In this document: positions 1 through 64,000 of the stretch, piece after piece | Layout: each line of letters begins with the position of its first letter | Position numbering within the stretch: the stretch's first letter is position 1 | Source: a virus | Lineage: Duplodnaviria; Heunggongvirae; Uroviricota; Caudoviricetes | DNA length: 64,000 nt | Reading direction: 5' to 3' (one strand) | IMG/VR virus record: IMGVR_UViG_3300045988_149737 | The notes under the pieces: model-generated | The model's input: the letters and a program-made list of their open reading frames with translations, nothing else | Databases searched by the model: none | Told to the model about the DNA's origin: nothing | Translations under genes and position numbers: made by a program

Positions 1-303
1 TACCCAAAAACTGTCATTGAATCTATTAACGCCAAAGTAACGGCTAACCAGCGTACTCTGCAACGTCAGCAGGAAGTAGAACAACGTAAAGCTGAGGCGA
101 ATATGCTGCGTGAACAGGCTAATGGTGAAGCTGATGCTATCCGTGCTCGTGCGCAGGCAGAAGCAGATGCCATTCGTCTGCGCGGTGAAGCTCTGCGTCA
201 AAACCCGAACGTTATGGAACTGGAAGCCATCAATAAATGGAATGGCCAGTTACCGCAGTACATGACTCAAGGGGCTAACACTCCTTTCATTACAGTGAAA
301 TAA
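1..303 (+). CDS. SPFH/band-7 (prohibitin/HflK/C-like) protein, C-terminal fragment; 5' end lies outside the window
   Basis: Frame is open from nt 1 (YPKTVIESINAKVTANQRTLQRQQEVEQRKAEANMLREQANGEADAIRARAQ...); the coiled Ala/Glu/Arg-rich C-terminus resembles band-7 proteins; followed by a terminator. Confidence 0.5.
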   Translation, partial: YPKTVIESINAKVTANQRTLQRQQEVEQRKAEANMLREQANGEADAIRARAQAEADAIRLRGEALRQNPNVMELEAINKWNGQLPQYMTQGANTPFITVK

Positions 304-318
304 CTCCCCTAAAAAGTT

Positions 319-346
319 CAGGCGTCCAGTTGGACGCCTTTTTTAT
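319..346 (+). terminator. Rho-independent terminator (approximate bounds)
   Basis: GC hairpin aggcgtcca-gt-tggacgcct followed by a T-run directly after the stop at 303. Confidence 0.6.
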
Positions 347-365
347 CGCAATTATCTTATTAAGA

Positions 366-378
366 AAACAATTTGTTT
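366..378. promoter_or_regulatory. AAACAA-N-TTGTTT palindromic operator/promoter element upstream of ORF 395 (approximate bounds)
   Basis: aagaaaacaatttgtttaa about 20 nt upstream of the start; member of a dispersed motif family (see findings). Confidence 0.45.
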
Positions 379-394
379 AAAAGGATAAGAAAAC

Positions 395-820
395 ATGACA
401 GCTATTAAGAAACTCTACGATGCCGCAAACGTGGCTCTGGATGTTATTGATGATGAAGTAGCAAAAGGCTTTCCTGAACCTGATTGGGCGCATCAGCTAC
501 GAAACGCTATCGCAGAAATGACCCCACCAGATCCAACCCCCGACGAGACAGACTGGCAGCGATTCATCCGTATGTACGCTCAGGAAATAGGTCCAACGCC
601 AACGGCAGAGCAGGCAATGCTGCTGAAATACTTCAAAGAGGCGGGAGAGGATTTACCAATTGATGACTCAGCATATTGGTTCCACTGCGCATGGCGTAAG
701 TATGACGTGATATTCACACAAGGCATGGGAAGCAAAGATATGGTTGTGTGGCATCTACTCCATATAGACACAGCCGTTGACAGAGTTATTGAACAGTTTT
801 TCCCTAAACAAGAAGATTGA
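395..820 (+). CDS. hypothetical protein (141 aa)
   Basis: ORF preceded by conserved motif and an AAGGA-type RBS. Confidence 0.55.
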   Translation: MTAIKKLYDAANVALDVIDDEVAKGFPEPDWAHQLRNAIAEMTPPDPTPDETDWQRFIRMYAQEIGPTPTAEQAMLLKYFKEAGEDLPIDDSAYWFHCAWRKYDVIFTQGMGSKDMVVWHLLHIDTAVDRVIEQFFPKQED

Positions 821-875
821 TCGCCTATTCATAACTAACAAAATAAGTAAACACTAACCACAAAAGGAAAAACAC

Positions 876-1151
876 ATGAGAGTTTTAGTTCGAATCGTTA
901 CCAGCACTGTCTATGACGTGTTTCCGCTTTTTATGGTCAAAGCCGATGGCCTTAACGACGAAGAAACTGACGCGCTGATCCAGCGTATTCTCGTTGAATA
1001 TACAGGTCATGACGCTGATTCAGTGATGGTTGATGATGATGGTGTTTGTTGGCATAACGGCAACTGTTGGTACGTAGAAGAGACTCAACAAATCAGTGAT
1101 GAAGATGCCGCACATCTTGAGCGTATTTTAAGCATCAGCACTTTTGAGTGA
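876..1151 (+). CDS. hypothetical protein (91 aa)
   Basis: ORF preceded by conserved RBS context aaaggaaaaacacATG. Confidence 0.5.
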   Translation: MRVLVRIVTSTVYDVFPLFMVKADGLNDEETDALIQRILVEYTGHDADSVMVDDDGVCWHNGNCWYVEETQQISDEDAAHLERILSISTFE

Positions 1152-1366
1152 GTTTACAGTAAAATTTATATAAGTTAGTATCTACCTATCATGAAGATTT
1201 TTATTGAATACTTGTTACTCATCGTGTCAATAGCTTTTGTCATCGACTGCATTTTCACTGGTGTCATTCGTAAAGTCTTTTCCCCGGTGAACGACGTAGT
1301 CATAAACGCTTTGGCTATCGTGCTCGTATTTAATTCAGCATTTGATGTAATCAAAGAGGTGGCAGC

Positions 1367-1702
1367 ATGAAGGCCATCCCATTCGCGCTGTTGTTCCTTT
1401 CTTCGATCGTTGTGGCCGACACCACTGTTTATCAGTGTGAAATGTCTGTAGCCGACGTTAAGAATGGCGCTCTTACCGACGTCATAAAAGCACCATATGG
1501 AGCGATGGTCGTAGACAGCGGCGACCAGTTCTATGTTGTGCGTGACGATCGAGTGTTGTCATCCCCATATCTCACAAATCGTAATGGCAAATTAACCGGC
1601 GTCGGAGAAGACCACTTCGTATACAACAAATACAAGGGCTTCTATGGCGTTCACGCTTCTCAGCAAAGCTACCTTTTCGATGACTGCAAGGAGGTTGGAT
1701 AA
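1367..1702 (+). CDS. hypothetical secreted protein (111 aa) with N-terminal signal peptide
   Basis: N-terminus MKAIPFALLFLSSIVVADTT is hydrophobic and signal-peptide-like; RBS gaggtgg upstream. Confidence 0.5.
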   Translation: MKAIPFALLFLSSIVVADTTVYQCEMSVADVKNGALTDVIKAPYGAMVVDSGDQFYVVRDDRVLSSPYLTNRNGKLTGVGEDHFVYNKYKGFYGVHASQQSYLFDDCKEVG

Positions 1703-1914
1703 TGGCATTAACACTGGCAGGTCTGGAAATCGAGAAAACAAGCGGCTACTGGCGTGCTAAGGGTTTCAAGCAGCCTGGCATTCTTGAGCGTCTGGAACGT
1801 GAAGATGGGTATATCGTCCACCAGCGGCGTGAATGGCGTATGTACGATCCAGAAACAGGAAAACTGACTACAAAAGCCGGAACACTTTGGGGTCTGTTGA
1901 AGAAAATACACTAA
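1702..1914 (+). CDS. hypothetical protein (70 aa)
   Basis: ORF overlapping the previous stop (ATAATG coupling). Confidence 0.4.
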   Translation: MALTLAGLEIEKTSGYWRAKGFKQPGILERLEREDGYIVHQRREWRMYDPETGKLTTKAGTLWGLLKKIH

Positions 1915-1920
1915 TAGCAC

Positions 1921-2400
1921 CAACCACTGCGGTGAGTAGTCTGCTCACCGCATTCGTATCCAGCTCATTATCCACTGTAGTCAGTAACAAAACCTTCCTA
2001 CATATCTGCTAACCACTGTAGCGAGTAGACAGCCTTTCATTCGCATCAAACAACCACTATGGTGAGTATTGGAGTGAGATGTCCAGCGGGTATCCACTAT
2101 GGTGAGTAAGCCTTTGCTGTTTTCAGTGGATATCCACTCGCCACAGTGGATACGCTCAAAGATGAGGGCGACAACAACCACTATAGACAGTAAATTTTCC
2201 AAGATACCCAGTGACCACTAACCTCGCAGCCCTTGTTTCATCAGTGTTAGTGATCACTAACATTTAATTCAGTATTTGCATTCTACTGCCTACAGTGGTT
2301 ATCAACAGATAACGATACTCACTATAGTGGATAGCGAATTACAGATATAAGTAAGGCTCACTACAGTGGATAGTGAGCCTTACTACTAACTACAGTGGTT
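1921..2400. repeat. Iteron array downstream of repA (about 11 copies of the CCACTATAGTGGATA family, both orientations); incompatibility/control-locus-like
   Basis: Repeated ccactgcggtgagtag, ccactgtagtcagta, ccactatggtgagta, ctcactatagtggatag, ctacagtggtt at roughly 20-45 bp spacing. Confidence 0.6.
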
Positions 2401-2403
2401 GGG

Positions 2404-3459
2404 CTATTTGCGAGTCTTTGCCTTGCGCAACTCTTCGAGAAGCGCCAGTTCTTCTTTACTCAACATGACCATTTTGCCTTCTTTTTCGTCAGGCACAACG
2501 TCGATAATGTCATCTTGATTCTCATCTGGGAGGCTATATTCCGTCTCATCATTATCGATTTTTGTTGATATTTGTGCCTGGCGTAACTTTGGCCGCCTAT
2601 AGTGGATGACGAAGTAGACCGAGTTTCCGCGCTTAACTTCCGTGTAATCGAGATATCCTATCTCTCGCAGCTGTTCCATAGCCTTTCTTACCGTCGCATT
2701 CTGAGTAATAGTGCGACTTGTTAGATTAAGTCTGGCGCGTAAACGGGCTAGTGATATTGGTGCCGGATCAGGCGGCAAACTTTCAATAAAAGTATAAAGC
2801 GCCTGAGCGGATTCTTTTCTTGAGAGTTCGTTTATAGCCCGGAGTTGCAGAAGAACCTTTTTGTCGAACTGGTAGAGTTCGAAAATCTTGGGATCTGCTT
2901 TCAGTTCGACCGTATCGTGCTTGACACTATATTTTGCCGTTTGCACAAGATGCGTTACGTAAAACTCATCAGAGCCTTTGCTACGGAACGAGATGGTATT
3001 TGTGGCAATACGGCTTAGCGAACTGTCCAGGCGTTTGCGTAACTTCGCTGATGACCTGGCGGTCGGAATGCCACACAGCCTTACAAACTCAACGAACGGC
3101 AACGTGACAGTATCGCCAACGACCTTGTGTTTGGCAAACGCGTGGATTATTCCCACCCACGTTTTAAAGTCGTTATCCATATCAAGCCGAAGGCCAGAGA
3201 TCCTTATGTCTTCGTACCCTTCGGCTTTTGCCAGAGACAGCTGTTTGAGTTCAGCAGAGGCATCCATAGAGACCATTTGCCCCTTTCTTCCTCTGGATGT
3301 CGATTTCAGCGTCGGAACGAAGAGGCCCAGACGCATCAAAGCAACAGGCTGAACAGTGTTATTAGTGTTAGGAACCAACATAACAACTTCGCCTGTCTTT
3401 TTATCTGTTTCTGAAAATGCTTCAACGATCGCTATGTTTTTATTGCCGTTTTCGCTCAT
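2404..3459 (-). CDS. repA: Plasmid-type replication initiator (RepA/RepFIB-like, 351 aa)
   Basis: Sole large ORF flanked on both sides by iteron arrays, GATC clusters and an AT-rich stretch, which is the classic iteron-plasmid architecture; not checked by sequence search. Confidence 0.55.
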
Positions 3460-3499
3460 TCCAAATGTCTCTTGTTATTCGACGGCTTTGGTGGCCTTT

Positions 3500-3630
3500 G
3501 CTGATTACAGTGGATAGTAGCACTCATCACAGCGGTTATCCTACCGTCTATAGTGGTTTTTCTCCTCTCTATAGTGGTTGCTTTGCTCCCTATAGTGGAT
3601 TATTCGCTCTCTATAGTGGATATCGATCAT
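3500..3630. repeat. Origin iterons set 1 (about 6 copies of CTATAGTGGAT/T at about 21-bp spacing)
   Basis: ttacagtggata, tcacagcggttat, tctatagtggttt, tctatagtggttg, cctatagtggatt, tctatagtggata. Confidence 0.6.
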
Positions 3631-3893
3631 GTCTGAAGGCAGATGGCACAACGGTTTGAGGTGGGCGGGGATCTTATTGGGTCTTTATGGGTCTCTTTGG
3701 TTCTCTTTGTGATCTGAATTACTGGATCGGGCCTGTGGATAAAAATCAGAGGATTTCAAGAACAGGTAACTCTACTCTTCTGTGGATATTTAAGGACATA
3801 AGAATCATGACTAAGAGTAGAGTTTAAAATATATCTATGTATATCAGTATGTTAATGAAGAATTAAGTCATTAAGTTATCCATAAAAGACAAT

Positions 3894-4015
3894 GTGCTCT
3901 ACTCTCTACAGTGGATATATACAGCTCTCCAGAGTGGTTGTTTTACTCTTCATAGCGGTTATTCAGCTCTCTACAGAGGTTTCTTTGCTCTCCATAGTGG
4001 ATGGCAACACCCTTT
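3894..4015. repeat. Origin iterons set 2 (about 5 copies)
   Basis: ctacagtggatat, ccagagtggttg, tcatagcggtta, ctacagaggttt, ccatagtggatgg at about 22-bp spacing. Confidence 0.55.
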
Positions 4016-4039
4016 CAGACCAGTAACCGCAACGGCTAG

Positions 4040-4115
4040 AGGCGATCGGGGATCTCTTTGGATCTTCTATTTGATCTTACTTGGGATCTCTTATTTGGAT
4101 CTATCCAGTGGATAA
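4040..4115. repeat. GATC-rich direct repeats (GGATCTCTTTGG about 5 copies); likely Dam-methylation cluster of the origin
   Basis: ggatctctttggatcttctatttgatcttacttgggatctcttatttggatct; a related GGGTCTCTTTGG set lies near 3675-3720. Confidence 0.5.
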
Positions 4116-4202
4116 CTGGGATAAGTAAAACAGGCAAATGCAGATTAAGGTATGCCTAATGAGTTATCGTAGCATCGGCCAATAACTACTGAAAAAACGA
4201 TT

Positions 4203-4847
4203 ATGGATCTAAAACGCACGCGCTGGGTTCGTCGTCTTGAGGACGGCTCCTACACTATCGAATCAAATTCCAACCTGAATAAGCAGAAGTTACTTTGTGA
4301 TATCTGCGGTATAGCGGCGAAGTGCCCGATCTACGAAACCAGAATTAAACTTGATAAGGCTGGTGTGAACTTTCATTTGAATAGTTGTATCAGGTACGTT
4401 CCATTGCTCGCATTTCGTAAACCGATCATCGGATTGGATGCGCCCTACTTCAACACACTCCGTTCAGGAGTAACGTGGCGAGATCGTTTATCACCAGACA
4501 AACTGATTTGCCTTGTATCCGCAGATACAGGAAAAATCATTCGTTTTGGGAAAGTAGACAAGGTTTACTCAGGCCCAGTTGACGAGATGTTGCGGAAACA
4601 CAGCCGGTTTAATCACCTCTGCATGGGTGGTGAGAAAATCGAGAAGGTTGAAGAAGTGATCCGCAAATCCTACGGACACTTCCTGACCAAAGATAGCCTG
4701 CTCACTGCAATCTACATCAGACATGTAAAACGTGAGTTCGACCTTGAATACCATAGCGAAGAAGAACTGAACCTTGTCGATCCACGTCCTAAAGCTGGCG
4801 TCATAAGCATAAATGCAGCGCGTAAAAAGCCCACTGACGCGCTGTAA
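4203..4847 (+). CDS. hypothetical protein (214 aa) adjacent to the origin
   Basis: ORF only; no recognisable motif. Confidence 0.5.
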   Translation: MDLKRTRWVRRLEDGSYTIESNSNLNKQKLLCDICGIAAKCPIYETRIKLDKAGVNFHLNSCIRYVPLLAFRKPIIGLDAPYFNTLRSGVTWRDRLSPDKLICLVSADTGKIIRFGKVDKVYSGPVDEMLRKHSRFNHLCMGGEKIEKVEEVIRKSYGHFLTKDSLLTAIYIRHVKREFDLEYHSEEELNLVDPRPKAGVISINAARKKPTDAL

Positions 4848-5101
4848 CCCTCCAGATCGTATATTGGCGTAGATAGAATCTACGCCCCCTCAAAATAGCT
4901 CTCATAGCGTTCTACAGTGATCCTGTCTTATTTTTAGTCATACAGACAAGCAAAGTTGCGCCACGATAAATAGGTATATACTTACTTATAAATTTTGTAT
5001 ATTAAGGCGCTCGTTTCATTCCTAACATACCGTTATGCATAGTTGTTTACCTCCTCATTGCTCTTAGAATTTGTATCAAAATAACCACAAAGGAAAAACA
5101 C

Positions 5102-6187
5102 ATGACTTTGCCATACGGCGTCATTTCTGACTGCCACTACCACAAATGGGATGCGTTCTCCACGACGAACGCTGAGGGGCTTAACTCCAGACTTGAAATA
5201 CAGTTGGAAGCAACGAAAGAAGCAGCCATCGCCATGAAGAAGGCCGGTTGTAAGTACATGTTGGTTGCCGGTGATACATTTCACGTCCGAGGAACTGTGT
5301 CCCCTTCTGTTTTGCATTACGTAACTGAAACGTACAAGTGGATTATCAACGAGCTTGATCTGACAGTAGTAATGCTGGCCGGTAATCACGATCTTGAAAC
5401 CAACGATTCAGTATATAGCGCCAACGCAGCAGCATCGCTGAGTTCTATCGGCGTGGTAATCGTATGTGGCAAGCGCCCACACTCAATAAAAATTGGCGAT
5501 GTGACTGTCCACCTGATTAGCTGGCGTAACAATCATGCGGAGCTTATCAGCGATCTGAAAGCATTACGTAAGAGCGTAGAAGGTGATAATCATGACGTTG
5601 TTATCCATACATCCATTAACAAAGCCATTCCAACAATGCCTGACGTCGGTATCGATGCGCAGGAGTTAAAGGATATCGGCTTTCGTCTCGTGCTTAGTGG
5701 GCATTACCACAACCACAAAGAGGTCATTCCTGGAGTTATCAGTGTCGGTGCACTGACTCATCAAAATTGGGGAGATGTTGGATCTCTGGCTGGCTACATG
5801 ATCGTAAACCCGGACGGCAGTTTCAGTCACTACGAAACCAGTGCGCCTAAATTCATTAACCTGGAAGATGATGTTGCTGATGACCAAATTCGCGGCAACT
5901 ACGTGCGTTTCCGCGCCGTAATTGAGAACGATGAAGAAGGCATTAAGTACCAGAACATCCTCAAAACAATGGGTGCAAAAGGTGTCGTGTGCAACTTCAT
6001 CCGTAAGTCATCAATGATGGAAGGTACAGCCAGCACAACTGAAACCAGCAAAATCGATAGCCTGGGAGAGTCGGTATCTGCTTATTGCAAGATTGTCCAC
6101 GATACTGACGGCGGATTTGATCTGAGCAAATTGGATATTTTGTGTCAGGAAATCCTCACCGAAGCGGAGAGTTCGGAGGCTGTGTGA
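5102..6187 (+). CDS. sbcD: SbcD/Mre11-like nuclease (calcineurin-like phosphoesterase)
   Basis: Phosphoesterase motifs GDTFH, AGNHD and GHYHNH; immediately upstream of an SbcC-like ATPase. Confidence 0.8.
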   Translation: MTLPYGVISDCHYHKWDAFSTTNAEGLNSRLEIQLEATKEAAIAMKKAGCKYMLVAGDTFHVRGTVSPSVLHYVTETYKWIINELDLTVVMLAGNHDLETNDSVYSANAAASLSSIGVVIVCGKRPHSIKIGDVTVHLISWRNNHAELISDLKALRKSVEGDNHDVVIHTSINKAIPTMPDVGIDAQELKDIGFRLVLSGHYHNHKEVIPGVISVGALTHQNWGDVGSLAGYMIVNPDGSFSHYETSAPKFINLEDDVADDQIRGNYVRFRAVIENDEEGIKYQNILKTMGAKGVVCNFIRKSSMMEGTASTTETSKIDSLGESVSAYCKIVHDTDGGFDLSKLDILCQEILTEAESSEAV

Positions 6188-6416
6188 AGCAAAGTCGTTA
6201 TGGGAGCTTTCGAGACTTTGCCATCACGATGAAAAGACTTGAACGAGGCCAGACGGTGATGTTTCACAAGCCCTACCCGCCACAAGGAAATCCCGTAGCG
6301 TTTTATCTTGGAAGGTTAACAAGAAAAGGCGTATTGAGGCGCAGATCCTTCCCGGCGCATACGGAGTTCAGATTGAAAGAAGGCCAAAAGCTAACACGCG
6401 GTATCAGAGGTGTTAT

Positions 6417-8333
6417 ATGAAGTTTTTAAAGCTCCAGGTTGAGAATTTTATGGCTATCGCCAGCGCGGAGGTCGAGTTAGATCAGCGTGGTTTAGTGCTT
6501 ATTCAGGGTGTTAATAGTGATGATAGTTCCGCATCAAGTAATGGCTCTGGAAAGTCAACTCTAATGAATAGCCTGATGTGGTGTCTTTATGGCGAAACAG
6601 CTCATGGTGTGAAGGGTGACGATGTGTTGTCTACCGACCATGAAAAGAACTGTCGTGTTGCAGTAACCATCGAGGATGAAGGCAAGAGATACGCAATCAT
6701 TCGTCACCGTAAACATAAAGAGTTCAAAAATCGTCTTATCGTTCGTGGTGAAGATGGCGATATGACGAAAGGCAAAGATGCGCTGACGCAGGAGTTCGTC
6801 GAGCGTCTGATCGGTGCATCTAAAGAGGTTTTCATGGCTTCCATCTATGCGAGCCAAGAAGCTATGCCAGATTTACCTGGAATGTCCGACAAAAACCTCA
6901 AAACCATCGTAGAAGAAGCCGCTGGCGTTGACAGACTGACACGCGCCTACGCTATTGCTCGTGAGCGAGCTAATGCAGCTGCCGCACGTATGGATGTGGT
7001 TAAAACCAAATTGGAGTCGACAATCTCGACCATTGAGGCAACACAGTCAGAAATTGAGTCAGCGAAAGCCTCCTCTGAATCATGGGAGCAAGAGCGTTCT
7101 AAACGTTATGACGATGCCCTGGCTGGGCTGGCCAGTGCCGAAGTTGAGTTAACGGAAGTTGAACTTGAGATCCGCACTCTTCCCGAACAGATACGTGATA
7201 CCGAGAAGGCAATCGAAAATGAGCGCAAAAAGTTAGCCTCAAAAGAAGAACATGACGCCAAGTTGCTCAAAGTTCGTGGTGCGATAACTGATATTCGGGC
7301 AAGCATCAAAGCTACAGAAAATAGTCAGGCTGATGCAATGACCCGCGCGCGTAATTTTAAGACCAAAGCAGAAGAGGTTGGTACTAAAGTGGGATCACCA
7401 TGCCCTACTTGTGGCAAAGCCTACTGCGAAGAAGATCTATCAACGGTGAAGGAGAGTTTCATTGAACAAGCACGTCAGGAAATTGGTCAGGCTAAGACAC
7501 TTGCAGAGGCAATGGCTAAACACAAAACGAATCTTGAGAAAGCGTTAAGCATTGAGTCTGCCCTTGTTAAAACGACACCTGATGTAACGGCTATCATTGC
7601 CCGGATTGAAGAGCTTACGAAACAACTCTCATCTTTGCGTCATCGTGAGAAGGAGGTTGTTGCTATTGAGTCTCTTGTGACTCGTGCTCGTACTGAGGTC
7701 GATCGTATATCAAAAGAGATTAATCCGTTTATTGCTCTTATCGCCAGACACGAAGATAACCTGGTATCCAGTAAGTCTACCTTCAAGTCCTTAAAAGATG
7801 AGTTGAAGGCTATTCAGGAACAAACGTTGCTATTGGAAAAAGCTCGTCAGGTCTACTCTCCTGCCGGGGTGCGTTCTCATATTTTGACGTCTGTTACGCC
7901 TTTCCTGAATACACTCACAGCCGAATATCTCAATACGTTGTCTGACGGGAACATTACTGCTGAGTGGTCGACGATGGATGTCACTAAAAAAGGTGAGTAT
8001 CGCGACAAATTCAACATTAGTGTGCAGAAGAAAGGTTCAAGTAAGTCGTTCCAAACCCTCTCTGGTGGTGAGAAGCGGAAGGTTCGCATTGCGTGTTCTT
8101 TGGCATTGCAGGATCTGGTTAGTAACCGGGCGAGTAAAAACATCGATTTGTTTATCGGCGACGAAATTGACGATGCACTCGATACAGCCGGTCTTGAACG
8201 CCTCATGGGTATTCTGGAGTCCAAAGCTCGCGAGCGAGGTACTGTGCTGATTATCTCCCATAAAGAGATGAAGTCATGGTTCAGGGAAACTATTACGCTG
8301 GAAGTTAAAGAGGGGCGCAGCTATGTCGTTTAA
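6417..8333 (+). CDS. sbcC: SbcC/Rad50-like ATPase
   Basis: Walker A NGSGKST, long central coiled coil, ABC signature LSGGEKRK, Walker B DLFIGDEIDDALD. Confidence 0.8.
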   Translation: MKFLKLQVENFMAIASAEVELDQRGLVLIQGVNSDDSSASSNGSGKSTLMNSLMWCLYGETAHGVKGDDVLSTDHEKNCRVAVTIEDEGKRYAIIRHRKHKEFKNRLIVRGEDGDMTKGKDALTQEFVERLIGASKEVFMASIYASQEAMPDLPGMSDKNLKTIVEEAAGVDRLTRAYAIARERANAAAARMDVVKTKLESTISTIEATQSEIESAKASSESWEQERSKRYDDALAGLASAEVELTEVELEIRTLPEQIRDTEKAIENERKKLASKEEHDAKLLKVRGAITDIRASIKATENSQADAMTRARNFKTKAEEVGTKVGSPCPTCGKAYCEEDLSTVKESFIEQARQEIGQAKTLAEAMAKHKTNLEKALSIESALVKTTPDVTAIIARIEELTKQLSSLRHREKEVVAIESLVTRARTEVDRISKEINPFIALIARHEDNLVSSKSTFKSLKDELKAIQEQTLLLEKARQVYSPAGVRSHILTSVTPFLNTLTAEYLNTLSDGNITAEWSTMDVTKKGEYRDKFNISVQKKGSSKSFQTLSGGEKRKVRIACSLALQDLVSNRASKNIDLFIGDEIDDALDTAGLERLMGILESKARERGTVLIISHKEMKSWFRETITLEVKEGRSYVV

Positions 8334-9066
8334 ATTAAGCCGCTCGCAGTTTTTGCAGGTATTTGCAGTGATGCAGTCGATAAAACTGATCAATGGGCAT
8401 ACTTCCAATGGTGCGGCTCCACGTATTCTGTGGGGCAGCAACAATATTGACGGAGTACAATTCGCCGCGTTGCTTGGTCTAATATCCGAGACACCATTGA
8501 TGCAAAGTTTGAAATCACTACCACCTGGATGTATTGCGCCGATCCTGATTAATCCTTTTGTTGAGGGGGGATATCTTCCCAACGTCGGGCCTGGGTTTAT
8601 TGCATCCCATGAAACTGAAGATCTTAACATTAATAGCGAAGGGTTCTTTGGGGGAATGGGTGCGCATCACTGTATGGCTTTCACGAACCTTATTCGACTT
8701 GCCAATAAGCGGGTGGATAGTTTGGCATCGCCAGGTGATGCTTTTACTGGTTTCCTTATCCAAAGGAGGGATAAAAAGTACAGTGCGGACAAACTACAGT
8801 TTGTTGGTAAGTATGGGGAAATGGTGGAAATCGAACTTCAGCTCCCTCATGTTTTAGCAAACGATAGTGCAGACAGTCGGAGGCTGTTGGGCATCATGCG
8901 TCATTTCATAGCAAGTGGCGTTAAACATGCCGTAGATAAACGTGTCACGCAGGAAAATGAGTATTCAGACTTTGCAAACTATCCCCAACCAACGTTGCAA
9001 ACGGCAATAGTAACCAATTCGTTGGAGGCGAGATTATTGGAAAACCCTATATGGGGAACATGGTAA
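8323..9066 (+). CDS. hypothetical protein (247 aa)
   Basis: ORF translationally coupled to sbcC. Confidence 0.5.
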   Translation: MSFKLSRSQFLQVFAVMQSIKLINGHTSNGAAPRILWGSNNIDGVQFAALLGLISETPLMQSLKSLPPGCIAPILINPFVEGGYLPNVGPGFIASHETEDLNINSEGFFGGMGAHHCMAFTNLIRLANKRVDSLASPGDAFTGFLIQRRDKKYSADKLQFVGKYGEMVEIELQLPHVLANDSADSRRLLGIMRHFIASGVKHAVDKRVTQENEYSDFANYPQPTLQTAIVTNSLEARLLENPIWGTW

Positions 9067-9075
9067 GGAGACTAT

Positions 9076-9645
9076 ATGAGTAAAAAAATCAGCGTAGTTG
9101 GTGTTGATCCCTCAATGAGCAACTTTGGGCTTGCTGTGGGCACTTTAGACCTTGAAACGGACGAACTTGAGATTCACGGCCTTACTCTTGTTGAGACTAA
9201 AGCGGGGAGTAACAAAAAGACCGTTCGTGTGAACAGTGACGATCTGCGCCGTGCCAGTGAAATATGGCGTGTTGCGAAGCCAATCATTGATAAGGCAAAT
9301 ATGGTTTTTTGTGAGCTACCGGTTGGGAGCCAAAACTCTCGTTCGCAGACGTCTTACGGTATTTGCATCGGTGTACTTGCGTGCGTAGATAAGCCATTGA
9401 TCCAGGTTACTCCAAACGAAATTAAACATTTTATCGGCAATAAACTTACAACATCGAAAGAAGAGATTATCCAGTGGGCTACGAAAAAACACCCTAAAGC
9501 ACCGTGGCTGCGTCGTAAGCAATCTGGACAGGATGTTCTCGTGAACAAAAACGAACATTTGGCTGATGCGGTGGCTGCCATCCATACCGGTATGCAAACA
9601 GATCAGTTTCGCCAGGTGCGCGATGTTCTCAAGTCTCTCATTTGA
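9076..9645 (+). CDS. RuvC-like Holliday junction resolvase
   Basis: RNase H-fold motifs VVGVDPS...FGLAV, CELPVG, EHLADAVAA (D/E/D catalytic pattern). Confidence 0.6.
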   Translation: MSKKISVVGVDPSMSNFGLAVGTLDLETDELEIHGLTLVETKAGSNKKTVRVNSDDLRRASEIWRVAKPIIDKANMVFCELPVGSQNSRSQTSYGICIGVLACVDKPLIQVTPNEIKHFIGNKLTTSKEEIIQWATKKHPKAPWLRRKQSGQDVLVNKNEHLADAVAAIHTGMQTDQFRQVRDVLKSLI

Positions 9646-9718
9646 TCTCATTGATAGGTAAGTGCTTATCTATTAATATGGGCCACTAAATATAGTGGCC
9701 CTCTTTATTTGGTGATAC

Positions 9719-12034
9719 ATGATAAGCATCGTAAAACGTAACGGCCAAACAGAGCCGTTATCCGAAGATAAATACAACCGCGTCGTAATGTATGGCGTAG
9801 AAGACATTCGTGGCGTAAGCGCATCCGCTGTAGCAATGGGAGCTGCGGCCAGCATTTTTGATGGGATTACCACCAGCCAGTTGCATGAGGCTTTGGTTAA
9901 ATCTGCCGCTGATTTGATCTCACCAGAAGCACCAAATTACTCACAGGTGGCTGCCCGCCTGAACATTTTTAAAATTCGCAAAGATGCCTTCGGTCGTTAC
10001 GACTATCCGAACTTCTACCAACACATTGTCAAGAACGTTAACAAGGGCGTTTATGACAAGGATTTGCTGACACATTATTCATTTGAAGAGATCGAAGAAC
10101 TCGGCAATTACATTAAGCCTAAACGTGACGATCTTTTTGGCTATGCAGCTACGGTGCAATTGCAAAGCAAATACCTCGTTCAAAACCGCGTTACTGGTGA
10201 GATTCATGAGGGGCCGCAACATATCTATATGCTGGTAGGCATGTGTCTGTTCCAGAATTGGGAAGACGACTGCGCTGGCAAAACACGTATGGAGATGGTC
10301 AAAGGTTTCTATGACGTTACAAGTACGTTCAAACTGTCTCTGCCCACACCAATCATGGCCGGCGTCCGTACTCCAACCCGTCAGTTCTCCAGTTGTGTGC
10401 TGATTGAGTCTGGCGATAGTCTGAAAGGGATTAGTGCAGCTTCAGCCGCAATTATCGACTACGTTTCACGTCGTGCTGGAATTGGTATTGGTTTTGGCCG
10501 TATCCGTGCGCTGGGCAGCGAGATCCGCAATGGTGAAGCCACACATACCGGAGTTACTCCATTCCTGAAGCATTTCCAGACGGCTGTTAAATCTTGTTCG
10601 CAAGGTGGTGTTCGTGGTGGCGCAGCAACAGCGTTTTACCCGATCTGGCATCTTGAAGTTGAAAGTCTGCTGGTGGTGAAAAATAACCGTGGTATTGATG
10701 AAAACCGCGTTCGCCATCTTGATTACGGCGTCATGAGTAACCGTCTGATGTACCGTCGACTCGTCAGAAGCGAGAACATCACTCTGTTCAGCCCGCATGA
10801 TGTGCCTGATATGTACGAAGCCTTCTTCACAGACCAGGATCTGTTTGAAAAGCTGTACCATGAATACGAAGCCGATGATTCAATTCGCAAGAAGTCAGTA
10901 CCTGCCATTGAGCTGTTCTCATCTCTGATGCAGGAACGAGCGTCCACGGGCCGAATTTATATTGCGAACGTCGATCATATTAACGAGCATGGCGCTTTCA
11001 TTCCTGCTCTTGCACCTGTTCGCCAGTCAAACCTGTGCATGGAGATCACTCTACCCACTCGTCCACTGGCATTTACCGACGACCCGAACGGTGAGATCGC
11101 GCTTTGCACTTTATCCGCTTTTAACCTCGGAGCCATCCGTTCACTGGAGTCTCTTAAAGAGGTGGCGTTCTATGCCGTTGCTGCACTGGATTCGTTACTG
11201 GATTATCAAGACTATCCGATGGAGGCAGCCGAAGTGCCAGCCAAAGCTCGCCGTAGCCTGGGAATCGGTGTAACCAACTTTGCTTATTACCTGGCAAAGA
11301 ATGGCGTTCGTTATTCTGATACCGCTGGCAATAAACTGGTGCATGAAACGTTCGAAGCTATCCAGTATTACCTTCTTGATGCCAGCTGCCGACTTGCTGA
11401 AGCAAAAGGTGAGTGTGACTGGTTTGAGCAGACCAAGTACGCAATTGGTCAGTTGCCGATCGACCATTATCGTTCTTCATTAGACGAAAGTGGCGAAACC
11501 AACTTTGAGTTAAAGATGCCGTGGGAAGAACTGCGTGAACGTATTGCAAAATACGGTCTTCGCAACTCCACACTGACGGCACAAATGCCATGCGAGACTT
11601 CCAGCCAGATCACTAATTCCACCAACGGCATCGAGCCGCCTCGTGGCCCGGTGTCGGTGAAATCTTCTAAGGACGGCATCGTTAAGATGGTCGTGCCTGA
11701 GTTTGAAAAACTGAAGGAACAGTATGAATACCTGTGGGATATGCCGGACAACCGCGGCTATCTGACAAAGGTGGCGATCATCCAGAAGTTCTTTGACCAG
11801 GCTATTTCAGCCAATACCAACTATGACCCTTCTCGCTTTGAAGGCGATAAAGTCCCAATGATGACGCTACTGTCAGATTTGCTTCTCGCCTACAAGATGG
11901 GAGTTAAAACGCTTTACTACCACAACACCAGAGATGGTGCAGGAAAGCGTGATGACGACGAAGCGCAGAATCCACTTACGCAAGCTGTAGCCGTCGAGCC
12001 AGAAGATGAGTGCGACGGAGCCTGCAAAATCTGA
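9719..12034 (+). CDS. nrdA: Ribonucleoside-diphosphate reductase large subunit (class I)
   Basis: 771 aa; N-terminal ATP-cone-like region and long conserved stretches of class Ia alpha subunit; followed by an nrdB-like gene. Confidence 0.9.
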   Translation: MISIVKRNGQTEPLSEDKYNRVVMYGVEDIRGVSASAVAMGAAASIFDGITTSQLHEALVKSAADLISPEAPNYSQVAARLNIFKIRKDAFGRYDYPNFYQHIVKNVNKGVYDKDLLTHYSFEEIEELGNYIKPKRDDLFGYAATVQLQSKYLVQNRVTGEIHEGPQHIYMLVGMCLFQNWEDDCAGKTRMEMVKGFYDVTSTFKLSLPTPIMAGVRTPTRQFSSCVLIESGDSLKGISAASAAIIDYVSRRAGIGIGFGRIRALGSEIRNGEATHTGVTPFLKHFQTAVKSCSQGGVRGGAATAFYPIWHLEVESLLVVKNNRGIDENRVRHLDYGVMSNRLMYRRLVRSENITLFSPHDVPDMYEAFFTDQDLFEKLYHEYEADDSIRKKSVPAIELFSSLMQERASTGRIYIANVDHINEHGAFIPALAPVRQSNLCMEITLPTRPLAFTDDPNGEIALCTLSAFNLGAIRSLESLKEVAFYAVAALDSLLDYQDYPMEAAEVPAKARRSLGIGVTNFAYYLAKNGVRYSDTAGNKLVHETFEAIQYYLLDASCRLAEAKGECDWFEQTKYAIGQLPIDHYRSSLDESGETNFELKMPWEELRERIAKYGLRNSTLTAQMPCETSSQITNSTNGIEPPRGPVSVKSSKDGIVKMVVPEFEKLKEQYEYLWDMPDNRGYLTKVAIIQKFFDQAISANTNYDPSRFEGDKVPMMTLLSDLLLAYKMGVKTLYYHNTRDGAGKRDDDEAQNPLTQAVAVEPEDECDGACKI

Positions 12035-12134
12035 CATATGGTGGGGTATATCCCCACCTTATCTTTGATTTGTAAGCCTTGTTTAAACACATAAGATAAC
12101 AACTTGTTTAAACACATCAAAAAAGGAAAAACAC

Positions 12135-13277
12135 ATGTCATATTCAACGTTCCGTTTGGGTGCTAATGATGCAACCAAAGAGCCTATGTTCCTCGGACAA
12201 TCTGTCAACGTGGCACGTTACGATCAGCAAAAATACCGTGATTTTGAAAAGTTGATTGAACGTCAATTGTCTTTCTTCTGGCGGCCGGAAGAAGTTGATA
12301 TTTCGAGCGATCGTATCGACTTCAACACGAAGCTGCGAGACCACGAACGTCACATTTTTCTGAGCAATCTCCGTTATCAAACGTTACTCGATTCAGTTCA
12401 GGGACGTAGCCCAAATGCAACGCTGCTGCCGCTTATCTCTATTCCTGAACTGGAAACGTGGGTTGAAACATGGTCTTTCTCTGAGACTATCCATAGCCGC
12501 AGCTACACCCACATTATTCGTGGCATGGTGGACGATCCGAGCATTGTTTTTGACGGTATTGTTACGGATGAAGAAATCATCAACCGAGCGATCAGTATCT
12601 CTGCTGAATATGACAGGCTTTATGGGATGACCTGCGAGCGCCAGTCGTTAGGTGAGAAAGAGTTTGAACGTCTGTACGTAAATGAATATGGCTGGGAGCC
12701 ATACCCTTTGCATCGTCAGCTTTTCCGCACGTTGGTGTCCATTAATGCGCTTGAGGCGATCCGTTTCTATGTAAGTTTTGCATGTACGTTTGCCTTTGGC
12801 GAACGGAAGTTGCTTGAGGGTAACACCAAAATTATGCGCTTTATTGCCCGTGATGAAGCTCTGCATTGCGAAGGAACTGAACGCATGATCCGCTTCATGC
12901 GTACCGGTCGCGAAGGTTTATTGTGGAAAGAGATTGCTGCTGATGAAGAAAACGTCATTTACGACACCATGAAATCAGTCGCCGAACAAGAAATGAACTG
13001 GGCAGACTATCTCTTCAAAGACGGTTCGATGATTGGTTTAAACGCGGATATTCTGAAGACCTATGTAAAATACCGAACCAATCTGGCTATGAATCGTCTT
13101 GGCCTGAAGGCTTTATTTCCAGAAGTTACCACAGATCCGCTGGTCTGGATGAACAAGTGGTTGTTAACCGACACACTGCAAATTGCACCACAAGAGGCAG
13201 AGCAAAGCACATATCTGGTAGGTCAGATCGATTCTACCGTGGATAAGGCTTCTCTAAGCCAGTTTGCAGACCTGTAA
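12135..13277 (+). CDS. nrdB: Ribonucleoside-diphosphate reductase small subunit (class I)
   Basis: 380 aa, di-iron/tyrosyl radical family features; directly downstream of nrdA. Confidence 0.85.
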
Positions 13278-13354
13278 ACCGATACAAAGCATTATGTGGC
13301 CTGGCAACGCTGGGTCACAATGGATCACAAGAATTAAGAAGGAACAAAACTAGC

Positions 13355-14224
13355 ATGAACTTTACCAAACTGACTGACCACCTGAAACTTGCCACCGATC
13401 GACTCATTGGATTTAAGCCAGAACCATATGAGTTGCATGAAGGCCATGGTGTAGCCACTGAAAGTATTTACAAGATGGTCGATCAGTTTCATGAACTCTT
13501 CCAGCATCCGAGACGCGTTATGCCGACACCAGAGCTGCTTCGTCTCCGTGCAAGCCTGATTCATGAAGAAGCTGTAGTGGAAGGGATTCCAGCCGCAATG
13601 AATGGGGATATTGAGCAACTGCTGGATGCAATGGCCGACTTTTTATACGTTGGTGTTGGTACGATGGTCTCCATCAAAGGTGGTATTTCTACCGGCATGA
13701 CCTATTACACGCAGGAACAGAGCATTGATCGCTTTATGCAGACAATTTTTGTGCCCGGTAACACTGTTTTCGATGATATGGCAATGCCATTTCAGGAAGC
13801 TCGTGAGGCGTCATGTATGCTCGAAGAGCTGGCAGATAAACTTGAGAAGAAGGCTGTTAAGGATTCTGAGCTGATTCAGGAACTGCGCCGTGTAATGAAC
13901 AAAATCTATGTGGCGTGCATGATGACTTATCGACTGGCTGATTTCCTCGGTATCAATGTCGTCGAGCTGGTTGGCGAAATTCATCGGTCTAACATGACAA
14001 AATTATGGCCTGCTGATGTTGAGGAACGTCGCCAGGCTGTGGCCAACTGCAAATACGACTCTTCAGATCTGGGATTCCGCCATGCTGATGGCACCGATAA
14101 GATGATCGGTTTTCGAATTTCCGATGGAAAGATTCTGAAGTCTCCAACCTATAGTGATGTCGATTTATCCTCCTTTGTTGAGCAAGCTAAAGCCTCAGCA
14201 ATGTACGGAATGATCAAAAAATAA
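13355..14224 (+). CDS. hypothetical protein; possible all-alpha NTP pyrophosphohydrolase (MazG/dimeric-dUTPase-like)
   Basis: Real ORF in the nucleotide-metabolism cluster; EGHG...ELLRLRASLIHEEAVVEG and EQLLDAMADFLYV resemble MazG/HisE-type motifs (weak, by eye). Confidence 0.45.
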   Translation: MNFTKLTDHLKLATDRLIGFKPEPYELHEGHGVATESIYKMVDQFHELFQHPRRVMPTPELLRLRASLIHEEAVVEGIPAAMNGDIEQLLDAMADFLYVGVGTMVSIKGGISTGMTYYTQEQSIDRFMQTIFVPGNTVFDDMAMPFQEAREASCMLEELADKLEKKAVKDSELIQELRRVMNKIYVACMMTYRLADFLGINVVELVGEIHRSNMTKLWPADVEERRQAVANCKYDSSDLGFRHADGTDKMIGFRISDGKILKSPTYSDVDLSSFVEQAKASAMYGMIKK

Positions 14225-14394
14225 TTGTAGGTAGTTATCTATCTATGTATATTTAACATGCGTAATAAAACTCTGGAATGACTATTCGTTTTGGTGGCCT
14301 ATGGCCACCATTTTTTTATCTGTCTGGTCTTGTTCTCTCAATGAATGTAAACTCACATGATGAATAAGTAATTACTTATCTTTGTGAGGTTTTT

Positions 14395-15498
14395 GTGTCA
14401 CTACTTTTGAATCGAGAGCATACGAACGGTCAGGTAACAAACGCATCGTATGCAAAAGTTATTGAGACGGTGCTTAAAAGCGGCGTGCAGGCTGATGATC
14501 GCACAGGCACTGGTACTTTAAGCACCTGCTACGTTCCCTCTTATTACATGCTTACTGGTGGGACTGTGCCGCTTATTTCTGGAAAGGCGGTAAATCTTAA
14601 GCCACTGCTTGTCGAACTTGAGTGGTATCTGAAAGGCACGGGCAACATCCAATTTCTCAAGGATAACGGCGTTAAGATTTGGGATGCATGGGCCGATGAG
14701 AATGGCGATTTGGGGCCGGTTTACGGTAAGCAGTGGCGTCGATGGGAAGATACCCGCATCGTGAGCCATAGTGAATATCTGAGCAAGATCGCTACTTTCC
14801 GTGAACGCGGGTACAAAGTCGAGGGATACCTGGGTATCAGTGAAGATCGCGTAGTGCTGTCCCGTGAAATCGATCAGCTACAGCGTATTGTCGATACACT
14901 GCGCACGAACCCTACCGATCGTCGCATCATGCTTAACGCATGGAACGTAGGCGAGCTTGAGGATATGAAACTGCCACCTTGCCACTTTGTCTTCTCTTTG
15001 TGGAGTCGTGAGCTGGATTTTGAAACCCGTTTAACGATGGCAACTGACATTGGTCTTCAACACAGTCGCCTCGGTTACGAGTCTATCTACACCAAGATGC
15101 TATACGATCTGGAGGTGGACGGCAGTGTTACTGAAGCTGAACTGGATGAACTTGGAATCCCCAAACGCATCCTCAACTCCTGCCTCGTACAGCGTAGCGT
15201 AGACACTTTTGTTGGTATGCCATTCAATATTGCTGGCTATGGCATTCTCACTCATTTTCTCGCGAAGATTACGGGTCACATGGCCGGTGCATTTGTGCAT
15301 TTTGGCTTTGACGTGCATTTGTACAACAACCACATGGAAGGTGTGTGTGAGCTAATGAAACGACAGGCTCCAGAGCATTCAGATCCGGTCGTTATTTTCC
15401 CTCATGAATGGTCAGAGTTGGATGATTTCAAATGGGACGAGGTTTTAATTCTTGGCTATGACCCTCTATCGTGGATCAAGGTTCCAGTGGCGGTGTGA
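14395..15498 (+). CDS. thyA: Thymidylate synthase (ThyA family), atypically long, GTG start
   Basis: Motifs GPVYGKQWRRW, PPCHFVF (catalytic Cys), DTFVGMPFNIAGY; about 45-aa insertion after the catalytic Cys region. Confidence 0.8.
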   Translation: MSLLLNREHTNGQVTNASYAKVIETVLKSGVQADDRTGTGTLSTCYVPSYYMLTGGTVPLISGKAVNLKPLLVELEWYLKGTGNIQFLKDNGVKIWDAWADENGDLGPVYGKQWRRWEDTRIVSHSEYLSKIATFRERGYKVEGYLGISEDRVVLSREIDQLQRIVDTLRTNPTDRRIMLNAWNVGELEDMKLPPCHFVFSLWSRELDFETRLTMATDIGLQHSRLGYESIYTKMLYDLEVDGSVTEAELDELGIPKRILNSCLVQRSVDTFVGMPFNIAGYGILTHFLAKITGHMAGAFVHFGFDVHLYNNHMEGVCELMKRQAPEHSDPVVIFPHEWSELDDFKWDEVLILGYDPLSWIKVPVAV

Positions 15499-15499
15499 T

Positions 15500-15913
15500 A
15501 TGGCAAGAGGTATGTATGTCTTATGCGAAATTGAAGGTGTGCTGGCAAATGCCAGCCATCGTAAATCAGTATCTGACGCGGATGCAGGCCAGCTCATTGC
15601 CGGTGATGAACTCATTTTCCCCACTAGCCGTATGTTGCGTGGTTTTGCTCGCTCAGGGGCTGAAGTGGTGCTTATCAGTAGCCGCTCTGAAACTCTTGAA
15701 GCGCCCACTAAACGATGGCTGAAAGATTTTGGCGTTGATTACGACTGGCTTTATCTCGTACCGAATGGCACCAGTTATGAGAAGCATATTAAGCGCACAT
15801 TAGCGGAGCATAAAGGCGATCTGCTTATCGCTGCGCTGGTGCACGATCCTCGACTCCGTGCCGCTTTAGCCGACTCTCACCATCGACCGGTCATCTATGA
15901 GGTGAGCAAATGA
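15500..15913 (+). CDS. hypothetical protein, HAD-phosphatase-like with non-canonical motif I
   Basis: Start moved to the ATG just after the thyA stop; VLCEIEGVL resembles the HAD DxDGT/V motif with Asp replaced. Confidence 0.4.
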   Translation: MARGMYVLCEIEGVLANASHRKSVSDADAGQLIAGDELIFPTSRMLRGFARSGAEVVLISSRSETLEAPTKRWLKDFGVDYDWLYLVPNGTSYEKHIKRTLAEHKGDLLIAALVHDPRLRAALADSHHRPVIYEVSK

Positions 15914-16386
15914 AGATGATCGCTGCTGTTGGCCGTAACTATGAGATCGGCATAGCGAATGAACTCCCCTGGCGTTGTTCTACCGATCTGAAGCTATTTA
16001 AGAGACTCACCAAAAACGCCACTGTCGTTATGGGGCGTAAAACGATGGAAAGTCTCAAACGCCCTCTTCCAGAGCGTCATAACCTCGTTTTGACGCGCTC
16101 TCATGGCTTTGTACCAAATGGATTCTACCCTGCTGGTGTGGATGATGTGTTGCGATTACCAGAGCCTGTGTGGGTGATTGGCGGGGAACAAATTTACTCG
16201 CTATTCATGCCGCATGTTGAAGAGATTTGGCTCTCCCACATCGGCGTTGATGTACCAAACGCCGATGCATTCTTCCCGGCAAGCATGATGCGTAACTTAG
16301 GCTTTGTGCCTGTTGAAACAGCTTATACCCAACGAGCCAGCGAGGAAGAGCCTGGCTTTTCGCAGATCGTATACAGAAGGTCGTAA
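15910..16386 (+). CDS. folA: Dihydrofolate reductase
   Basis: MIAAVGRNYEIG...LPW...VVMGRKT...IGGEQIY, typical type I DHFR pattern. Confidence 0.85.
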   Translation: MKMIAAVGRNYEIGIANELPWRCSTDLKLFKRLTKNATVVMGRKTMESLKRPLPERHNLVLTRSHGFVPNGFYPAGVDDVLRLPEPVWVIGGEQIYSLFMPHVEEIWLSHIGVDVPNADAFFPASMMRNLGFVPVETAYTQRASEEEPGFSQIVYRRS

Positions 16387-17030
16387 TGGATTACCGGATT
16401 GGGATCACTGGTGCTCAGGGCAGTGGGAAAACAACCCTGGCTAAATATATCGACAAACATTACGGAATCCCTTACGTGGATGCTGGTGTCGGAAGTTTGA
16501 TGAGCCGCCTCGGTGTTCGAGTAGGTGATTCTATGCCTCTATATGAGCGGCTTCAGATTCAAATGGAAATAGCAAAGCATATAGAGCTACTTACGCGTGG
16601 TGTTGAAGGCTTTGTTATCGATCGCACACCTGCTGATGTTATGGCCTACACGTTGGATTTGGTCGGCCATACCAATGAAGATCGGTGTATTGAGTTAGCC
16701 CTCGATATCGAAAAGTTTTGCCACAAAACTGCTATTTCAAACTTTAACGCCATTGCTGGCTTACGCCCGGGAGTCGCTCTCTCAGAGCGAGATTACTTGC
16801 GATCACAACGAGCATCATTAGACCGTCTGTATGTCGCTCGTATTGATGCGTTGATGTGCGGGGAACTGACAAAAATTCACCTGCATCCGCAAAGGGGAGA
16901 TCTGCAAACCTTCGTCGTTTCCAACCGATATCGCACAGTTGAAGCAAGAGCCAGATCAGTAATGAGAATGCTCGATAACGCGGTAGAAAAGATAGAAAAC
17001 CTCTTCTGTGGCCGAGTGACCGTTCATTAG
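16386..17030 (+). CDS. P-loop NTPase, putative (deoxy)nucleotide kinase
   Basis: Walker A GITGAQGSGKTT; located in the nucleotide-metabolism cluster. Confidence 0.5.
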   Translation: MDYRIGITGAQGSGKTTLAKYIDKHYGIPYVDAGVGSLMSRLGVRVGDSMPLYERLQIQMEIAKHIELLTRGVEGFVIDRTPADVMAYTLDLVGHTNEDRCIELALDIEKFCHKTAISNFNAIAGLRPGVALSERDYLRSQRASLDRLYVARIDALMCGELTKIHLHPQRGDLQTFVVSNRYRTVEARARSVMRMLDNAVEKIENLFCGRVTVH

Positions 17031-17091
17031 AAATTGTTCGCCTCTTCGACATTGCGACAATAAAACTCTCAAAATGGGTTAAGGATAAAAA

Positions 17092-17511
17092 ATGTTTAGT
17101 GAAATGTTGCTTGAAGATGAACTGGATCGGAAAACAACAGAGGCTTTGATTCGTGTAGCGGACGAACATTCCCGGTCGCTTATGAGCGATCGAGAGGCTC
17201 GTCTGGCTATTCGTGCCATATTCGAAACTGTGCAGGGGCTTGTTGGCGCACAAGTAGGTGAAGCCATTAACATCGCCATGTCTCAGTTCAGTGAAGACAG
17301 TAAAAAGCCTCTGTTTCCTATGCATTTGATGCTGGCTGGTGGCACGGTGCTTTATATCTCTGTTTGTCTGGATAGCAACCAAATCAACATTCTCAACACG
17401 GCGTCAGGTAAGTGGAAAGATCCGGTTGTCTGTGAAACCAGTGAAGAAACTTTGAAAAAAGCGGCTCAATTTGTACGTAGCGCACTACTTAAGGGCGCTA
17501 AGAAGTTGTAA
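17092..17511 (+). CDS. hypothetical protein (139 aa)
   Basis: ORF with RBS. Confidence 0.5.
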   Translation: MFSEMLLEDELDRKTTEALIRVADEHSRSLMSDREARLAIRAIFETVQGLVGAQVGEAINIAMSQFSEDSKKPLFPMHLMLAGGTVLYISVCLDSNQINILNTASGKWKDPVVCETSEETLKKAAQFVRSALLKGAKKL

Positions 17512-17520
17512 GGAGTTCTG

Positions 17521-18078
17521 ATGACAACGATTGTTGCAGGCATCGATATCGAGTCTACGGGACTGGATTTCCTTGCTGGTCATAAAATTATTGAAATCGC
17601 AATTACCCGCTATGAACTGGAGACACAGAGACATATTGATAGTCTGGAGATGCGTTTTAACCCTCGCAGAAACATAGATCCGAAAGCTCAAGCCGTTCAT
17701 GGCATTTCATTGGAACAGCTCGCAGCTGAACCTTTGTTGTCAAATCATGCCAGCGAAATTGGCGCTTATATGGGGGCATGTAGTGCGTGGATTGCTCATA
17801 ACGGCGAAGCGTTTGATATACCATTTATTCGACACGAGTTTTCAGGGTATGGAGTAAGACTGCCAGACGTTCCTGTTATAGATACTATGTTATCGGGATT
17901 GTGGGCCACAGAAGACGGTAAACGTCCACGCCTTGAAGAGTTGGCCTTCTCTCTTGGCTTTATATACGATCATGCCAAAGCACATAGTGCCTTATATGAC
18001 ACAAAATTAATGATGCAATGCTTCTTTAAGGCACGTAATAAGTACGGATTTTTTAAATTACCCTCTGAAATTGTGTAA
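17521..18078 (+). CDS. DnaQ-like 3'-5' exonuclease (DEDDh family)
   Basis: Exo I GIDIESTGL, Exo II AHNGEAFDIPF, Exo III HSALYD. Confidence 0.7.
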   Translation: MTTIVAGIDIESTGLDFLAGHKIIEIAITRYELETQRHIDSLEMRFNPRRNIDPKAQAVHGISLEQLAAEPLLSNHASEIGAYMGACSAWIAHNGEAFDIPFIRHEFSGYGVRLPDVPVIDTMLSGLWATEDGKRPRLEELAFSLGFIYDHAKAHSALYDTKLMMQCFFKARNKYGFFKLPSEIV

Positions 18079-18082
18079 AACA

Positions 18083-18122
18083 AAAGCCTACTTTAAAAAG
18101 TTTAAAGTAGGCTTTCTTTTAA
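18083..18122 (+). terminator. Rho-independent terminator
   Basis: agcctacttta...taaagtaggct hairpin followed by a T-run. Confidence 0.6.
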
Positions 18123-18236
18123 AGAACAGTCGCCTTTCAATCATTTCCTGCCTGTATTTAATACTTTTCCGCCTGATAGGTTTAGTCAAAATGTAGCCAT
18201 CGAAACGCAAATGTAACCAAACAGAAGGAGACTTAC

Positions 18237-19046
18237 ATGAGTTCGGTTGAAAATGTAATGACAAATGATGATCTGGACGAGCTGACAGCCATGTTGCAAT
18301 CACTTGATGAACCAGTAAAAAAAGCTGCACAGGTTGAAAATACTGATGATATTGACGATCTGCTGCTCGGCCTAGATGCTGGCGTAGCCATGAGTTCTGA
18401 TGATGTTGCCGAAGAACTGTTCAATGAAGAAAAAGCAGGTGATTTCAGCTCTGCTTTAAATGAGTTGGAGTTAGCGCATGAGCCTATAAACGTAATTAAC
18501 GCTGAAAGTGTTGAAGCTGCCGAAAACGAGCCAGAACAATTGGGATTTATTGAGGTTGAAGAGTGTGTTGAGGTTAATGATGAATTAAAAGTTCAACAGT
18601 CAAATGATAGCAATACAAATAAAAAAGCTCGTACTGCAAGAGGTCCTCGTTTTACTTTAAGTGATAAAGATGATTCGTTTTTCAATAAAGCGGGCTTAGA
18701 AAAAGATATTTTCTTAGACGCTTACGATAACGCGCCTGTCAAAGCAAAGGATAAGATATTAAACCTTCTTAATTGGTTTAGCGGAGGTCCAGATATTAGT
18801 GTTTACACGGTAATTTCCATGAGACACCTTCTCACAGAAAAGAAGGCTACAAGTAATAGTATTAAGATTGCTTTAATGAGCAATCCAGAAAAACCGTATC
18901 CGCTTAACACTGCGTCAACTCAGGCTGGGCAAATGATGGCTGTATTTCCAGCGACAAGAATTGCTGTTAGAGACGGTGGAAATCTAACATTGAACGAAGA
19001 ATCACCGATCGTTAAGAAGTTTGTCGCGGAGTACACTATTGGATGA
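18237..19046 (+). CDS. hypothetical protein with highly acidic N-terminal half
   Basis: N-terminal roughly 120 aa very rich in Asp/Glu. Confidence 0.5.
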   Translation: MSSVENVMTNDDLDELTAMLQSLDEPVKKAAQVENTDDIDDLLLGLDAGVAMSSDDVAEELFNEEKAGDFSSALNELELAHEPINVINAESVEAAENEPEQLGFIEVEECVEVNDELKVQQSNDSNTNKKARTARGPRFTLSDKDDSFFNKAGLEKDIFLDAYDNAPVKAKDKILNLLNWFSGGPDISVYTVISMRHLLTEKKATSNSIKIALMSNPEKPYPLNTASTQAGQMMAVFPATRIAVRDGGNLTLNEESPIVKKFVAEYTIG

Positions 19047-19229
19047 CGTTCCCCTACTGAAAATAAAGCCCATAGAGAGCTTTATATTGCTGGGTAAGCC
19101 AATCACATACCCAGCACCACAAAAACGCGCCAGAGAGCTTCTCGTTTGCATTTCTGGCGCGTTTTATTTGATTGCCAGACATAAAATCAAATGCAAAAAT
19201 AGGTAATCACTTACCTATCGAGAAAGAAG

Positions 19230-19823
19230 ATGATTGCAGCCGAAAAAATCAAACAGCGAAAGCGCGACAACTCTCTTCGTGACCTCTGGAGAACACCTGA
19301 CTGGCTGTTTTCTGCCATTCAACGTTATCTTGGGGTGACATTTGATGTTGACGTTGCCTGCAACAAGGACAATGCAAAGCTGCCTAATTTCATAGGCGTT
19401 GAGCGTGATGCTTTGAAATCTGAATGGGGACAGCCAGGTACAATTGCCTTCCTCAATCCCCCCTACTCCAAAATCTCCCCCTGGATTGATGCGGCTATAC
19501 GTGAGCAGGCTCGCGGAGTTACAACAGTGATGCTAATTCCTCAATCCCTAGATACAAAGTGGTATGAGCGTGCAACAGAGTGTGCGAATGAGACGATTAT
19601 TCTGTCTGGTGGCCGCGTAGCGTTTGTCGAGCCTGACGTCAATCTGGGTCAGGTAGAAGTAAACATCAACCCAGGTGGCAGTATGCTCGTTGTTTTTCGA
19701 GGATTCTGTCAGGACGCTGGGCACTCTATAAGCAAGATCCCTTTGGACGTCATGAAAAGTCTGGGAGGGTATGATCCTGCGAATGTGATCAGGAAAAAAA
19801 GACCATCAAAGAAGGCTGCTTAG
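19230..19823 (+). CDS. dam: DNA N6-adenine methyltransferase (phage Dam family)
   Basis: N-terminal WRTPDWLF, catalytic NPPYS motif, size about 200 aa typical of phage Dam. Confidence 0.75.
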   Translation: MIAAEKIKQRKRDNSLRDLWRTPDWLFSAIQRYLGVTFDVDVACNKDNAKLPNFIGVERDALKSEWGQPGTIAFLNPPYSKISPWIDAAIREQARGVTTVMLIPQSLDTKWYERATECANETIILSGGRVAFVEPDVNLGQVEVNINPGGSMLVVFRGFCQDAGHSISKIPLDVMKSLGGYDPANVIRKKRPSKKAA

Positions 19824-19844
19824 TTTGTTCTGGCGTCTGTAATT

Positions 19845-19903
19845 AGCCTGCTTCTGTATATATAAATAACTACATATTAATTATTAATATACGGAAGCAG
19901 GCT
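19845..19903. other. Long AT-loop palindrome (copy 1 of 2), probable bidirectional terminator or protein-binding site
   Basis: agcctgcttctgtatatat...atatacggaagcaggct; nearly identical element at about 49540-49594. Confidence 0.5.
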
Positions 19904-20008
19904 GTTTTGTATCAGAGACTCCAGACCTGAACATCACTACAGAATCCACTAGAACCCCTTCCCAGACGCTTTAAAATCGATTTTATGAATCACTTTAAGG
20001 AAACTAAC

Positions 20009-20239
20009 ATGTCATACCCGACTAATGTCGTTGCGCTCGTAGAGAGCGATTTTCTGGCCCAGGCCCGTGAAATGATGAAAGATCGCGAGCAGGCTTTCAA
20101 CTTGTACGAATGGGCAATTAAGTGCTTGCATCTTGGGGAGCATCGCGAACTTGTTGAACAGCTTTTAGGTGAGTTGATTAACGAGGTGTTTGCCTTGAAT
20201 GTTCAACTACATGGTCGAGAAAATAATCAATCGAAATGA
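20009..20239 (+). CDS. hypothetical protein (76 aa)
   Basis: Start chosen at internal ATG with aaggaaactaac RBS. Confidence 0.4.
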   Translation: MSYPTNVVALVESDFLAQAREMMKDREQAFNLYEWAIKCLHLGEHRELVEQLLGELINEVFALNVQLHGRENNQSK

Positions 20240-20824
20240 TAGATAAGTACAAACTATTCATAAAGTGAATTGTAAGTGCTAAGATCTGATAGTTTCCAGT
20301 CGTAGACTGGAGACTCGACCTGATGGGTGGGGGATAGCGTCACTGGCGTCAGGTTTAAAAAAGCTCACTACCAGCGTAGAACCGGCACCGTTTAGGGGTT
20401 GGGGAAGGGGGAACCAAAGTGGGCAGAGAGAAGGGTCACTTTATGATTGTCGAGTCTGGAGTGTTTAGAGAGGTTGAATCCAGTGCTCCCCTTCATAAAG
20501 TGTGGGAAGATCTCGGTTCTGGGGTGCTGTCATCCATAACTTCCCAAGTCTAAGCTGGCAGTAGACTTAGGCCATAACTTTTCAGGTTATGAAACGACCA
20601 GGTTGGTGAGGGATTTTTATACTCACCTCCCTGGGAGAGTATTACCTGAAAAGACAACCTCTCACTTCGTTCGAGGTGAACTTCACTCACTTCGTTCGTT
20701 CAGTTCAGGTTTATAAAAACCTGTTCTGGGAAGTAATTTGTTTATTTTAATAATTATTAACACGCACGCGTGTGCGCACGCGCGAGGAAAAAAAATCGGC
20801 GCGGCGCTTGATTCAGGAGTTTAT

Positions 20825-21418
20825 ATGACGACGAAGACACCAGCCCGATCGCAAGCAAAAACTCGCAAAAAAGCCAAAAACAAAAATTCTCCCCGCACCA
20901 ATTACACAACGCCTGTCGTAGAGTTCAATCCCCAGCTTAAAACCGTGAAAATCTTCAGTGATGGATCTTGCCTTAAAAATCCGGGTGGCCCGGGCGGTTA
21001 CGGTATCGTTCTTCAGTATCGTGGAGAGGAACGCGAGTTCTCAGATGGTTTTCATAGCACCACCAATAACCGCATGGAGATGATGGGGGCACTTATCGGG
21101 CTGGAGCGTTTGAAATATCCATGCAACGTTATTTTACACTCTGATAGCCAGTATCTGAAAAACGGCATGACACTGTGGATGAAATGGTGGAAACGCAATG
21201 GATGGATGACTTCTGACAAAAAACCGGTAAAGAATGTTGATCTGTGGAAGCGTCTGGATGAGGCTGCAAGTCGACATAATGTTCGCTGGAAGTGGGTTAA
21301 AGGTCACGCCGGGCATCGTGAAAATGAAATATGTGATCGACTCGCGAAGATCGCAGCTTTTTCCGCAGCAGATATGCCTCACAAGAAAGATATTGGTTTT
21401 GTTTACAACAAACGGTAG
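20825..21418 (+). CDS. rnhA: Ribonuclease HI with basic N-terminal extension
   Basis: [49 protein letters not shown] align with canonical RNase HI motifs; start moved to ATG with caggag RBS. Confidence 0.85.
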
Positions 21419-21563
21419 GTAAGTGTTTACCTATCATTTTAAATCATGTATCTTATCGGCGTCAGGATGACAATGTGTCGGTAAGACACAGTTCCAGGAT
21501 GGAACGAGAAAGGCGGCTGGCGATTGCCAGCCGCAACTCTTTCTGACACTGGATGGAGTCCAC

Positions 21564-22058
21564 ATGGCACGTCAAACCTATTTCACTTCTGCAACTAAAC
21601 GTCCTCGTTCACTACGTCAAATTTTGGCCGAATTATTTAGTGGTCGTGTTCTGTCACGTCTTGATGAACTGGAGACTACCGTTCGGTTGCTGAATGAACG
21701 TTTAGATAAGCAAGCGTCAGTTGTTGCGAACGTGGGGGCGATTGTTACCTCTGGTTCTTCACACCAAGCGAAAAATGCACGGCCTTTAGTGAAGGAGAAA
21801 AACAACAAGGACAGTTCGAATGGAAAATTTTCAAAGAAAGAGGCTGAAACCAATGGCCTACGTTCTCATTATAGTTTCACTGGCGACGGTAGCCGTTCCA
21901 GCCGGCCAGAGCCTTTTGATGCCGGGTTCACCCATCACCACACCTCCGTCGACGACAATTACCACCACTCCAGTAGAGCGACCTGTCACTCTGGATGGGA
22001 TGACGGTGGATGCGATACCTCAAGTTCATCCAGTTACTCAGGATCATGCTGTGACTAA
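21564..22058 (+). CDS. hypothetical protein (164 aa), low-complexity C-terminus
   Basis: Coiled-coil-like N-terminus; C-terminal Ser/His/Cys-rich tail; an alternative-frame ORF (21820-22071) overlaps it. Confidence 0.3.
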   Translation: MARQTYFTSATKRPRSLRQILAELFSGRVLSRLDELETTVRLLNERLDKQASVVANVGAIVTSGSSHQAKNARPLVKEKNNKDSSNGKFSKKEAETNGLRSHYSFTGDGSRSSRPEPFDAGFTHHHTSVDDNYHHSSRATCHSGWDDGGCDTSSSSSYSGSCCD

Positions 22059-22067
22059 GGCGGTTGT

Positions 22068-22256
22068 ATGAACTGGTTTTCAAATAACTTTGGAAAAATT
22101 TGGCTGGCAATTCTGGCCCTCATGGCCGCCGGTTGGGTATCGAACATTGTAAAACTCGTTTGCTCTGGTGATCTCCAGTTTCAGGCTGGTATGACCTTGG
22201 CTCGTGTTGTTGGGATTTTTGTTTTTCCGGTCGGTTCGGTACTTGGTTATTTCTGA
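22068..22256 (+). CDS. small membrane protein (62 aa)
   Basis: Two hydrophobic segments (IWLAILALMAAGWV, VVGIFVFPVGSVLGYF). Confidence 0.4.
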   Translation: MNWFSNNFGKIWLAILALMAAGWVSNIVKLVCSGDLQFQAGMTLARVVGIFVFPVGSVLGYF

Positions 22257-22310
22257 CGGTTGTTAGTGCATATGCATTGACCGTCTTTTCGTAAGCAATT
22301 CATGTAACTA

Positions 22311-22326
22311 GAAAACAACTTGTTTT
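22311..22326. promoter_or_regulatory. AAACAA-N-TTGTTT element upstream of the TerB-like gene (approximate)
   Basis: tagaaaacaacttgtttta followed by aaaaggaaagcacATG. Confidence 0.45.
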
Positions 22327-22349
22327 AACAAATAACAAAAGGAAAGCAC

Positions 22350-22775
22350 ATGTTAGGTTTATTCAAAAAGAAAACTCGTAAAGCTGTTATCGAGGTCAAA
22401 AAAATGGAGAACCGAGATGCGGTTGAAGCCACCGTGTGGGGCGCGTACATGATCTCCTATGCCGATGGCACATGCGACGCAAAGGAAATTTCCATTCTTG
22501 AGAAAACAATTGCAGCTCTGCCTGCGTTTTCTCCGTTTGCTGGTGAGATTGCCCAAATGAGCGCCAATATCCGTGCTCAATACGAAGCCTCACCGCGCCG
22601 CGCTAATGCCCAGGCTTTACGTGAGCTGGCTGATGTGGCCGGGACTAATGATGCAGTAGATGTACTGTGTCTGTGCCTTGATATTGCCGACCAAGACGGT
22701 ATTGGCGAACAAGAAGAGCTGGCCCTGAAAAAGATCGCACAGGCGCTTCAGTTGTCACTGGATGCTTATCTCTAA
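22350..22775 (+). CDS. TerB-like domain protein (tellurite-resistance TerB / DjlA N-domain fold)
   Basis: Two repeats of the A-DG-x-D/E-x-E-x-L pattern (YADGTCDAKEISILEK and IADQDGIGEQEELALKKIAQ). Confidence 0.4.
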   Translation: MLGLFKKKTRKAVIEVKKMENRDAVEATVWGAYMISYADGTCDAKEISILEKTIAALPAFSPFAGEIAQMSANIRAQYEASPRRANAQALRELADVAGTNDAVDVLCLCLDIADQDGIGEQEELALKKIAQALQLSLDAYL

Positions 22776-22776
22776 T

Positions 22777-22935
22777 GCTTGAGAGATTCCGGCTTGTGAC
22801 CGTCATTGCTCTTCTGGTGATGGCGGTGTTGGTGGATTTTACGGGAAAGATGATGTCTGTCATTTCTGATGGCGTCCTCATTGGTCTGGCGATCTACTTC
22901 GCTTATCCGCTAGTCCGTAAAGCAACGTGTTAATG
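22777..22935 (+). CDS. small membrane protein (52 aa), below the ORF-track size cutoff
   Basis: ATG 1 nt after the TerB-like stop; MLERFRLVTVIALLVMAVLVDF...GVLIGLAIYFAY hydrophobic; followed by a terminator hairpin caagggccaaatggcccttg. Confidence 0.35.
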
Positions 22936-23039
22936 ACAAGGGCCAAATGGCCCTTGTGTTTCGTTGACCGAAATAGAGAGTTTGCACCTTTACGTTTAGC
23001 TTGCTCCCCTTTTATGCCACATCACAATAAAGCCAATAA

Positions 23040-23054
23040 GAAAACAACTTGTTT
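23040..23054. promoter_or_regulatory. AAACAA-N-TTGTTT element (approximate)
   Basis: aagaaaacaacttgtttaag upstream of ORF 23073. Confidence 0.45.
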
Positions 23055-23072
23055 AAGCATTAGGAAAAACAC

Positions 23073-23642
23073 ATGTGCAAGAAATGCAAAGCGATAGCTG
23101 ATGAACAAAACGCCTTATTCGAAGAAATGGATGCTAATGAACTGGTCAAAATGTTAGCCATTCTTCGAGGAATAGAAGACGTTTCCATATTTGAGAGAGT
23201 GGTTACAGCACTTAATTTTGAGTCCACCTTTGAAGAGCCAACTCAGGTTGTAGCTTTAGCACATCATTTCGGTGTTCATTATCTTGCTGAAAAAGAGCGC
23301 GCTGATAAGTTGCAGGCGACTTTGGATATGGTGAGCGAGACTCAACGAACTGATGACACTAACAAGAGTGAGGCGATTATTGCCAGCAAAGATCGTGAAA
23401 TTGCTGGGCTTAAATCCTCTCTAACGATGTTGATGTCTGCGTTCAATCTTATGTCTTCTCAGGCGGGTTATAAAATGCCATCACTAAACAGCGATGATCC
23501 GATGGCCGTTCGTCAGCTTTTGGGAGCAATGGCCGACCAACTCGACGACACAAAGAGTCGGCTTGAAGACATGATGCGTGAGTTAAGCCATCGACATAAC
23601 CTCGCAACACAGCCACACAAAGCCTTTCAAAGCTCTAATTGA
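23073..23642 (+). CDS. hypothetical protein (189 aa)
   Basis: ORF with conserved upstream motif and RBS. Confidence 0.55.
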   Translation: MCKKCKAIADEQNALFEEMDANELVKMLAILRGIEDVSIFERVVTALNFESTFEEPTQVVALAHHFGVHYLAEKERADKLQATLDMVSETQRTDDTNKSEAIIASKDREIAGLKSSLTMLMSAFNLMSSQAGYKMPSLNSDDPMAVRQLLGAMADQLDDTKSRLEDMMRELSHRHNLATQPHKAFQSSN

Positions 23643-23697
23643 TCTGATATGGCCGCATGATCGGCCATATTGTGTTGATAAAAAACAAGGATGAAAA

Positions 23698-23979
23698 ATG
23701 GCATACGGTACAGGGATTTACAACAATAAAGGAATTAACGTTACTGGCTTCCTTACTCCTATTTTTTTTCTTGATCGATTTACTGCGTCATCAGGCTCTA
23801 AGACGTACTCCAATCCGCCACCGGGTAAATCGCTACATGCCGTGTGGTCATTGATGCCTCTTAACAACGACAACTACATTAATTTACCTGTTCCAACAGT
23901 TACTATTAATGGAAATACGGTTAGTTGGTCAAATTTATATACGGGGCTTGGTTCTTACATATACACATACTGGGGATAA
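23698..23979 (+). CDS. hypothetical protein (93 aa), low-GC island
   Basis: AT-rich codon usage distinct from neighbours; Asn/Tyr/Gly-rich. Confidence 0.4.
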   Translation: MAYGTGIYNNKGINVTGFLTPIFFLDRFTASSGSKTYSNPPPGKSLHAVWSLMPLNNDNYINLPVPTVTINGNTVSWSNLYTGLGSYIYTYWG

Positions 23980-23981
23980 TT

Positions 23982-24596
23982 ATGTTCGGGATGTCAATTA
24001 CTCAATCAGATGGAAGTTTGTGGATGAGTCCAGAATTTACTCCGCAAAATCTGATTAATAAAGGGACAATGTCTACATCTAAAGGTTCTGTTTTTCAAAC
24101 ATCAATCCCATCAAACAAATCATGCTTTTTCTTCATAAAAAGCAGTAATAAGGCGAACATGATGTTTATTCATGAGCATAGTAACGGATACAATGCTCTC
24201 AGATTGCATCAGGTAAATGGTAGCCCCGGAACAATAACAGTTTATGCTTTTTCTGATATGGTGTTACCACATTCTGGCTATGGCATTGCCATGTATAACA
24301 GCGCAGGCGCAATGGTGTATCACGGTGAGATGATGCCCCTTGATGCGAAACTTATCACTATTTCTGACCCTCAATTTACAATAGATATGGGGTATCCATG
24401 TGCGGTAATGCCTGCTATGGTTGGGGTATATAACTATAGACGAACCGATTACGACAGACCTGTCTATGTAACAATGACAGGTGCAACTGGAAACCAAGTA
24501 TATAACGGTCAATGGTATTCCGGTAATGTCACATGGGATATTAAGAAGATTTATACAAACAAAATTCTGGTGATAAATACCTCCAAGTATGATTAG
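23982..24596 (+). CDS. hypothetical protein (about 204 aa), low-GC island
   Basis: Start moved to ATG with gggg RBS right after the previous stop; AT-rich. Confidence 0.45.
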   Translation: MFGMSITQSDGSLWMSPEFTPQNLINKGTMSTSKGSVFQTSIPSNKSCFFFIKSSNKANMMFIHEHSNGYNALRLHQVNGSPGTITVYAFSDMVLPHSGYGIAMYNSAGAMVYHGEMMPLDAKLITISDPQFTIDMGYPCAVMPAMVGVYNYRRTDYDRPVYVTMTGATGNQVYNGQWYSGNVTWDIKKIYTNKILVINTSKYD

Positions 24597-24699
24597 CCAA
24601 TGCCTTTATTTGAAGGATTGCCTGTTTATTTCTATTTAGTACCTTTTCATTTTTGAAATAATTGCACCATTAAACAAATCACTTCTTAATGGTGCAATT

Positions 24700-26385
24700 A
24701 TGAATACAGCCCTTTCCATCATCGACGATGCCAACTCAAACACTGCTATCGACTATCGGCAGGAAATGAACGTCATCCACGAAATTGTGGCCGAGTGCGA
24801 GAAAGAGATCGCCTTCATGTATCAGGTACACGACTTCGTTTATGGCGACGAACGCCACAACATGATTAATCGCCTGCTGAGACTAAACCATCGACCAGAT
24901 GAAGATCGCTCGCGTTTAAATCGAGGTTGGTTGGATAAAGTCGATCTGGAATGGGTGAAACAGAATATTTGGGCCGAGTACTGGAGGAAGGTCACGGACA
25001 TGACTAACGTTTTGCTGATCATGCCAGCTTCCCGTCGAGATGAGTGGCGCGAGCAGTTTATAGAGGGCAAACAGGAAGTCATCAAAACTGACAGAACCGG
25101 CTACCAGATGAAGGTTAAAGAGTTCGTTGGTGTACCGGAGTTCAAAGCAGAAACGGTCATACCCACGATGCTTAATTTGCTGAATGACAGGCACAAATAT
25201 CTCTCTGAGCGCGTGTATGGCTTGTTTAAGGCGCTGAGTCCTGCGCACAAGACAAATAAGACAAACGGTTTCAGCGAACGTCTGATAATCGCTGACTGCA
25301 TTTCTGATTTCTGGCGGGACAGCGTTAGTGTGAACTATCGCAAAGAGGACTATATCGACGATCTGCGTGTCTTGCTTCATTTCTTCGCGCACAAAGAATT
25401 TATTACCATCAACCGCACTGCTGAGGTGCTATCAGCTGCGTATCGGGCAAACGACTGCCAGACCGGTGACTGGATGAACGTCGATGGAAATCTGATGCGC
25501 GTGAAGATGTTCAAGAACGGCAACGTTCACTTTGAAATACATCCTGACGTGGCCTGGAAGTTGAATGAGGTGCTGGCTTACAGTATGCCTGCTGCAATCC
25601 CCGCGCCATGTCGCACCGCGCCAAAAACACGGGCACCAAAGCAGTTCGGGTTAATCCAGAAGACGATCTCCGTGCCGGTTCGCACTGCGCTTCGTGACGG
25701 GCGATTGAGCAAAGACAAAGGCGTATGGTACTTCTCTGATTCAGCTCTCCAGAAGTCGCAGGTGGAAGAGCTTGAGCGCACACTGAGCTTCATTGGCGGC
25801 GTGCAGGAGAAAAAGCACTGGCAGTTCCCGTATGACATCGTCCATACGCTAAATACGATTGTGGCTACCGGTTTAATACCGGATACAAAATCACACCAGT
25901 TCTACCCTACCCCACGCTTGATTGCTGAGTACGTTGCCAGAGCCACTGAATTGAAGCCTGGTGAGAAGCTGCTGGAGCCTCAAGCCGGACGTGGGGATCT
26001 TCTGGCCTATATTAACGCCGATCTGGAAGATGTTACCTGCATAGAAATCGCACCTCTCTTCGCTGATATCCTGCGTGGAAAAGGGTATACGAACACGATT
26101 TGCTGCGACTTCATAAAGTGGTCTGAGGACAACGTAGGTTATCAGTTCGACAAAATCGTTATGAACCCGCCGTATTCGCTTGGTCGTCATAGAGAGCACA
26201 CGCTGGCTGCGCTGGGGCATCTGAAAGTCGGCGGGCGTCTTGTAGCAGTATTGCCGGGCACTGCGCCAATACTGGACTGGATGACGATGGATAATTACGT
26301 TTATGCCAGAGGGAAGTCGTTTACCAACGAGTTTGAAGACACAGGGATCACAGTCAGCGTATACGTTTTCAAACGCGTTAAATGA
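24700..26385 (+). CDS. Two-domain DNA methyltransferase: N-terminal domain of unknown function (about 400 aa) fused to a gamma-class N6-adenine/N4-cytosine methyltransferase domain
   Basis: C-terminal motifs FYPTP (motif X), LLEPQAGRGDLL (SAM-binding motif I), IVMNPPYS (motif IV). Confidence 0.7.
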   Translation: MNTALSIIDDANSNTAIDYRQEMNVIHEIVAECEKEIAFMYQVHDFVYGDERHNMINRLLRLNHRPDEDRSRLNRGWLDKVDLEWVKQNIWAEYWRKVTDMTNVLLIMPASRRDEWREQFIEGKQEVIKTDRTGYQMKVKEFVGVPEFKAETVIPTMLNLLNDRHKYLSERVYGLFKALSPAHKTNKTNGFSERLIIADCISDFWRDSVSVNYRKEDYIDDLRVLLHFFAHKEFITINRTAEVLSAAYRANDCQTGDWMNVDGNLMRVKMFKNGNVHFEIHPDVAWKLNEVLAYSMPAAIPAPCRTAPKTRAPKQFGLIQKTISVPVRTALRDGRLSKDKGVWYFSDSALQKSQVEELERTLSFIGGVQEKKHWQFPYDIVHTLNTIVATGLIPDTKSHQFYPTPRLIAEYVARATELKPGEKLLEPQAGRGDLLAYINADLEDVTCIEIAPLFADILRGKGYTNTICCDFIKWSEDNVGYQFDKIVMNPPYSLGRHREHTLAALGHLKVGGRLVAVLPGTAPILDWMTMDNYVYARGKSFTNEFEDTGITVSVYVFKRVK

Positions 26386-26446
26386 TAGGTAAATACTTAC
26401 CTAATTTGTGTAAGAATGTAGTTACTAAACGATAAGAGAAAAACAC

Positions 26447-27151
26447 ATGAACAACCTCCAGTTAGAGCATTTTAACGTCACAGGCCATTCTGATTTTCCT
26501 TTCAAGTTTACATTGAAAGGTTATGCAGAGGATGCGGTAGGCCAGATCATTATTGATAAAGGCATCGTTAAGTTTGAGGGGGATTTTGATGAATCCGCGA
26601 AAACATTCATAGACTTCGTTGCCAAACGTTGGAGCGAGCAATGGAAAAACCTGGAAAAGCGCGCCAATGAGTTTGATCGGTTCATGGATGCAATGGATAC
26701 AGCAAAAGAGGCTCTTGATGCCGGGACTCCGTTAGATCTGGAGTCACTTTTCAACGGCGAAGTGGCCTCTGCGATGTTTGCCACCATGTTCGCGGGTGAG
26801 TTCGTCCGCAGCGGTGCCAAAAACTACCTTGAGCTGGATTACAACGTCCCTGCAATTGGCGATTTCGTCGTTACCATCCAACGCAAAGAAGGTAAGACGC
26901 CAGGTGAACGCGTCGCAGAGCTTGAGGCCGTTGTGGATCAGCGTAACGGAGAGTGTGACCGTTTGATCAACGAGCTTCATGCACTTCGGGAAGAAAGAAT
27001 ATGCGCGGGTAGTAATACACGTAATGCAGCGGATATCTACTTCCAGTTAGTTGAGGAATGCCAGATTCCACCAGGTGGCTCTCTTGTCGATTACGTAAGA
27101 CATTTAATGGCGGAAGTTAGCTCCAGCCATAAAGATGGTGAGGTGCGCTGA
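26447..27151 (+). CDS. hypothetical protein (234 aa)
   Basis: ORF with conserved RBS context gagaaaaacacATG. Confidence 0.55.
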   Translation: MNNLQLEHFNVTGHSDFPFKFTLKGYAEDAVGQIIIDKGIVKFEGDFDESAKTFIDFVAKRWSEQWKNLEKRANEFDRFMDAMDTAKEALDAGTPLDLESLFNGEVASAMFATMFAGEFVRSGAKNYLELDYNVPAIGDFVVTIQRKEGKTPGERVAELEAVVDQRNGECDRLINELHALREERICAGSNTRNAADIYFQLVEECQIPPGGSLVDYVRHLMAEVSSSHKDGEVR

Positions 27152-27531
27152 TGTTTGGCATTGACGCACAGCGTATAGCCGCTTTTGCAAAAAGCCCTCT
27201 TGATAATCCCTTGTCTCGTAGTGAGCAAATGGAGTTGGCAAGGCTTTTTCTTCACATTCAAAAACAGGCAGACATTTTCAATAACATGCCTAATCAACCT
27301 ATTCTGGATGGTCACATCCAGATGGTCATTAACAGTCATGAGAAAGGCTGGGCTGCAATCGTCCCCAGCACAATTACATACAAGTTGGCGAAAGAGGTTC
27401 AAGAGTTTCGAAAAGCCAGTGTCGAATCTGAGTCTACCAAAGCCGCAATAAACACTCTTATTCGCATGGGATTCACATGGAACGGTGGAGCCTACTGGCA
27501 AGCACCTCACCCCATTTTATCCGGCAATTAG
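27151..27531 (+). CDS. hypothetical protein (126 aa)
   Basis: Translationally coupled ORF; terminator hairpin aaggccataagttgtggcctt downstream. Confidence 0.5.
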   Translation: MFGIDAQRIAAFAKSPLDNPLSRSEQMELARLFLHIQKQADIFNNMPNQPILDGHIQMVINSHEKGWAAIVPSTITYKLAKEVQEFRKASVESESTKAAINTLIRMGFTWNGGAYWQAPHPILSGN

Positions 27532-27650
27532 ACGCTACAAATCCTTCTGCGTGAATAAATAAAGGCCATAAGTTGTGGCCTTAAATAAATTGTTTTCTGC
27601 CTTTTCTTATTTGTGAAAATAACCACAACTAGAAAACAACGGAGTTAAGA

Positions 27651-28292
27651 ATGTCTAGTATTTCCGAAGCACATATGTTCGCCGCTGGCGCTCATGGTGG
27701 CGTTGGTCAGAAAAGAAAATATACCGGCGAAAACTACATCAACCACCCGGTTGCTGTCCGAGAGATTGTTGCATTGCATGACGGAACCGTGGAGATGCAA
27801 ATCGCGGCGCTTCTGCATGATGTGGTCGAAGACACCCATGTAACCATAGAGATGGTTCGTGATCACTTCGGTGAGCGCGTAGCTGAAATGGTTCAGGCTC
27901 TGACCAACATTGCAAGGCCAGAAGACGGCAATCGAATACAGCGTTTCATCATCAATGTCCGGGAGCTGGAGCAAAATCTCGACATGCAGACGCGCATGAT
28001 CAAGCTGGCTGACCTGCTCGACAATACCTCTTCTATCGTGAGTCGCGATCCTGAGTTTTCAGCTATCTACCTTGCAGAGAAAGAGCTGATGCTGGACGTA
28101 CTTTTTAACGGGAAGGAGATTGGTGCCAACGCTGATGTTGTCGAGTACATGGAGAGGATAGGTATAGAACACCCGTTGTTATTAAGCGCAAAGGCGAAAG
28201 TCACTGAAGGTATTGCGCTTCTGAAACCGGTACACATCAAACGTTATGAAAAACACAAATCGCTGATCTGGAGCGCGTGGGAGGCTGCATGA
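27651..28292 (+). CDS. RelA/SpoT-homologue HD-domain hydrolase (small alarmone hydrolase, SAH/Mesh1-like)
   Basis: Hallmark RSH hydrolase motifs YINHPVAV and AALLHDVVEDT; 213 aa, no synthetase domain. Confidence 0.75.
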   Translation: MSSISEAHMFAAGAHGGVGQKRKYTGENYINHPVAVREIVALHDGTVEMQIAALLHDVVEDTHVTIEMVRDHFGERVAEMVQALTNIARPEDGNRIQRFIINVRELEQNLDMQTRMIKLADLLDNTSSIVSRDPEFSAIYLAEKELMLDVLFNGKEIGANADVVEYMERIGIEHPLLLSAKAKVTEGIALLKPVHIKRYEKHKSLIWSAWEAA

Positions 28293-28831
28293 AGGTCGAA
28301 AAAATAGATGTTCTTTCCTTTGTGCTGACGGATCTGGAACGCCTCGATCCGGTTCGAGTGATGATTGAAAACTACGAACCTGGTAAGGGAAGAATCACCA
28401 TCACCTGCTACGGAAAAGCGTGGACTGCGGCTTGGTTTGCTATGGGCGGTGATGATGTGCAGACGTTCATTAAGCGAGTTAGCAACGATTATCTAATCGA
28501 CAATTTCGACCCTCAACTGCTAAGCACGGTCGACGATGACAACGATGCAAATCTGCTTTTCGTAAAGTCAGAAATCATAAAGTTACGAAGAGAGAGAGAA
28601 ATAGACGCCGTACTGGCTCGCGAAATGTGGGACGAGGCGGAAAACGCCGATGACGTAAAAGAAAGCTGCTGTTGTTTCGGCGTCGGTAACAAACTGCTGA
28701 ATCTCTTTGGTGATGATCCGTGGTATGCCGACTGGCCAACGGTACCAAACCCGAAATACCAGTATCTGGAACGCATTGTGAACGCGGTACGTGAAGGGCT
28801 GAAAGAGTTAGATAAGTTAGAGGCATCGTAA
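28277..28831 (+). CDS. hypothetical protein (184 aa)
   Basis: ORF overlapping the hydrolase stop. Confidence 0.5.
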   Translation: MGGCMKVEKIDVLSFVLTDLERLDPVRVMIENYEPGKGRITITCYGKAWTAAWFAMGGDDVQTFIKRVSNDYLIDNFDPQLLSTVDDDNDANLLFVKSEIIKLRREREIDAVLAREMWDEAENADDVKESCCCFGVGNKLLNLFGDDPWYADWPTVPNPKYQYLERIVNAVREGLKELDKLEAS

Positions 28832-29274
28832 TGAGAGAGAAAATCAAGAACCCGGTCGTCGTATTGTATAAACGGGAAACCAGCGATTCTTATGCGGTAT
28901 CCATCACTGATGGAAGCCAGAACATGCACGATGGTCTGCTAATGGCCTCCGTATCTCCTGATGATTCTGACTACCCTTTCGCCACTTTCGCTATGGTTGG
29001 TTACTACATGGCTGCCGAAATTGAGAAGTTGCGTGTTGAGCTGGAGACCGTTAAACAGCGGGAAAAGGATCTGTTTATGGAAAATGTTCGACTTAAGTCA
29101 GGTATAGCAGGTCTGATACACCTCGGTATTCGATATGCGGATGTCGAAGTCATGAAAATAGCTGGAGATGCCCAGCTTTCTACTCCCTGTACTGACAGCA
29201 TCATAAACAGTATTGCATCAGGCGTTTTCACCAAAGAGGGTCAGCATGATGAGAACAGTAGAAGTTCGCGCTGA
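28831..29274 (+). CDS. hypothetical protein (147 aa)
   Basis: ORF, coupled. Confidence 0.45.
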   Translation: MREKIKNPVVVLYKRETSDSYAVSITDGSQNMHDGLLMASVSPDDSDYPFATFAMVGYYMAAEIEKLRVELETVKQREKDLFMENVRLKSGIAGLIHLGIRYADVEVMKIAGDAQLSTPCTDSIINSIASGVFTKEGQHDENSRSSR

Positions 29275-29434
29275 AGATGTAATCCCAGGTGATGTGGTCA
29301 TAACATCTAAAGGCAAACGATGTGCGGTTAAATCTTTCTGGATGGAAGGTGACAAAGTGACTCTGTTCGGTACAGATGGTTCCGAAACGGATTATGACTA
29401 CGACGAATTGCTTGTTGTTGAGAGAGCTGCCTAA
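29246..29434 (+). CDS. hypothetical small protein (62 aa)
   Basis: Start chosen at internal ATG; overlaps previous ORF. Confidence 0.35.
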   Translation: MMRTVEVRAEDVIPGDVVITSKGKRCAVKSFWMEGDKVTLFGTDGSETDYDYDELLVVERAA

Positions 29435-30087
29435 TGACCACCGTTAACAATAAGAAATGCTACCCAAGCGAGAAATATCTTAATGAGCTGATCACCAACA
29501 TTGAGTTTGCTGCAAGGGCACCAGTTGAAGTCGTGAGAGCGATTGCAGCAGAGCTACAGAAGCACCGTAAGGCCTATGCCAATACAGCCGCATCTAAGGA
29601 TGGTTGGATAAGCTGTAGTGAGCGAATGCCTGTAATTGGCGAGCTAAATTGGAGAACTAGTTTTCCTTTACTGGTTACGTGTGAGATCGGCGTTATACCT
29701 GCTTATTACGGCTTTGTGAGCGTTAATGGTGATAGGCATTATGGCTTTATGGAGAGTCTTAAATACGGAGACGATAACGGCAACCATCCTCAAACTAATG
29801 AATATGGTCTGATTAGCAATGTCACACACTGGATGCCACTACCAGAACGCCGCAGGAGTCGAACAGTGAATAATGCAGAGTTATTTCAGAAAATATCGGC
29901 TCTCGCGACTGAATGCCACGCTATAGCATCTGAGCTTGATGTTGGCGATGAACGAACCGAGATGTTCGAAATATACAGTGTGCTGCGCAATCTCTGTCGG
30001 CGTGGCTACGCCACTCAAGTAGGGCGAATGACTAACCCACTACTCTCATCCTGTGATGAGGATGATTCGGATGAGGATGACGAATGA
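29434..30087 (+). CDS. hypothetical protein (217 aa) with acidic C-terminal tail
   Basis: ORF; C-terminus DEDDSDEDDE. Confidence 0.5.
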   Translation: MTTVNNKKCYPSEKYLNELITNIEFAARAPVEVVRAIAAELQKHRKAYANTAASKDGWISCSERMPVIGELNWRTSFPLLVTCEIGVIPAYYGFVSVNGDRHYGFMESLKYGDDNGNHPQTNEYGLISNVTHWMPLPERRRSRTVNNAELFQKISALATECHAIASELDVGDERTEMFEIYSVLRNLCRRGYATQVGRMTNPLLSSCDEDDSDEDDE

Positions 30088-30749
30088 TGCATAAATCAGT
30101 AGCCGGTGAGTTTCAGAAGGAAGTCGATAATACTACCGTTCTATTGGACGATATTTTAAGCATTCTCGCGCTTCTTGAGGCTGGCGATTGGTCAGAACAT
30201 TGCACTAAAACAGAGCTAGGCGGTCGGCTTGAAAGAGAGATTACACGACTTATTGGTGATGCGCAGGAAGCTACAGTCACTAGTTATGAGTTAATCGCTG
30301 AAGCCTGGCGTTTGATGGATGGACAAGATCCTAAAACCAGCGATTGGCATAGCAAGGCTTCGAAGTATTTAAATTCCGATAGGGTAGAAAAAGTTGATGA
30401 TGTGAAACCGAAGCCAGTAGACCACGGTTTCCGCGATAACTGCGAATGCTCTAGTTGCCAGACCACGGCCCGTATTTGTTCTGAATTGACAGATAAGTCC
30501 AGCCTAATCTACGAAGTTAATGTAGGCGGTAATACATGGGTCGAATGCACAAGAGCTGCATACGTAAGAGCAAAAGACAAGGGTGAATTAACCAGAGTTG
30601 TTACCAATCACCCAAATAATGAGCTTAAAGATCACCAGATTCGAGAACTGGTGAACGAGTTGAGAGATATTGCGGTTCAGTACCACGGAACGCAGCAATT
30701 GCGGGAGAAGATTGCCAGAGCAGTGAACAACTCAGTCCGTAAAAAATAA
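30084..30749 (+). CDS. hypothetical protein (221 aa)
   Basis: ORF, coupled; hairpin aggccccatgctcttgatggggcct after the stop. Confidence 0.5.
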   Translation: MMHKSVAGEFQKEVDNTTVLLDDILSILALLEAGDWSEHCTKTELGGRLEREITRLIGDAQEATVTSYELIAEAWRLMDGQDPKTSDWHSKASKYLNSDRVEKVDDVKPKPVDHGFRDNCECSSCQTTARICSELTDKSSLIYEVNVGGNTWVECTRAAYVRAKDKGELTRVVTNHPNNELKDHQIRELVNELRDIAVQYHGTQQLREKIARAVNNSVRKK

Positions 30750-31516
30750 GCAATAGTACGATAAAGAGGCCCCATGCTCTTGATGGGGCCTGTAGCAACT
30801 AGCGTTATGGACGCTGGTTTACGTACTCAATGATCGCTTTGATAATCGCGAACATCGGCGGCACGATTTTGAACAGTAAGTTAACCATAACAGGCCTCAC
30901 TTAGTTTTATCGCGCCTAGCTGCAAATACCTTTGGGCTTGCCTTTGCAGTTGCAATATCTGTAGTCGCCAGATACTTACGGCACGATTTCGAGTTAAGGT
31001 AAGGTTTTAGAGTCACCAAAAACCTGGACTTAAATCTTCTTTGAGAACAACGATGTTTAGTAAATGGTCATTATTACCTGGTATGACCACTCAACGCTTC
31101 TTGATGAATCCAGTACATTCGGTTAATCTTAATTCAGTCGCCAGATACTTATGGCTCAGGAACAGAGACGCAAACTCTGTTTCCTTTTAAAAAGCCCAGC
31201 CTAGTCAACTGGGCTTTTTAACGTCTGTTTTTTAACCCAACACACCCTCAATACTGCAACATCAGTGTCTTGCAACCTAAGATAGTGTCTGTAGGTTCTT
31301 CATGCAAGTGCATAACTCAGTGGATAACTCATGAAGGAAAAAGTAGCTTCCGCGCAATTTAGACCAGACAAGGTCTTCGCAAAAGTCAACGGAAAGAGAA
31401 AAATTTGTTAAAAATAACGTTTGTTGGAATTGTATATATTTATGCCTTTCAATAGTTAGCATCTTATTAACATCTTTTTTAAGAGATAGAGTTCAAAAAT
31501 ATATAGCTTCAACATA

Positions 31517-31536
31517 TACTGTATGTATATACAGTG
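31517..31536. promoter_or_regulatory. LexA (SOS) box
   Basis: tactgtatgtatatacagtg matches CTGT-N8-ACAG, 17 nt upstream of the umuD'-like ATG. Confidence 0.7.
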
Positions 31537-31552
31537 TTAAGAGGCGAGTATT

Positions 31553-31942
31553 ATGGGCTTCCCTTCTCCTGCGGCGGATTATGCTGAGAGCCGTATTTCT
31601 CTTGATCAGCAGATAATTAGACATCCTTCAGCGACCTACTTCATGAGGGCAGCTGATAGTCATCATCGTGAGGGAATATTACAGGGTGCATTGCTGGTGG
31701 TCGATTCCTCACTTACCCCGGTTGATGGTTCTCTGCTTGTATGCGCTCTGGATGGGGAATATCGCGTAAAAAGATACCGGAAGTATCCACGTCAGCATCT
31801 GGAGGATTTAAGAACCGGTAAGAAGGAAGCATTGCCAAAGGATGACGATGGATGCACGGGCAGCAATGCCGTGTTTGGTGTGATCACTCACATTATCAAC
31901 GACGCAAGAAGTGGCGAGTTTGATGATTGTCCCGTGATGTAG
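31553..31942 (+). CDS. umuD: UmuD'-like S24 peptidase-family protein lacking the N-terminal pro-segment
   Basis: Begins MGFPSPAADY, matching the UmuD region immediately after its Cys24-Gly25 autocleavage site; conserved Ser (AADSH) and Lys (RVKRYRK) at catalytic positions; in-frame stop 15 nt upstream excludes a longer N-terminus. Confidence 0.7.
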   Translation: MGFPSPAADYAESRISLDQQIIRHPSATYFMRAADSHHREGILQGALLVVDSSLTPVDGSLLVCALDGEYRVKRYRKYPRQHLEDLRTGKKEALPKDDDGCTGSNAVFGVITHIINDARSGEFDDCPVM

Positions 31943-31951
31943 GAGAACTGA

Positions 31952-31979
31952 TTAGGCGGTGCATTGCACCGCCTTTTTA
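31952..31979. terminator. Bidirectional terminator shared by umuD'-like and apbC
   Basis: aggcggtgcattgcaccgcct hairpin followed by ttttt. Confidence 0.55.
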
Positions 31980-33080
31980 TCACACTGCGCGGAATGCGAT
32001 TTCGCCAGGTATTACTTCACCTTGCCAATACATTTGGGCAGCAACGCGATCTGCGAGGTCACGATAAATAGCCGTAAATTCGCTATCTGGACGACTAATA
32101 ACGGTTGGTGTTCCGTTATCCAGATCTTCACGAAGTGAGATATGAAGTGGCATTTGGCCTAACAACAGCGTGTTGTATTTCTCGGCCAGTTTCTGTGCGC
32201 CACCAGTGCCAAAAATTGGCTCGTGATGACCGCAGTTACTGCAAATATGCACACTCATGTTTTCGACGATACCCAGTACCGGCACTTCGACTTTTTCGAA
32301 CATCACAATGCCTTTCTTCGCATCGATCAGCGCGATGTCTTGCGGCGTAGTTACCACAACCGCACCAGTTACAGGAATGTTCTGCGCCAGCGTCAACTGA
32401 ATATCACCAGTGCCCGGCGGCATATCGAGAACGAGATAGTCCAGATCAGGCCACAGTGTTTCTTGCAACATTTGCATCAACGCCTTGCTCGCCATAGGGC
32501 CACGCCACACCATCGCGTTGTCGTCAGTGACCAGATAACCAATTGAATTGGTTGCCAGGCCATGAGACATAATAGGTGCCATGTGAGTACCGTCTGGTGA
32601 GGTTGGACGTTGGTTTTCCGCGCCCAGCATGGTTGGAATTGATGGCCCGTAGATATCGGCATCAAGAATGCCAACTTTCGCACCTTCAGCGGCTAACGCC
32701 AGCGCAAGGTTTACCGCCGTGGAAGATTTACCTACCCCACCCTTGCCTGAGCTGACGGCGATAATGTTCTTAACGCCATTAATGCCTGGTTGGTTTTTAA
32801 CGCGCTTCAGCGTGGCAATGTTGTGAGACAGCTTCCAGTCGATAGCCTTTGCACCAGTGATACGGAGCAGATCACCACTACATTGCTCTTTCAGGTCTTC
32901 AAAAGGCTTATTCCACACGAAAGGCATGATTAGTTCGACATGCAGTGTGTCATCCATCAACGCAACATGGTGTAACGCTTTAAGCGTAGTCAGGTTGTGT
33001 TTCAGGGTTGGGTGCTGAAAATTAGCCAGCGTACCGGCTACCATTGCTCTCAGGGCATCCGGCGATTTGGACTCGCTCAT
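31980..33080 (-). CDS. apbC: Fe-S cluster carrier ATPase ApbC/Mrp
   Basis: Full-length match by eye to enterobacterial ApbC/Mrp (deviant Walker A SGKGGVGKS, CxxC motif ICSNCGH). Confidence 0.9.
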   Translation of the reverse strand: MSESKSPDALRAMVAGTLANFQHPTLKHNLTTLKALHHVALMDDTLHVELIMPFVWNKPFEDLKEQCSGDLLRITGAKAIDWKLSHNIATLKRVKNQPGINGVKNIIAVSSGKGGVGKSSTAVNLALALAAEGAKVGILDADIYGPSIPTMLGAENQRPTSPDGTHMAPIMSHGLATNSIGYLVTDDNAMVWRGPMASKALMQMLQETLWPDLDYLVLDMPPGTGDIQLTLAQNIPVTGAVVVTTPQDIALIDAKKGIVMFEKVEVPVLGIVENMSVHICSNCGHHEPIFGTGGAQKLAEKYNTLLLGQMPLHISLREDLDNGTPTVISRPDSEFTAIYRDLADRVAAQMYWQGEVIPGEIAFRAV

Positions 33081-33237
33081 CCCGTCTCCTTTATTTTAAT
33101 TTGCGCAATTGTCGCCTTGTAGTGTACTCCAGCTACGACATTTAATCATTTATGAGAAATGCTGTTATCACATGGCAGACATAAGGCCATTTTGTTACTA
33201 TCAAGCCCCTTTTCACTACAAAGAAGTAATGCCTACT

Positions 33238-35271
33238 ATGACCCAAGTCGCGAAGAAAATTCTGGTGACGTGCGCGCTGCCGTACGCTAACGGCTCAATC
33301 CACCTCGGCCATATGCTGGAGCACATCCAGGCTGATGTCTGGGTTCGTTACCAGCGAATGCGCGGCCACGAGGTTAATTTCATCTGTGCCGACGATGCCC
33401 ACGGTACGCCGATCATGCTGAAAGCACAGCAGCTTGGTATCACACCGGAGCAGATGATTGGCGAAATGAGTCAGGAACACCAGACTGATTTCGCAGGCTT
33501 TAACATCAGCTATGACAACTATCACTCGACGCACAGCGAAGAGAACCGTCAGTTGTCTGAGCTTATCTATACTCGCCTGAAAGAGAACGGTTTTATTAAA
33601 AACCGCACTATCTCTCAGTTGTACGACCCGGAAAAAGGCATGTTCCTGCCGGATCGTTTTGTAAAAGGCACCTGCCCGAAATGTAAAGCGCCAGATCAAT
33701 ACGGCGATAACTGTGAAGTCTGCGGCGCAACATATAGCCCGACTGAATTGATCGAGCCGAAATCGGTGGTTTCTGGCGCTACCCCGGTAATGCGTGATTC
33801 CGAACACTTCTTCTTTGATCTGCCTTCTTTCAGCGAAATGCTGCAGGCATGGACCCGCAGCGGCGCGTTGCAGGAGCAGGTGGCGAACAAAATGCAGGAA
33901 TGGTTTGAATCCGGCCTGCAACAGTGGGATATCTCCCGCGATGCGCCTTACTTCGGTTTTGAAATTCCGAACGCGCCGGGCAAATATTTCTACGTCTGGC
34001 TGGACGCGCCGATTGGCTACATGGGTTCCTTCAAGAATCTGTGCGACAAGCGCGGCGATACCACCAGCTTCGATGAATACTGGAAGAAAGACTCCACCGC
34101 CGAGCTGTACCACTTCATCGGTAAAGATATTGTTTACTTCCACAGCCTGTTCTGGCCTGCCATGCTGGAAGGCAGCAACTTCCGCAAGCCGACCAACCTG
34201 TTTGTTCATGGCTATGTGACGGTGAACGGCGCGAAGATGTCCAAGTCTCGCGGCACGTTCATTAAAGCCAGCACCTGGCTGAATCATTTTGACGCTGATA
34301 GCTTGCGCTACTACTACACCGCGAAACTCTCTTCGCGCATCGATGATATCGACCTGAACCTGGAAGATTTCGTTCAGCGCGTGAATGCCGATATCGTCAA
34401 CAAAGTGGTTAACCTGGCCTCCCGTAATGCAGGCTTTATCAACAAGCGTTTTGACGGCGTGCTGGCAAGCGAACTGGCTGACCCTGAACTGTACAAAACC
34501 TTTACCGATGCCGCTGAAGTGATTGGCGAAGCATGGGAAAGCCGCGAATTTGGTAAAGCTATCCGTGAAATCATGGCATTGGCTGACCTGGCTAACCGCT
34601 ATGTCGATGAACAGGCTCCGTGGGTGGTGGCGAAGCAGGAAGGTCGCGATGCCGATCTGCAAGCGATTTGCTCTATGGGCATTAACCTGTTCCGCGTGCT
34701 GATGACGTACCTGAAACCGGTACTGCCGAAACTGACTGAACGTGCGGAAGCGTTCCTGAATACGGAACTGACCTGGGATGGTATCCAGCAACCGCTGCTG
34801 GCACATAAAGTGAATCCGTTCAAAGCACTGTATAACCGCATCGACATGAAGCAGGTTGAAGCACTGGTGGAAGCATCCAAAGAAGAAGTGAAAGCCACCG
34901 CCGCGCCAGTTACTGGCCCGCTGGCTGATGATCCGATTCAGGAAACCATCACCTTTGACGACTTCGCCAAAGTTGACCTGCGTGTGGCACTGATTGAAAA
35001 CGCGGAGTTTGTTGAAGGCTCTGACAAACTGCTGCGTCTGACACTGGATCTCGGTGGTGAAAAGCGTAATGTCTTCTCCGGCATCCGTTCTGCTTATCCA
35101 GACCCACAGGCACTGATTGGTCGTCACACCATTATGGTGGCTAACCTGGCTCCGCGTAAAATGCGCTTCGGTATCTCCGAAGGCATGGTGATGGCTGCTG
35201 GCCCTGGCGGAAAAGACATCTTCCTGTTAAGCCCGGATGCCGGTGCTAAACCAGGCCACCAAGTTAAGTAA
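33238..35271 (+). CDS. metG: Methionine--tRNA ligase
   Basis: 677 aa from [26 protein letters not shown] (HIGH motif), KMSKS motif present, zinc-binding CPKC...CEVC; start moved from upstream ATG to canonical MTQ. Confidence 0.9.
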
Positions 35272-35290
35272 CTAAACAATCATTCTTCAC

Positions 35291-35318
35291 AATGCCCGGC
35301 AACACGCTGGGCATTTTC
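35291..35318 (+). terminator. Rho-independent terminator after metG
   Basis: atgcccggcaacacgctgggcat followed by tttcat. Confidence 0.5.
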
Positions 35319-35424
35319 ATATAGACACAATCCCTCCTGATTTACACAATCCCTAAAACAATTTGTTTTCTACCTTTTGTTGATTGAGATAATAAGCCAC
35401 ATAAGAAAACAAATTGTTTAGGAG

Positions 35425-35673
35425 ATGAAGATGTTTGGAACAGCAAAAGAAATCATCGAGAAACTGAAAAACTATCCAGAAGACGAACCCTTACTCATGG
35501 TTATGTGGCACAAAGAAGATATTGCTGAAGTAAGGACAGATCTCACTGATGAACAATGCGTACAGGTGATGCAAAAAATCAGACAATGCCATAACGCTGA
35601 TGTCGGCGTTAATTGGGAGGTTATATCCACTACGGCGAATGAGTTGTTTCCAAACGGGGAGAGGGGATGTTAA
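35425..35673 (+). CDS. hypothetical small early protein (82 aa)
   Basis: Preceded by two AAACAA-N-TTGTTT elements and a ggag RBS. Confidence 0.5.
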   Translation: MKMFGTAKEIIEKLKNYPEDEPLLMVMWHKEDIAEVRTDLTDEQCVQVMQKIRQCHNADVGVNWEVISTTANELFPNGERGC

Positions 35674-35966
35674 ATATTACTCAATCCTACCAGGTGGCAT
35701 TGATCAGTTCATCTCATACATCAGAGGAAGATGCTCGCCGATTCATGATCGCAAGCAATGAGCTGGATTGGGTTTCACAAATTGAGTACGGTTGCATAGT
35801 TCACGCCGGGTTACAGGACGATGACTGGAAAGATAACTTGCGTCGATATGGTATATCCGAGGGCGCGATTTCGAACATTCAGAAGGTACTTGATGTAGGC
35901 TTTGACTCTGTACATTTTGATTGTGGCGCACCGGTCGTTGAAGGGCTTGAGTGCTGGAACTGGTAA
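35667..35966 (+). CDS. hypothetical protein (99 aa)
   Basis: Overlapping coupled ORF. Confidence 0.45.
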   Translation: MLNITQSYQVALISSSHTSEEDARRFMIASNELDWVSQIEYGCIVHAGLQDDDWKDNLRRYGISEGAISNIQKVLDVGFDSVHFDCGAPVVEGLECWNW

Positions 35967-36104
35967 ATCTGAAAACATATTCAAACCGTTGATAATGGCG
36001 GTCACAATTTGATTCTTTTCTATAAGAATCCGTTGATCGCCACTACCCCCATTCCATACCCGCAATCACATCCTTAAATTTCAATAAGTTATAGTTGTTT
36101 ATAC

Positions 36105-36985
36105 AATCAAGAAAACAACTGAATAACAGATCAACGAAACATCAACGCTTTCACCCGATTTGGTCTAAAAAATTGACGTTTTCACACATCACTGCTTATA
36201 CCCGTAATCCCACGCAGCAGATAGCGCCACAGCGTCCAAATTTCACCACAGACGACCCAACACACTACCAACAAAAACACACGCTCAAAATCGCTCTCGT
36301 TGCGTTACACAACCATATAAACAACTTATTTTCAGGCATAACAAAACAACTAAATAACACATGTGCCATTACCAAAAACAACCAACCTCTTTATGGCAGG
36401 CTACCGAAAAGACCCACCTCTTCTTCCCAGGCTACCGGACAACCAACCTAACTTTCACAGGCAATCCGAAAACATTCATACGCGCGATACCCACGACACG
36501 CCATTCCCCAAACAGCGAAGAAACACCAGAATCACTGAAACCCCAACGAAGCCTGTAACCGCAAGGATTCTCTCAATCCCAAAAGACACGAAACAGAACA
36601 ATCACGGGAAACGCCATTACCCAATACACGAATAACTACAAAAGCCTTTCACACACTCCAGACAAACAACTCAAACACAATAACGAAAGGAATCGCCCAC
36701 CTGCCATTACTCCATACACGGAGAAGAACAATCACCAAAACGACGAGAACACCCCATAGAAGAACCACTGCAAAACGAACGAAACCACATACACCGACAG
36801 AGAGAACAACACACCCAATTCACCAACAGAAATAGTCGCCGTATAGAACATTCTGGAAGGAGTGAGCATTAACGCCTATAGAGAGGTTGAAACAGATAAA
36901 ACACGAAGAAAACACAACATGTATAGCGAAGAAGCCAGGTATGTATAAGTGGGGAGGGAAGGAGGGGTGTCGCCTCCTTTTTCGT
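36105..36985 (+). ncRNA. Candidate long A+C-rich, G-poor non-coding RNA
   Basis: About 780 nt where the + strand is roughly 75-80 percent A+C (by eye); promoter-like motif at about 36070-36115 upstream and a terminator hairpin aaggaggggtgtcgcctcc plus ttttt at about 36950-36985; no minus-strand ORFs. Confidence 0.25.
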
Positions 36986-37039
36986 ATTTATTCAACTCCT
37001 GATTTTATCCCCCGTAACACCCCTACGGTCAGCCTTCGG

Positions 37040-37190
37040 TCCATACAGGGAAAAGGCTGCATCCCGCTACAGAAACGGCTGGGTTGCCTTCGGGGAACGG
37101 CTGGAGGTTTTCAGGGAAACGGTCGAGTTGCCTGTGTGGATTTCGGGAAAAGGCTCGATGCCGGTTCAGGAACGGCGGCGTACCGGTATA
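37040..37190. repeat. Array of about 6 direct repeats, consensus CAGGGAAACGGCT, at about 22-bp spacing
   Basis: cagggaaaaggctg, cagaaacggctg, cggggaacggctg, cagggaaacggtcg, cgggaaaaggctcg, caggaacggcgg. Confidence 0.5.
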
Positions 37191-37559
37191 GCGTGAGGGA
37201 GAGTTGCGGCTACCCACCTGTAATGTGCGGGAAGAAGAGAGGCGCTAACGTGCAGGCGAACTTACTTACCGCTGGATTCCCTCTGAATGCCCAACTACAG
37301 CGTAATTGTGCCAGACAGCCAACGGGTCACAATCGATTTCAGTAGGTTTTCGGGGAGAGGATTATTCTGCCCACCAGCCACTTTCGGCCACCAAATCAGA
37401 ATAATGTAAAAAGTGTACTCGGTACTGAACCTGAAAACTCACTGCCAAAACAACATTCACCGGAATAAAATCCTTTTTCGCCTTTGCGTTATTGCGATAA
37501 TAACGCCAACAAGAAAACAACATATTTAGACGTTGTAGAAACGAAGTGAGGATGAAGAG

Positions 37560-37778
37560 ATGATTAAGATGCCTGTGACGGTTGAGGTGTGGGGCGTGGA
37601 TTCCCTGGCTGAGTGTCTGGATGCAGTGGGGCCGGAGTTGTACCGCAAGTTGTGGTCGTTCGTCCCGGCAGAAGGGGAATCGCCCAAAGGGAAGGATATC
37701 TGGCACCTGCTGAGTGAAGATGAAAAGCGGGAGCTGGTGGGCGCGGTACACAGCGAGTTCCCGGACGACGAAGATTAA
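37560..37778 (+). CDS. hypothetical small early protein (72 aa)
   Basis: gagg RBS; followed by terminator aggccaccagcacggtggct plus tttt. Confidence 0.5.
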   Translation: MIKMPVTVEVWGVDSLAECLDAVGPELYRKLWSFVPAEGESPKGKDIWHLLSEDEKRELVGAVHSEFPDDED

Positions 37779-37917
37779 GAGTGAGGCCACCAGCACGGTG
37801 GCTTTTGTCGCTATTAACCTCCGGGGCAGCGCAGCACCGTAACGATATACTTTGTGGCCGTTTTCTTACTGGTATTGTTTACGCAATTCAGAAAACATGT
37901 TGTTTAAGGATTGCTTT

Positions 37918-38247
37918 ATGTTTGCAAATATCGACATCAACCAAATCAAGAAATTAACTCAAAAAGAGTTTGATCAGTTTTATGAGTTAGAAGGTTGGTC
38001 TTCCACTCTGATCAATTCGCGGTGGGTGCTTGAGCTGATGACTCGTGATGACGCACCTGCTTTGATGATTTGCGACATGGGTGAAGATGCTGACTTTATG
38101 GATATGAGCGAATTTTGTGTGGACACATACAACCGCAGCCAGAAGTACTACTTCACATGCGATAGCGAAAATGACGTGATTTCTAAGGTCTATCTTCACC
38201 TCGTCCAGCATTGGGACGTTCAGGAGTTTCTTGAGGTATTCGCGTAA
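37918..38247 (+). CDS. hypothetical small early protein (109 aa)
   Basis: Start moved downstream of the promoter motif; terminator aagccagcattgctggctt follows. Confidence 0.5.
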   Translation: MFANIDINQIKKLTQKEFDQFYELEGWSSTLINSRWVLELMTRDDAPALMICDMGEDADFMDMSEFCVDTYNRSQKYYFTCDSENDVISKVYLHLVQHWDVQEFLEVFA

Positions 38248-38375
38248 TCCCAACCAAAGCCAGCATTGCTGGCTTAACTTAATCTGTAGCCGCAGGGAAG
38301 AACCTGCATATCGCTCATGCGCCTGATCAATATGCTTTGTAGCCGTTTTCTTACTGGTATTATTTACGCCATTGA

Positions 38376-38391
38376 GAAAACAAGTTGTTTA
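38376..38391. promoter_or_regulatory. AAACAA-N-TTGTTT element (approximate)
   Basis: gagaaaacaagttgtttacgg about 12 nt upstream of the ATG at 38402. Confidence 0.45.
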
Positions 38392-38401
38392 CGGAGTTGT
38401 G

Positions 38402-38713
38402 ATGAAAAGTTCATTGGTTCTTGGTCTGGACAAAGACCAGAAGAGAAAAGAGAAGCCTGCACTGGTTGCTCAACTAACTTTGCTGGACATCGTTGCCAAT
38501 GGAACATCTATTCGTCTGTTCCGTGAAACAGCGGTGTCTTTCGATAAAAACACCTTTACTCGTTATGTAATGAATGTTCGCCGCCAGCGTGGAAAAGGCT
38601 GGATGGCGTTTCAAAGAATGTGGCCGGAACATCAGCTCGAACTGGCCTTGATGGAAGTTAACCGCGTGGCCCAGCAAGAGATTCAGAGAGCATCAGTGAT
38701 GGCAATAGCCTGA
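38402..38713 (+). CDS. hypothetical small early protein (103 aa)
   Basis: ATG downstream of motif. Confidence 0.5.
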   Translation: MKSSLVLGLDKDQKRKEKPALVAQLTLLDIVANGTSIRLFRETAVSFDKNTFTRYVMNVRRQRGKGWMAFQRMWPEHQLELALMEVNRVAQQEIQRASVMAIA

Positions 38714-38747
38714 TAATGTGCAAGTGGTAATTAGTCGACAGTACGAC

Positions 38748-38778
38748 AGCCCCGCCATCCTTACGGGGCTTTTTTGTT
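38748..38778 (+). terminator. Rho-independent terminator
   Basis: agccccgccatccttacggggct followed by tttttgtttt. Confidence 0.6.
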
Positions 38779-38839
38779 TTGTAAGTACATACTTACGATC
38801 ATAGAATATAAAAATAACCAATACACTACGGAGAGTGAA

Positions 38840-39235
38840 ATGACCGTTAAACGCGAAAAACTGACAGTTGATGTTTACTATGCCTCTGAAACCGCCGAAG
38901 GTAAGAATGTGGCAAAAATCACCGTTGTTACGTACAACACCGAAACTGGTGCCGAAGTACAGGCCAGTACGATCGTGCGTAAAGGTGATGCCTCCGGCGG
39001 CGAGTACGCGACTCAATACCAGTCCATTCTCGATGCAACTGACCCGCTGCTGCTGAAAATCGAGAACTACTTCCGCCAGGTTGATGAAGAGGTGTTTGAA
39101 ACCATGATGAATATGGTTAATTCCGTATTCGCCTCCAGCCTGAACACCAGCACCACCTGGATTGGCCAGTACGGTCTGCGTATTACCTCCGGCATTCCTG
39201 CTGATACCTTAATCCCTGAAAGCGTATTCGCTTAA
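38840..39235 (+). CDS. hypothetical protein (131 aa)
   Basis: Start at ATG with ggagagtg RBS, downstream of the terminator; terminator aatggcgcgtaaaccgcgccatttt follows. Confidence 0.5.
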   Translation: MTVKREKLTVDVYYASETAEGKNVAKITVVTYNTETGAEVQASTIVRKGDASGGEYATQYQSILDATDPLLLKIENYFRQVDEEVFETMMNMVNSVFASSLNTSTTWIGQYGLRITSGIPADTLIPESVFA

Positions 39236-39352
39236 TCCTCTTTAAATGGCGCGTAAACCGCGCCATTTTCTTATGCCCGATAATAATTTGTTTTCTGCCT
39301 TATCTGATTTGTGAAAATGATTTCACTGAAGCAACTTAATAAGGAAACCATC

Positions 39353-39727
39353 ATGGGACTTGATATCTACATCGAGACGCAGCCAAAAAACGATCTGAAT
39401 AATGAGGCATCCAGAAAGCGGGTTGCTCACTTCCGTAAGTTCAATGCGCTCGTTGGGTGGATGGAGCGCAACGTAGGTGAAGTCGAAAATTGTGAGCTTT
39501 TAGAATTAACGATGAATGACATTTGTTTTCTGAAGGCTCATTTGATGCACATAAACGAAAGCAATTGCGAAGAGTACTTGCCTACTCGGGAAGGTTTTTT
39601 CTTCGGCAGTCAGGAGTACGATGAAGGTTACTGGCATGATGTGGGGGAGTTGAAAGAGCTTGTGGAAGATCTGATTAAGAACCACGACTTTCACAATAAC
39701 AGACTGACCTTCTGCGCCTGGTGGTAA
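39353..39727 (+). CDS. hypothetical protein (124 aa)
   Basis: aaggaaacc RBS; preceded by TTTTCTGCC...GTGAAAAT promoter-like motif. Confidence 0.5.
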   Translation: MGLDIYIETQPKNDLNNEASRKRVAHFRKFNALVGWMERNVGEVENCELLELTMNDICFLKAHLMHINESNCEEYLPTREGFFFGSQEYDEGYWHDVGELKELVEDLIKNHDFHNNRLTFCAWW

Positions 39728-39729
39728 AT

Positions 39730-39873
39730 ATGGGCGATTTCAAGAAACGCCTGAAGGAAAGAGCCGAGATGGCCAGAAAGCAAAACGCCTCTTCTGTCAT
39801 CAGATACGCAAGGCAGTTTAGTCGCAACAACAAATCAGTTGAGGAAAAGATCCTTAGCGTAATCGAGCGATAA
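39730..39873 (+). CDS. hypothetical small basic protein (47 aa), below the ORF-track cutoff
   Basis: ATG 3 nt after the previous stop; MGDFKKRLKERAEMARKQ...; terminator agaccaccagcattggtggtct follows. Confidence 0.3.
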   Translation: MGDFKKRLKERAEMARKQNASSVIRYARQFSRNNKSVEEKILSVIER

Positions 39874-40028
39874 TTATTAAGACCACCAGCATTGGTGGTC
39901 TTAAATGACTTTTAATAACCGAAGGTTAATTTTAAACCTGGCTATCAACTTCCAGAACCTTTCTTGTGTATTCAGCCTGAATTAACTTCTTTTCTGCCTT
40001 ATCTACACTGCGATAATTACACCAACAA

Positions 40029-40044
40029 GAAAACAACATGTTTA
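40029..40044. promoter_or_regulatory. AAACAA-N-(A)TGTTT element (approximate)
   Basis: caagaaaacaacatgtttacgc upstream of ORF 40057. Confidence 0.4.
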
Positions 40045-40056
40045 CGCAGTGAGGAT

Positions 40057-40344
40057 ATGCACATGACTGATTTCACCATTACCCCAAAAGCACAAAATGT
40101 ATTCCTTGAATCATGGCTGGACTTGCCGGAAACAGAACAGCAAGAAATGGATCATGTGGAATATGACGAGCAGGTAAGCACGCGATTCTTCCACTTTGAG
40201 GGCTGCGTTTACGATATTGCCGACTTCATGAGAGATGACCGCTTCCCTGGATGGCACGCAAGCTATCCACTTAACGCCTTCGCCATGCTGATGATCCGTG
40301 TGGGTGATTCAGGGGATACCATCGACATCGGTCTGCTCCACTAA
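40057..40344 (+). CDS. hypothetical small early protein (95 aa)
   Basis: gtgaggat RBS; terminator aggccaccagcattggtggcct follows, near-identical to the one at about 39880. Confidence 0.5.
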   Translation: MHMTDFTITPKAQNVFLESWLDLPETEQQEMDHVEYDEQVSTRFFHFEGCVYDIADFMRDDRFPGWHASYPLNAFAMLMIRVGDSGDTIDIGLLH

Positions 40345-40548
40345 AGACTAAGGCCACCAGCATTGGTGGCCTTAAATGACCATCTTGTTTCCCGCAGGCT
40401 AAAAACACCAACCTCTTACCTCCAGGCAACCGACAAACCCACCTGTTCCCGTCCGGCTACCGCAACTTTCCACTTTGACGCCTTATTCGTACAACGATAA
40501 TTAACACCAACAAGAAAACAATTTGTTATTTACGATAAGGAATTAATC

Positions 40549-41031
40549 ATGAATTTTATCGCTACTGTAAACGCACCCGCACATGGCAATATCGCTGTAA
40601 CGTTCTCTGACATTGAAAAACGAGTACTTGGTGCATGGCGCGACAATGAGACGGTAGAACTGTCAGAACAAGAAAAATGCATTATTGCACGCGACATCAT
40701 TGGCAATCGTCGTTACTCGCGGGTATTTGAGAAAGCATATGTGGTAAATTCTGGATTCGGAACGTTCGTCTTCCCGGTACGCTCCGGGCGATTCTGCCAG
40801 TCCAAGCTGATTGAGTTCGCTACGCAGATTTCTGTCTGGATTAAAACTCAATCGTCGTTCAAATTTTCCGACGATGAAGCAGTATCGCAGGGGATGCGGA
40901 TCGCCAACAATGCGATTAAATGCAAAAATATTACGTATACCGCTGGCGTTGACACATGGAAACTGTTTTGCGCTAACTTTATGCTGAATGTATACGCAAG
41001 CAACCGCATCCACATCCTTGATGGCGTGTAA
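40549..41031 (+). CDS. hypothetical protein (160 aa)
   Basis: Preceded by caagaaaacaatttgtt motif. Confidence 0.5.
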   Translation: MNFIATVNAPAHGNIAVTFSDIEKRVLGAWRDNETVELSEQEKCIIARDIIGNRRYSRVFEKAYVVNSGFGTFVFPVRSGRFCQSKLIEFATQISVWIKTQSSFKFSDDEAVSQGMRIANNAIKCKNITYTAGVDTWKLFCANFMLNVYASNRIHILDGV

Positions 41032-41039
41032 CTGAGAAG

Positions 41040-41170
41040 AGGGCCAGAAACGGCCCTTTCTCTATAGCCACCAGCTGCCGCAGGGAAATTTTCAGAAACG
41101 GCGAGGAACGCATTCATGAGCCGACGGGGAACGGCCAGGATTTTTTCGGGAAACGGCTGCATTCGCCTTT
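41040..41170. repeat. Second array of GGGAAACGG-type direct repeats (about 5 units)
   Basis: cagaaacggcc, cagggaaatttt, cagaaacggcg, cggggaacggcc, cgggaaacggctg. Confidence 0.45.
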
Positions 41171-41539
41171 ATATAGAAAAAACATCGGGAAGCTGGTGGA
41201 ATCCAACCAGCGGTTGTCGGACAGGTGAGCGGGGAAAATTATGATGACTTTCGTCGCCTGAGACATCCAGATTTCTTTCGTAGCGTAATCACATATGTGA
41301 TTAAGTGGTGTGATTATGTGAAAAATCACGCGCACATAATACGCGAGCGGATACGGAACAAAACAAAATGCCGATCCGCGCCGACAATTAAACGCGGATC
41401 ATAAAGCAAGAATAAAAGCCAATGATTAACCATACACCATAGCGCAATATAACGCGTTTTAAGCGCGTTAATGTGTTGAGTAATGGGTATGTACTGGTAA
41501 GGATATAAAAGCGCGTCTGTGGCGTTATTTTGGCGCTTA

Positions 41540-41650
41540 TTTTATGTTGTTGGAGTGAGTCAAAGACAATAAAAAAGCGCCATCATTGGCGCGTTATGGT
41601 GGAAGTATTAGAAACGAAAAAAGCGCCCATAGTGGGCGCTAGATTTTATT
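41540..41650. terminator. Cluster of three A-tract/hairpin/T-tract terminators at a convergent transcription boundary
   Basis: agcgcgtctgtggcgtt, agcgccatcattggcgcg, agcgcccatagtgggcgct each flanked by A and T runs; a fourth copy near 41881-41915. Confidence 0.5.
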
Positions 41651-41876
41651 TATGTAAACTGATTTCAAATCCCATTTCTACAAACGCTTTTAACATTAAA
41701 AATATATCAGCGTCATTCACGTCTGCTTTTTTTCGCTCCTGGTCGCTCAATAAGTCAATTTTGCGCGTCGTTTCATCGATAAACTCGACTGCGCGCCCAG
41801 CGTAACCAGCGATCCCAGCGATGCGATTAACAAAATATTCATTGCGCACGTTAACGCCAGAGATAAGAATAAACAT
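41646..41876 (-). CDS. hypothetical protein (76 aa), low-GC
   Basis: Flanked on both sides by near-identical hairpins aaagcgcccatagtgggcgc. Confidence 0.4.
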   Translation of the reverse strand: MFILISGVNVRNEYFVNRIAGIAGYAGRAVEFIDETTRKIDLLSDQERKKADVNDADIFLMLKAFVEMGFEISLHK

Positions 41877-41923
41877 GATTAAGCTCCTTAAAAGCGCCCA
41901 TAGTGGGCGCCAGATTCCATTAA

Positions 41924-42574
41924 TTACGCTTTGAAAGCATCAGCCAGATAGTTATAGAAATCATTTTTAATAAAGCGATATTGCTGCGTACCAGCTTTTG
42001 CGCTTCCCATTCCTTTGACTTTCTCAACAAGTCCAAGACGTTCGCAAAGATTGATAAGCTGGTTGGCTTGAGTGTATCCTGCGTCTAATTTTATTTCGTT
42101 GGCTTTTTTCGCTTCATTCATTAAATCGAAAACAGCGCCATTTGTGAACGTCTCGATCTCGTCGTTAATCATATCGATTAATGCGAATACACGAGATCCG
42201 GACATATCAGCGACGGAATAAACACACTTTCCAGCTTTAATGGATTTAACCAGATAAACCAGTTTTTCCAGAGAGTAACTATTAGCCATTGCATCACGGA
42301 AAAATACTTCTGGCGCTTGTTTGCTTGCTTTGATCGCATAGTAGAAAACAGAGCACAATTTTTCGTCTTCTACAGCGTTTACAACGTTGTTGATGAAGTA
42401 AGCAAGTTTAGTGGTCGCAGCTTGCATATTTGCTTTATCTGCTTTGGTGTGCGTACCATTTTTATAATGTTCGTTATATGTTTGAGTTGCCAGATCTGCT
42501 TTTTCGCGCAGTTCATCGGATACAATGGAAGCAGCTTCAACGATGGATTTTTTAGAAATGATAATGTTAGCCAT
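41924..42574 (-). CDS. hypothetical protein (216 aa), low-GC
   Basis: ORF with AT-rich upstream region. Confidence 0.5.
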   Translation of the reverse strand: MANIIISKKSIVEAASIVSDELREKADLATQTYNEHYKNGTHTKADKANMQAATTKLAYFINNVVNAVEDEKLCSVFYYAIKASKQAPEVFFRDAMANSYSLEKLVYLVKSIKAGKCVYSVADMSGSRVFALIDMINDEIETFTNGAVFDLMNEAKKANEIKLDAGYTQANQLINLCERLGLVEKVKGMGSAKAGTQQYRFIKNDFYNYLADAFKA

Positions 42575-42857
42575 GATAATTTTTCCTTATGTAAATTTAA
42601 AATTTATTGTCGTTAGCGTCTTCGCTTTCGACGAGTTCAATTATCGATATGCGAAAAAAGATTGCAAGTGTTTTTTTAAAATTTTTTGCAGGGATGAAAG
42701 TCCTAGAAATAAAAGCGAGATCGTCGAAGGTGTTCCCTAAATAAATAATCGATTCCGGCTTTAGACCTTATATATATTTAGGTTATTTGATTTATAGATA
42801 TAAAGAAGTGATGTGAAAAATAATAACCGGACTTAGCCGGTTATTAACCTTATAGAT

Positions 42858-43166
42858 TTATTGAACAGACTCTACAGCCTTACGATTGGTGTCAAATAGC
42901 GCATCAACGAACTGTGCCGATGACTCGCTAGATTCGCAATCCAACATTGCCCGTTCTTCATTTGCCACTTTCTTACACAGTTCCACACTCTCACCTATCG
43001 CTTTTCCTGCTTTTACGGCTGCCGAAAATTGATACATGCAAACTGATACATTCTGAGACGTTGAGCACACGTCATTCATCAGCGACTGAATGACAGGCTT
43101 ATAGTCCATTGCATTTGCCGCAACTGAGCAAAGTAAAAATAATGGTGGTAACAATATCGATTTCAT
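42858..43166 (-). CDS. small secreted protein (102 aa) with signal peptide
   Basis: MKSILLPPLFLLCSVAANA-MDYK signal peptide with AxA cleavage site. Confidence 0.45.
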   Translation of the reverse strand: MKSILLPPLFLLCSVAANAMDYKPVIQSLMNDVCSTSQNVSVCMYQFSAAVKAGKAIGESVELCKKVANEERAMLDCESSESSAQFVDALFDTNRKAVESVQ

Positions 43167-43169
43167 AAC

Positions 43170-43772
43170 TCAAAAAGGCAAAATTCGTTCAACCCAATCG
43201 AACAAAACAACTATTTTTCTACCGTTCTCGACACGTAGTGTAACCTGACAAGCATCTGCGCCTGCTGACACCCCCTCAATTTCACGGCCATCCGCCATGT
43301 ACACCCTTATAGATTTGTTTGCTTTGTAGGCTTGGTTGCAAATTGCAAAAAAATCGCGGCGTGATGGCCGATTATCGACATAATCAGGGTGAACTGTTAG
43401 TCGACCTTTGAAATCGTGAGCGATACTGTCAACCACACCTGATTCAATTGTACTAATGCGTTCAAGTGGGAGCCTTATACGATTTTCTTTGTCAAAAGGG
43501 GCTGGGCAAAGGTCAACTTTGTTACGAGATGGCATGAGGCCATAAACGTACATGCAAAACGCCTGGCCATCTTCGAGAGTGACCCTTACAGGAATTTGTT
43601 CTCTGCGCCAGAACATCAGTAGTTTTTCAACGTTAGTGTAATCTCGCGGCCAGAGTTCAGCTTGGATACCGTAGGTAATATCTTTGGTTGTCATGTCATC
43701 ACAGAGTTGTTGGCAGAATGTCGATGTCACCAGAATTGCTGGTGAACACCCTGAACGCTTTTGTGTCTCCAT
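43170..43772 (-). CDS. hypothetical protein (200 aa, start uncertain; an internal Met would give 174 aa ending at 43694)
   Basis: The track start overlaps the upstream lipoprotein gene by about 70 nt. Confidence 0.45.
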   Translation of the reverse strand: METQKRSGCSPAILVTSTFCQQLCDDMTTKDITYGIQAELWPRDYTNVEKLLMFWRREQIPVRVTLEDGQAFCMYVYGLMPSRNKVDLCPAPFDKENRIRLPLERISTIESGVVDSIAHDFKGRLTVHPDYVDNRPSRRDFFAICNQAYKANKSIRVYMADGREIEGVSAGADACQVTLRVENGRKIVVLFDWVERILPF

Positions 43773-44121
43773 TCTTCAGAGTCGTTTCTCGCTCTTGACG
43801 AGCGGGGTTTAGAGCACATAAACCTGCACCTTCAAGAGATGCACCCACAATTAATTCTCCGGCATTTAAATGAAAAGTCGCTTTTTCGCCTGTAGCCAGT
43901 TTTGCGACAGTTTCGCCATTGATGAAAATGGAAGCATCACATCCAGCTCCTACAAAACCTGTGTCTCTCATTACCACCAACGTAGCTGGCGCTGCGCTTT
44001 GATACTTGAACACTTTGGCCTGCGGTGCTGGTTTGGCGTCATGGATTGATATTGGACGTGATTGGCACGCGGTAAGCATCAACACTGGTAACGTTAGTAG
44101 AGGGAGAAGCGAGTGTTTCAT
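43699..44121 (-). CDS. lipoprotein (about 140 aa)
   Basis: Start chosen at MKHSLLPLLTLPVLMLTAC, a typical lipobox (L-T-A-C). Confidence 0.55.
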   Translation of the reverse strand: MKHSLLPLLTLPVLMLTACQSRPISIHDAKPAPQAKVFKYQSAAPATLVVMRDTGFVGAGCDASIFINGETVAKLATGEKATFHLNAGELIVGASLEGAGLCALNPARQERETTLKNGDTKAFRVFTSNSGDIDILPTTL

Positions 44122-44189
44122 GTTAGTTTTAGAACAGAAAGTGAACAGTATGGGAGACTTCATCTTTGTCTCCCTAATTGATAGCGTGA

Positions 44190-44468
44190 TTATTTTAATC
44201 TGCTTAATAGCGTTTCGAGATCTTCCTTTGTCATATTAGAGTTCTCATAGATACGCATGATTTTCTCACGAGTCTTAGCGGAAGCCCCGACAGAAGATAT
44301 AACCTTGTCAAAGTCGGCCATTGTCAATTGTTCCAGAATGGTATTTATGACTTCAGCCTTAGACATTTTGATATTTTTTTCTTTTAGTTTCACTTGAAAC
44401 TTTCCAAGTTTGTCATTGGCCTTATCAGACAATGCTACCTGACAGTAAGTTGTTTTCTTTTCACTCAT
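44190..44468 (-). CDS. hypothetical protein (92 aa), possible ribbon-helix-helix DNA-binding protein
   Basis: Coupled downstream of the helicase; N-terminal beta-strand-like TTYCQVALSDKANDKL. Confidence 0.4.
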   Translation of the reverse strand: MSEKKTTYCQVALSDKANDKLGKFQVKLKEKNIKMSKAEVINTILEQLTMADFDKVISSVGASAKTREKIMRIYENSNMTKEDLETLLSRLK

Positions 44469-44470
44469 AA

Positions 44471-46030
44471 CTAATCTCGTTTCAGAACTCCAAAATCGAA
44501 TGCTCCATCAATAGGCAATACACCTTCTGCAAAGCCAGGTGTGGTGTCGATGATGTGTTTTCGCTCATAAGAGTGAGACAACAGGTATTTGTTGCTAATG
44601 TCAATGAAATCAGTGATAAAACACACGTTTGCCTGATTTTTTTTTGCTCGTAAGCCACGACCGACACGCTGTCTCATTTCAACTTCTGCTTTCCCACCAC
44701 CAGCAAGAATGACCGCACCAACGCTTGGCACATCAACACCGACATCCAGAATAGTCGAGCCTATTAAAACATCTATTTCACCAGACGCTAAACTATTCAG
44801 CTTTGCTTGCCTTGTCGTCTGGTTAGATTCCCCATAGATGAAATCAACTTTAAGACCTGACTCCTTCATCATCTCCATCAGGATTTGCCCGTGGCGTTTA
44901 AGACGAACCAGAGTCATGCAGTTGAGTGAATGTTGCTTATAAAGCAATGCCTCGCGCACTATGGCCTCGTTACGTCCCAAATTATACACGATCCCCAACT
45001 GATAAGCCTTTTGGTAGGCGGTGCTCATACCAACTCTAAAATTGAGGTGTTTGTTGGCAAGTTCGGCCTTGATTCTGGCCTCGTCTGGCTTGTAGGCAAC
45101 TTTATGATAAAGGAAGTACGGCTTTGCCAGAATGCCTCGATCAATCAGGTACTTTTCTGTGACTTTAATTTCAATTCGCCCGGCCACCGCCATCAGGCGC
45201 ATGTTGGCTTCCGTCGAATCCTTCATGAACGGCGTGGCTGTAAGCGCCAGACGATAGTCTGCGTTCACACATAATCTGGCGATGTCATAGAAATTTGAGC
45301 CTGAAGACTCATGCGCCTCTTCCAGAATAAGAAGAGAGACACTTGAAAGGAAGCGTTTCACCAACTCCCGACGTTTGAGGTGGTAGCTTTTCTTATCTGG
45401 TGTTGCATCGCGTGGTGGTTCTTCGAGGAAACTTGCAAGAGTTTGAACTGTAGCGACGTTGATATGTCGTGATACCTGGAACTCACCCGAGCCAATGACT
45501 CCAACCTTTTGGTCTTTTAACCACGGTTCGCCATTTTCGGCGCGGTAGTCGATGGATCTCTGGAAGTTTTCGGCCATTTGAAACATCAGAACAGAGCGGG
45601 TTGTTAAAAATAATGTCATTCGACCGATACGTGCAGCTGCTTTGCAGGCAACGTTAGATTTCCCGCCACCAGTAGCGATCTGCGCAATCATCATTCCCTC
45701 TCGAACCAGTGTTTCCACAGTCTGATCCTGATACGCATAATCAGGATTGTATGGGAATGGGTTAACCGCTGGATTTGGTTTACCAAGCGCCGGGGCTTTG
45801 TCTTTGCGGATATGAACACATTTGATGCCCGCCTTGTTCAAGTTCGCCGCTACAGGCTTGGCAAAGCCAGCAGGGAACGAGTTTTTACTCCAGTTGAACA
45901 TCGTGCTTGTGCCCTTCCAGTCGCCAGTCTCGACTTCGTAGCTCAACATTTGCTGCACCAGTTGCTTTACCTTGTCATCTGCGCCAGAAATAAGCGCATT
46001 TACTGCGTTAGATACAATCCGAACAGTCAT
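44471..46030 (-). CDS. Superfamily 2 DNA helicase (DExH-box)
   Basis: Walker A ATGGGKS, motif II LILEEAHE, later helicase-C-like region. Confidence 0.7.
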   Translation of the reverse strand: MTVRIVSNAVNALISGADDKVKQLVQQMLSYEVETGDWKGTSTMFNWSKNSFPAGFAKPVAANLNKAGIKCVHIRKDKAPALGKPNPAVNPFPYNPDYAYQDQTVETLVREGMMIAQIATGGGKSNVACKAAARIGRMTLFLTTRSVLMFQMAENFQRSIDYRAENGEPWLKDQKVGVIGSGEFQVSRHINVATVQTLASFLEEPPRDATPDKKSYHLKRRELVKRFLSSVSLLILEEAHESSGSNFYDIARLCVNADYRLALTATPFMKDSTEANMRLMAVAGRIEIKVTEKYLIDRGILAKPYFLYHKVAYKPDEARIKAELANKHLNFRVGMSTAYQKAYQLGIVYNLGRNEAIVREALLYKQHSLNCMTLVRLKRHGQILMEMMKESGLKVDFIYGESNQTTRQAKLNSLASGEIDVLIGSTILDVGVDVPSVGAVILAGGGKAEVEMRQRVGRGLRAKKNQANVCFITDFIDISNKYLLSHSYERKHIIDTTPGFAEGVLPIDGAFDFGVLKRD

Positions 46031-46094
46031 AAACCTCTTTCCTTAGTGCCTTTTGTATGTTATTTGGCTATTATAATAAGTAAGTGATTACTTA

Positions 46095-46793
46095 GTGGAT
46101 TGTAGCAATAAAATGGATGTAAAAATCACGATTTTGCAGGTTGATGTTGCCAACCTTCGCCCGAATACCTGGAACACCAATTCGGTTGGTGCGCAGAATT
46201 TTGAAAAACTGAAAGGTTCTATCGAAAAATTGGGCTTTTTTAAGCCAATTTTGGCTCGTGAACTTGAAGATGGATTTTTTGAAATCCTCGGCGGCGAACA
46301 TCGCTGGCGTGCCGCTATTGAGCAAGGAATTTCAACGGTTCCGGTGCTTTCTGTGGGCAAAATTAGCGATGTCGTAGCTAAACAGATGTCACTGGTGGAC
46401 AACGAGCGATACGGTGAAGACGACCAAATCGCATTGCAACGCTTCATTGAAGAAATTCAGTCAGAACTTGACTATCAACTGTCTGAAATCGCCCCGTATG
46501 ACGACGAAATCTCGATGGTTTTAGCAAAAGAGGCTGCAATCGACCTTGAAGCACTGGAGGCGTTGTCTCGTGGTAGTGATGAGCCTGTCGATACCGACAA
46601 ACGAGAGAAAACCGAACGTGTGGGTGCGGAACATCAGACCATGCGCTTCAAAGTAACTTTCGATGCGTCAGATCGTGTTGCAGAAACCATAAAAAACATC
46701 ATCAAAGAGCAGGCTATTAACACCGGTAATGAAATGGAGAACGCTGGTGAGGCTCTGGTGTGGCTGGTCGACTACTACAAGGAGCGTATGTAA
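46095..46793 (+). CDS. ParB-like N-terminal domain (ParB/Srx nuclease-type) protein, GTG start
   Basis: LRPNTWNTN and ILGGEHRWRAAIEQGISTVPV match the ParB N-domain pattern. Confidence 0.6.
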   Translation: MDCSNKMDVKITILQVDVANLRPNTWNTNSVGAQNFEKLKGSIEKLGFFKPILARELEDGFFEILGGEHRWRAAIEQGISTVPVLSVGKISDVVAKQMSLVDNERYGEDDQIALQRFIEEIQSELDYQLSEIAPYDDEISMVLAKEAAIDLEALEALSRGSDEPVDTDKREKTERVGAEHQTMRFKVTFDASDRVAETIKNIIKEQAINTGNEMENAGEALVWLVDYYKERM

Positions 46794-47461
46794 TGACCAA
46801 AAAGTTTGAAATCGTATATCGCGACCCGGCAGATCTTATTCCCTATGAGATGAATGCCAAAAAGCATGATGAACAGCAGATCAGAGATCTGGCCGCAGCC
46901 ATTAAAAAGCGCGGATTTGACCAGCCAATTACGGTCGATAAGAACGACGTAATTATTACTGGCCACGGCCGCCGTGAGGCTGCAATTTTTGCTGGACTTG
47001 AGCGTGTACCGGTTATTGTTCGTGATGATCTGAGTGATGACGAGGTACGTGCAAAGCGCCTTGAAGATAACCGACTTGCCAGCATTGATTACGATGCAAT
47101 TAAGCTACAGAAAGAGCTTGAGTCGCTTGTTCTGGACGATATCGAGGTTTTCGGCTTTGAAGAGCGTGAGTTGAATGTTCTTGTTGGCAGTATGACAGAA
47201 GAAATGGACACCGACTCGCTAGTTATCGATCTTGGCGAAGAAACTAAACGACAGAAGGATGAACACACCGAGATCAGTCGCGAAGTTGCAGCGGAAGAAG
47301 TACGTGTTGTCGACGTATTGGGCTTTAAAACGCTTCCTGCTGGCTCTGCCATTGTTGTTGGTGATTTGCTTGCCCACATGGAAGAAATGACGGGAGAAAG
47401 CGGGGTAGACGCATTTGTGGCATATGCGGAGAAGATCTCTTCCGGGGAGATGGCTGCATGA
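46793..47461 (+). CDS. Second ParB-like N-terminal domain protein
   Basis: ITGHGRREAAIFAGLERVPVIV; start moved to the ATG overlapping the previous stop (TAATG). Confidence 0.6.
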   Translation: MTKKFEIVYRDPADLIPYEMNAKKHDEQQIRDLAAAIKKRGFDQPITVDKNDVIITGHGRREAAIFAGLERVPVIVRDDLSDDEVRAKRLEDNRLASIDYDAIKLQKELESLVLDDIEVFGFEERELNVLVGSMTEEMDTDSLVIDLGEETKRQKDEHTEISREVAAEEVRVVDVLGFKTLPAGSAIVVGDLLAHMEEMTGESGVDAFVAYAEKISSGEMAA

Positions 47462-48096
47462 GCAAATACATCATCAACGTATCGTTTCAGACTCGCGTAA
47501 ATAAAACCACGCGCACGCTGGAAATCGCCGAGTCGTTCGGGCTTGGTCTGGACGAAAAAGAGTGGGCGCTTTACGACAATCTGGAGCTGGAAGTAAAGCA
47601 GGGCGATGTGGTGTACATCACCGGCCAATCCGGTTCAGGTAAATCCGTTGTGTTGCGCGAGCTGCAACGCCAGATGAAGGATGAAGGGCTTTCTGTAGCT
47701 TCTATTGATGACTTTACCTTCGATAATGAGGTTAACGTCATTGATCAACTGGGCAAAACTACCAGTGATGCGCTTGGGTTGTTATCTATGGCCGGATTGA
47801 ATGACGCCTATCTCTTTGTGCGTAAGCCATCCGAGATGTCTGACGGCCAGAAATACCGTCTCAAGATCGCCAAGCTGATCGAGTCCGGCGCGAAAGTCTG
47901 GGCTGCCGACGAATTTGGCGCTGTTCTCGACCGTGTAACCGCCCAGGTTGTGGCGTCGAACCTCCAGCGTGCCGCCCGTAAGGTTGGTGCGACGGTAATG
48001 GTGGCGACGACCCACGAAGACCTGAAGAACGCGCTGCGCCCGGATATGCAGATCACCAAGCACTACAAAGAACGCGTGAAGGTGGAATATGCCTGA
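47458..48096 (+). CDS. Small ABC-type ATPase
   Basis: Walker A GQSGSGKS, signature-like MSDGQKYR, Walker B VWAADE, H-loop TTHE. Confidence 0.6.
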   Translation: MSKYIINVSFQTRVNKTTRTLEIAESFGLGLDEKEWALYDNLELEVKQGDVVYITGQSGSGKSVVLRELQRQMKDEGLSVASIDDFTFDNEVNVIDQLGKTTSDALGLLSMAGLNDAYLFVRKPSEMSDGQKYRLKIAKLIESGAKVWAADEFGAVLDRVTAQVVASNLQRAARKVGATVMVATTHEDLKNALRPDMQITKHYKERVKVEYA

Positions 48097-48343
48097 TTTG
48101 AAGATCGTAGAGCTGAAGCCATCGAAAGAGGCTGACAACAACAACGTTGAAGTCATCCGCCTGCTGGAAGAAGCACTCCAGTACGCCAGAGAAGGCAAAA
48201 GCCAGAGCCTGGCACTGCTGATGATCAACAACGACGGCAGTGTGCTGGATTGCTGGCATAACGGTGGGCGTCCATACGTCATGGTTGGGGCGATGGAATC
48301 GCTTCGCCTGGACTTCATCAATGCCAATATCGAGCGTAGGTGA
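48089..48343 (+). CDS. hypothetical protein (84 aa)
   Basis: Coupled ORF. Confidence 0.4.
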   Translation: MPDLKIVELKPSKEADNNNVEVIRLLEEALQYAREGKSQSLALLMINNDGSVLDCWHNGGRPYVMVGAMESLRLDFINANIERR

Positions 48344-49239
48344 TCGACATGACAGGCATCATCATCAAACGCTACCGCCCGGAAGAGTTCCCGCGTCATC
48401 TGGACTTTCTGGAGCGTATGACCGTTACCAAAGGCACGGTTGAAGACTGGCACGCGCTGAAGTCGCTGCACTACAAGACGGATGGTAAGCCGTTCGCGCC
48501 AACGTATTATCGCTGCGAACTGGACGACCGGCTGGTGGGCGTAGTGGTTATGGCTTACCCGAAACTGCTGCTGGCGCCTCGCCATCGCATGTTTCCTAAG
48601 CTGAAGCCAACCACCAATACCACCGTGGCCAACCAGTATTGGGGCCGGTACGTGAACAACAACTTTGCCGTGATCAGCCGTTCCGTTGTTGACACTCAGT
48701 ACCGCGGTGTCGGCGTCTCCTATCGAATGATTAACCTGGTTAGCAGGATGCACGACCGGCCAATCATCGAGATCCAGTCGTCGATGAGCAAATACAACCC
48801 GTTCGCCATGAAAGCAGGGTTCCAGTTCATCCGTCCGGAGCGTCCGAAGAGCTATGAGAGTGCGTTGCGCGTCTTCCAGCGTCATTTCCGTTCTGACCCT
48901 GGCGACAACGAAGCGATCGTCAAAGAGCTGTTCGCCATGAGTGAGTCTCGCCGTCGTCGTGCGCTGCGTGATCTGGTCGCTGACTACCACAAGAACAGTT
49001 CCCTGGCCAAAGCCGGGCGTAATCGTGGCACGACGATTCAGGACATTGCCGACAGCCTGGTGGACGAGGCCAGCATTGTGAAGCTGCTCAAGGACATTCA
49101 CAACCTGAGCTTTACGTCTCCGTTGTATGGTGTGTACCGAAACCCTGACTTTGGTCGTCGACTGCCTGACACGCTGCCACTGCTGGCATTCGACAAACAA
49201 CCTTTGGATAAACCGTTAGAAATTGCTTTACCGGCATAA
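48340..49239 (+). CDS. hypothetical protein (299 aa); weak GNAT-like motif
   Basis: Coupled ORF; QYRGVGVSYRMINLV loosely resembles the GNAT acetyl-CoA-binding motif. Confidence 0.45.
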   Translation: MIDMTGIIIKRYRPEEFPRHLDFLERMTVTKGTVEDWHALKSLHYKTDGKPFAPTYYRCELDDRLVGVVVMAYPKLLLAPRHRMFPKLKPTTNTTVANQYWGRYVNNNFAVISRSVVDTQYRGVGVSYRMINLVSRMHDRPIIEIQSSMSKYNPFAMKAGFQFIRPERPKSYESALRVFQRHFRSDPGDNEAIVKELFAMSESRRRRALRDLVADYHKNSSLAKAGRNRGTTIQDIADSLVDEASIVKLLKDIHNLSFTSPLYGVYRNPDFGRRLPDTLPLLAFDKQPLDKPLEIALPA

Positions 49240-49248
49240 GGATTTGCC

Positions 49249-49515
49249 ATGACGTTAACCGATAAACAAAAGGACATCATCAAAACGCTCAATCTAGGTT
49301 ATGAGCGAGGTCATCTACTTGATCTGGACGAATTGCTTGAAGTTTTGCCGTACAAGACAACAAAGCAAAGTATCCAGTTCTCAATTCGCGCTCTGATAAA
49401 AAAGGGGCTGGTGGAGAAAGGGCATACGCGCCAACGCATTGACAATCGCTATCACCGCCGAACTCTTGGGTTAACCACTTTAGGTCGAGCCAAAGCGAAG
49501 TTACTGGTGATGTAA
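49249..49515 (+). CDS. hypothetical protein (88 aa), possible winged-helix DNA-binding protein
   Basis: Small basic ORF followed by a large palindrome. Confidence 0.4.
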   Translation: MTLTDKQKDIIKTLNLGYERGHLLDLDELLEVLPYKTTKQSIQFSIRALIKKGLVEKGHTRQRIDNRYHRRTLGLTTLGRAKAKLLVM

Positions 49516-49539
49516 TCGGTCTGGGAGCTTATTTAAAGA

Positions 49540-49594
49540 CCTGCTTCTGTATATATAAATAATAAGTAACTTATTAAATATATACGGAAGCAGG
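49540..49594. other. Long AT-loop palindrome (copy 2 of 2), nested in a larger inverted repeat (about 49519-49616)
   Basis: cctgcttctgtatatataaat...atatatacggaagcagg; outer arms ggtctggg / cccagacc. Confidence 0.5.
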
Positions 49595-49657
49595 CTTAAT
49601 AAGACATGCCCAGACCTAATTAAACACCCCAGAAAACAAGTTGGTTAGCAGATGCAG

Positions 49658-49670
49658 TAAACAAGTTGTT
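49658..49670. promoter_or_regulatory. AAACAA-N-TTGTTT element upstream of the packaging/structural operon (approximate)
   Basis: gtaaacaagttgttttag, with a partial second site agaaaacaagttgg about 25 nt upstream. Confidence 0.4.
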
Positions 49671-49711
49671 TTAGAGCGCATGGACGCGCTCTGTGTGTTT
49701 TAGAGGGATCT

Positions 49712-50344
49712 ATGACGGTCGAAAAAGACGAGGTAAAAACTCGCCTGACACCAGCGGAGTGGGCCGAAGCTGAAGCCAAATGGACGTCAGGCGAATATAC
49801 ACTCTCAAAGCTGGAGGAAGAGTACGGCATTCGTCGTGAAACACTCTCCAGACATTTCAAAAAGCGAGGATTAGAGAAAGGCGCGGACTCTGTTGGGAAG
49901 ATGGTTCGTGAGTCTCTTAAATCTGACGCAGAGCTTCGCGCTAAAGCCCGTGCGGAAAAGATAGAAGAACGTCGTACACGTTATGACGGCTGGGCGTATG
50001 CGTTGGGGCAGATGGTGATGGTCGAAGTCACTACGGCCAAACGTGAGGGTAAGCCTTTAGGGGCGATTGAGGATTCTCTCAAGAGCTTACAGAGAGCAAG
50101 TAATACCCTTGCAAAATGCTTTGAAGTTTCGTCCAAAGCATTGGGCATGGATCATGCGGAAAATGACGAGGAAGAAATTCCGAACCTGGTATTTGGTGAG
50201 CTTACGCCTTCCCAGGTGGCGAAATTACGTCAGGAAGACGACGAGCCTGAAATCATCGATGACGAATTGCTTGAGACGTTGGAAGAAGAAGCTCTAAGCG
50301 AATTTGATGCGACAGATGATGGAAGTGAAGGGGAGGACGAATAA
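49712..50344 (+). CDS. putative terminase small subunit
   Basis: Immediately upstream of and overlapping the large terminase gene; N-terminal HTH-like region, very acidic C-terminus. Confidence 0.45.
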   Translation: MTVEKDEVKTRLTPAEWAEAEAKWTSGEYTLSKLEEEYGIRRETLSRHFKKRGLEKGADSVGKMVRESLKSDAELRAKARAEKIEERRTRYDGWAYALGQMVMVEVTTAKREGKPLGAIEDSLKSLQRASNTLAKCFEVSSKALGMDHAENDEEEIPNLVFGELTPSQVAKLRQEDDEPEIIDDELLETLEEEALSEFDATDDGSEGEDE

Positions 50345-51600
50345 TGGCAATCCCGTCCTCGCTCAGTCTTGTGCAACTGCATTCTGGACAGATGAAAGTC
50401 TTCCAGTCTCCGCATCGATTTAAAGTTGTTTGTGCTGGTCGACGCTGGGGAAAATCCCGGTTGTCGATCTCCACTATTATTCGTGCGGCGGCAAAGAAAA
50501 AAAAGCAAAGGGTCTGGTATGTCGCTCCTACTTACCAGATGGCTCGCCAGATTTTGTGGGACGATCTACAGGAAGTTCTGCCTCGTAAGTGGGTTAGGAA
50601 AAAGAACGACACCACGATGACAATCGTGTTGAAGAACGGTTCGGAGATCGCTCTCAAAGGTGCTGATAAGCCTGACACTCTGCGCGGCGTAGCGTTGCAT
50701 TTTGTAGTGCTTGATGAATTTCAGGATATGAAGGCTGACACCTGGTACAAGGTGTTACGACCTACTCTTTCATCGACACGCGGCGGTGCACTGATCATTG
50801 GTACGCCAAAAGGCTTCTCGGAATTTCACAAACTGTGGACTATAGGCCAGAACGTAGAGCTGCAAAGAAAGGGACAGTGGAAGAGCTGGCAGTTTGTAAC
50901 TGCCGATTCTCCGTTTGTGCCTACGGCGGAAATTGAAGCTGCTAAGAACGATATGGATCCTAAATCGTTCGCTCAGGAGTACCTGGCGAGCTTTGAGAAC
51001 ATGTCCGGGCGCGTTTACTACCCGTTCGATCGTAACGTGCATGTAAAACCGCTTCAGTTCAACCCTCGGTTGCCTATATGGGTAGGGCAGGACTTCAACA
51101 TTGACCCGATGTCTTCCGTAATTTTGCAACCTCAGCCAAATGGTGAGCTATGGGCAATTGATGAATTGGTGCTCTTTTCCTCTAACACGGCAGAAGTTTG
51201 TGATGAGCTTGAGAGACGCTTCTGGCGCTGGAAATCACAGATAACGGTATTTCCAGATCCGGCAGGTGCTTATCGCCAACATGCTCGCGGGGAGTCTGAC
51301 GTCGACATATTCAAAGAGAAGGGATTCTTACGTGTCGATTATTCGAAAAAGCACCCGCCAATTGCGGATCGTGTTAATGCTGTTAACCGAATGCTGATGA
51401 CTGCATCTGGAGATATCCGGCTGTATATCGATCCGAAGTGCAAGCATTTGATTGATTCACTGGAAAAAGTCATCTACAAGCCTGGAACACGAGATATGGA
51501 TAAGACAGGTGGCATTGAGCATAGTGCAGACGCATTGGGCTATCCAGTACATCGTAGGTATCCAGTCAAAAACCGTGTTATTCTTGGTGGTTCTCGATAG
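50344..51600 (+). CDS. Terminase large subunit
   Basis: Walker A-like VVCAGRRWGKS, Walker B VVLDEFQD; size and position before the portal gene. Confidence 0.8.
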   Translation: MAIPSSLSLVQLHSGQMKVFQSPHRFKVVCAGRRWGKSRLSISTIIRAAAKKKKQRVWYVAPTYQMARQILWDDLQEVLPRKWVRKKNDTTMTIVLKNGSEIALKGADKPDTLRGVALHFVVLDEFQDMKADTWYKVLRPTLSSTRGGALIIGTPKGFSEFHKLWTIGQNVELQRKGQWKSWQFVTADSPFVPTAEIEAAKNDMDPKSFAQEYLASFENMSGRVYYPFDRNVHVKPLQFNPRLPIWVGQDFNIDPMSSVILQPQPNGELWAIDELVLFSSNTAEVCDELERRFWRWKSQITVFPDPAGAYRQHARGESDVDIFKEKGFLRVDYSKKHPPIADRVNAVNRMLMTASGDIRLYIDPKCKHLIDSLEKVIYKPGTRDMDKTGGIEHSADALGYPVHRRYPVKNRVILGGSR

Positions 51601-51626
51601 GTAAGTAATTATCTAAGGTTATTCAA

Positions 51627-53201
51627 ATGGAATTGAACGACAAACAAATTAAGGATCTGGTGGCGCGACGCCACCCGGAATACGAAAAGAAAAAAGAACA
51701 TTGGGACTTCCTCGCCAGCACTTACGCTGGCGGGCGTGGTTGGTTTACAGACAATATCTTTCGTTACTTTAAAGAGGGAGATCAGGAGTTTAAGGAGCGA
51801 GTTGAGCGTGCTTATCGCTTCAACCACACTCGTGAGGTGGTAAACCTCATCAACAAATATCTCTTTAAAGAAGACATTCATAGAAATATCGAAGAGGCAC
51901 CAGAGCAGATCCGCAATTTCTGGAAACGTGCGACTCGCCAGAATGCCTCTATTGACTCATTTATGGCCGCTATTGATTTGCAGTCGTCTATTTACGGTCG
52001 CATATGGGTTGTTGTCGATAGCACGATGAGTGGTGATGTTGAGTCAGTAGCTGACGAGAAAAAGAAAGATGCTCGCGCCTACGCCTACTGGATTTCACCT
52101 CAGCAAATGCTGGATGTGGCATGGGACGACGACGGGAATATGTTGTGGGCGTTAATTGTGGAAGTCGCTCGTGATGACGAAGATCCTTTTACTTCTACAG
52201 GTCAGGAATACCAACGTTATCGTCTGTGGACACAAAACGAGTGGTATCTGTTCCGTGAGGAAGTGAAGAAGGGCGCTGGTGGAGCAGGTCGCCGTCAGGC
52301 AAAAGTTATTTTAGAGGACAGCGGCGCGCATAATCTCGGCGTAGTTCCTGTGTTTCCTGTTGATTGTATTGGAGAAAGTGAATCACCGTATTTCAGCCCA
52401 TCGTTGATCGATGATATCGCTTATCTTGATCGTGCGGTTGCAAACTATCTGTCAAACCTTGATGCCATTATTCAGGATCAGACATTTAGCCAGTTGGCTA
52501 TACCGGTACAGTCGCTTTTACCTGGTGATGAAAACCACACTAAAGTGCTTGAAATGGGCACAAAGCGAGTCTTCACCTACGATTCTGAAGGTGGAAACCA
52601 GCCGTTTTATCTGTCACCAGACCCGAAACAAGCTCAGATGATCATCACTACGATTAAGACGGTGATTAACGAAATCTACCATTCAGTTGGTGTAGCTGGT
52701 GAGCGAACGAAGCAGGACAACGCACAGGGAATCGATAATTCATCTGGTGCCGCAAAAATGTATGACTTCCAGCGTGTAAATAGCTTGCTTGTCACAAAAG
52801 CAGAGCGTCTGGAAAGGGCTGAACGCCAAATCATGCTACTGGTTGCGAAATGGATGGGGGTAGATCTGAACGAAGACCACTCTTTAATTGCGTATCCAGA
52901 AAGTTTCGATATTCGTGGCCTTACTGATGAATTTTCTGTTGCCGAGAAACTGTCATTACTTCAGGCACCGGACTCTGTACGTCGTCACCAGATGGAAATG
53001 CTTATTGAGAAGATTTTCCCGAACATTACTGAGGCGATGAAAAAGGAATTTGATAAAGATCTCTTGAATTTTCCGCCAAAAAATGATCTAAATACCCTTG
53101 AAAATAAGTCAGTACTTACTTATGATCGTGGTGCAGCCCAAGAAAGCGGGCAAGATCAACCCCGAGGGAATGGGGACTCATCTACTCAAGAGAACGAGTG
53201 A
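51627..53201 (+). CDS. Portal protein (putative)
   Basis: 524-aa ORF directly after the terminase, acidic C-terminus; assignment by position and size. Confidence 0.6.
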   Translation: MELNDKQIKDLVARRHPEYEKKKEHWDFLASTYAGGRGWFTDNIFRYFKEGDQEFKERVERAYRFNHTREVVNLINKYLFKEDIHRNIEEAPEQIRNFWKRATRQNASIDSFMAAIDLQSSIYGRIWVVVDSTMSGDVESVADEKKKDARAYAYWISPQQMLDVAWDDDGNMLWALIVEVARDDEDPFTSTGQEYQRYRLWTQNEWYLFREEVKKGAGGAGRRQAKVILEDSGAHNLGVVPVFPVDCIGESESPYFSPSLIDDIAYLDRAVANYLSNLDAIIQDQTFSQLAIPVQSLLPGDENHTKVLEMGTKRVFTYDSEGGNQPFYLSPDPKQAQMIITTIKTVINEIYHSVGVAGERTKQDNAQGIDNSSGAAKMYDFQRVNSLLVTKAERLERAERQIMLLVAKWMGVDLNEDHSLIAYPESFDIRGLTDEFSVAEKLSLLQAPDSVRRHQMEMLIEKIFPNITEAMKKEFDKDLLNFPPKNDLNTLENKSVLTYDRGAAQESGQDQPRGNGDSSTQENE

Positions 53202-53222
53202 TAAGTAACAAAGGGAATTTTT

Positions 53223-54110
53223 ATGAAACTGTGGCAAATGCTTTTGGCCCGTCGTGGTCTGATGGATGTTGCTGAAGCGCATGAGCGTGGGGGCGCTGGC
53301 GGTGTAGCTGCTGATAATGAGCAGAGTACACAAGATCCTGACAAGCAGGGTGAACAAAAAGAGCAGCCGAAGGGTGATGACGAATACGCTGGCATGACTC
53401 ATGAAGAGTTACTGGTCGAACTTCGCAAAACCAAGAAAGCTGGTGCTGAACTGCTGAAAGAGAACATGAAGCGCAAAGAGAAAGAGCGCACATTGGCCGA
53501 TCAGCTTGCTCAGTACGGTGATATCGACCCGGCGCGTGCTCGCCAGCTTTTAGAAGCTGAACAGGCCGCAGAAAACGCACGTCGTGAGGCGGAGCAAGCT
53601 GAACTGGAGCGTCGTGGTGAGTTCGATGCTGTTAAAAAACAGATGATCGAAGCACACCAGGCAGAGCTGGCACAGCGTGACGAACGTTATGCAGCACTGG
53701 AAAGTGAAAACGCATCACTGAAATCTCAATTAGTCGAGATGACCGTGGGCGCTTCCTTCAGTAACTCTCTCTTCCTACGTGACAAAGTTCTAATGACTCC
53801 GGCAAAAGCCCGCGTGATCTACGGTTCTCATTTTGAAGTGGGTGAAGACGGTAGCGTAGTGGGTTATGACAAACCGGCAGGTCATAAAGAACGAGCTGTT
53901 CTGGTTGACGGTGAAGGTAAGCCGTTGCCGTTTGAATCCGCGATTGAACGCATTGTGCGGGCAGATCCGGAAGCTGACGCATTGATGCGTAGCGAAGCCA
54001 AGCAGGGTGTAGGCTCACATTCCAAATCGACCTACACAATATCCCAACCGAAGAACAAGTCGACTATGGATAAGTTGGCCTCCGGTCTGGGGAAAATTGG
54101 ACTTAAGTAA
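53223..54110 (+). CDS. Scaffolding protein (putative)
   Basis: Central coiled-coil segment; between portal and capsid genes. Confidence 0.5.
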   Translation: MKLWQMLLARRGLMDVAEAHERGGAGGVAADNEQSTQDPDKQGEQKEQPKGDDEYAGMTHEELLVELRKTKKAGAELLKENMKRKEKERTLADQLAQYGDIDPARARQLLEAEQAAENARREAEQAELERRGEFDAVKKQMIEAHQAELAQRDERYAALESENASLKSQLVEMTVGASFSNSLFLRDKVLMTPAKARVIYGSHFEVGEDGSVVGYDKPAGHKERAVLVDGEGKPLPFESAIERIVRADPEADALMRSEAKQGVGSHSKSTYTISQPKNKSTMDKLASGLGKIGLK

Positions 54111-54135
54111 CATCTAAATCAAAGGGAATTGATAG

Positions 54136-55011
54136 ATGCCATTACTGCGTGAAGAAGCTGAAAAGCTGTCTAACAACGAACTTGAACAGGGTGTGATCGA
54201 AACTATCATCGATCGCGATGACCTGTTTGCCATCCTGCCTTTTATGAAAATTAATTCAAAGGCATATCTGTACAACCGTGAAAAAACGCTGAGTGAAGCT
54301 ACCTTCATCGACGTTAACGACACCATCACTGAAGGTGCAGCAACCTTCGAAGAATGCGTTGCGAAACTGCGTATTCTGGCTGGTGACGTAGACGTTGATA
54401 AATTCCTGGCAACCACTATGGCCGACACCAATAACCAGTTGGCTATTCAGGTTCGTCAGAAAGTTAAAGGTCTGGCTCGTGCGTTCCGTCGCAACCTGAT
54501 TTTGGGTGACTCCAGCTCCAACACCAAAGCGTTCGACGGCATTCCACGCCTGATGCACACAGATCAGAAGATCGACATCGCAGGTGCATCTATGACTTTC
54601 TCTATGTTCGACGAACTGGTCGATGCGGTGAAAGATCTTGGTGCTGACTGCATCATGATGCGTTCAGAGCACCTGCGTGCTTACCGTGCGCTGCTGCGTA
54701 CAGTAAACGTAGGCCCGTCTGAAATCATGATGGAGAACTTCGGTCGTCCGATGCTGTGTCATAACGGCGTTCCGTTCATCATCAACGACTTCATCCCGAC
54801 CGATTCTGGCAAAGCAAGCATCTACTGCCTGCATCTGTCAGAAGAGAACGGCGTTACTGGTCTGTATGGCGGCGACAACGCAGGTATCGTTGTTGAAAAC
54901 ATTGGTACTGTACAGAACAAAGACGCAGTACGTACCCGTGTGAAGTGGTACTGCTCTCTGGCGAATAAGCACGATAAGGCTATCGCTGCACTGACCAATG
55001 TAAAAATTTAA
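54136..55011 (+). CDS. Major capsid protein (putative)
   Basis: 291-aa ORF after the scaffold gene with a strong RBS; assignment by synteny. Confidence 0.55.
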   Translation: MPLLREEAEKLSNNELEQGVIETIIDRDDLFAILPFMKINSKAYLYNREKTLSEATFIDVNDTITEGAATFEECVAKLRILAGDVDVDKFLATTMADTNNQLAIQVRQKVKGLARAFRRNLILGDSSSNTKAFDGIPRLMHTDQKIDIAGASMTFSMFDELVDAVKDLGADCIMMRSEHLRAYRALLRTVNVGPSEIMMENFGRPMLCHNGVPFIINDFIPTDSGKASIYCLHLSEENGVTGLYGGDNAGIVVENIGTVQNKDAVRTRVKWYCSLANKHDKAIAALTNVKI

Positions 55012-55084
55012 TCAGTGAAGTAGATAAGTAATTATCTATGTTAAAGGGTGGGCTATACGCCCACCCTTTTTGTAGGAGCGAGAA

Positions 55085-56005
55085 ATGCCAGAACAAAAGA
55101 TGAAGATTACGGAAGAGGCATTTTCGGATTTTACGGGGCATATGTGCCGTGCCGGATTTACCAATTCTATCTCCGATGAACCTTTAACCGAGCGACAACA
55201 AAGTCAGCTATCTGCTTGTTTGCAGGCGGTTCCCTTCTCCCAATCCGTAGACATAACCCCGGCTTCACCGTCAGTTTTGGTTGGGAAAACTGTTCAACTT
55301 AGTGCAGGTATTACTATGGGTAAGAGTGCCAGTTCATTCACCTGGAAGTCAGCCAATGATCAAATTGCAACCGTCAACGGCACTGGATTAGTAACTGGCG
55401 TAGCACCAGGCAAAGTGAAAATTACCGCAACTGATCAGGAAACCCAGCTTTCCGCGTCAGTGGAAGTCACCGTAAATCCGGTAGCCGTTCAATCCGTAAC
55501 GGTAACGCCAGACTCAACCTCTGTTGAGAAAGGGAAATCAGTCAGTCTGAAAGCGAATGTTCAGCCGTCAAATGCGACGAATAAGGCAGTTACTTGGTCT
55601 TCCAAAAATGAAGACAAGGCAACGGTAGACCAGAGCGGGAACGTTACTGGTGTAGAAGTTGGCACTGCGACGATTGAGATCGTTTCCCAAGATGGCAGCA
55701 AAAAGGCAACTGCAACGGTGGAAGTAACTGCGCCTGTTGTGGCTGTTACTGGTGTCGAAATCGACCCAAATAGCACAACCGTTGAGGCAAACAAAACTGT
55801 TCAGCTGACCGCAAATGTCGAGCCGGCAGGAGCCACAAATAAAACCGTTACTTGGGAATCCAAAAATACCGAGTTTGCAACGGTTGACAGCGAAACCGGT
55901 GTTGTAACTGGTGTTGCGGCTGGTACTGCCACAATCGAGGTTACTACCCAAGATGGTAGCCACAAAGCGACAGCAACTGTAGAAGTTACTGCCGCACAGG
56001 AATAA
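55085..56005 (+). CDS. Ig-like (Big_2-type) domain protein, probable capsid decoration protein
   Basis: Three tandem repeats of about 75 aa each ending ...ATATVEVTA. Confidence 0.6.
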   Translation: MPEQKMKITEEAFSDFTGHMCRAGFTNSISDEPLTERQQSQLSACLQAVPFSQSVDITPASPSVLVGKTVQLSAGITMGKSASSFTWKSANDQIATVNGTGLVTGVAPGKVKITATDQETQLSASVEVTVNPVAVQSVTVTPDSTSVEKGKSVSLKANVQPSNATNKAVTWSSKNEDKATVDQSGNVTGVEVGTATIEIVSQDGSKKATATVEVTAPVVAVTGVEIDPNSTTVEANKTVQLTANVEPAGATNKTVTWESKNTEFATVDSETGVVTGVAAGTATIEVTTQDGSHKATATVEVTAAQE

Positions 56006-56049
56006 CCGATATTGGGCGGCTTTCGCCGCCTAAGTGGAGAGAAAGCGTT

Positions 56050-56484
56050 ATGAAACCAGCAAAAATTGTTTTATTAGAACCGCAATTTTCCGGTTATTCG
56101 GGAATGCTGTGTGGCGTTCATTTCGAGAACGGGGTATCCGTAGCGGAGTTGCCTTTTATCGATCAGCAGAGGATTTGTGCTTCAATGCGAGCGTCAACAG
56201 TAGAGGGCAAAAATGTTTCTCCGTCTGCTGCATACAGTGATCGTGGTGAATTGACCGCAGACATGATTACCGAGCCAACAGCGCCTGACATTGTGCCAAT
56301 GAAACGTGGGACACCAGATGAACCGGCCAAACAGATTCAGACTTTCACACGAGAAGAGTTGGAGTCAATTGCAGACAATGAAGGCATTGCCGGTCTACGT
56401 GTGATTGGTAATCAGGTTGGTGTCAAAGCGAAAGGAATTGTCGAGATGATTGAAGGCATCCTGAAAGCACAAGGCGGTGAGTAA
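56050..56484 (+). CDS. hypothetical structural protein (144 aa)
   Basis: ORF in late operon. Confidence 0.4.
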   Translation: MKPAKIVLLEPQFSGYSGMLCGVHFENGVSVAELPFIDQQRICASMRASTVEGKNVSPSAAYSDRGELTADMITEPTAPDIVPMKRGTPDEPAKQIQTFTREELESIADNEGIAGLRVIGNQVGVKAKGIVEMIEGILKAQGGE

Positions 56485-57317
56485 TGGCGCAGATCGACTC
56501 GTATCGTAGCGGTGAAGCTGTTTCCCTTTCATTTGCCTTCAACGTGCTGGATATCGAATCTGCTACCTACACAGTAAAGGACAGCACCGGGGCTATTCTC
56601 GTTGATGGCGAGCCGCTAGAAATTACCAGCGGTCAAATGTCGATTCCGGTTGTCGTGTCGGCTGAATATAACCAGCTCTCTGAGAAAGAACGCGATCTGC
56701 GGTACGTCATTGTGAAGGCTGTTGCATCGGGTCTGACGCATGAAGAGCGGCAAATGTATGTTCTGCTGAATAGTTTTGAACTGTCGATACCAGAACAGTC
56801 GTTTGCAACTGTCGCTGATGCTCAAATGCAGGCGATCGATATGCTGAATGGGGACACTTTGCTGTCGGATGGTGAAGGCTTAATGCGCAAGCGTCTCATT
56901 GAGGCTACCAGACGTATTAAAACTTTACCGTTCTCAATCCGCAAAATTCTACGTATCGACTTTGACCGATACGATCGCCCTCAAAATATGCTGAATGTGT
57001 ATGACATTCCGTGGGGAGCAGACGGAGCGTACCGGCATGATTTAGTCGATTGGGAAAAGATGACGCAGGAGAAGTTTGAAGAGTTACCTGACTACTTCAA
57101 AGAAGCGTTGATGCTTGCCGTTGTCAACGAAGCGTGTGAGATCGCAAATGGCAATGATGTAGCCTCAGCACGAGAGGATGGCATTTTGTCAGAGTCCATC
57201 GGTGAAACAACCAACATGTACCGTACCGGTAAAGCTGCAAACGTGCATGTGGCTCGTAGTACCTGGCGCTTGCTGGTCAGTTACATTAACAACCGTATGA
57301 TTGTTCGCCGTGCGTAA
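56484..57317 (+). CDS. hypothetical structural protein (277 aa), possible head-tail connector component
   Basis: ORF in late operon between capsid and tail genes. Confidence 0.4.
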   Translation: MAQIDSYRSGEAVSLSFAFNVLDIESATYTVKDSTGAILVDGEPLEITSGQMSIPVVVSAEYNQLSEKERDLRYVIVKAVASGLTHEERQMYVLLNSFELSIPEQSFATVADAQMQAIDMLNGDTLLSDGEGLMRKRLIEATRRIKTLPFSIRKILRIDFDRYDRPQNMLNVYDIPWGADGAYRHDLVDWEKMTQEKFEELPDYFKEALMLAVVNEACEIANGNDVASAREDGILSESIGETTNMYRTGKAANVHVARSTWRLLVSYINNRMIVRRA

Positions 57318-57396
57318 CGCCAGTCGCATTATTTACTTTTGGTCTAAAGGGTTTTTGGCCAGTAATGAGAGCGACCGACAACAACAGGGAGAGAGC

Positions 57397-57741
57397 ATGA
57401 ATATTTCATGGCAAACAGAAATTGCGATCTACCGCTTTGGCGCAAAGAACGTTTACGGTGAGGCGCAATTACAATTCGTCAGGAAGACGAATGTCGGCGT
57501 GGTTAAGTTCGAACAGAGTAATGAGAAATCGTCAGTTCGTGCTGATAGCTCTGGTAGTCGTGGTAAGGCGAGTCTGGAGCTGTTTGATGCTGTGTTAGTT
57601 GTCCCTTTAGAAGCGGCTGTACAACTTGATGATGTGCTGATCCTTGAAGGTCAAAAATTAAAGGTGTCCAGTGTTCATCGCCGCTGGGGGCTACGAGGAA
57701 GACCTGGGCATCTTGAAGTGGGGGCGAATATATGGGTCTGA
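57397..57741 (+). CDS. hypothetical structural protein (114 aa)
   Basis: Start moved to internal ATG with gggagagagc RBS. Confidence 0.4.
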   Translation: MNISWQTEIAIYRFGAKNVYGEAQLQFVRKTNVGVVKFEQSNEKSSVRADSSGSRGKASLELFDAVLVVPLEAAVQLDDVLILEGQKLKVSSVHRRWGLRGRPGHLEVGANIWV

Positions 57742-58205
57742 AATACGATGCGCATCAGTTCAAACGTGCGGGGAATAGACTCAACAACAGCCAGAAAGCA
57801 TTTAAGCGATATCTTATTCGGGACATGGAAAAGCTGGCGCGTTTGGTTGAGCGTCTCAGCCGTGCAATGGCTCCGCTGGAAACCGGATCTCTGGAGACAG
57901 CTATCTTTGCCAGGGTGATTAAAGAAGGTTATTCAGGGCTGCGCATTGAGCTTTCTGTGTCTGGAGCAAAACCACGTCAGGGGCATCCGGGCGTAGAAGT
58001 AGGTGACTATGCTAAGTACATGGAGCTGGGTAAATACCGACTCGGTTATCTTTCTCGAATGAAGAACGTGACAAACCCACCAATTGCCGGTGTTAAACCC
58101 CGTGTTGGGCCACACTTTCTGGAAAGAGCGGTGGAAATTAGCGAGAAGCAGTTCTCAGAAGCGATTCTTGAGGCTGCCAGAAAAGCCGGTTTTACGAGAG
58201 GTTAA
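57732..58205 (+). CDS. hypothetical structural protein (157 aa)
   Basis: Coupled ORF. Confidence 0.4.
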   Translation: MGLKYDAHQFKRAGNRLNNSQKAFKRYLIRDMEKLARLVERLSRAMAPLETGSLETAIFARVIKEGYSGLRIELSVSGAKPRQGHPGVEVGDYAKYMELGKYRLGYLSRMKNVTNPPIAGVKPRVGPHFLERAVEISEKQFSEAILEAARKAGFTRG

Positions 58206-58206
58206 T

Positions 58207-58590
58207 GTGTTTATTGAAGCGTTTGCAAGTTTGATGCAGAAGGCAAAGATTGGCACGGTCGGGACTGATATTTTCTGTCACTACTTGCCTGCCAATGTGA
58301 AATCTGGCGTCCTGCTTATTAACCCAAATACCGGTATCAGCATCGATCATGAGCTACAGGGCTTTTACCACGAATCATTCACAATAATTGTGCGTGGTTC
58401 GTCAATTACTACGACGGTTGAGAAAGCCAATAAAATCATTGAGATGTTTCCAGTAGAGGAAACGGAATCTGGTGGTGTTTATTTTCGACTGGTACGACCG
58501 ATGGCGATGCCAATCATTTATCCCAAAAATGATGGAGCATTAATAGAAGCAGGCATTCCAGTTGAATTTGCTGGCTATTTATTGAATTAA
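58207..58590 (+). CDS. hypothetical structural protein (about 127 aa), possible tail terminator; GTG start uncertain
   Basis: gagagg RBS upstream of the GTG just after the previous stop. Confidence 0.35.
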   Translation: MFIEAFASLMQKAKIGTVGTDIFCHYLPANVKSGVLLINPNTGISIDHELQGFYHESFTIIVRGSSITTTVEKANKIIEMFPVEETESGGVYFRLVRPMAMPIIYPKNDGALIEAGIPVEFAGYLLN

Positions 58591-58664
58591 GTTAATCGGT
58601 AAGTATATACTTACTGTTAGCGCAATGAATGCGTAGAATTAACGGAAAAAGGAGTTTTCCATCA

Positions 58665-59411
58665 ATGTCTAATACCCATGTAAAAAACATCAAACTTGGT
58701 GCCTGTAAGGTGTCGTTTGGTGGTGTGGATTTGGGTTACACCAAAGGTGGTGTTCAGGTTGAAGTAGCCACTGAAACGCTGAAAGTCACCGTCGATCAGT
58801 TGGGGCAGACCGTAATTTCCGAATTAGTTCAGGGGCGCAACATTACCATCACCGCGCCTCTGGCTGAGTCTGTACTCCAAAACATGGTTGACCTGATGCC
58901 TGGTTCTACTCTGAGCGAAGATGACAACTCTGTCACGATCACATCTGCACAGGGCGTTAACCTGATTGATGTGGCGAAGGAGCTGGTTCTGACTCCGCAG
59001 GACACCACCGACTATGTGTTGACCATCCCGAAAGCGGCAACCGCGGGCAACTTCACTATGACCTACCAGTCTGATGATGTTCGTGTGTTCTCTGTTCAGT
59101 TCAGCGCATACCCGGATGATGAAGGCGTTCTGGGCAAAATGAGCGGCCCTAAACCGGTAAAAACCGTGTCGATCAAACCGGAATCTCCAAATGTAAAAGC
59201 AGGGGAGACTGTGCAACTGACAGCCGAAATCACTCCAGCTGATGCCGCAGACAAAACCGGTGTTTGGGAATCCGAAGACCAGGAAAAGGCCACGGTAGAT
59301 CAAACGGGTCTGGTACGTGGTGTGGCGCAGGGTTCTACAAATATCTCCTTCACCAGCAATAGCGGTGGTAAGAAGGCAACGAAGTCAGTAACGATTAACC
59401 CCGCAGATTAA
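58665..59411 (+). CDS. Major tail protein with C-terminal Ig-like (Big_2-type) domain
   Basis: Start at ATG with aaaaaggag RBS; C-terminal about 80 aa resembles the Ig-like repeats of the decoration protein; lies upstream of the chaperone and tape measure genes. Confidence 0.6.
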   Translation: MSNTHVKNIKLGACKVSFGGVDLGYTKGGVQVEVATETLKVTVDQLGQTVISELVQGRNITITAPLAESVLQNMVDLMPGSTLSEDDNSVTITSAQGVNLIDVAKELVLTPQDTTDYVLTIPKAATAGNFTMTYQSDDVRVFSVQFSAYPDDEGVLGKMSGPKPVKTVSIKPESPNVKAGETVQLTAEITPADAADKTGVWESEDQEKATVDQTGLVRGVAQGSTNISFTSNSGGKKATKSVTINPAD

Positions 59412-59466
59412 TCAGTAATTAAGCAGAGGCTCAGGATGGGCCTCTCTTTTAAAAGGATTTTAACCA

Positions 59467-59784
59467 ATGACCAAATTACTCGATCTAGATTCCATTCTGC
59501 CTCCGAAGAAAAGCATCAAATTTGGCGGTCAGGAATATCCCATCGTTGAAATGACGGTAGGTCTGTTCGTTTCCATCAAGCAGATGGAAGGCAAAGATCT
59601 CATGAACATGTCTCCTGTTGAGCAAGTGACAGCTTATGCAGATCTGGTTCGTAAGGTTATCCCTTCAGTGCCTGATGAAGTTCTTGAAAAACTGACTGTT
59701 CCGCAACTCCAGCAGATCTTCACCTTCGCTATGGAAGTGATTGATGAAGAAAACGAAAAAGCGGCTGGCGAAGGGGCAAAGTAA
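59467..59784 (+). CDS. Tail assembly chaperone (gpG-like)
   Basis: Small acidic ORF between the major tail and tape measure genes. Confidence 0.5.
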   Translation: MTKLLDLDSILPPKKSIKFGGQEYPIVEMTVGLFVSIKQMEGKDLMNMSPVEQVTAYADLVRKVIPSVPDEVLEKLTVPQLQQIFTFAMEVIDEENEKAAGEGAK

Positions 59785-59864
59785 TTTCCCGCGATGAATC
59801 CGGGACAAGGACCGTCTCAATAGATCTCGGATTCTATTTCAGTCGTGTAGTTGCTCACTACGCC

Positions 59865-60134
59865 GTGTCGCCATTAGAGCTACTGAACGTTCCTCTCACG
59901 ATGTTCTGGATGCTCAGTCGCAATATAGACCGTCTGCGTGCGGAAGAGGATGTCCGCAACTTACAAGTCGCTCGTGCGTCCCAGGCGGATGGCGAGGCTG
60001 TGAAGGCGTTCATGGAGGGTTTGCAACTCAGGATTGGAAGACCAGTCGTAACAGATAAAGTCTACGATCCAAGCCAGGATAAGGCAGACCCTGACGCCAA
60101 AGAGCAACTGATGCAAATATTTGGCAGAGGATGA
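59865..60134 (+). CDS. Possible -1 frameshift extension of the tail chaperone (gpT-like) or separate small ORF
   Basis: The -1 frame is open from about 59748 across the chaperone stop; no canonical slippery heptamer seen. Confidence 0.3.
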   Translation: MSPLELLNVPLTMFWMLSRNIDRLRAEEDVRNLQVARASQADGEAVKAFMEGLQLRIGRPVVTDKVYDPSQDKADPDAKEQLMQIFGRG

Positions 60135-60141
60135 CAAGGGA

Positions 60142-63100
60142 ATGTCACAAAACGTAGAGTTTATCCTGTCGCTGGAAGACAAACAGTTTACAGCGTCAAT
60201 CGATCGTGCGGGGAAACTGCTTACTCGATTTGGTGAGCAGGTAACAAAGCCTGCTCAAAAAATCCAAACCTTTGAACGCTCTTTGGGTTCGGTCGCCCGT
60301 ATCATTGGCGTTCTGGAAAGCAAGCTCGATTCTACGGCAGATAAACTACAGGATGTAGCTGCCGGTTTTGAGCTTGCTTCAGATGCTACGCGTAAAATGC
60401 GTGGCAACATCACCAGCCTCAATTCTGGTCTTAAATCCCTGATTGAGCGCGTCGATACGACAACTTCTTCAGTAGATAAACTCACCGCGTCATTACGTAA
60501 AGTGCAATCAGAGCTAAATGATTTCTCTGATTGGGCGACCTATGCAAGCAAAAGCGCAAGCCGCTTTGGTACGGAGGTCAAAGAAGCCTCTGCGTCCGTG
60601 AGTGGCATGAATACGCGCCTTAATACCACGACGAAGCGACTCAGTAATTGGGGTGTCACAACGAGTCAGGCTGCCGAGGGACTGAAAAAGGTTCGTGAGC
60701 AGATGGACGAAGTTATCGGACGTCAGCAACTGATTAGCAAGCCGGTACGCGTTCGTACATCTGGAAGTGGCGATGGTGGTAGCGGGCGGCGTAGCGGCGC
60801 TTCTGGCCATAGCGGTAAAAGTAACGAAGGAGGTATGTTCTCTGGCCTTCGTGGCAACATTTTCCTGCTTGGCGAGATCGGAGATGCAGCCAGAACGGTT
60901 ACTGACATCATGTTTGGGTGGCAGAAGCCTATTGTTGAAGCTGCGGCCGAAATGGAACGTATGCGGGTGATGCTTCGAGGGTTGAATAAGGAGAAGTCCA
61001 ACCCGGGCCAGGCTGCCGCTGATGATATGAAGTACATCGTAGACATGGCGCAAAATGCGCCGTTCGCGATGCAGGCGTTAACAGATTCCTTCGTGAAGTT
61101 TCGTTCTGCTGGCTTAGATCCAACCGATGGTTCTCTGAAGGCGCTGGTGGACTCCGTTGCTCGTTTTGGTGGTGATAGTGAGCTGTTGAAACGTGCGGCT
61201 GTGGCCGTTCAGCAGATGTCCGGTAAGGGCGTTGTGTCAATGGAAGAGCTACGTCAGCAATTAGGTGAAGCCGTTCCTAACGCGATGCAGGCAATGGCAG
61301 ACGCCGCAGGCATCACTATGGGGGAACTGACTAAAGCCGTTGCCAGCGGTACGGTTGAGGCAAAACAGGCGTTGTCTCTGATGTTTGTTGGTCTGCGTGC
61401 GGAGAATGAGAACGCAGCGAAAGACATGATGCAAACCTACACAGGTGCGCTGGCGCAACTTCAGACGTCATTCACGTTATTTGCTGATCGGGTTGGTCAG
61501 GCCGGATATCTGGATTCTCTATCGAAGGGGATGAAAGAACTGGCTTCAATCATGAATAGCGCCGAAGGGATTTCGTTTGCCAATTCTTTAGGCTCGGGGT
61601 TAACGACGGCAATCGATGGGTTGCGTCAGCTTGCTCAATGGTTAGCAAAGAACCAAGAGCTGGTAATTAATCTCGGTAAGGTCGTGGCCGCGATGGTTGC
61701 GTTCAAACTGATGCGAGCAGGGATCATGGGGGTAGTTGGCGCAGGCAGCCAGATGGTTAGCACCTTTGCCACGATGGCGACCGCCATACAGACTCCATTT
61801 AACCTCGGCGCTACAGCAGTAACCCGATTCAATCGTGCGGCACGTATGGGGCTGGCTCCGATCCCCTCTCTTATTTTCGCCATCCGTGGGGCGATTACGG
61901 GGCTTAAAGGCGCTTTTGCTGGATTAACGGCGTTCATTGCAGCAAACCCTATAGGGGCAGCATTTACAGTTGCCACTGTAGCTGTTGCTGGCCTAATCAC
62001 GTACATGACCATGCTCCGCAGCGAAACTTCAAAGGTCGTTGACGAGATTAGGAAAATACCAGAGGCGATGACGGCGGCCAAACGTGCACAAATGGCCGAC
62101 CGCGCAGAAAAGCTCGAAAAGCAGATTCTTGCTGATCAACGAGCATTAAAAACTGGTGAGGGTGTTAATTACGTATCTAACTCTGCCGGTGTTATTACTC
62201 ACAAAGAGTCGAAGGCTGACATCGAAGCACGCCTGAAAAAAAATCAGGAGGAGTATCAAAAGATAACCGGCACGATAGCTCTTGGTGACGGCGCTGTAGC
62301 AAAGCGTTTGGCTAAAGAGGCTGCCGAATCTCAGATTGAGAAAATTCGAGCGGAAAACCAGGTTTTCGCGGCAACATTCGTGAAAGCCCGGCAGGAGGCT
62401 CTGGATAAGATCCAGAAAATCAATGATGACGGTTCACTTTCAGATGACGAAAAGAACAAGCTATTGGCACCGTTACGTGAAACGGTAAACAAAAGCTATC
62501 TGGAGCCTGCGCAAAAACTGGTTGATTCACTTTCTTCTCGTAAGAATGCGACAGAGAAGCAAATTGCGACTCTTAATGATCAGCTTGAAAAAGCCAAAAA
62601 GGATGGAAATACCGAGCAGATCCAGAAACTGCAAGGCAGTATTCGTGGTTATCAGGAGCATTTGGAAGCCGTTGCTCAGGAGCTGACTCAGGCAGAGTTC
62701 GAGAGAGATAACGCGGCCAAAACTGGTAAGGGCGTAATGTCAAACCAGGGGACTGTTCTTGGGTTAGGTACAACTGATAAAGCTGCTCAGAAGGCGTTGG
62801 CGCAATATATGCGAAACCAGATGGATTCTGCGACTTATCAGCGTACTTTGCCTGACGGCACTCCGATGATGGACTTCGAAGGTAAGCCGATTATTGGGCC
62901 TAAACAACTCAAGACGCAGCTTAATTTGCAGAAAGCATCCAGTGCCAGCTCTCTGGAGAAAATGAGCGATGAAGAGCGTGCCGCAGCCATTGCCGCACTT
63001 ACTAAAGCTCGTGAACAGGATGCAGCAGCTGCCGAGAAAGCAGCCCAACGATCAGCTAACGCCTCGCAGCGTGCGGCCAAGAAGGAACAGGCAGCGCAAC

Positions 63101-64000
63101 AGAAACTGGCAGCCGGATACCAGAAGGCTCTGGACAAAGCTGATCAGCTTATGGGGCAAATGGGTGAAAGCTCTAAGGCTACGGTATCGTTTGATCAGTC
63201 TCTTCGCGATACAACGAAATCGCTGACAGATTTGGCTAATGCGGTACCTAACGAGTTCATCACTCAAGAGATGATCGACAAGGCGAAAAAACGTCTTGAA
63301 GACCTCAAAAATGCGACACCTGAATATCGCGAGATGTTTAATCGCCGCAATGTTGAGCAGATGATCTCCACTTGGGCACCGGAGGCGGATTCCATTGTTA
63401 GTGCTGGCTATACGCCGTCTCGCGAAGAGAAAGTTGCTGATTTCGAAGACACCTACAACCGCAATCTCAAAGCGTTGATAGAACTTCGTGATAAGGCGTC
63501 TGATCCTAAAGTTGTGGCGCTTTATACAAAGAAAATCAATCAACTGATTGCTGCTGGCAATACCGCGCTTATTAAAGAGACGGGGACTGCGACGCAGAAG
63601 TTGGCACTGGAATACGAAAATCTGGCAGAGCAGATCGAAAGCACCTGGACTGATTTGTTTAGTGGCTTAACTGATGTCCTGACTGATTTCGTTATTAACG
63701 GGAAGATGAGCTTCTCCAGCCTATCTCAGTCCATTTTGAAAGATATCACCAATATGGTCGTGAAGTCGCAGATCACGCTGCCTCTAATGAACATGTTGGG
63801 GATGGGAACCACCGCAGCTGGTAGTTCACAGAGTGGTAATTTGCTCACCGGGGTTGCTTCCGCAGTTGCCAATCAAGGTGTGCGCATAAGCAACACTGTT
63901 AATGGCGACAAGTCGGTAGGAGAAGCCACGAAGGAGACGTCCAGTTCGGTAACTGGATTGGGGCAAACGACACAGCAGACCACCAGCGCAATTGGCACAG
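60142..64000 (+). CDS. Tail tape measure protein, 3' end outside the window
   Basis: Uninterrupted + frame from the ATG at about 60142 to the window end (over 1280 codons), Ala/Gln/Lys-rich coiled-coil with central hydrophobic segments; absent from the ORF track only because it has no stop. Confidence 0.75.
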   Translation, partial: MSQNVEFILSLEDKQFTASIDRAGKLLTRFGEQVTKPAQKIQTFERSLGSVARIIGVLESKLDSTADKLQDVAAGFELASDATRKMRGNITSLNSGLKSLIERVDTTTSSVDKLTASLRKVQSELNDFSDWATYASKSASRFGTEVKEASASVSGMNTRLNTTTKRLSNWGVTTSQAAEGLKKVREQMDEVIGRQQLISKPVRVRTSGSGDGGSGRRSGASGHSGKSNEGGMFSGLRGNIFLLGEIGDAARTVTDIMFGWQKPIVEAAAEMERMRVMLRGLNKEKSNPGQAAADDMKYIVDMAQNAPFAMQALTDSFVKFRSAGLDPTDGSLKALVDSVARFGGDSELLKRAAVAVQQMSGKGVVSMEELRQQLGEAVPNAMQAMADAAGITMGELTKAVASGTVEAKQALSLMFVGLRAENENAAKDMMQTYTGALAQLQTSFTLFADRVGQAGYLDSLSKGMKELASIMNSAEGISFANSLGSGLTTAIDGLRQLAQWLAKNQELVINLGKVVAAMVAFKLMRAGIMGVVGAGSQMVSTFATMATAIQTPFNLGATAVTRFNRAARMGLAPIPSLIFAIRGAITGLKGAFAGLTAFIAANPIGAAFTVATVAVAGLITYMTMLRSETSKVVDEIRKIPEAMTAAKRAQMADRAEKLEKQILADQRALKTGEGVNYVSNSAGVITHKESKADIEARLKKNQEEYQKITGTIALGDGAVAKRLAKEAAESQIEKIRAENQVFAATFVKARQEALDKIQKINDDGSLSDDEKNKLLAPLRETVNKSYLEPAQKLVDSLSSRKNATEKQIATLNDQLEKAKKDGNTEQIQKLQGSIRGYQEHLEAVAQELTQAEFERDNAAKTGKGVMSNQGTVLGLGTTDKAAQKALAQYMRNQMDSATYQRTLPDGTPMMDFEGKPIIGPKQLKTQLNLQKASSASSLEKMSDEERAAAIAALTKAREQDAAAAEKAAQRSANASQRAAKKEQAAQQKLAAGYQKALDKADQLMGQMGESSKATVSFDQSLRDTTKSLTDLANAVPNEFITQEMIDKAKKRLEDLKNATPEYREMFNRRNVEQMISTWAPEADSIVSAGYTPSREEKVADFEDTYNRNLKALIELRDKASDPKVVALYTKKINQLIAAGNTALIKETGTATQKLALEYENLAEQIESTWTDLFSGLTDVLTDFVINGKMSFSSLSQSILKDITNMVVKSQITLPLMNMLGMGTTAAGSSQSGNLLTGVASAVANQGVRISNTVNGDKSVGEATKETSSSVTGLGQTTQQTTSAIGT

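Follow-up and report, generated by a model that had tools for sequence, protein, structure and literature searches.

A dispersed palindrome as a probable operator built into the promoters of an SSU5-like phage-plasmid

The 64,000-nucleotide stretch of viral DNA analyzed here (hereafter the window) represents an SSU5-like phage-plasmid and shares about 97% identity with Escherichia phage Cyrano/pLF82. It carries a dispersed, asymmetric near-palindrome of 17-19 bp, AAGAAAACAA-N-TTGTTTA (motif 1), which is probably the DNA operator of a dimeric phage repressor and is embedded in a set of related sigma-70 promoters. We favor this reading on the grounds that the arms are kept as sequence around a free centre, that the motif is phased to the -10 hexamer and mirrored over some -35 boxes, that it is invariant across diverged relatives with differing flanks, and that almost all genes following it are at background in the lysogen.

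Copy number, setting and conservation of motif 1

The preliminary description had claimed a palindrome recurring upstream of early and accessory genes, and the counts bear this out. In the window, the core AAACAANTTGTTT (AAACAA-N-TTGTTT) occurs in 7 exact copies against 0.02 expected, and in 14 copies with at most one mismatch against 0.46 expected, a number matched by none of 100 shuffles (Table 1). The coordinates given earlier, numbered from the AAGA flank, denote the identical sites; the one listed at 37513 is present as well, albeit as a two-mismatch copy (AAACAACATATTT). Every copy in the window is intergenic and precedes plus-strand genes, and the sites flank the host-like (MetRS/MinD-like) segment on both sides, as had been described. 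Motif 1 has dyad symmetry and sequence-specific arms, while all four bases occur at the centre position. AAACA-NNN-TGTTT was kept with at most one change in 148 of 186 AGA-flanked contexts, and the AGA flank lies on the promoter side in all cases. This one-sided AGA is needless for a symmetric dimer and counts against the operator reading.

Motif 1 is invariant in Salmonella SSU5, Klebsiella pJN2-26, the Cronobacter type and Y. pestis pMT1, in which the flanks have diverged, and likewise unchanged in the K. ozaenae lineage (about 70% nucleotide identity). Six intact sites were found in pMT1, one of them ahead of the late operon. A relative from Moellerella retains the promoter cassette together with an A-rich leader; the palindrome is absent at the promoters, and a half-conserved copy lies at the parA promoter. 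In addition, some promoters bear the left half-site alone (27631 in the window; 45321 in Cyrano). The cassette without the palindrome in Moellerella and the half-sites elsewhere together suggest that the left half may have a separate, older role.

Table 1. Motif-1 sites and genes of candidate binding proteins in the window. The core start is given for the 14 copies with at most one mismatch.
Feature	Position	Core start	Strand	Context
Motif-1 site AGAAAACAATTTGTTTA	363..379	366	+	Precedes the start of ORF 395-820 by 16 nt (DUF7238; opens a CYRAN_58-62-like operon)
Motif-1 site AGATAACAACTTGTTTA	12094..12110	12097	+	Upstream of nrdB (12135-13277)
Motif-1 site	22310..22326	22313	+	Upstream of TerB/TciA-like gene 22350-22775
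Motif-1 site	23039..23055	23042	+	13 nt past CACAAT; upstream of ORF 23073-23642
Inverted upstream-type copy AAATAAATTGTTTTCT	27583..27598	27583	-	Over the -35 region, promoter of ORF 27651-28292; 51 bp from the downstream half-site
Half-site only AGAAAACAA	27631..27639		+	13 nt past TGtGAAAAT (27615-27620); RBS directly 3'
Inverted upstream-type copy AAACAATTTGTTTTCT	35356..35371	35356	-	Over the -35 region; exactly 51 bp upstream of 35407
Motif-1 site	35404..35420	35407	+	13 nt past TGaGATAAT (35388-35393); 11 nt before start codon 35431
One-mismatch copy AAACAACTTATTT	36319..36331	36319		A/C-rich stretch without clear genes; role uncertain
Degenerate site AGAAAACAACATATTTA	37512..37528		+	13 nt past TGcGATAAT (37496-37501); upstream of ORF 37560-37778
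Motif-1 site AGAAAACATGTTGTTTA	37890..37906	37893	+	14 nt past TGgTATTGT (37873-37878); 12 nt before start 37918
Motif-1 site	38375..38391	38378	+	14 nt past TGgTATTAT (38358-38363); 11 nt before start 38402
Degenerate inverted upstream-type copy TAATAATTTGTTTTCT	39281..39296		-	Over the -35 region, TGtGAAAAT promoter (39313-39318); Cyrano counterpart intact (TAACAATTTGTTTTCT)
Motif-1 site	40028..40044	40031	+	13 nt past TGcGATAAT (40012-40017); upstream of start 40063
Motif-1 site	40513..40529	40516	+	14 nt past GATAAT (40496-40501; -35 TTGACG); upstream of ORF 40549-41031
Two motif-1 sites, 25 bp apart	49631..49672	49634, 49659	+	Before the small terminase gene (49712); then a terminator-like hairpin
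160-aa protein	40549..41031		+	Candidate binder; always preceded by a motif-1 promoter
FljA-family (Flag1_repress) protein	43170..43772		-	Candidate for recognition at the RNA level; E 2.5e-84
Protein of 92 aa, ribbon-helix-helix-like sequence pattern	44190..44468		-	Weak candidate binder; expressed in lysogen
Winged-helix (MarR/PadR-like) protein, 88 aa	49249..49515		+	Candidate binder, judged unlikely

Phasing to the promoter and silence in the lysogen

Motif 1 sits 13-14 nt 3' of a -10 hexamer, frequently in the form TGnGATAAT. Of 42 non-redundant promoters, 27 had this spacing and 19 had TG at -15/-14. The gap between motif 1 and the start codon, on the other hand, varies from 9 to 38 nt. 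Thus, motif 1 is phased to the promoter and not to the RBS, and the fixed position relative to the RBS and start codon that had been claimed is replaced by a constant distance from the -10 hexamer. From this distance, the centre of the motif is predicted to lie near +14.

At three promoters, a second, inverted copy of motif 1 lies over the -35 box. In both of the window promoters in which the distance could be measured, it is exactly 51 bp upstream of the downstream site (27583/27634 and 35356/35407), and the same 51 bp separates the pair in SSU5 (5170/5221). The second upstream box reported previously, TTTTCTGCC...GTGAAAAT, was recovered at 27596, 35369, 39294 and about 39985. Within the promoter cassette that also holds motif 1, this box corresponds to the -35 region and extended -10; at 27583, 35356 and 39281, the outer part of the inverted copy supplies its TTTTCT.

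The whole cassette, TTTnnnGCC-N13-(TG)nGATAAT-N13-AGAAAACAA, is common to at least seven promoters, which often follow a terminator hairpin directly and lie beside small ORFs in the 27.5-41 kb region. Such an arrangement could mean that a promoter-plus-leader cassette has spread by duplication and recombination, like T4-type cassettes, with no dedicated binder and with the palindrome retained because it aids promoter escape, mRNA stability or the efficiency of translation. The Moellerella cassette, which has the A-rich leader and lacks the palindrome, and the half-sites standing alone agree with this scenario, and the repeated unit of terminator hairpin, early-type promoter and leader around small ORFs resembles the T4-type PeSL. 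In contrast to PeSL, the conserved part here is a palindrome 3' of the -10 hexamer that forms no stable stem-loop and occurs also at core genes. The 17-mer also sits at promoters whose upstream sequences are unrelated (terS, nrdB, helicase, cobT and parA) and is invariant despite diverged flanks, an inverted copy at a constant 51 bp is hard to fit with a role in the leader, and strong-looking promoters are silent in the lysogen. We regard the spread of a cassette without a binder as an unlikely explanation.

In the RNA-seq data of the LF82 lysogen, the motif-1 genes were at background, with values of 5.7-25 versus a median of 9.8 (PMC9928086 supplement). parA was the lone motif-1 gene clearly expressed, at 49.8 (PMC9928086 supplement). 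The other motif-1 genes are silent despite good extended -10 promoters, and most lytic genes are equally silent. Silence in the lysogen is consistent with repression but would equally follow from dependence on an activator, which counts against the operator reading.

Altogether, we propose that a phage-encoded dimeric protein, possibly a dimer of dimers, would occupy the operator in the plasmid-prophage state. The promoters concerned are sigma-70 promoters, many of them with an extended -10, in which the operator spans about +4 to +21 of the predicted transcript, and at three of them the mirror-image copy spans the -35 region as well. The bound repressor may block the binding or escape of RNA polymerase and thereby silence about 15-18 scattered transcription units, namely the terminase/late operon, the DnaB-like helicase, nrdB, cobT, parA, the TerB-like gene and small accessory genes.

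Candidate readers of motif 1 at the RNA and DNA levels

The preliminary description had suggested either an operator for a dimeric regulator or a conserved 5'-UTR hairpin. The former is the best supported reading, whereas the latter is not supported by the data: the RNA hairpin in motif 1 is negligible (dG -0.7 kcal/mol, z -0.6), five leaders fold no better than shuffles (z +0.1 to +0.5), the arms show 1 compensatory versus 37 non-compensatory double changes, and no Rfam family matched anywhere in the window at the gathering threshold. Motif 1 could also be read in RNA, with a translational repressor binding AAGAAAACAA-N-UUGUUUA beside the RBS, for which the FljA-family protein is the obvious candidate. 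FljA is a post-transcriptional repressor of fliC that acts on mRNA translation (PMC2652032). Motif 1 lies inside the predicted 5' leader and adjoins the Shine-Dalgarno sequence, and the leader copies share one constant orientation relative to transcription. The window protein, which also has a weak Hfq-like match, is encoded in all motif-bearing lineages (E. coli, SSU5, pJN2-26, K. ozaenae and pMT1), is missing from the palindrome-less Moellerella plasmid, and is expressed in the LF82 lysogen under most conditions. Besides the folding, covariation and Rfam results, the spacing constant to the -10 hexamer and not to the RBS speaks against recognition in RNA, as do the inverted -35 copies, which fall outside the predicted transcript, and a palindrome would not be called for by single-stranded RNA recognition. 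Furthermore, the FljA-like protein of the K. ozaenae lineage is just 33% identical, while the motif there is unchanged. Overall, a translational repressor acting on the leaders is improbable, and so is a reading of motif 1 by the FljA-family protein itself, in RNA or at both levels. In that case, a repressor of flagellin translation would have come to control about fifteen phage leaders globally.

Proteins that would bind the operator as DNA were ranked by their fold, their expression and their occurrence among the relatives, and each of the named candidates faces at least one counter-argument. The product of ORF 49249-49515, proposed earlier as a regulator, does have a confident fold prediction of a MarR/PadR-like winged helix (pLDDT 83, TM 0.70-0.76). 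Motif 1 could then be the site of a lytic-phase regulator instead of a lysogenic repressor, with this protein serving in activation, in late shut-off or as a component of an antitermination system. With a gap of 120 bp, its gene precedes the double site and the terminator-like hairpin in front of terS, and its expression at background in the lysogen fits a lytic regulator. This silence, however, is at odds with a repressor acting in the lysogen, an activator site centred near +14 would be unusual, and the Moellerella plasmid, whose promoters carry no motif-1 sites, encodes the protein with an unaltered recognition helix (TTKQSxQFSxRAL). We consider a lytic-phase role of motif 1 quite improbable.

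ORF 44190-44468, the other regulator suggested before, is expressed in the lysogen, but its putative DNA-reading strand varies and the motif does not. A self-regulated motif-1 binder is possibly encoded by ORF 40549-41031, which shows mild expression in the lysogen and has no counterpart in the relative lacking the motif.

A partition protein encoded outside the window, the ParG/omega-like CYRAN_29 beside parA, may also be considered: it would repress its own promoter through motif 1 and have been co-opted globally, like KorB or omega. In Cyrano and the K. ozaenae lineage, the promoter of parA carries the motif, of which Moellerella has a half-conserved copy at this place, and the strand-helix-helix region of CYRAN_29 (IKSRTMSxEDE...SRSDVxRAA) is conserved in all three lineages. 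CYRAN_29 is expressed in the lysogen (89), and the clear expression of parA, unique among motif-1 genes, matches self-regulation. Nevertheless, pMT1 retains its six intact sites without this ParA/partner pair, and in Moellerella the CYRAN_29-type protein is conserved while motif 1 is not dispersed. The TTGT/ACAA boxes upstream of parA are no more enriched than those in the neighboring AT-rich coding DNA. A partition-protein operator is thus very improbable.

The CI-like repressor CYRAN_45 is probably not the motif-1 binder, since its divergent intergenic region, in both Cyrano and pJN2-26, holds no motif 1 and contains instead a second dispersed palindrome, GGTAAGT..ACTTACC (motif 2), as GGTAAGTGCTTACC in Cyrano and GGTAAGTACTTACC in Klebsiella pJN2-26. 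Motif 2 lies beside the CI-like gene and in the promoter spacer of about 12 other promoters. Judging from this sequence arrangement, CYRAN_45 appears to use motif 2.

Comparison with known systems and significance

The phage-plasmid P1 encodes the C1 repressor, which has many dispersed operators at lytic and accessory genes. A C1 monomer binds each of these asymmetric 17-mers (ATTGCTCTAATAAATTT), and the late genes of P1 need the activator Lpa. The element described here is likewise a short operator-like sequence repeated in a phage-plasmid at many promoters (helicase, DNA metabolism) that are off in the prophage. It differs from the C1 operator in sequence and symmetry, being a 13-bp palindrome with a one-sided AGA, so that identity with the C1 operator was rejected, and the late operon itself has a site. 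No protein of the C1 family was found among the candidates scanned.

The KorA and KorB global regulons of RK2/IncP resemble the proposed system in using a 13-bp palindrome, made of two 6-bp arms around a central base, in about a dozen plasmid-wide copies at or near promoters. However, the KorB site (TTTAGCSGCTAAA, 12 copies), which a ParB-family HTH protein binds, is unrelated in sequence to motif 1, and KorB sites stand at varied promoter distances, in contrast to the constant positions of motif 1 at about +14 or about -38. A KorB-type regulon was rejected on the difference in sequence and because the operon promoter of the ParB_N pair (46095-47461) has motif 2 and not motif 1. An operator centred just past the start site recalls LacI (O1 at +11), and the second site about five helical turns away, across the promoter core, recalls two-operator promoters. 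The host LexA box (CTGT-N8-ACAG) is unrelated to motif 1; the sole good LexA box in the window lies at 31517-31536.

E. coli, Klebsiella, Salmonella and Yersinia pestis commonly harbor SSU5-like phage-plasmids (the pSLy3, pKpn, SSU5/pHCM2 and pMT1 groups), and resistance genes are present on some of these elements. We found no published description of their operators in the literature searched, and the maintenance of lysogeny in this family has been essentially undescribed so far. Control through motif 1 most likely follows the familiar repressor-operator logic, a previously undescribed example of a mechanism that is not new. The regulatory map obtained is concrete and comprises two families of dispersed operators (motif 1 at roughly 15-18 promoters); it is accompanied by a short list of candidate binders and by ready probe sequences. 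The late operon is apparently guarded by an operator pair and a leader terminator, and the two operator families suggest a two-tier control of the lytic genes.

Abundance and promoter phasing of the palindrome

Within the window, AAACAANTTGTTT occurs in seven exact copies (0.02 expected) and in 14 copies with up to one mismatch (0.46 expected), and none of 100 shuffled sequences contained as many. In an unbiased count of all 6-N(0-8)-6 palindromes, the dispersed 13-bp palindrome AAACAA-N-TTGTTT (motif 1) ranked at the top in both the window and the genome of Escherichia phage Cyrano (pLF82), the phage-plasmid of LF82. Together, the exact and one-mismatch counts, the shuffles and the palindrome census confirm that the palindrome is dispersed as had been claimed from the sequence. 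All of the window copies are intergenic and each lies ahead of a gene on the + strand. The whole Cyrano genome contains 18 sites, and parA, the DnaB-like helicase gene and cobT, which are outside the window, are among the genes that these sites precede. A weight matrix of ten sites revealed an asymmetric conserved unit, AAGAAAACAA-N-TTGTTTA, and the putative operator can be written as the 19-bp sequence AGAAAACAAGTTGTTTTCT.

Motif-1 contexts were collected in the window and in 114 related loci (Cyrano, SSU5, pJN2-26 and IMG/VR contigs), and the 195 distinct AGA-flanked contexts were reduced to 55 representatives differing from each other by >20%. Forty-two of them were of the downstream type, in which the palindrome follows the -10 hexamer, and the remaining 13 were in inverse orientation. 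As a sigma-70 scan demands a good -35 element and missed the motif-1 promoters, it was replaced by our own analysis of the phasing to the -10 hexamer. The best -10 hexamer ended 13-14 nt ahead of the palindrome in 27 of the 42 downstream-type representatives, and 19 of the 42 carried TG at -15/-14 (e.g., TGnGATAAT, TGgTATTAT and TGtGAAAAT), while the distance between palindrome and start codon ranged from 9 to 38 nt. Given the constancy of the former distance and the variability of the latter, motif 1 is phased to the promoter and not, as the preliminary description had it, to the ribosome-binding site. If transcription is assumed to start ~7 nt after the -10 hexamer, motif 1 would cover ~+4 to +21 with its center at ~+14; in the operator model, transcription would start 5-8 nt upstream of AGAAAACAA.

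In the 13 inverse representatives, whose AGA-bearing arm forms TTGTTTTCTGCC, the element covers the -35 region of a promoter of this type. The "second box" noticed earlier is real and corresponds to this arm of an inverted motif-1 copy. Wherever both sites are present, their centers are exactly 51 bp apart, and the AGA/TCT flank is on the side of the promoter core in every case; the paired sites thus mirror each other across the promoter.

Coordinates of the features discussed in the text
Feature	Sequence	Position	Strand	Remark
Motif 1, inverted copies	Window	27583, 35356, 39281		Over -35; 39281 degenerate
Motif 1, paired sites	Window	27583/27634, 35356/35407
Motif 1, paired sites	SSU5	5170/5221
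Motif 1, intact sites	Yersinia pestis pMT1 (locus L247/L248)	28498, 28523, 37412, 37904, 50067, 89259
Motif 2, TAGGTAAGTnnACTTACCTATC	Window	14365, 19200, 21416, 26386, 38782, 58600
Motif 2, beside CI-like repressor gene	Cyrano	42606
FljA-family "repressor of phase-1 flagellin" gene	Window	43170-43772	-	Flag1_repress, E 2.5e-84
Host-like segment	Window	31980-35271		MinD/ParA-like ATPase (-), full methionyl-tRNA synthetase (+)
Near-consensus LexA box, TACTGTATGTATATACAGTG	Window	31517-31536		Directly upstream of the S24 peptidase gene
UmuD/HumD-like S24 peptidase gene	Window	31553-31942
A/C-rich region	Window	36000-37450		AT skew 0.21; motif-1 half-sites at 36110, 36319
Long inverted repeat, cctgcttctgtatatataaataataagt / aacttattaaatatatacggaagcagg	Window	~49533-49594		Just upstream of terS promoter
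Terminator-like hairpin, AGAGCGCATGGACGCGCTCT then GTGTGTTTT	Window	49673-49701		Between double motif-1 site and terS start
CYRAN_43	Cyrano	40268-40822		184 aa; beside integrase; outside the window

The reader of motif 1 could in principle act on DNA or on RNA, and a 5'-UTR hairpin had been proposed as an alternative to an operator. The best hairpin comprises five A-U/G-C pairs and a 3-nt loop (-0.7 kcal/mol), five real motif-1 leaders folded no better than their own shuffles, and an Rfam search of the window gave no match. Among the AGA-flanked sites of SSU5-like loci, 90 contexts had no change in the arms, 58 had one and 38 had two, and pairing was kept in only one of the 38 two-change contexts. 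Furthermore, the inverted copies over the -35 region fall outside the predicted transcripts. We therefore reject the RNA hairpin on the basis of folding, compensatory changes and Rfam; the conservation pattern is the one expected of a sequence-specific reader of double-strand DNA and not of an RNA stem. Were motif 1 nevertheless read at the RNA level, the FljA-family protein encoded in the window would be the natural candidate, as its family (Flag1_repress) blocks the translation of fliC mRNA (PMC2652032), and the presence or absence of its gene among the relatives parallels that of motif 1. This protein, which has a weak Hfq-like match at the C-terminus, is probably a silencer of host flagellin.

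Conservation among SSU5-like phage-plasmids

In a megablast search with window positions 34000-42000, Cyrano (OV696614) was 96.9% identical over 92% of the query, followed by other E. coli SSU5-like phage-plasmids and then, with lower coverage, by Salmonella phage SSU5 and Klebsiella relatives. By the Cyrano annotation, the window extends from the CYRAN_57/58 region over genes for replication and nucleotide metabolism and numerous small accessory genes, crosses the end of the Cyrano record and continues into terminase, head and tail genes. Motif-1 promoters bracket the host-like segment, in agreement with the earlier statement that the palindrome occurs on both of its sides.

The 17-mer recurs at the same promoter position in Salmonella phage SSU5, with 10 sites over 20 kb, in Klebsiella phage pJN2-26, with 13 over 41 kb, in Cronobacter-type contigs, in a K. 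pneumoniae subsp. ozaenae plasmid with a DNA identity of only ~67-73%, with 17 over 50 kb, and in Y. pestis pMT1. The six sites of pMT1 include a pair ahead of the terminase genes, despite the replacement of the SSU5-type partition genes. At orthologous promoters (helicase, terS and the CYRAN_111 family), the flanks and the central base vary freely while the arms are constant. A scan of viral contigs for the exact pattern returned mostly chance singletons, its useful yield being a diverged locus (L016). The SSU5-like plasmid of Moellerella wisconsensis retains the promoter cassette TTTnnnGCC-N13-CATAAT and an A-rich leader (AAGAAAAACAAC, AAACAAAAACAACG), but no palindrome was found at its promoters; the only three matches with up to one mismatch are all inside genes. 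Thus, judging from these sequences, the left half may be an older feature of the leader, and the dyad may be an innovation of the Enterobacteriaceae/Yersinia lineages.

Several other features of the window were recorded. The terminator-like hairpin in the terS leader has been conserved by the Klebsiella, Cronobacter-type and pMT1 relatives, and antitermination may control the late operon. The inverted repeat upstream of the terS promoter coincides with the start of the Cyrano record and might act as a bidirectional terminator or in packaging. Neither a convincing ORF nor tandem repeats were found in the A/C-rich region, whose Cyrano counterpart includes CYRAN_102, a gene expressed in the lysogen; the region may be a non-coding RNA or a replication/partition site. 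In the LF82 lysogen, the S24 peptidase gene shows good expression (148; PMC9928086 supplement).

Expression in the lysogen and candidate binders

In the normalized counts of every Cyrano gene in the lysogen (median 9.8; PMC9928086 supplement, file 2), the genes that immediately follow motif 1 were at the background level or close to it: terS 7.1, helicase 21, cobT 7.8, nrdB 12.9, CYRAN_58 5.7, CYRAN_85 7.0, CYRAN_87 7.1, CYRAN_101 7.5, CYRAN_105 12.8, CYRAN_106 12.2, CYRAN_110 6.7 and CYRAN_111 25.5. parA was the exception (49.8; PMC9928086 supplement). Promoters of the TGnGATAAT type are expected to fire in E. coli, so that active repression is the simplest reading of this silence, although dependence on an activator is a possible explanation as well. 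Cyrano is inducible with ciprofloxacin (PMC9928086). By far the most highly expressed gene of the phage-plasmid in the lysogen is CYRAN_43 (~7000 against a median of 10), a member of a rare PHROG family.

The annotated CI-like repressor, CYRAN_45, was considered as the binder and set aside. The palindrome census also yielded a second dispersed palindrome, motif 2, with twelve copies in Cyrano. This motif sits in the -35/-10 spacer (e.g., TTGTAA-17-TAGAAT, called at 38779-38807 by the sigma-70 scan) of about a dozen other promoters, including those of thyX, dam, tail genes and the parB/uvsW divergent region, and its conservation extends to the Klebsiella and Moellerella relatives. At ~30 bp from the CYRAN_45 start there is a perfect copy, GGTAAGTGCTTACC, and pJN2-26 has a perfect GGTAAGTACTTACC at the matching place beside its repressor, which is 58% identical to CYRAN_45 and retains IGYKN.N.LSLIK.G. 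No motif 1 was found in the CYRAN_45 region. As motif 2, and not motif 1, is beside the repressor gene in two lineages, motif 2 is probably the operator of CYRAN_45, and we infer that motif 1 belongs to another protein.

Two window ORFs had been put forward as the regulator. For ORF 49249-49515, structure prediction gave a confident winged helix of the MarR/PadR type (pLDDT 83; Foldseek TM 0.70-0.76), but its role as the binder is weakened by its background expression in the lysogen (7.8) and by a recognition helix that is the same in the Moellerella plasmid, which has no motif 1 at its promoters. The lysogen expresses ORF 44190-44468 well (114), and the protein sequence follows a strand-helix-helix pattern, although the monomer model was too poor (pLDDT 53) to confirm a ribbon-helix-helix fold; its candidacy is weakened by the N-terminal strand, which varies (TYCQVALS, IHCQVQLT and VSCHLKLT) while motif 1 is identical in the same lineages. 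CYRAN_29, encoded outside the window, is the ParG/omega-like partner of parA. Its DNA-binding region is conserved, it is expressed in the lysogen and its promoter carries motif 1, yet pMT1 lacks this protein and has kept the sites; TTGT/ACAA boxes showed no specific enrichment upstream of parA. Single-protein locus searches for the binder recovered only close SSU5-like relatives, all with motif 1. The genes shared by the K. ozaenae lineage and pMT1 but missing from Moellerella were CYRAN_56, 59, 61, 62 and 111 and the FljA-family gene. Motif-1 promoters precede CYRAN_59-62 and CYRAN_111 themselves, which would be expected of a self-regulated repressor, and no function was obtained for CYRAN_56, 59, 61, 62 and 111 from Pfam, PHROGs or PDB. 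As for a host factor, we know of no E. coli regulator with a consensus sequence that fits motif 1.

Motif 1 among known regulatory systems

The logic of motif 1 is similar to that of the dispersed C1 operators of the phage-plasmid P1 and of the KorA/KorB regulons of RK2, in which KorB likewise has a 13-bp palindromic site with some twelve copies, and the placement of motif 1 relative to the promoter is like that of lac O1. The sequence and the probable protein differ in all of these, and beyond the general architecture the defining features of these families were not found in motif 1. The series of terminator-promoter-leader units that flanks small ORFs recalls the promoter/stem-loop cassettes of T4-type phages, but the motif-1 palindrome is also at unrelated core-gene promoters. 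In the literature searched, we found no description of SSU5-like operators or promoters. Altogether, motif 1 is a real and strongly non-random DNA element, locked to the promoter and conserved throughout a large phage-plasmid group, and we lean toward regarding it as the operator of a putative phage repressor.

Follow-up and report, generated by a model that had tools for sequence, protein, structure and literature searches.

Positions 1920-4115 of the window, by which the whole 64,000-nucleotide stretch of viral DNA under analysis is meant, very probably constitute a low-copy theta replicon by which an SSU5-like (Cyrano/pLF82-type) siphophage persists in E. coli as a circular plasmid prophage. 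A plasmid replicon of RepFIB/P1-type architecture inside a phage genome had been proposed from the letters of this DNA (the original prediction), and the order of the elements was found to match both the annotated P1 region and a classical RepFIB replicon. The replicon is already known: the phage-plasmid family to which it belongs has been described, its replicon is catalogued, and that of Cyrano/pLF82 is a near-twin.

By its sequence, the window is assigned to an SSU5-like (Cyrano/pLF82-type) temperate siphophage phage-plasmid, of which it forms a part. It is collinear over its whole length with Escherichia phage Cyrano (OV696614), with 92.7-98.6% identity in the long aligned blocks (about 98% in the largest two) and with replacement of a few segments. 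Window positions 1-49577 correspond to Cyrano 58230-108379 and positions 49578-64000 to Cyrano 1-14427, so that the window spans the junction of the record ends. Over the 2.3 kb at 1900-4200 the identity is 99.9% to Cyrano and 83% to Salmonella phage SSU5 and to pHCM2. The replicons of Cyrano/pLF82, SSU5, pHCM2 and pMT1 agree with that of the window in their flanking genes, in all three iteron arrays and in where the GATC sites lie, and no substantive difference separates the Cyrano/pLF82 replicon from the one analysed here. In E. coli LF82, Cyrano is known as plasmid pLF82, an SSU5-like phage-plasmid with 5.5 copies per cell, for which repA was the probe in the plasmid-copy-number qPCR; it makes virions, and ciprofloxacin induction raises virion production 39-fold (PMC9928086). 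The replicon's neighbours are phage DNA-metabolism genes (SbcCD-like, RuvC and RNR). In the window, phage packaging and structural genes share one molecule with the plasmid replicon, among them the following, both recognised by Pfam and PHROGs:

50344-51600: large terminase (TerL)
54136-55011: major head protein

The replicon itself is composed of these features, given in order of position:

1920-2402, both orientations: downstream iteron array, 11 copies at a spacing of 29-48 bp with one 112-bp gap
1922, 1970, 2011, 2052, 2092 and 2176, minus strand: cores of the downstream array
2139, 2288, 2320, 2359 and 2388, plus strand: cores of the downstream array
2343-2391, minus strand: stable hairpin on a 15-bp stem, next to the repA stop on its 3' side (-26.3 kcal/mol, z -5.6)
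2404-3459, minus strand: repA, a 351-aa ORF with an ATG start, encoding a Rep3-family iteron-binding initiator with WH1 and WH2
2595-2607, plus strand: iteron-like 13-mer GCCTATAGTGGAT within the repA coding sequence
3498-3622, plus strand: proximal iteron array, next to repA on its upstream side, with six copies 21-22 bp apart
3626-3599, minus strand: promoter-like TCGATA-16-AATAAT, a weak consensus match (9/12), at the proximal array
3665-3742: decayed proximal GATC-repeat region, with GGGTCT/GGTTCT/GATCT repeats and then a perfect DnaA box
3734-3742, minus strand: perfect DnaA box TTATCCACA
3781-3789: DnaA-box-like site with one mismatch
3781-3895: AT-rich spacer between the two origin modules
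3855-3828, minus strand, facing repA: promoter-like TTAACA-16-TATATT in the AT-rich spacer
3898-4003, plus strand: distal iteron array, five copies at 21-23-bp spacing
4044-4101: GATC cluster, six sites in 58 bp at a spacing of 7-13 bp, the counterpart of the five Dam sites in P1 oriR
4107-4115 (element 4101-4115), minus strand: DnaA-box-like site TTATCCACT with one mismatch, bordering the distal module on its outer side

A RepA-like ORF was central to the original prediction, and the protein encoded at 2404-3459 indeed carries both Rep3 domains, each above its curated Pfam cut-off: Rep3_N/WH1 at E 1.3e-10 with 42.2 bits against a cut-off of 22.4, and Rep3_C/WH2 at E 1.3e-4 with 22.5 bits against a cut-off of 21.1. 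A PHROGs search placed it in PHROG 775 (phrog_775) at E 2.1e-145. BLASTP, the check put forward for RepA, matched plasmid initiators. In direct comparisons, the window RepA shares 49% identity with P1 RepA over nearly the entire P1 protein (E 5e-93) and, along 329 aa, 60% with the RepFIB-type RepA of p1658/97, a conjugative plasmid (E 2e-142). The homology rests on Pfam, PHROGs and direct BLASTP because phmmer against PDB sequences returned no match at E up to 1 and NCBIfam gave no meaningful match. By sequence relationship, RepA is thus placed in the RepFIB/P1 RepA family as a two-winged-helix Rep3 initiator, and its annotation should read initiator, not "replication helicase". Among closer relatives, RepA is 99.7% identical in Cyrano, about 91% in SSU5 and in pHCM2-type plasmids, and 90.7% in Yersinia pestis pMT1; across Escherichia, Salmonella and Yersinia, repA is conserved at at least 90%, along with all three iteron arrays. 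Relative to P1 RepA, the window protein has an acidic C-terminal extension of 58 aa. The same RepA family also drives conjugative, non-phage IncFIB plasmids.

Around repA lie 22 copies of an iteron of about 19 bp, distributed over three arrays and with an in-register consensus of about ACTCNCTAYAGTGGWTA. When CTMTAYAGYGGWT was searched with up to two mismatches, 33 matches were found in the 64 kb, 22 of them within 1970-4113; shuffled sequence gave 10.1 ± 3.5 matches, and none of 100 shuffles reached 33. Tandem Repeats Finder, run on the whole window, returned four rows only, all in 3547-4102 and comprising the two 21-bp arrays and the GATC repeat. A chance origin of the repeats was ruled out by the shuffle statistics together with Tandem Repeats Finder. 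The two upstream iteron sets that had been anticipated at 3500-3630 and 3894-4015 correspond to the arrays at 3498-3622 and 3898-4003, both above chance, and the downstream array anticipated at 1921-2400 was recovered as the 11 copies at 1920-2402. All eleven upstream iterons, proximal and distal, share one orientation at a spacing of 21-23 bp. The iterons are presumed RepA binding sites by analogy with related replicons. The proximal array corresponds to P1 incC and is the likely site of the repA promoter/operator; the downstream array corresponds, as a control array, to P1 incA or to RepFIB E-K. The intragenic iteron-like 13-mer recurs at the equivalent place in repA of pMT1 and pHCM2. The hairpin at the end of repA overlaps iteron copies and may be the terminator of the repA transcript. 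No RNA genes were detected in the window with Rfam at gathering thresholds or with ARAGORN, so antisense-RNA copy control is not indicated by known families.

The GATC-rich repeats and the AT-rich stretch of the original prediction were located as well. Nowhere in the window are GATC sites denser than in the six at 4044-4101, every other 80-bp stretch holding at most three, and the identical six sites are present in pMT1 and pHCM2. The element at 4101-4115 contains the 13-mer CTATCCAGTGGAT, and an identical 13-mer stands at the DnaA-box end of P1 oriR. In the proximal region three GATC sites are retained, at 3670, 3711 and 3725 (span 3670-3728). Within the spacer, positions 3788-3887 have 23% GC against a window mean of 46.5%, the second lowest 100-bp GC value in the window, and the spacer is a candidate DNA-unwinding element.

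Two tandem copies of a complete P1-oriR-like module occupy 3498-3742 and 3898-4115. Each comprises a DnaA box, GATC repeats and five or six iterons, and the two align end to end with about 72-75% identity. The distal module retains its six GATC sites and by itself holds every P1-oriR element, whereas the proximal module has three GATC sites and decayed repeats. The duplication is also found in pMT1 and pHCM2, with matching GATC positions. Furthermore, a 182-kb plasmid of Pantoea agglomerans, whose RepA is 68.8% identical, has a similar two-module layout with similar iterons (AACCACTATAGCGAG). Pairwise identities between modules of the window lineage and of the Pantoea plasmid are all about 0.6-0.75, without an orthology signal on one ancient event. 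A single origin module was found in P1, classical RepFIB, the E. coli phage PhiR41_1 and a Klebsiella phage-plasmid. Our best guess assigns the role of main origin to the distal copy, and the proximal copy would act mainly as operator.

The comparison with P1 provides the closest guide to how the parts are arranged. In the P1 record a DnaA site comes first, then five Dam sites, then the five iterons of incC, which are 21 bp apart and enclose PrepA, then repA and finally incA, annotated with nine iterons at a spacing of about 31 or 41 bp. Sequence scans revealed the P1 order also in classical RepFIB (p1658/97), in PhiR41_1 and in the Klebsiella phage-plasmid, and in each of them repA is preceded by about five 21-bp iterons, with five or six GATC sites and one or two DnaA boxes ahead of those. 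PhiR41_1 and the Klebsiella phage-plasmid are SSU5-like, and the RepA of PhiR41_1 is 50% identical to the window RepA. The window resembles P1 in having DnaA boxes, GATC sites, iterons spaced at 21 bp, repA and a downstream array at a spacing of about 30-40 bp in equal order, and in belonging to a temperate phage maintained as a plasmid. It differs from P1 in its iteron (ACTCNCTAYAGTGGWTA, compared with GATGTGTGCTGGAGGGAAA in P1), in the C-terminal extension of RepA, in the tandem duplication of the origin module and in a downstream array that is not followed by a parAB operon. Its carrier is an SSU5-like siphovirus, whereas P1 is of the myovirus type.

Likeness to RepFIB (P307, F and pO157, compared via p1658/97) goes further in the protein, in which RepA similarity extends into the C-terminal extension. 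The two also share upstream origin iterons (B-D' in RepFIB), downstream control iterons (E-K), a DnaA box and a GATC cluster, and typing tools assign the identical IncFIB label. Classical RepFIB differs in an iteron core of about ACAGCTTATAT, in having one origin module and in being carried by conjugative plasmids rather than by phage. In FIB replicons the downstream iteron block controls the upstream origin iterons (PMC11983097).

A mechanism can be proposed by analogy with P1 and RepFIB, in which RepA monomers bound to the upstream iterons would act with host DnaA to open the adjacent AT-rich/GATC region, whereupon the host helicase would load and theta replication would follow. RepA bound to the repA-proximal iterons would repress its own promoter, and the downstream array would titrate RepA and handcuff the origin iterons, resulting in a low copy number. 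Initiation at P1 oriR is licensed and timed by Dam methylation; here too, methylation of the GATC cluster by Dam probably licenses initiation and, through sequestration in the hemimethylated state, times re-initiation. From homology we infer the binding of RepA to the repeats, the position of the promoter and the dependence on Dam. The relatives also encode their own helicase, primase and Pol III alpha, and a split between plasmid-mode and lytic-mode replication is an assumption.

That the element is kept as a plasmid was examined through the occurrence of the replicon in sequenced bacteria. Of 5,426 complete E. coli genomes, 129 carry it, and its 172 occurrences all lie on plasmids and none on a chromosome. 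Plasmid-prophage maintenance, as originally proposed, is borne out by these 172 of 172 plasmid locations together with the phage genes on the same molecule, and the extrachromosomal location, which was to be checked, was plasmid-only in the complete E. coli genomes. In PLSDB, replicon DNA is present in 339 plasmid records, 318 of them non-mobilizable, from Escherichia, Enterobacter, Yersinia, Salmonella, Citrobacter and other hosts, and Y. pestis pMT1 retains a replicon of the same kind. Replicon typing, also suggested at the outset, gave IncFIB for the relatives: in the inspected records, which are non-mobilizable plasmids of about 96-115 kb, IncFIB is the sole replicon type listed (MOB-suite). 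PlasmidFinder has a named type, IncFIB(pLF82-PhagePlasmid), that is in published use. A survey of phage-plasmids assigns most of those with a replicon type to IncFIB and to the SSU5 group (PMC7969092), and according to a 2025 preprint the SSU5 (IncFIB) replication gene is included in typing tools.

By iteron specificity, the replicon lies outside strict IncFIB, as the core in p1658/97 is about ACAGCTTATAT and that in the window is AYAGTGGWT. Since the iteron cores differ, the label reflects RepA similarity rather than demonstrated incompatibility and should not be taken to mean incompatibility with F-type RepFIB; as judged from the sequences, real incompatibility with classical IncFIB is doubtful.

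Other roles for the region have to be weighed against plasmid maintenance. The RepA-iteron region could be a vestigial or weak secondary replicon, like RepFIB in F, with another origin, for example one using the element's own helicase, primase and polymerase, maintaining the element. This would agree with the full set of replication proteins encoded by the relatives and with the poor function of F's own RepFIB, which is due to a weak translation start (PMC11983097). The window repA, however, is intact with an ATG start and conserved at at least 90% with all three arrays in Escherichia, Salmonella and Yersinia, pMT1 of Y. pestis keeps the same replicon, and the plasmids of the relatives list IncFIB as their only replicon type; a vestigial replicon is therefore most improbable. 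It is likewise very unlikely that the module is mainly an origin for lytic (vegetative) phage replication. The downstream copy-control array and the autoregulatory iterons are hallmarks of low-copy plasmid control, and non-phage conjugative IncFIB plasmids run on the same RepA family. P1 uses its RepA/oriR as its plasmid origin, and its lytic growth proceeds from another origin (oriL/repL). A lytic role would nevertheless fit the location among phage DNA-metabolism genes (SbcCD-like, RuvC and RNR), as well as the 39-fold rise of Cyrano virions on induction and the use of repA as qPCR probe (PMC9928086).

Within the preferred reading of a plasmid replicon, the two modules may be understood in another way, namely as one bipartite origin in which RepA on both arrays melts the 23%-GC spacer at 3788-3887 and not the GATC repeats as in P1. 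Of all 100-bp stretches in the window, only one is richer in AT than this spacer, which is bracketed by iteron arrays of the same orientation and by DnaA boxes, and both modules are kept in pMT1, pHCM2 and the Pantoea plasmid. But P1, classical RepFIB, PhiR41_1 and the Klebsiella phage-plasmid have a single module and no such spacer, P1 and RepFIB being known working replicons, and in the window the distal module has all P1-oriR elements while the GATC repeats of the proximal module are decaying, so that a bipartite origin appears unlikely, though deserving some weight. The broader proposal, that the tandem modules are a functional bipartite or dual origin throughout the pLF82/SSU5/pHCM2/pMT1 lineage and in the Pantoea plasmid, is held only tentatively and with a minor share of our belief. 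If true, copy control or initiation in this subfamily could follow a different logic, for instance through cis-handcuffing of one origin array to the other or through melting of the intervening AT-rich spacer. No description of the tandem origin duplication was found in the searched literature; an earlier description is possible, the original pMT1 reports lying outside that search. The duplicated origin module is a modest lead for specialists in plasmid replication.

As a discovery, the replicon as a whole carries little weight, since surveys and PlasmidFinder already cover SSU5-like phage-plasmids with their IncFIB-type RepA replicon. The practical value lies in correct annotation, by which the window should be labelled an SSU5-like phage-plasmid.

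The absence of any integrase, from which plasmid maintenance had been argued in part, holds within the 64-kb window and fails for the element type, as Cyrano and its relatives encode a PF00589 tyrosine recombinase. In the Cyrano annotation, the part collinear with the window lists no integrase or recombinase apart from the RuvC resolvase, nor did any ORF in the two largest replaced segments match an integrase. The Cyrano gene lies beyond the window:

Cyrano 41090-42193: tyrosine recombinase CYRAN_44 (PF00589), adjoining a putative repressor, about 17-20 kb before the window start

The missing integrase is an artefact of the window limits. Other relatives with the window-type replicon also encode a tyrosine recombinase, and in 252 complete E. 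coli genomes the recombinase gene is always on plasmids, some with the window-type replicon, and on no chromosome. The plasmid conclusion stands despite the recombinase because the recombinase is never on a chromosome. An integrating prophage was rejected, the replicon and the recombinase being without a chromosomal copy in the 5,426 genomes. P1 carries Cre, and the absence of an integrase is not a defining trait of phage-plasmids; by analogy with Cre in P1, the recombinase more likely resolves multimers.

A Dam-family methyltransferase had been predicted to pair with the GATC cluster, and the ORF was identified as such:

19230-19823, plus strand: phage-type N6-adenine DNA methyltransferase (Pfam Dam PF05869, E 2.5e-38; phrog_111, E 1.6e-65)

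Dam is supplied by the host E. coli. The phage-type enzyme, encoded outside the replicon proper, may act on the GATC sites of the replicon, and a pairing of the element's own Dam with the GATC cluster is plausible from the P1 precedent.

The entire origin module, comprising a DnaA box, GATC repeats and iterons, is present as a tandem duplicate in the replicon, at 3498-3742 and 3898-4115 of the window, and the corresponding duplicate in the comparison locus L012 lies at 1370-1960. pMT1, pHCM2 and the Pantoea agglomerans 182-kb plasmid have this tandem duplication too, whereas P1, classical RepFIB, PhiR41_1 and the Klebsiella phage-plasmid lack it. Two genes flank the replicon:

4203-4847, + strand: 214-aa protein, PHROG 2105, annotated as ASCH in phage Cyrano
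1702-1914, + strand: 70-aa protein, assigned to PHROG 804, with the annotation "P1 Cra"

Neither was matched in Pfam, and both are kept alongside the replicon in pMT1, pHCM2 and PhiR41_1. An iteron-like 13-mer was found within the repA coding sequence at 2595-2607, and pMT1 and pHCM2 carry it at the same position. A further small site falls where the downstream iteron array is interrupted by a gap of 112 bp:

2245-2260: perfect 16-bp palindrome GTTAGTGATCACTAAC, including one GATC site

The palindrome, which pMT1 and pHCM2 do not conserve, could be a regulator-binding site.

RefSeq phage records and PHROG 775 both give the name "replication helicase" to homologues of RepA, P1 RepA (NC_005856) among them. 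Because these homologues are winged-helix initiators, the label is an annotation error, and one that is propagating. Cyrano (Escherichia phage OV696614/plasmid pLF82), the near-identical and collinear relative of the window, encodes a recombinase beyond the stretch covered by the window:

Cyrano 41090-42193: tyrosine recombinase, adjoining a putative repressor

Among 5,426 complete E. coli genomes, 252 carry this gene, exclusively on plasmids, whereas the window's replicon was found in only 129, which indicates that at least two RepA/iteron types occur on the same phage backbone; in PhiR41_1 the gene neighbourhood is the same and RepA is 50% identical to that of the window.

The partition system of the element is not obvious, since P1 carries a parAB operon after its downstream iterons whereas the window has none there, the sole small ParA-type ATPase of Cyrano is encoded outside the window, and the following pair is distant from the replicon:

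46095-47461, + strand: two neighbouring ParB_N-domain proteins (E 3.3e-13 and 1.5e-8)

Two segments of the window differ from Cyrano: 27625-28878 does not align to that phage, and 42860-44215 (1.35 kb) is without a counterpart in it. A domain match was obtained in each:

27651-28292, + strand: HD_4-domain protein, 213 aa (HD_4 match, E 1.2e-18)
43170-43772, - strand: Flag1_repress ORF, 200 aa (Pfam match, E 2.5e-84)

Flag1_repress denotes the FljA-type repressor of phase-1 flagellin, and the ORF may be phage-plasmid cargo that turns host flagellin expression off.

Follow-up and report, generated by a model that had tools for sequence, protein, structure and literature searches.

A PaSpo-like small alarmone hydrolase in an accessory cassette of an SSU5-like Escherichia coli phage-plasmid

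Introduction

The small alarmone hydrolase (SAH) of Salmonella phage SSU5 has been classed as a stand-alone, phage-encoded member of the PaSpo subfamily (Jimmy et al. 2020, PNAS 117:10500; PMC7229694). Upon co-expression, SSU5 PaSpo neutralised all five of the five validated toxSASs, namely CapRel, PhRel2, FaRel2, PhRel and FaRel (PMC7229694, Table 1), and the bypass of alarmone-based defence by phage SAHs was explicitly proposed by the same authors (PMC7229694). In later papers PaSpo(SSU5) has become a routine detoxifier when FaRel2, PhRel2 and CapRelSJ46 are expressed: CapRelSJ46 was detoxified with it (PMC9712102), and merely leaky PaSpo expression neutralised FaRel2, with the authors stating that the tRNA modification was removed (PMC11245113). 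[quoted passage not shown] Direct in vitro de-pyrophosphorylation of tRNA has been shown for MESH1 and ATfaRel, and the evidence that we retrieved for PaSpo is neutralisation of toxicity in vivo. In the literature searched we found neither a deletion-phage phenotype nor a native-context role.

ATfaRel and kindred SAHs are single-domain RSH hydrolases as well and likewise neutralise every toxSAS tested; their SAH subfamily is not that of the gene described here. ATfaRel is a type IV antitoxin whose gene adjoins that of its toxin FaRel, and for the present SAH no synthetase partner was found among its neighbours or in the ~102 kb inspected of the closest plasmid. It is plausible that phages carry alarmone hydrolases to counter the stringent response and abortive infection by RSH-based systems, CapRel among other toxSASs.

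Here, we describe an SAH gene within a window of 64,000 nucleotides of Caudoviricetes DNA, the whole stretch that was analysed. An initial annotation of this DNA had read the gene as a phage-encoded RSH-type alarmone hydrolase that might counter alarmone-synthetase toxins or override the stringent response, and had considered the next four or five ORFs as possible parts of the same module. This interpretation is partly supported by our analysis: its core is right but already published, and the extended module found no support.

Results and discussion

Gene, domains and catalytic residues of the hydrolase

The gene, its ribosome-binding signal and the layout of its product are as follows.

27641..27644, + strand: GGAG Shine-Dalgarno, 6 nt before the ATG of the SAH gene, read from the sequence
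27651..28292, + strand: SAH gene (213 aa, ATG start), orthologue of Salmonella phage SSU5 gp099 'PaSpo'
SAH protein: HD_4 at residues ~8-135, a ~17-aa clade-specific insertion and a C-terminal helical extension at residues ~150-213

The reading frame and the two motifs named in the initial annotation (HPVAV and AALLHDVVEDT) are present exactly as claimed; in the translation, NHPVAV occupies residues 31-36 and AALLHDVVEDT residues 52-62. Pfam HD_4 (PF13328) matched residues 8-135 with 67.8 bits (E=1.2e-18), the gathering score being 27.2 bits, and the generic HD domain of Pfam was matched as well, as was phrog_990, 'metal-dependent phosphohydrolase' (E=1.4e-54). The NCBIfam family spoT_relA (TIGR00691) matched over model positions 1-123 of 687 only (E=1.2e-24), and the hydrolase domain alone is therefore present. 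In agreement with the earlier claim of a stand-alone protein, the Pfam search returned HD_4/HD matches only, with no synthetase, TGS or ACT domain in the 213 residues, and residues 150-213 are helical without a further domain in the AlphaFold2 model. This signal is far above chance, and, as judged from its sequence, the protein is a hydrolase-only, single-domain RSH protein.

Residues R22, H32, H56, D57, E60, D61, D121 and N125 are invariant in an alignment of 45 SAH homologues with identities down to ~42%. The phmmer alignment with human MESH1 (3NR1) places them on R24, H35, H61-D62, E65-D66, D122 and N126. Hence the H...HD...D metal-binding tetrad (H32, H56, D57 and D121, corresponding to MESH1 H35, H61, D62 and D122) is intact, and the loss of metal-binding His/Asp positions that would have spoken against the assignment was not seen. 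The catalytic pair E60-D61, the arginine R22 and the asparagine N125 are likewise present (MESH1 E65-D66, R24 and N126). In MESH1 and RelSeq, the counterparts of these residues bind Mn2+ or take part in catalysis at the RSH hydrolase site, the ED pair being E81-D82 of RelSeq. The MESH1 numbering (R24/H35/H61-D62/E65-D66/D122/N126) is the established one (Sun et al. 2010). Compared with homologues of ~170 aa, the SSU5-like clade carries the ~17-residue insertion and the C-terminal helical extension.

Predicted structure

The AlphaFold2 model of the SAH, built on the alignment, is all-helical with a pLDDT of 96.9 and a pTM of 0.92. Foldseek comparison with the PDB gave 39 matches at E<=0.001, all 39 of them to MESH1, small alarmone/(p)ppApp hydrolases, Rel/SpoT hydrolase domains or Lmo0812, an uncharacterised HD protein. 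The hydrolases among them include P. aeruginosa SAH, C. glutamicum RelH, L. levettii SAH and the (p)ppApp hydrolase of B. caccae, and the Foldseek probability was 1.00 for MESH1, P. aeruginosa SAH, C. glutamicum RelH, SpoT and Rel. Comparison of the predicted structure with Mesh1/SpoT, recommended in the initial annotation, thus returned MESH1, SAHs and Rel/SpoT as best matches. Many phage HD or '(p)ppGpp hydrolase' models were also matched in the BFVD search.

The best matches among solved structures are human and Drosophila MESH1 (3NR1, 3NQW and 5VXA), with Foldseek E ~3e-6 and TM to target of 0.75-0.79. Both proteins have the H..HD..ED..D..N active-site pattern in common; they differ in sequence (~26-28% identity) and in the ~17-aa insertion and C-terminal helical extension, which are found in the phage protein. 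Long RSHs (SpoT 7QPR, Rel 6S2T/1VJ7/5XNX) possess a homologous HD domain and are the top PDB matches by sequence (E 1e-13 to 1e-10). In contrast to them, the SAH is devoid of synthetase, TGS and ACT domains and hence of ribosome- or CTD-mediated regulation. The profile match, the metal-binding tetrad, the ED pair and the fold are all those of the RSH superfamily hydrolase domain.

Orthology to SSU5 PaSpo

The RefSeq protein WP_024219422.1, annotated as 'HD domain-containing protein', is 100% identical to the SAH. SSU5_099 (YP_006906731.1), which carries the annotations 'putative guanosine polyphosphate pyrophosphohydrolase/synthetase' or 'metal-dependent phosphohydrolase', shares 87% amino acid identity with it (186/213, no gaps), and all catalytic residues are identical. 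Both proteins are 213 aa long and are encoded on SSU5-like phage-plasmids, downstream of a DUF4942 methyltransferase and overlapping a PF26211 gene at the 3' end. They are distinguished by 27 substitutions, mostly in the C-terminal helices, and by the host, Salmonella for SSU5 and E. coli here.

Given this identity to a protein classed as PaSpo by Jimmy et al., the SAH would belong to the PaSpo subfamily, and we infer that this allele has the same activity as SSU5 PaSpo. Domain, motifs, fold and orthology all agree with the earlier reading of an RSH-type alarmone hydrolase on a phage. Its proposed action against alarmone-synthetase toxins is borne out for the 87%-identical SSU5 orthologue by co-expression (PMC7229694) and would extend to the present allele; rescue of toxSAS toxicity, which had been suggested as an assay, has already been carried out in the literature for that orthologue with five of five toxSASs. 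The finding is therefore already known, since the orthologous phage SAH has been tested by experiment and is in wide use. The locus adds no new kind of protein to SSU5 PaSpo, the best-used phage SAH, of which it encodes the E. coli orthologue, and its modest added value is comparative: the gene travels in a two-gene accessory cassette that only a minority of the SSU5-like phage-plasmids of E. coli possess.

The phage-plasmid and the distribution of the hydrolase

A 4-kb stretch around the SAH gene is 97-99% identical to circular E. coli plasmids of ~103-115 kb, the best match being pEND_Eco 14033-3 (NZ_CP126951.1), and also matches the SSU5-like phages Cyrano, CMS-2020a, PhiR41_1 and Salmonella phage SSU5. 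The closest plasmid combines RepB and ParB with phage genes for terminase, portal, capsid and tail; the window is therefore part of an SSU5-like E. coli phage-plasmid of ~108 kb and not of a chromosomal prophage.

A search of 5,426 complete E. coli genomes located the SAH in 41 (36 full-length copies), always on plasmids of ~103-115 kb and never on a chromosome. The terminase/portal backbone is present in 237 complete E. coli genomes, and the SAH is borne by ~15-17% of E. coli SSU5-like plasmids. The remaining ~83-85% are without it, which shows that the gene is dispensable; by its distribution pattern it is an accessory, moron-like gene. Divergent Klebsiella elements encode a 52%-identical SAH directly upstream of a DUF4942 methyltransferase.

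Decayed or chimeric copies of the SAH were observed in other Enterobacteriaceae elements. One homologue (P0009) has HD changed to HG; in another (P0010), the N-terminus of a P-loop ATPase is fused at the EDT motif in place of SAH residues 1-59. The third (P0012) joins an N-terminus like that of the window ORF 26447-27151 to SAH residues ~77-213; it is without the HD motif and is nevertheless annotated as 'guanosine polyphosphate pyrophosphohydrolase'. These three copies suggest that recombination and loss of function are frequent at the SAH locus.

Mechanism and natural role

The best explanation of the locus, to which we assign a probability of about 0.88, is that the gene encodes a Mn2+-dependent 3'-pyrophosphohydrolase, a PaSpo-subfamily SAH in a two-gene accessory cassette, which would act against toxSASs and blunt (p)ppGpp accumulation. 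[quoted passage not shown] The phage-plasmid and its host cell would in this way be made insensitive to toxSAS toxins and defence systems of the CapRel, FaRel, FaRel2, PhRel and PhRel2 types, and accumulation of host (p)ppGpp would be blunted, lowering stringent-response signalling. The identity of the enzyme is well supported. Its natural role in infection or plasmid carriage would presumably be anti-toxSAS or anti-stringent action, and possible targets comprise host toxSASs, a T6SS (p)ppApp toxin and the (p)ppGpp made by RelA/SpoT. A tRNA scan, run in search of a link to tRNA-directed toxSAS chemistry, found no tRNA genes in the window.

The emphasis may alternatively lie on the last of these targets. 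If the (p)ppGpp made by RelA/SpoT were hydrolysed and the host stringent response thereby overridden, transcription, translation and the supply of nucleotides would be sustained during lytic growth, or maintenance of the plasmid state would be tuned, instead of toxSAS defence being countered. The chemistry is the same as in the best explanation, with which it is compatible, and we consider it possible, though with some reserve, that this is the main natural role. The SAH domain is homologous to the SpoT/Rel hydrolase, and alarmone accumulation on phage infection is discussed by Jimmy et al. (PMC7229694). Furthermore, the element is rich in nucleotide-supply genes (nrdA, nrdB, thyA, dfrA51), which (p)ppGpp would restrain and which lie in a cluster at 9719-16386:

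9719-12034, + strand: nrdA, class Ia
12135-13277, + strand: nrdB
13355-14224, + strand: 289-aa protein, phosphoribosyl-ATP pyrophosphohydrolase in RefSeq, no NCBIfam match
14395-15498, + strand: thymidylate synthase (thyA)
15910-16386, + strand: DfrA51-type trimethoprim-resistant dihydrofolate reductase (dfrA51), 338 bits against a cut-off of 322

Absence of the SAH from most E. coli SSU5-like plasmids and from Cyrano nevertheless indicates that it is not needed for basic replication. With dfrA51, the phage-plasmid bears a dfr gene of the resistance class.

The two-gene cassette and the PF26211 neighbour

The unit in which the SAH is inherited was delimited by comparison with Escherichia phage Cyrano.

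27626..28830, + strand: two-gene accessory cassette (Shine-Dalgarno, SAH gene and PF26211 gene), an indel relative to Cyrano
28289..28831, + strand: neighbour gene, 180 aa, PF26211 'phiTE_072 family' (precomputed domain), corresponding to the C-terminal part of phrog_3451

By blastn of window positions 27000-31000, homology to Cyrano stops at 27625 and resumes at ~28831 (weak) or 29025 (strong), with 44 nt only between the two break points in Cyrano. Neither the SAH nor the PF26211 protein was found in that phage by tblastn. It follows from this indel that the SAH gene and the gene at 28289-28831 form a two-gene cassette, which is real as a unit of inheritance, whereas a functional link between SAH and PF26211 protein is hypothetical. 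Most E. coli SSU5-like plasmids are, like Cyrano, without this cassette.

One may ask whether the pair is a two-gene system in which the second protein targets, regulates or extends the hydrolase. The two genes are gained or lost jointly relative to Cyrano, and their 4-nt overlap (ATGA) is kept in E. coli plasmids, in Salmonella phage SSU5 and in Klebsiella phage pJN2-26. The PF26211 gene, however, occurs in 142 complete E. coli genomes, including 92 chromosomal places that are all without SAH, and also in the lambdoid phage EC.W1-9 and in phiTE/CR3-type myoviruses with no adjoining HD gene; conversely, the divergent Klebsiella SAH has no PF26211 gene, and toxSASs are neutralised by SSU5 PaSpo alone (PMC7229694). 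Such a system is consequently unlikely. We regard as equally doubtful a broader form of the idea, a mobile two-gene counter-defence cassette whose second protein has its own or a cooperating role, e.g., as an inhibitor of a toxSAS sensor or of another abortive-infection system; were it true, the presence of the pair in ~15% of E. coli SSU5-like phage-plasmids would reflect selection by hosts with toxSAS/CapRel-type immunity.

The AlphaFold2 model of the PF26211 protein reached a pLDDT of 85.9, and Foldseek found no PDB fold match for it at E<=0.001. Its top Foldseek matches, Hsp70 substrate-binding domains, had TM<0.2 and were dismissed as meaningless. A weak BFVD match to a 413-aa phiTE protein had raised the possibility that phiTE_072 lies beside an HD protein in phage phiTE; the two are not adjacent within 4 kb, and this lead was rejected.

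The family phrog_3451 (287 positions) is split at this locus: its positions 13-101 match the ORF 26447-27151 (+) and positions 101-282 match 28289-28831 (+). This indicates domain shuffling among the Ea22/Eaa-like phage proteins that flank the SAH insertion.

Substrates other than alarmones

The proximity of the fold to MESH1 raises the question of whether the physiological substrate is an alarmone at all. MESH1 structures with NADPH and PAPS, which have been reported as MESH1 substrates, are among the best fold matches of the SAH, and SAH promiscuity is documented (PMC9765508). The phenotype shown for the orthologue is, in contrast, neutralisation of RSH synthetase toxins (PMC7229694), and we found no evidence for other substrates; a non-alarmone substrate is quite improbable.

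Downstream ORFs

The initial annotation had extended the module over the four or five ORFs that follow the hydrolase. Its first downstream start, GTG at 28277, is to be corrected, most likely to ATG at 28289 (MKVEK...), as in the identical plasmid gene in RefSeq and in the SSU5 homologue. The stop/start overlaps on which the module had been based are real (ATGA 28289-28292, TAATG 28829-28833, TAATG 29432-29436 and ATGA 30084-30087), and a small ORF at 29249-29434 overlaps the 3' end of ORF 28831-29274. An equally tight overlap is found at the upstream gene junction 26447-27151 / 27151-27531, and tight packing alone therefore does not indicate a module.

That the SAH and the five ORFs to 30749 constitute one dedicated functional module or operon is very improbable, even though all six share one strand, their stop codons overlap the next start codons, and a GC-rich hairpin (30767-30791) follows the last of them. 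The ORFs of 28831-30749 match Ea22/Eaa/DUF551-type lambdoid families, which are mosaic genes, and occupy 1,183 prophage places on E. coli chromosomes, from which the SAH is always missing. SSU5 and pJN2-26 do not have these ORFs after their SAH, SSU5 differing from the present locus in carrying other genes (LprI-family and others) after the PF26211 gene, and none of the ORFs occurs within 5 kb of the 52%-identical SAH of the Klebsiella relatives, which is directly followed by the methyltransferase gene. Cyrano, on the other hand, keeps the downstream ORFs and yet is without SAH. Neither co-occurrence nor gene order is conserved across 27651-30749; only 28289-28831 stays by the SAH, and in some lineages only. 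From sequence comparison, a six-gene module at 27651-30749 is not supported.

NCBIfam and Pfam searches of the five downstream and two upstream ORFs gave DUF551 (on ORF 29434-30087) and a sub-threshold DrmE_N only. A promoter scan of 26300-31600 returned fewer promoter-like sites than shuffled sequences did and no convincing promoter for the SAH cassette.

Two GC-rich hairpins, the sole ones in 26300-31600, flank the six-ORF block and are terminator-like on the minus strand only. The first (27562-27582) is located in the 119-bp gap 5' of the SAH gene and is common to Cyrano, hence outside the cassette; the second (30767-30791) lies 3' of ORF 30084-30749.

Absence of a partner synthetase

Pfam detected no RelA_SpoT synthetase domain in the neighbours of the SAH, and PADLOC, applied to the SAH and eight neighbours, identified no defence system, its methyltransferase models matching the DUF4942 protein only. 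The annotation of the closest, 99%-similar plasmid, of which ~102 of 108.5 kb were inspected, lists no alarmone synthetase there, and the SAH therefore appears to be an orphan hydrolase and not the antitoxin of an element-borne toxSAS. Although some SAHs do act as type IV antitoxins (ATfaRel, PbcSpo subfamily; PMC7229694), the same role here, as an immunity protein against an alarmone-synthetase toxin of the same element in the manner of C. marina ATfaRel, is the least credible reading of all, with no toxic SAS found adjacent to the gene or on the part of the element covered and the SSU5 SAH itself described as stand-alone by Jimmy et al. (PMC7229694).

Further genes of the phage-plasmid

A 561-aa DUF4942 / N6-adenine methyltransferase-like protein is encoded at 24700-26385 (+) and matches phrog_6263 as well as the mad2 and type II MTase models of PADLOC. 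Its gene lies no more than ~1.3 kb from the SAH in E. coli, in SSU5 and in the divergent Klebsiella lineage, where the order is inverted. This proximity may reflect no more than synteny within an anti-restriction/accessory region.

A HumD-family translesion polymerase subunit, UmuD'-like and of already-processed length, is encoded at 31553-31942 (+; NCBIfam, 219.8 bits). A promoter-like site for this gene was noted at 31492-31520, and no umuC-like gene adjoins it in the annotated plasmid stretch.

Full-length, host-type genes for the Fe-S carrier ApbC (apbC, 31980-33080, - strand, 756 bits) and for methionyl-tRNA ligase (metG, 33109-35271, + strand, 1019 bits) follow. They had been considered as the chromosomal junction of an integrated prophage, which was rejected because both genes are present in the circular plasmid and in phage Cyrano. 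Since the closest E. coli plasmid and Cyrano have both kept apbC and metG, these genes are cargo of the phage-plasmid. The listed ORF of metG begins at a TTG start ~46 codons upstream of the profile match.

Follow-up and report, generated by a model that had tools for sequence, protein, structure and literature searches.

humD on an SSU5-like phage-plasmid of Escherichia coli: a UmuD′ homologue with an upstream LexA box and no umuC partner

HumD of phage P1 is reportedly a protein of UmuD′ size that lacks a umuC partner. It is said to form dimers, to bind UmuC and RecA filaments, and to restore mutagenesis in non-mutable strains, with a complementation that is reportedly weak at low copy number. 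These observations are said to come from the first characterisation of P1 humD, that of McLenigan et al. 1999 (J Bacteriol 181:7005). In the GenBank record of P1, humD (AAQ14181) carries the note "DNA repair; functionally complements E. coli UmuD′", and a LexA binding site, common to humD and the divergent gene lxr, is placed 20 nt 5′ of the gene. P1 has also been described as encoding an already activated short UmuD, named HumD (PMC7092418), and humD is listed as a LexA-regulated SOS gene of P1-like phage-plasmids (PMC9603915). In a CRISPRi screen, P1 humD was non-essential for lytic growth (PMC10695390).

The DNA analysed here is a stretch of 64 kb of viral sequence, called the window below. 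On its plus strand, an open reading frame at 31553–31942 (ATG at 31553, TAG at 31940–31942) encodes a protein of 129 amino acids, and this gene is humD, an orthologue of P1 humD. The NCBIfam equivalog model NF051876, "HumD family translesion DNA polymerase", covers positions 1–129 of 129 and scores 219.8 bits against a cutoff of 120 (E 8e-66). The UmuD model (NF007621 / PRK10276) gives 87 bits, below its cutoff of 110, and the LexA model TIGR00498 reaches 27.2 bits against a cutoff of 110.95 and matches the C-domain only. Pfam assigns Peptidase_S24, and the 129 residues hold no extra domain. In tblastn searches of phage genomes, the protein is 100% identical to CYRAN_98 of Escherichia phage Cyrano (pLF82) and 91.5% identical to P1 HumD; in relatives with 97% identity, PGAP names the gene "HumD family translesion DNA polymerase". 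The best sequence matches among solved structures are UmuD′ (1umu, E 7e-23; 1i4v) and UmuD (8gmt). An AlphaFold model based on a close-family alignment (102 sequences, 67–100% identity) had a mean pLDDT of 43 and was unusable, so a model based on a diverse alignment was used instead (mean pLDDT 74.7, core 83–88). With this model, Foldseek ranks UmuD′ first (1umu, 8gmt, 1ay9; target-normalised TM about 0.76) and places the C-domains of LexA and lambda CI well behind (E 5e-4 to 1e-2). An earlier note on this DNA had named an unrelated S24 peptidase or a repressor C-domain as what the protein might turn out to be, and both are contradicted by the HumD and LexA model scores and by a structure closest to UmuD′. 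Its central proposal was an SOS-controlled, pre-processed UmuD′ on a mobile element that borrows host UmuC. This agrees with what is published on P1 HumD, given the identity between the two proteins, the equivalog score above cutoff and the fold that best matches UmuD′. The gene family is, however, already known: the NCBI pipeline names it and the P1 protein has been characterised experimentally, so the earlier reading is a rediscovery. The residual novelty sits in a conserved C-terminal tail, which is unexplained, and in the benefit to phage-plasmids.

The N-terminus is the feature that sets the protein apart from UmuD. Direct reading of the window gives MGFPSPAADY, and alignment to K-12 UmuD confirms that this start falls at the Cys24-Gly25 site: M1 stands opposite Cys24 and G2 opposite Gly25, with Ser36 opposite Ser60 and Lys73 opposite Lys97. 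The codons of the last two residues are AGT at 31658–31660 and AAA at 31769–31771, both on the plus strand. The in-frame TAA that closes the frame on the same strand lies 15 nt 5′ of the ATG, as had been reported, at 31538–31540. Direct reading and three-frame translation show that stops shut all plausible 5′ extensions, and nothing resembling a UmuD-like N-terminal arm was found in the other two frames 5′ of humD, which argues against the longer, frameshifted gene that the earlier note had considered. A Shine-Dalgarno-like AGAGG on the plus strand (31540–31544) stands 8 nt 5′ of the ATG, and in homologous loci GAGG is kept at the equivalent spot. At the other end of the gene, an intrinsic-terminator-like element, with a 9-bp hairpin that has 7 G-C pairs and then TTTTT, occupies 31954–31979 between the stop codons of humD and apbC. 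It had been taken for the terminator of apbC. Its T-run is on the humD (plus) strand, and the homology to chromosomal apbC begins beyond it, at about 31984, so it is better assigned to humD.

Transcriptional control is indicated by the LexA operator (SOS box) TACTGTATGTATATACAGTG at 31517–31536, a site to which no strand is assigned. It ends 17 nt before the ATG, the distance already noted, and agrees with the consensus TACTGTATATATATACAGTA at 18 of 20 positions (2 mismatches). It is homologous to the annotated LexA site of P1 humD/lxr, and it is the sole site within 3 mismatches of the consensus in the 64 kb; none of 100 dinucleotide shuffles yields one. The loose core CTGT-N8-ACAG alone is not significant over this length (2 found vs 1.04 expected). 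Its second occurrence, CTGTTCCGTGAAACAG at 38516–38531, has a spacer that is not AT-rich and is probably a chance match. A consensus scan also detects a promoter-like site at 31492–31520 on the plus strand, with a -35 element TTCAAA (31492–31497), a 17-nt spacer and a -10 element TATACT (31515–31520) that overlaps the LexA box. This pair is not significant by the scan alone, but a similar layout occurs in diverse homologous loci, where a -35 TTGATC is followed by a -10 abutting the CTGT half-site of the box. Exact CTGT-N8-ACAG is found 18–21 nt 5′ of the ATG in all 85 of the 85 P1-like and SSU5-like humD loci. Among chromosomal homologues of Enterobacterales, about 20 of 45 have it, with the -35 TTGATC and the -10 beside the box conserved, and roughly half of the chromosomal homologues examined show none within 120 nt. 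Judged from the sequence, humD would be LexA-regulated, with 31517–31536 as the putative binding site of LexA. A promoter-like site on the minus strand also overlaps the box, and a divergent, LexA-controlled non-coding transcript starting from it is conceivable. Neither Cyrano nor the PGAP-annotated relative has a gene annotated in the roughly 800 bp 5′ of humD (about 30750–31552), and an Rfam scan of this stretch found nothing real, its sole match scoring 18.8 bits vs a gathering score of 50. A 61-aa open reading frame on the minus strand (31277–31462) was rejected as a divergent lxr-like gene, since it does not resemble P1 lxr and a 1-nt indel disrupts it in comparison with Cyrano.

The survey of homologues that the earlier note had suggested, for the same truncation and the same box, finds both well beyond the window. 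A word-indexed search returned 561 clusters (90% identity) at E <= 1e-5, and the start MGFPSPA is present in 108 of the best 120 of these; most of the longer entries among the best 120 owe their length to a start called further upstream, with a frame that runs through the operator. The species-level survey of genome contigs was seeded with MGFPSPA[AST]D, so the uniform Met start seen there is partly a selection effect, and the figure free of this seeding bias is the 108 of the best 120 clusters. For the box, the 85 P1-like and SSU5-like loci described above give the corresponding count.

The surroundings of humD identify the element that carries it. Over 24 kb around the gene, the window is 95–97% identical to the 108-kb phage-plasmids Cyrano (pLF82), CMS-2020a and PhiR41_1, and Salmonella phage SSU5 is more distant. 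The window belongs to an SSU5-like phage-plasmid of E. coli and not to a chromosome. The phage-plasmid Cyrano is described as SSU5-like and as making virions (PMC9928086). Together with its operator, humD forms a mobile module. The window and P1 are similar in their DNA from the LexA box to the humD stop codon, both flanks being unrelated. Behind humD, 30 of the IMG/VR loci have apbC and 50 have phd-doc, and their 5′ flanks are mixed. Of 5426 complete E. coli genomes, 767 have DNA that matches an 801-bp region with humD, mostly in plasmids and in P1-like and SSU5-like phage-plasmids; the exact SSU5-type configuration is present in 109 complete E. coli genomes. The neighbouring apbC is not chromosomal DNA beside the element; the SSU5-like phage-plasmid itself carries apbC-metG. 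At 31980–35271 the window holds apbC (minus strand, 366 aa) and metG (677 aa, ATG at 33238), both intact and divergent as on the E. coli chromosome. The pair shares about 89.5% identity with its counterpart on every E. coli chromosome and 95–99% with 215 plasmid records, and its chromosomal homology begins at about 31984, at the apbC stop. It is a host segment captured by the phage-plasmid. A second methionyl-tRNA synthetase and an Fe-S carrier are unusual cargo for a phage-plasmid, and a literature search for a link between SSU5 and metG or MetRS found nothing.

UmuD′ acts together with UmuC, and the earlier statement that humD has no umuC beside it holds for the window and for its relatives. 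With the UmuC of K-12 as query, tblastn gave no match in the 64-kb window or in the whole of a related complete plasmid, NZ_CP103696.1, nor in 80 IMG/VR loci (P1-like and SSU5-like) or any Enterobacterales HumD locus. No UmuC homologue was found within 4–5 kb of any HumD-clade locus. The query was taken from K-12 umuDC, as none had turned up beside the low-identity genome loci, and it matches only four distant loci, which have genuine umuDC-type operons. As for the host, 5423 of the 5426 complete E. coli genomes carry umuC, so a UmuC partner is essentially always available.

The preferred reading, which is considered probable, is that humD encodes a pre-processed UmuD′ homologue that would be LexA-repressed until the SOS response and would then pair with host UmuC into a Pol V-like polymerase. 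In an unstressed lysogen, host LexA, presumably bound to the operator that overlaps the -10 element, would keep humD off. DNA damage would lead to RecA-stimulated cleavage of LexA and thus to derepression of humD. The product starts exactly at the point of RecA-mediated self-cleavage of UmuD, and removal of the initiator Met would leave G-F-P-S-P as its N-terminus. HumD would therefore need no activation step, since it starts where UmuD would be cut. It would dimerise like UmuD′ and join chromosomal UmuC and RecA-ATP to give a Pol V-like translesion polymerase, and the slow checkpoint from UmuD to UmuD′, with the delay of RecA-dependent cleavage, would be bypassed. That HumD of the window can complement UmuD′ and bind UmuC and RecA is carried over from the literature on the P1 orthologue, and any benefit of the gene to the phage-plasmid is inferred. 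Counted against the Pol V model is a C-terminal tail that has no counterpart in UmuD′ and that the model does not explain.

Partners other than host UmuC are conceivable in view of what the element itself encodes. The related plasmid NZ_CP103696.1 (114 kb) carries, in its PGAP annotation, RepB, its own RecA, DnaE, a gp32-type SSB, a primase and a helicase, and further a ligase, NrdAB, tRNAs and siphovirus structural genes. Its humD copy is called "HumD family translesion DNA polymerase", and no Y-family polymerase is listed in that annotation. RecA and a full-length DnaE (Pol III alpha) lie at 4413–5486 and 10289–13807 of this plasmid, outside the window. RecA, DnaE and the gp32-type SSB of NZ_CP103696.1 are potential element-encoded partners of HumD. 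It is therefore worth weighing whether HumD is mainly a modulator of replication and the SOS response, one that binds RecA filaments, DinB or Pol III alpha/beta, or the DnaE or RecA of the element, and so slows or remodels replication after damage. UmuD and UmuD′ are reported to bind DinB and RecA (Godoy 2007, cited in PMC3401449) and to disrupt the complex of Pol III alpha and beta (Silva 2012). The replication genes of the related plasmid (those for RecA, DnaE, primase, helicase and SSB) and the tail, which a Pol V role leaves unexplained, would also suit a modulator. However, the only experimental data on a HumD orthologue concern UmuC-dependent mutagenesis, and a mainly modulatory role is regarded as unlikely. 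The two roles are not mutually exclusive.

The tail itself is the most distinctive part of the protein. Codons 120–129 (31910–31939, plus strand) encode SGEFDDCPVM, which in the family alignment extends past the end of UmuD. Throughout the HumD clade this extension of ten residues, R-x-G-E-F-D-D-C-P-V-M, is near-invariant, and it is still recognisable in relatives of 40–55% identity (EFDDTPF, EFDDIPVI, DEFDEIPCI). It was absent from all 61 arm-bearing UmuD-like representatives, which were drawn from the best 149 matches in 1.84 billion cluster representatives. Among the loci examined, it is confined to orphan genes without umuC. In the structural model the tail is predicted to be disordered, with pLDDT below 50 for residues 124–129. 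The C-terminal tip of SSB, D-F-D-D-D-I-P-F, docks about 20 genome-maintenance proteins. EFDDCPVM partly resembles this tip, a likeness limited by a Pro one position out of register and by a last residue that in most members is Met or Ile and not Phe. SSB is reported to recruit Pol V (PMC3401449), and a literature search linking the HumD tail to SSB found nothing. From the similarity of the two motifs, HumD could be imagined as a mimic of the SSB tip that tethers HumD2-UmuC to the pockets of SSB clients (chi, Pol II/IV, RecQ, PriA), or that competes with SSB for them, and in this way re-routes host replication and repair for the phage-plasmid. Such a role is speculative and rather improbable.

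The catalytic residues bear on another explanation, in which HumD would have kept its activity as an S24 Ser/Lys peptidase and, once the SOS response is induced, would cleave a second protein in trans, such as host UmuD, LexA or a phage repressor. UmuD cleavage can occur intermolecularly, and in both the window copy and P1 HumD, Ser36 and Lys73 align with Ser60 and Lys97 of UmuD. The earlier claim that the Ser/Lys dyad is kept is correct for the window copy and does not hold for the family. Among 103 HumD clusters the position of Ser60 is Ser in 59, Thr in 42 (about 40%) and Ala in 2, and the equivalent of Lys97 is kept in 101. The nucleophile is thus relaxed across the clusters, whereas the Lys is not. 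With Thr or Ala in 44 of 103 clusters, the dyad is probably dispensable for catalysis in HumD. The G-D-S-M motif of UmuD is also replaced in the family, by [GAS]-x-[ST]-H-[FYH]-R with a deletion of one residue, and it is degenerate in the window copy (A-D-S-H-H). The relaxed Ser and the altered motif would fit a protein without need for self-cleavage and argue against peptidase activity in trans, which is judged very unlikely. The Thr at the position of the catalytic Ser and the acidic C-terminal tail may be under-described details of the HumD family.

The suggestion that HumD is a functionless, decaying fragment of umuD or of a repressor C-domain could appeal to its shorter length relative to UmuD and to its status as an orphan without umuC, but it is effectively refuted by the conservation data: dN/dS between the humD genes of the window and P1 is 0.055 (dS 0.77), as expected under strong purifying selection, the M-G-F-P-S-P-A start recurs in the best clusters as counted above, the promoter, operator and Shine-Dalgarno sequence are conserved, the best matches are to UmuD′ and not to repressors, and the GenBank note on the P1 orthologue describes it as functional.

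Proteins of similar design are also seen outside the phage-plasmids. In a Chitinophagaceae MAG (locus L142, 5001–6595; also L139 and L141), a protein of 117 aa starts with MGFPSPAADY, has 3 open codons upstream and lacks the acidic tail, and a UmuC homologue follows directly 3′ of its gene. Judged from its sequence and gene order, it is apparently a UmuD′ that is truncated from the start and yet shares an operon with umuC, in an organism outside Enterobacterales. Plasmids of 34–60 kb (NZ_KX214670.1, NZ_MK618661.1 and NZ_MF415608.1) encode an "S24 family peptidase" with 47.9% identity to HumD over query residues 1–115, which may represent another pre-processed UmuD′-like lineage, here on non-phage plasmids.

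The main value of the analysis lies in annotating the gene correctly, as a HumD orthologue and a textbook case of a phage that supplies an SOS-induced, pre-activated Pol V subunit and uses host UmuC. P1-like and SSU5-like phage-plasmids also spread resistance genes (PMC9600943). Because the humD region is common in E. coli (the 767 of 5426 genomes given above) and is carried by such elements, HumD is a widespread factor that could let error-prone synthesis start sooner, and it is relevant to stress-induced mutagenesis.

In comparison with known systems, HumD of P1 and HumD of the window are alike in their 129 amino acids, their MGFPSPAADY start, the LexA box just upstream, the lack of a umuC partner and the C-terminal tail EFDDCPV[MI], and eleven conservative amino-acid changes separate them. 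Their settings differ more. The window element is an SSU5-like siphovirus phage-plasmid and P1 is a myovirus; the window has no divergent lxr gene, its humD is followed by apbC and not by phd-doc, and the spacing from box to ATG is 3 nt shorter than in P1. The HumD clade also includes orphans of N15 (gp26), phiKO2 and lambdoid/P22-like prophages (PHROG 811), which are 60–71% identical to the window protein and have an equal start and tail; many of them have a LexA box at 17–21 nt, and their phage backbones are other than that of the window. With UmuD and UmuD′ of E. coli (1umu, 1ay9, 8gmt), HumD has the S24 fold in common (TM about 0.76), with about 42% identity over residues 2–118. It begins at the equivalent of Gly25, with which UmuD′ begins, and the equivalents of Ser60 and Lys97 are present. 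Unlike E. coli UmuD, HumD has no N-terminal arm of 24 residues, no cleavage step and no umuC operon, its G-D-S-M motif is degenerate, and it carries the extra conserved acidic tail of 10 residues. The C-domains of LexA and lambda CI also have the S24 fold, but HumD lacks a DNA-binding domain and its similarity to them is much weaker than to UmuD′. MucA, ImpA, RumA and SamA, UmuD homologues of plasmids and ICEs, are, like HumD, SOS-related S24 proteins that are borne by mobile elements and serve a Y-family polymerase. They are less than 50% identical to HumD and, in contrast to it, have the full length, depend on RecA-mediated cleavage and always come with a polymerase gene of their own (mucB, impB, rumB), whereas HumD is encoded ready-made and alone.
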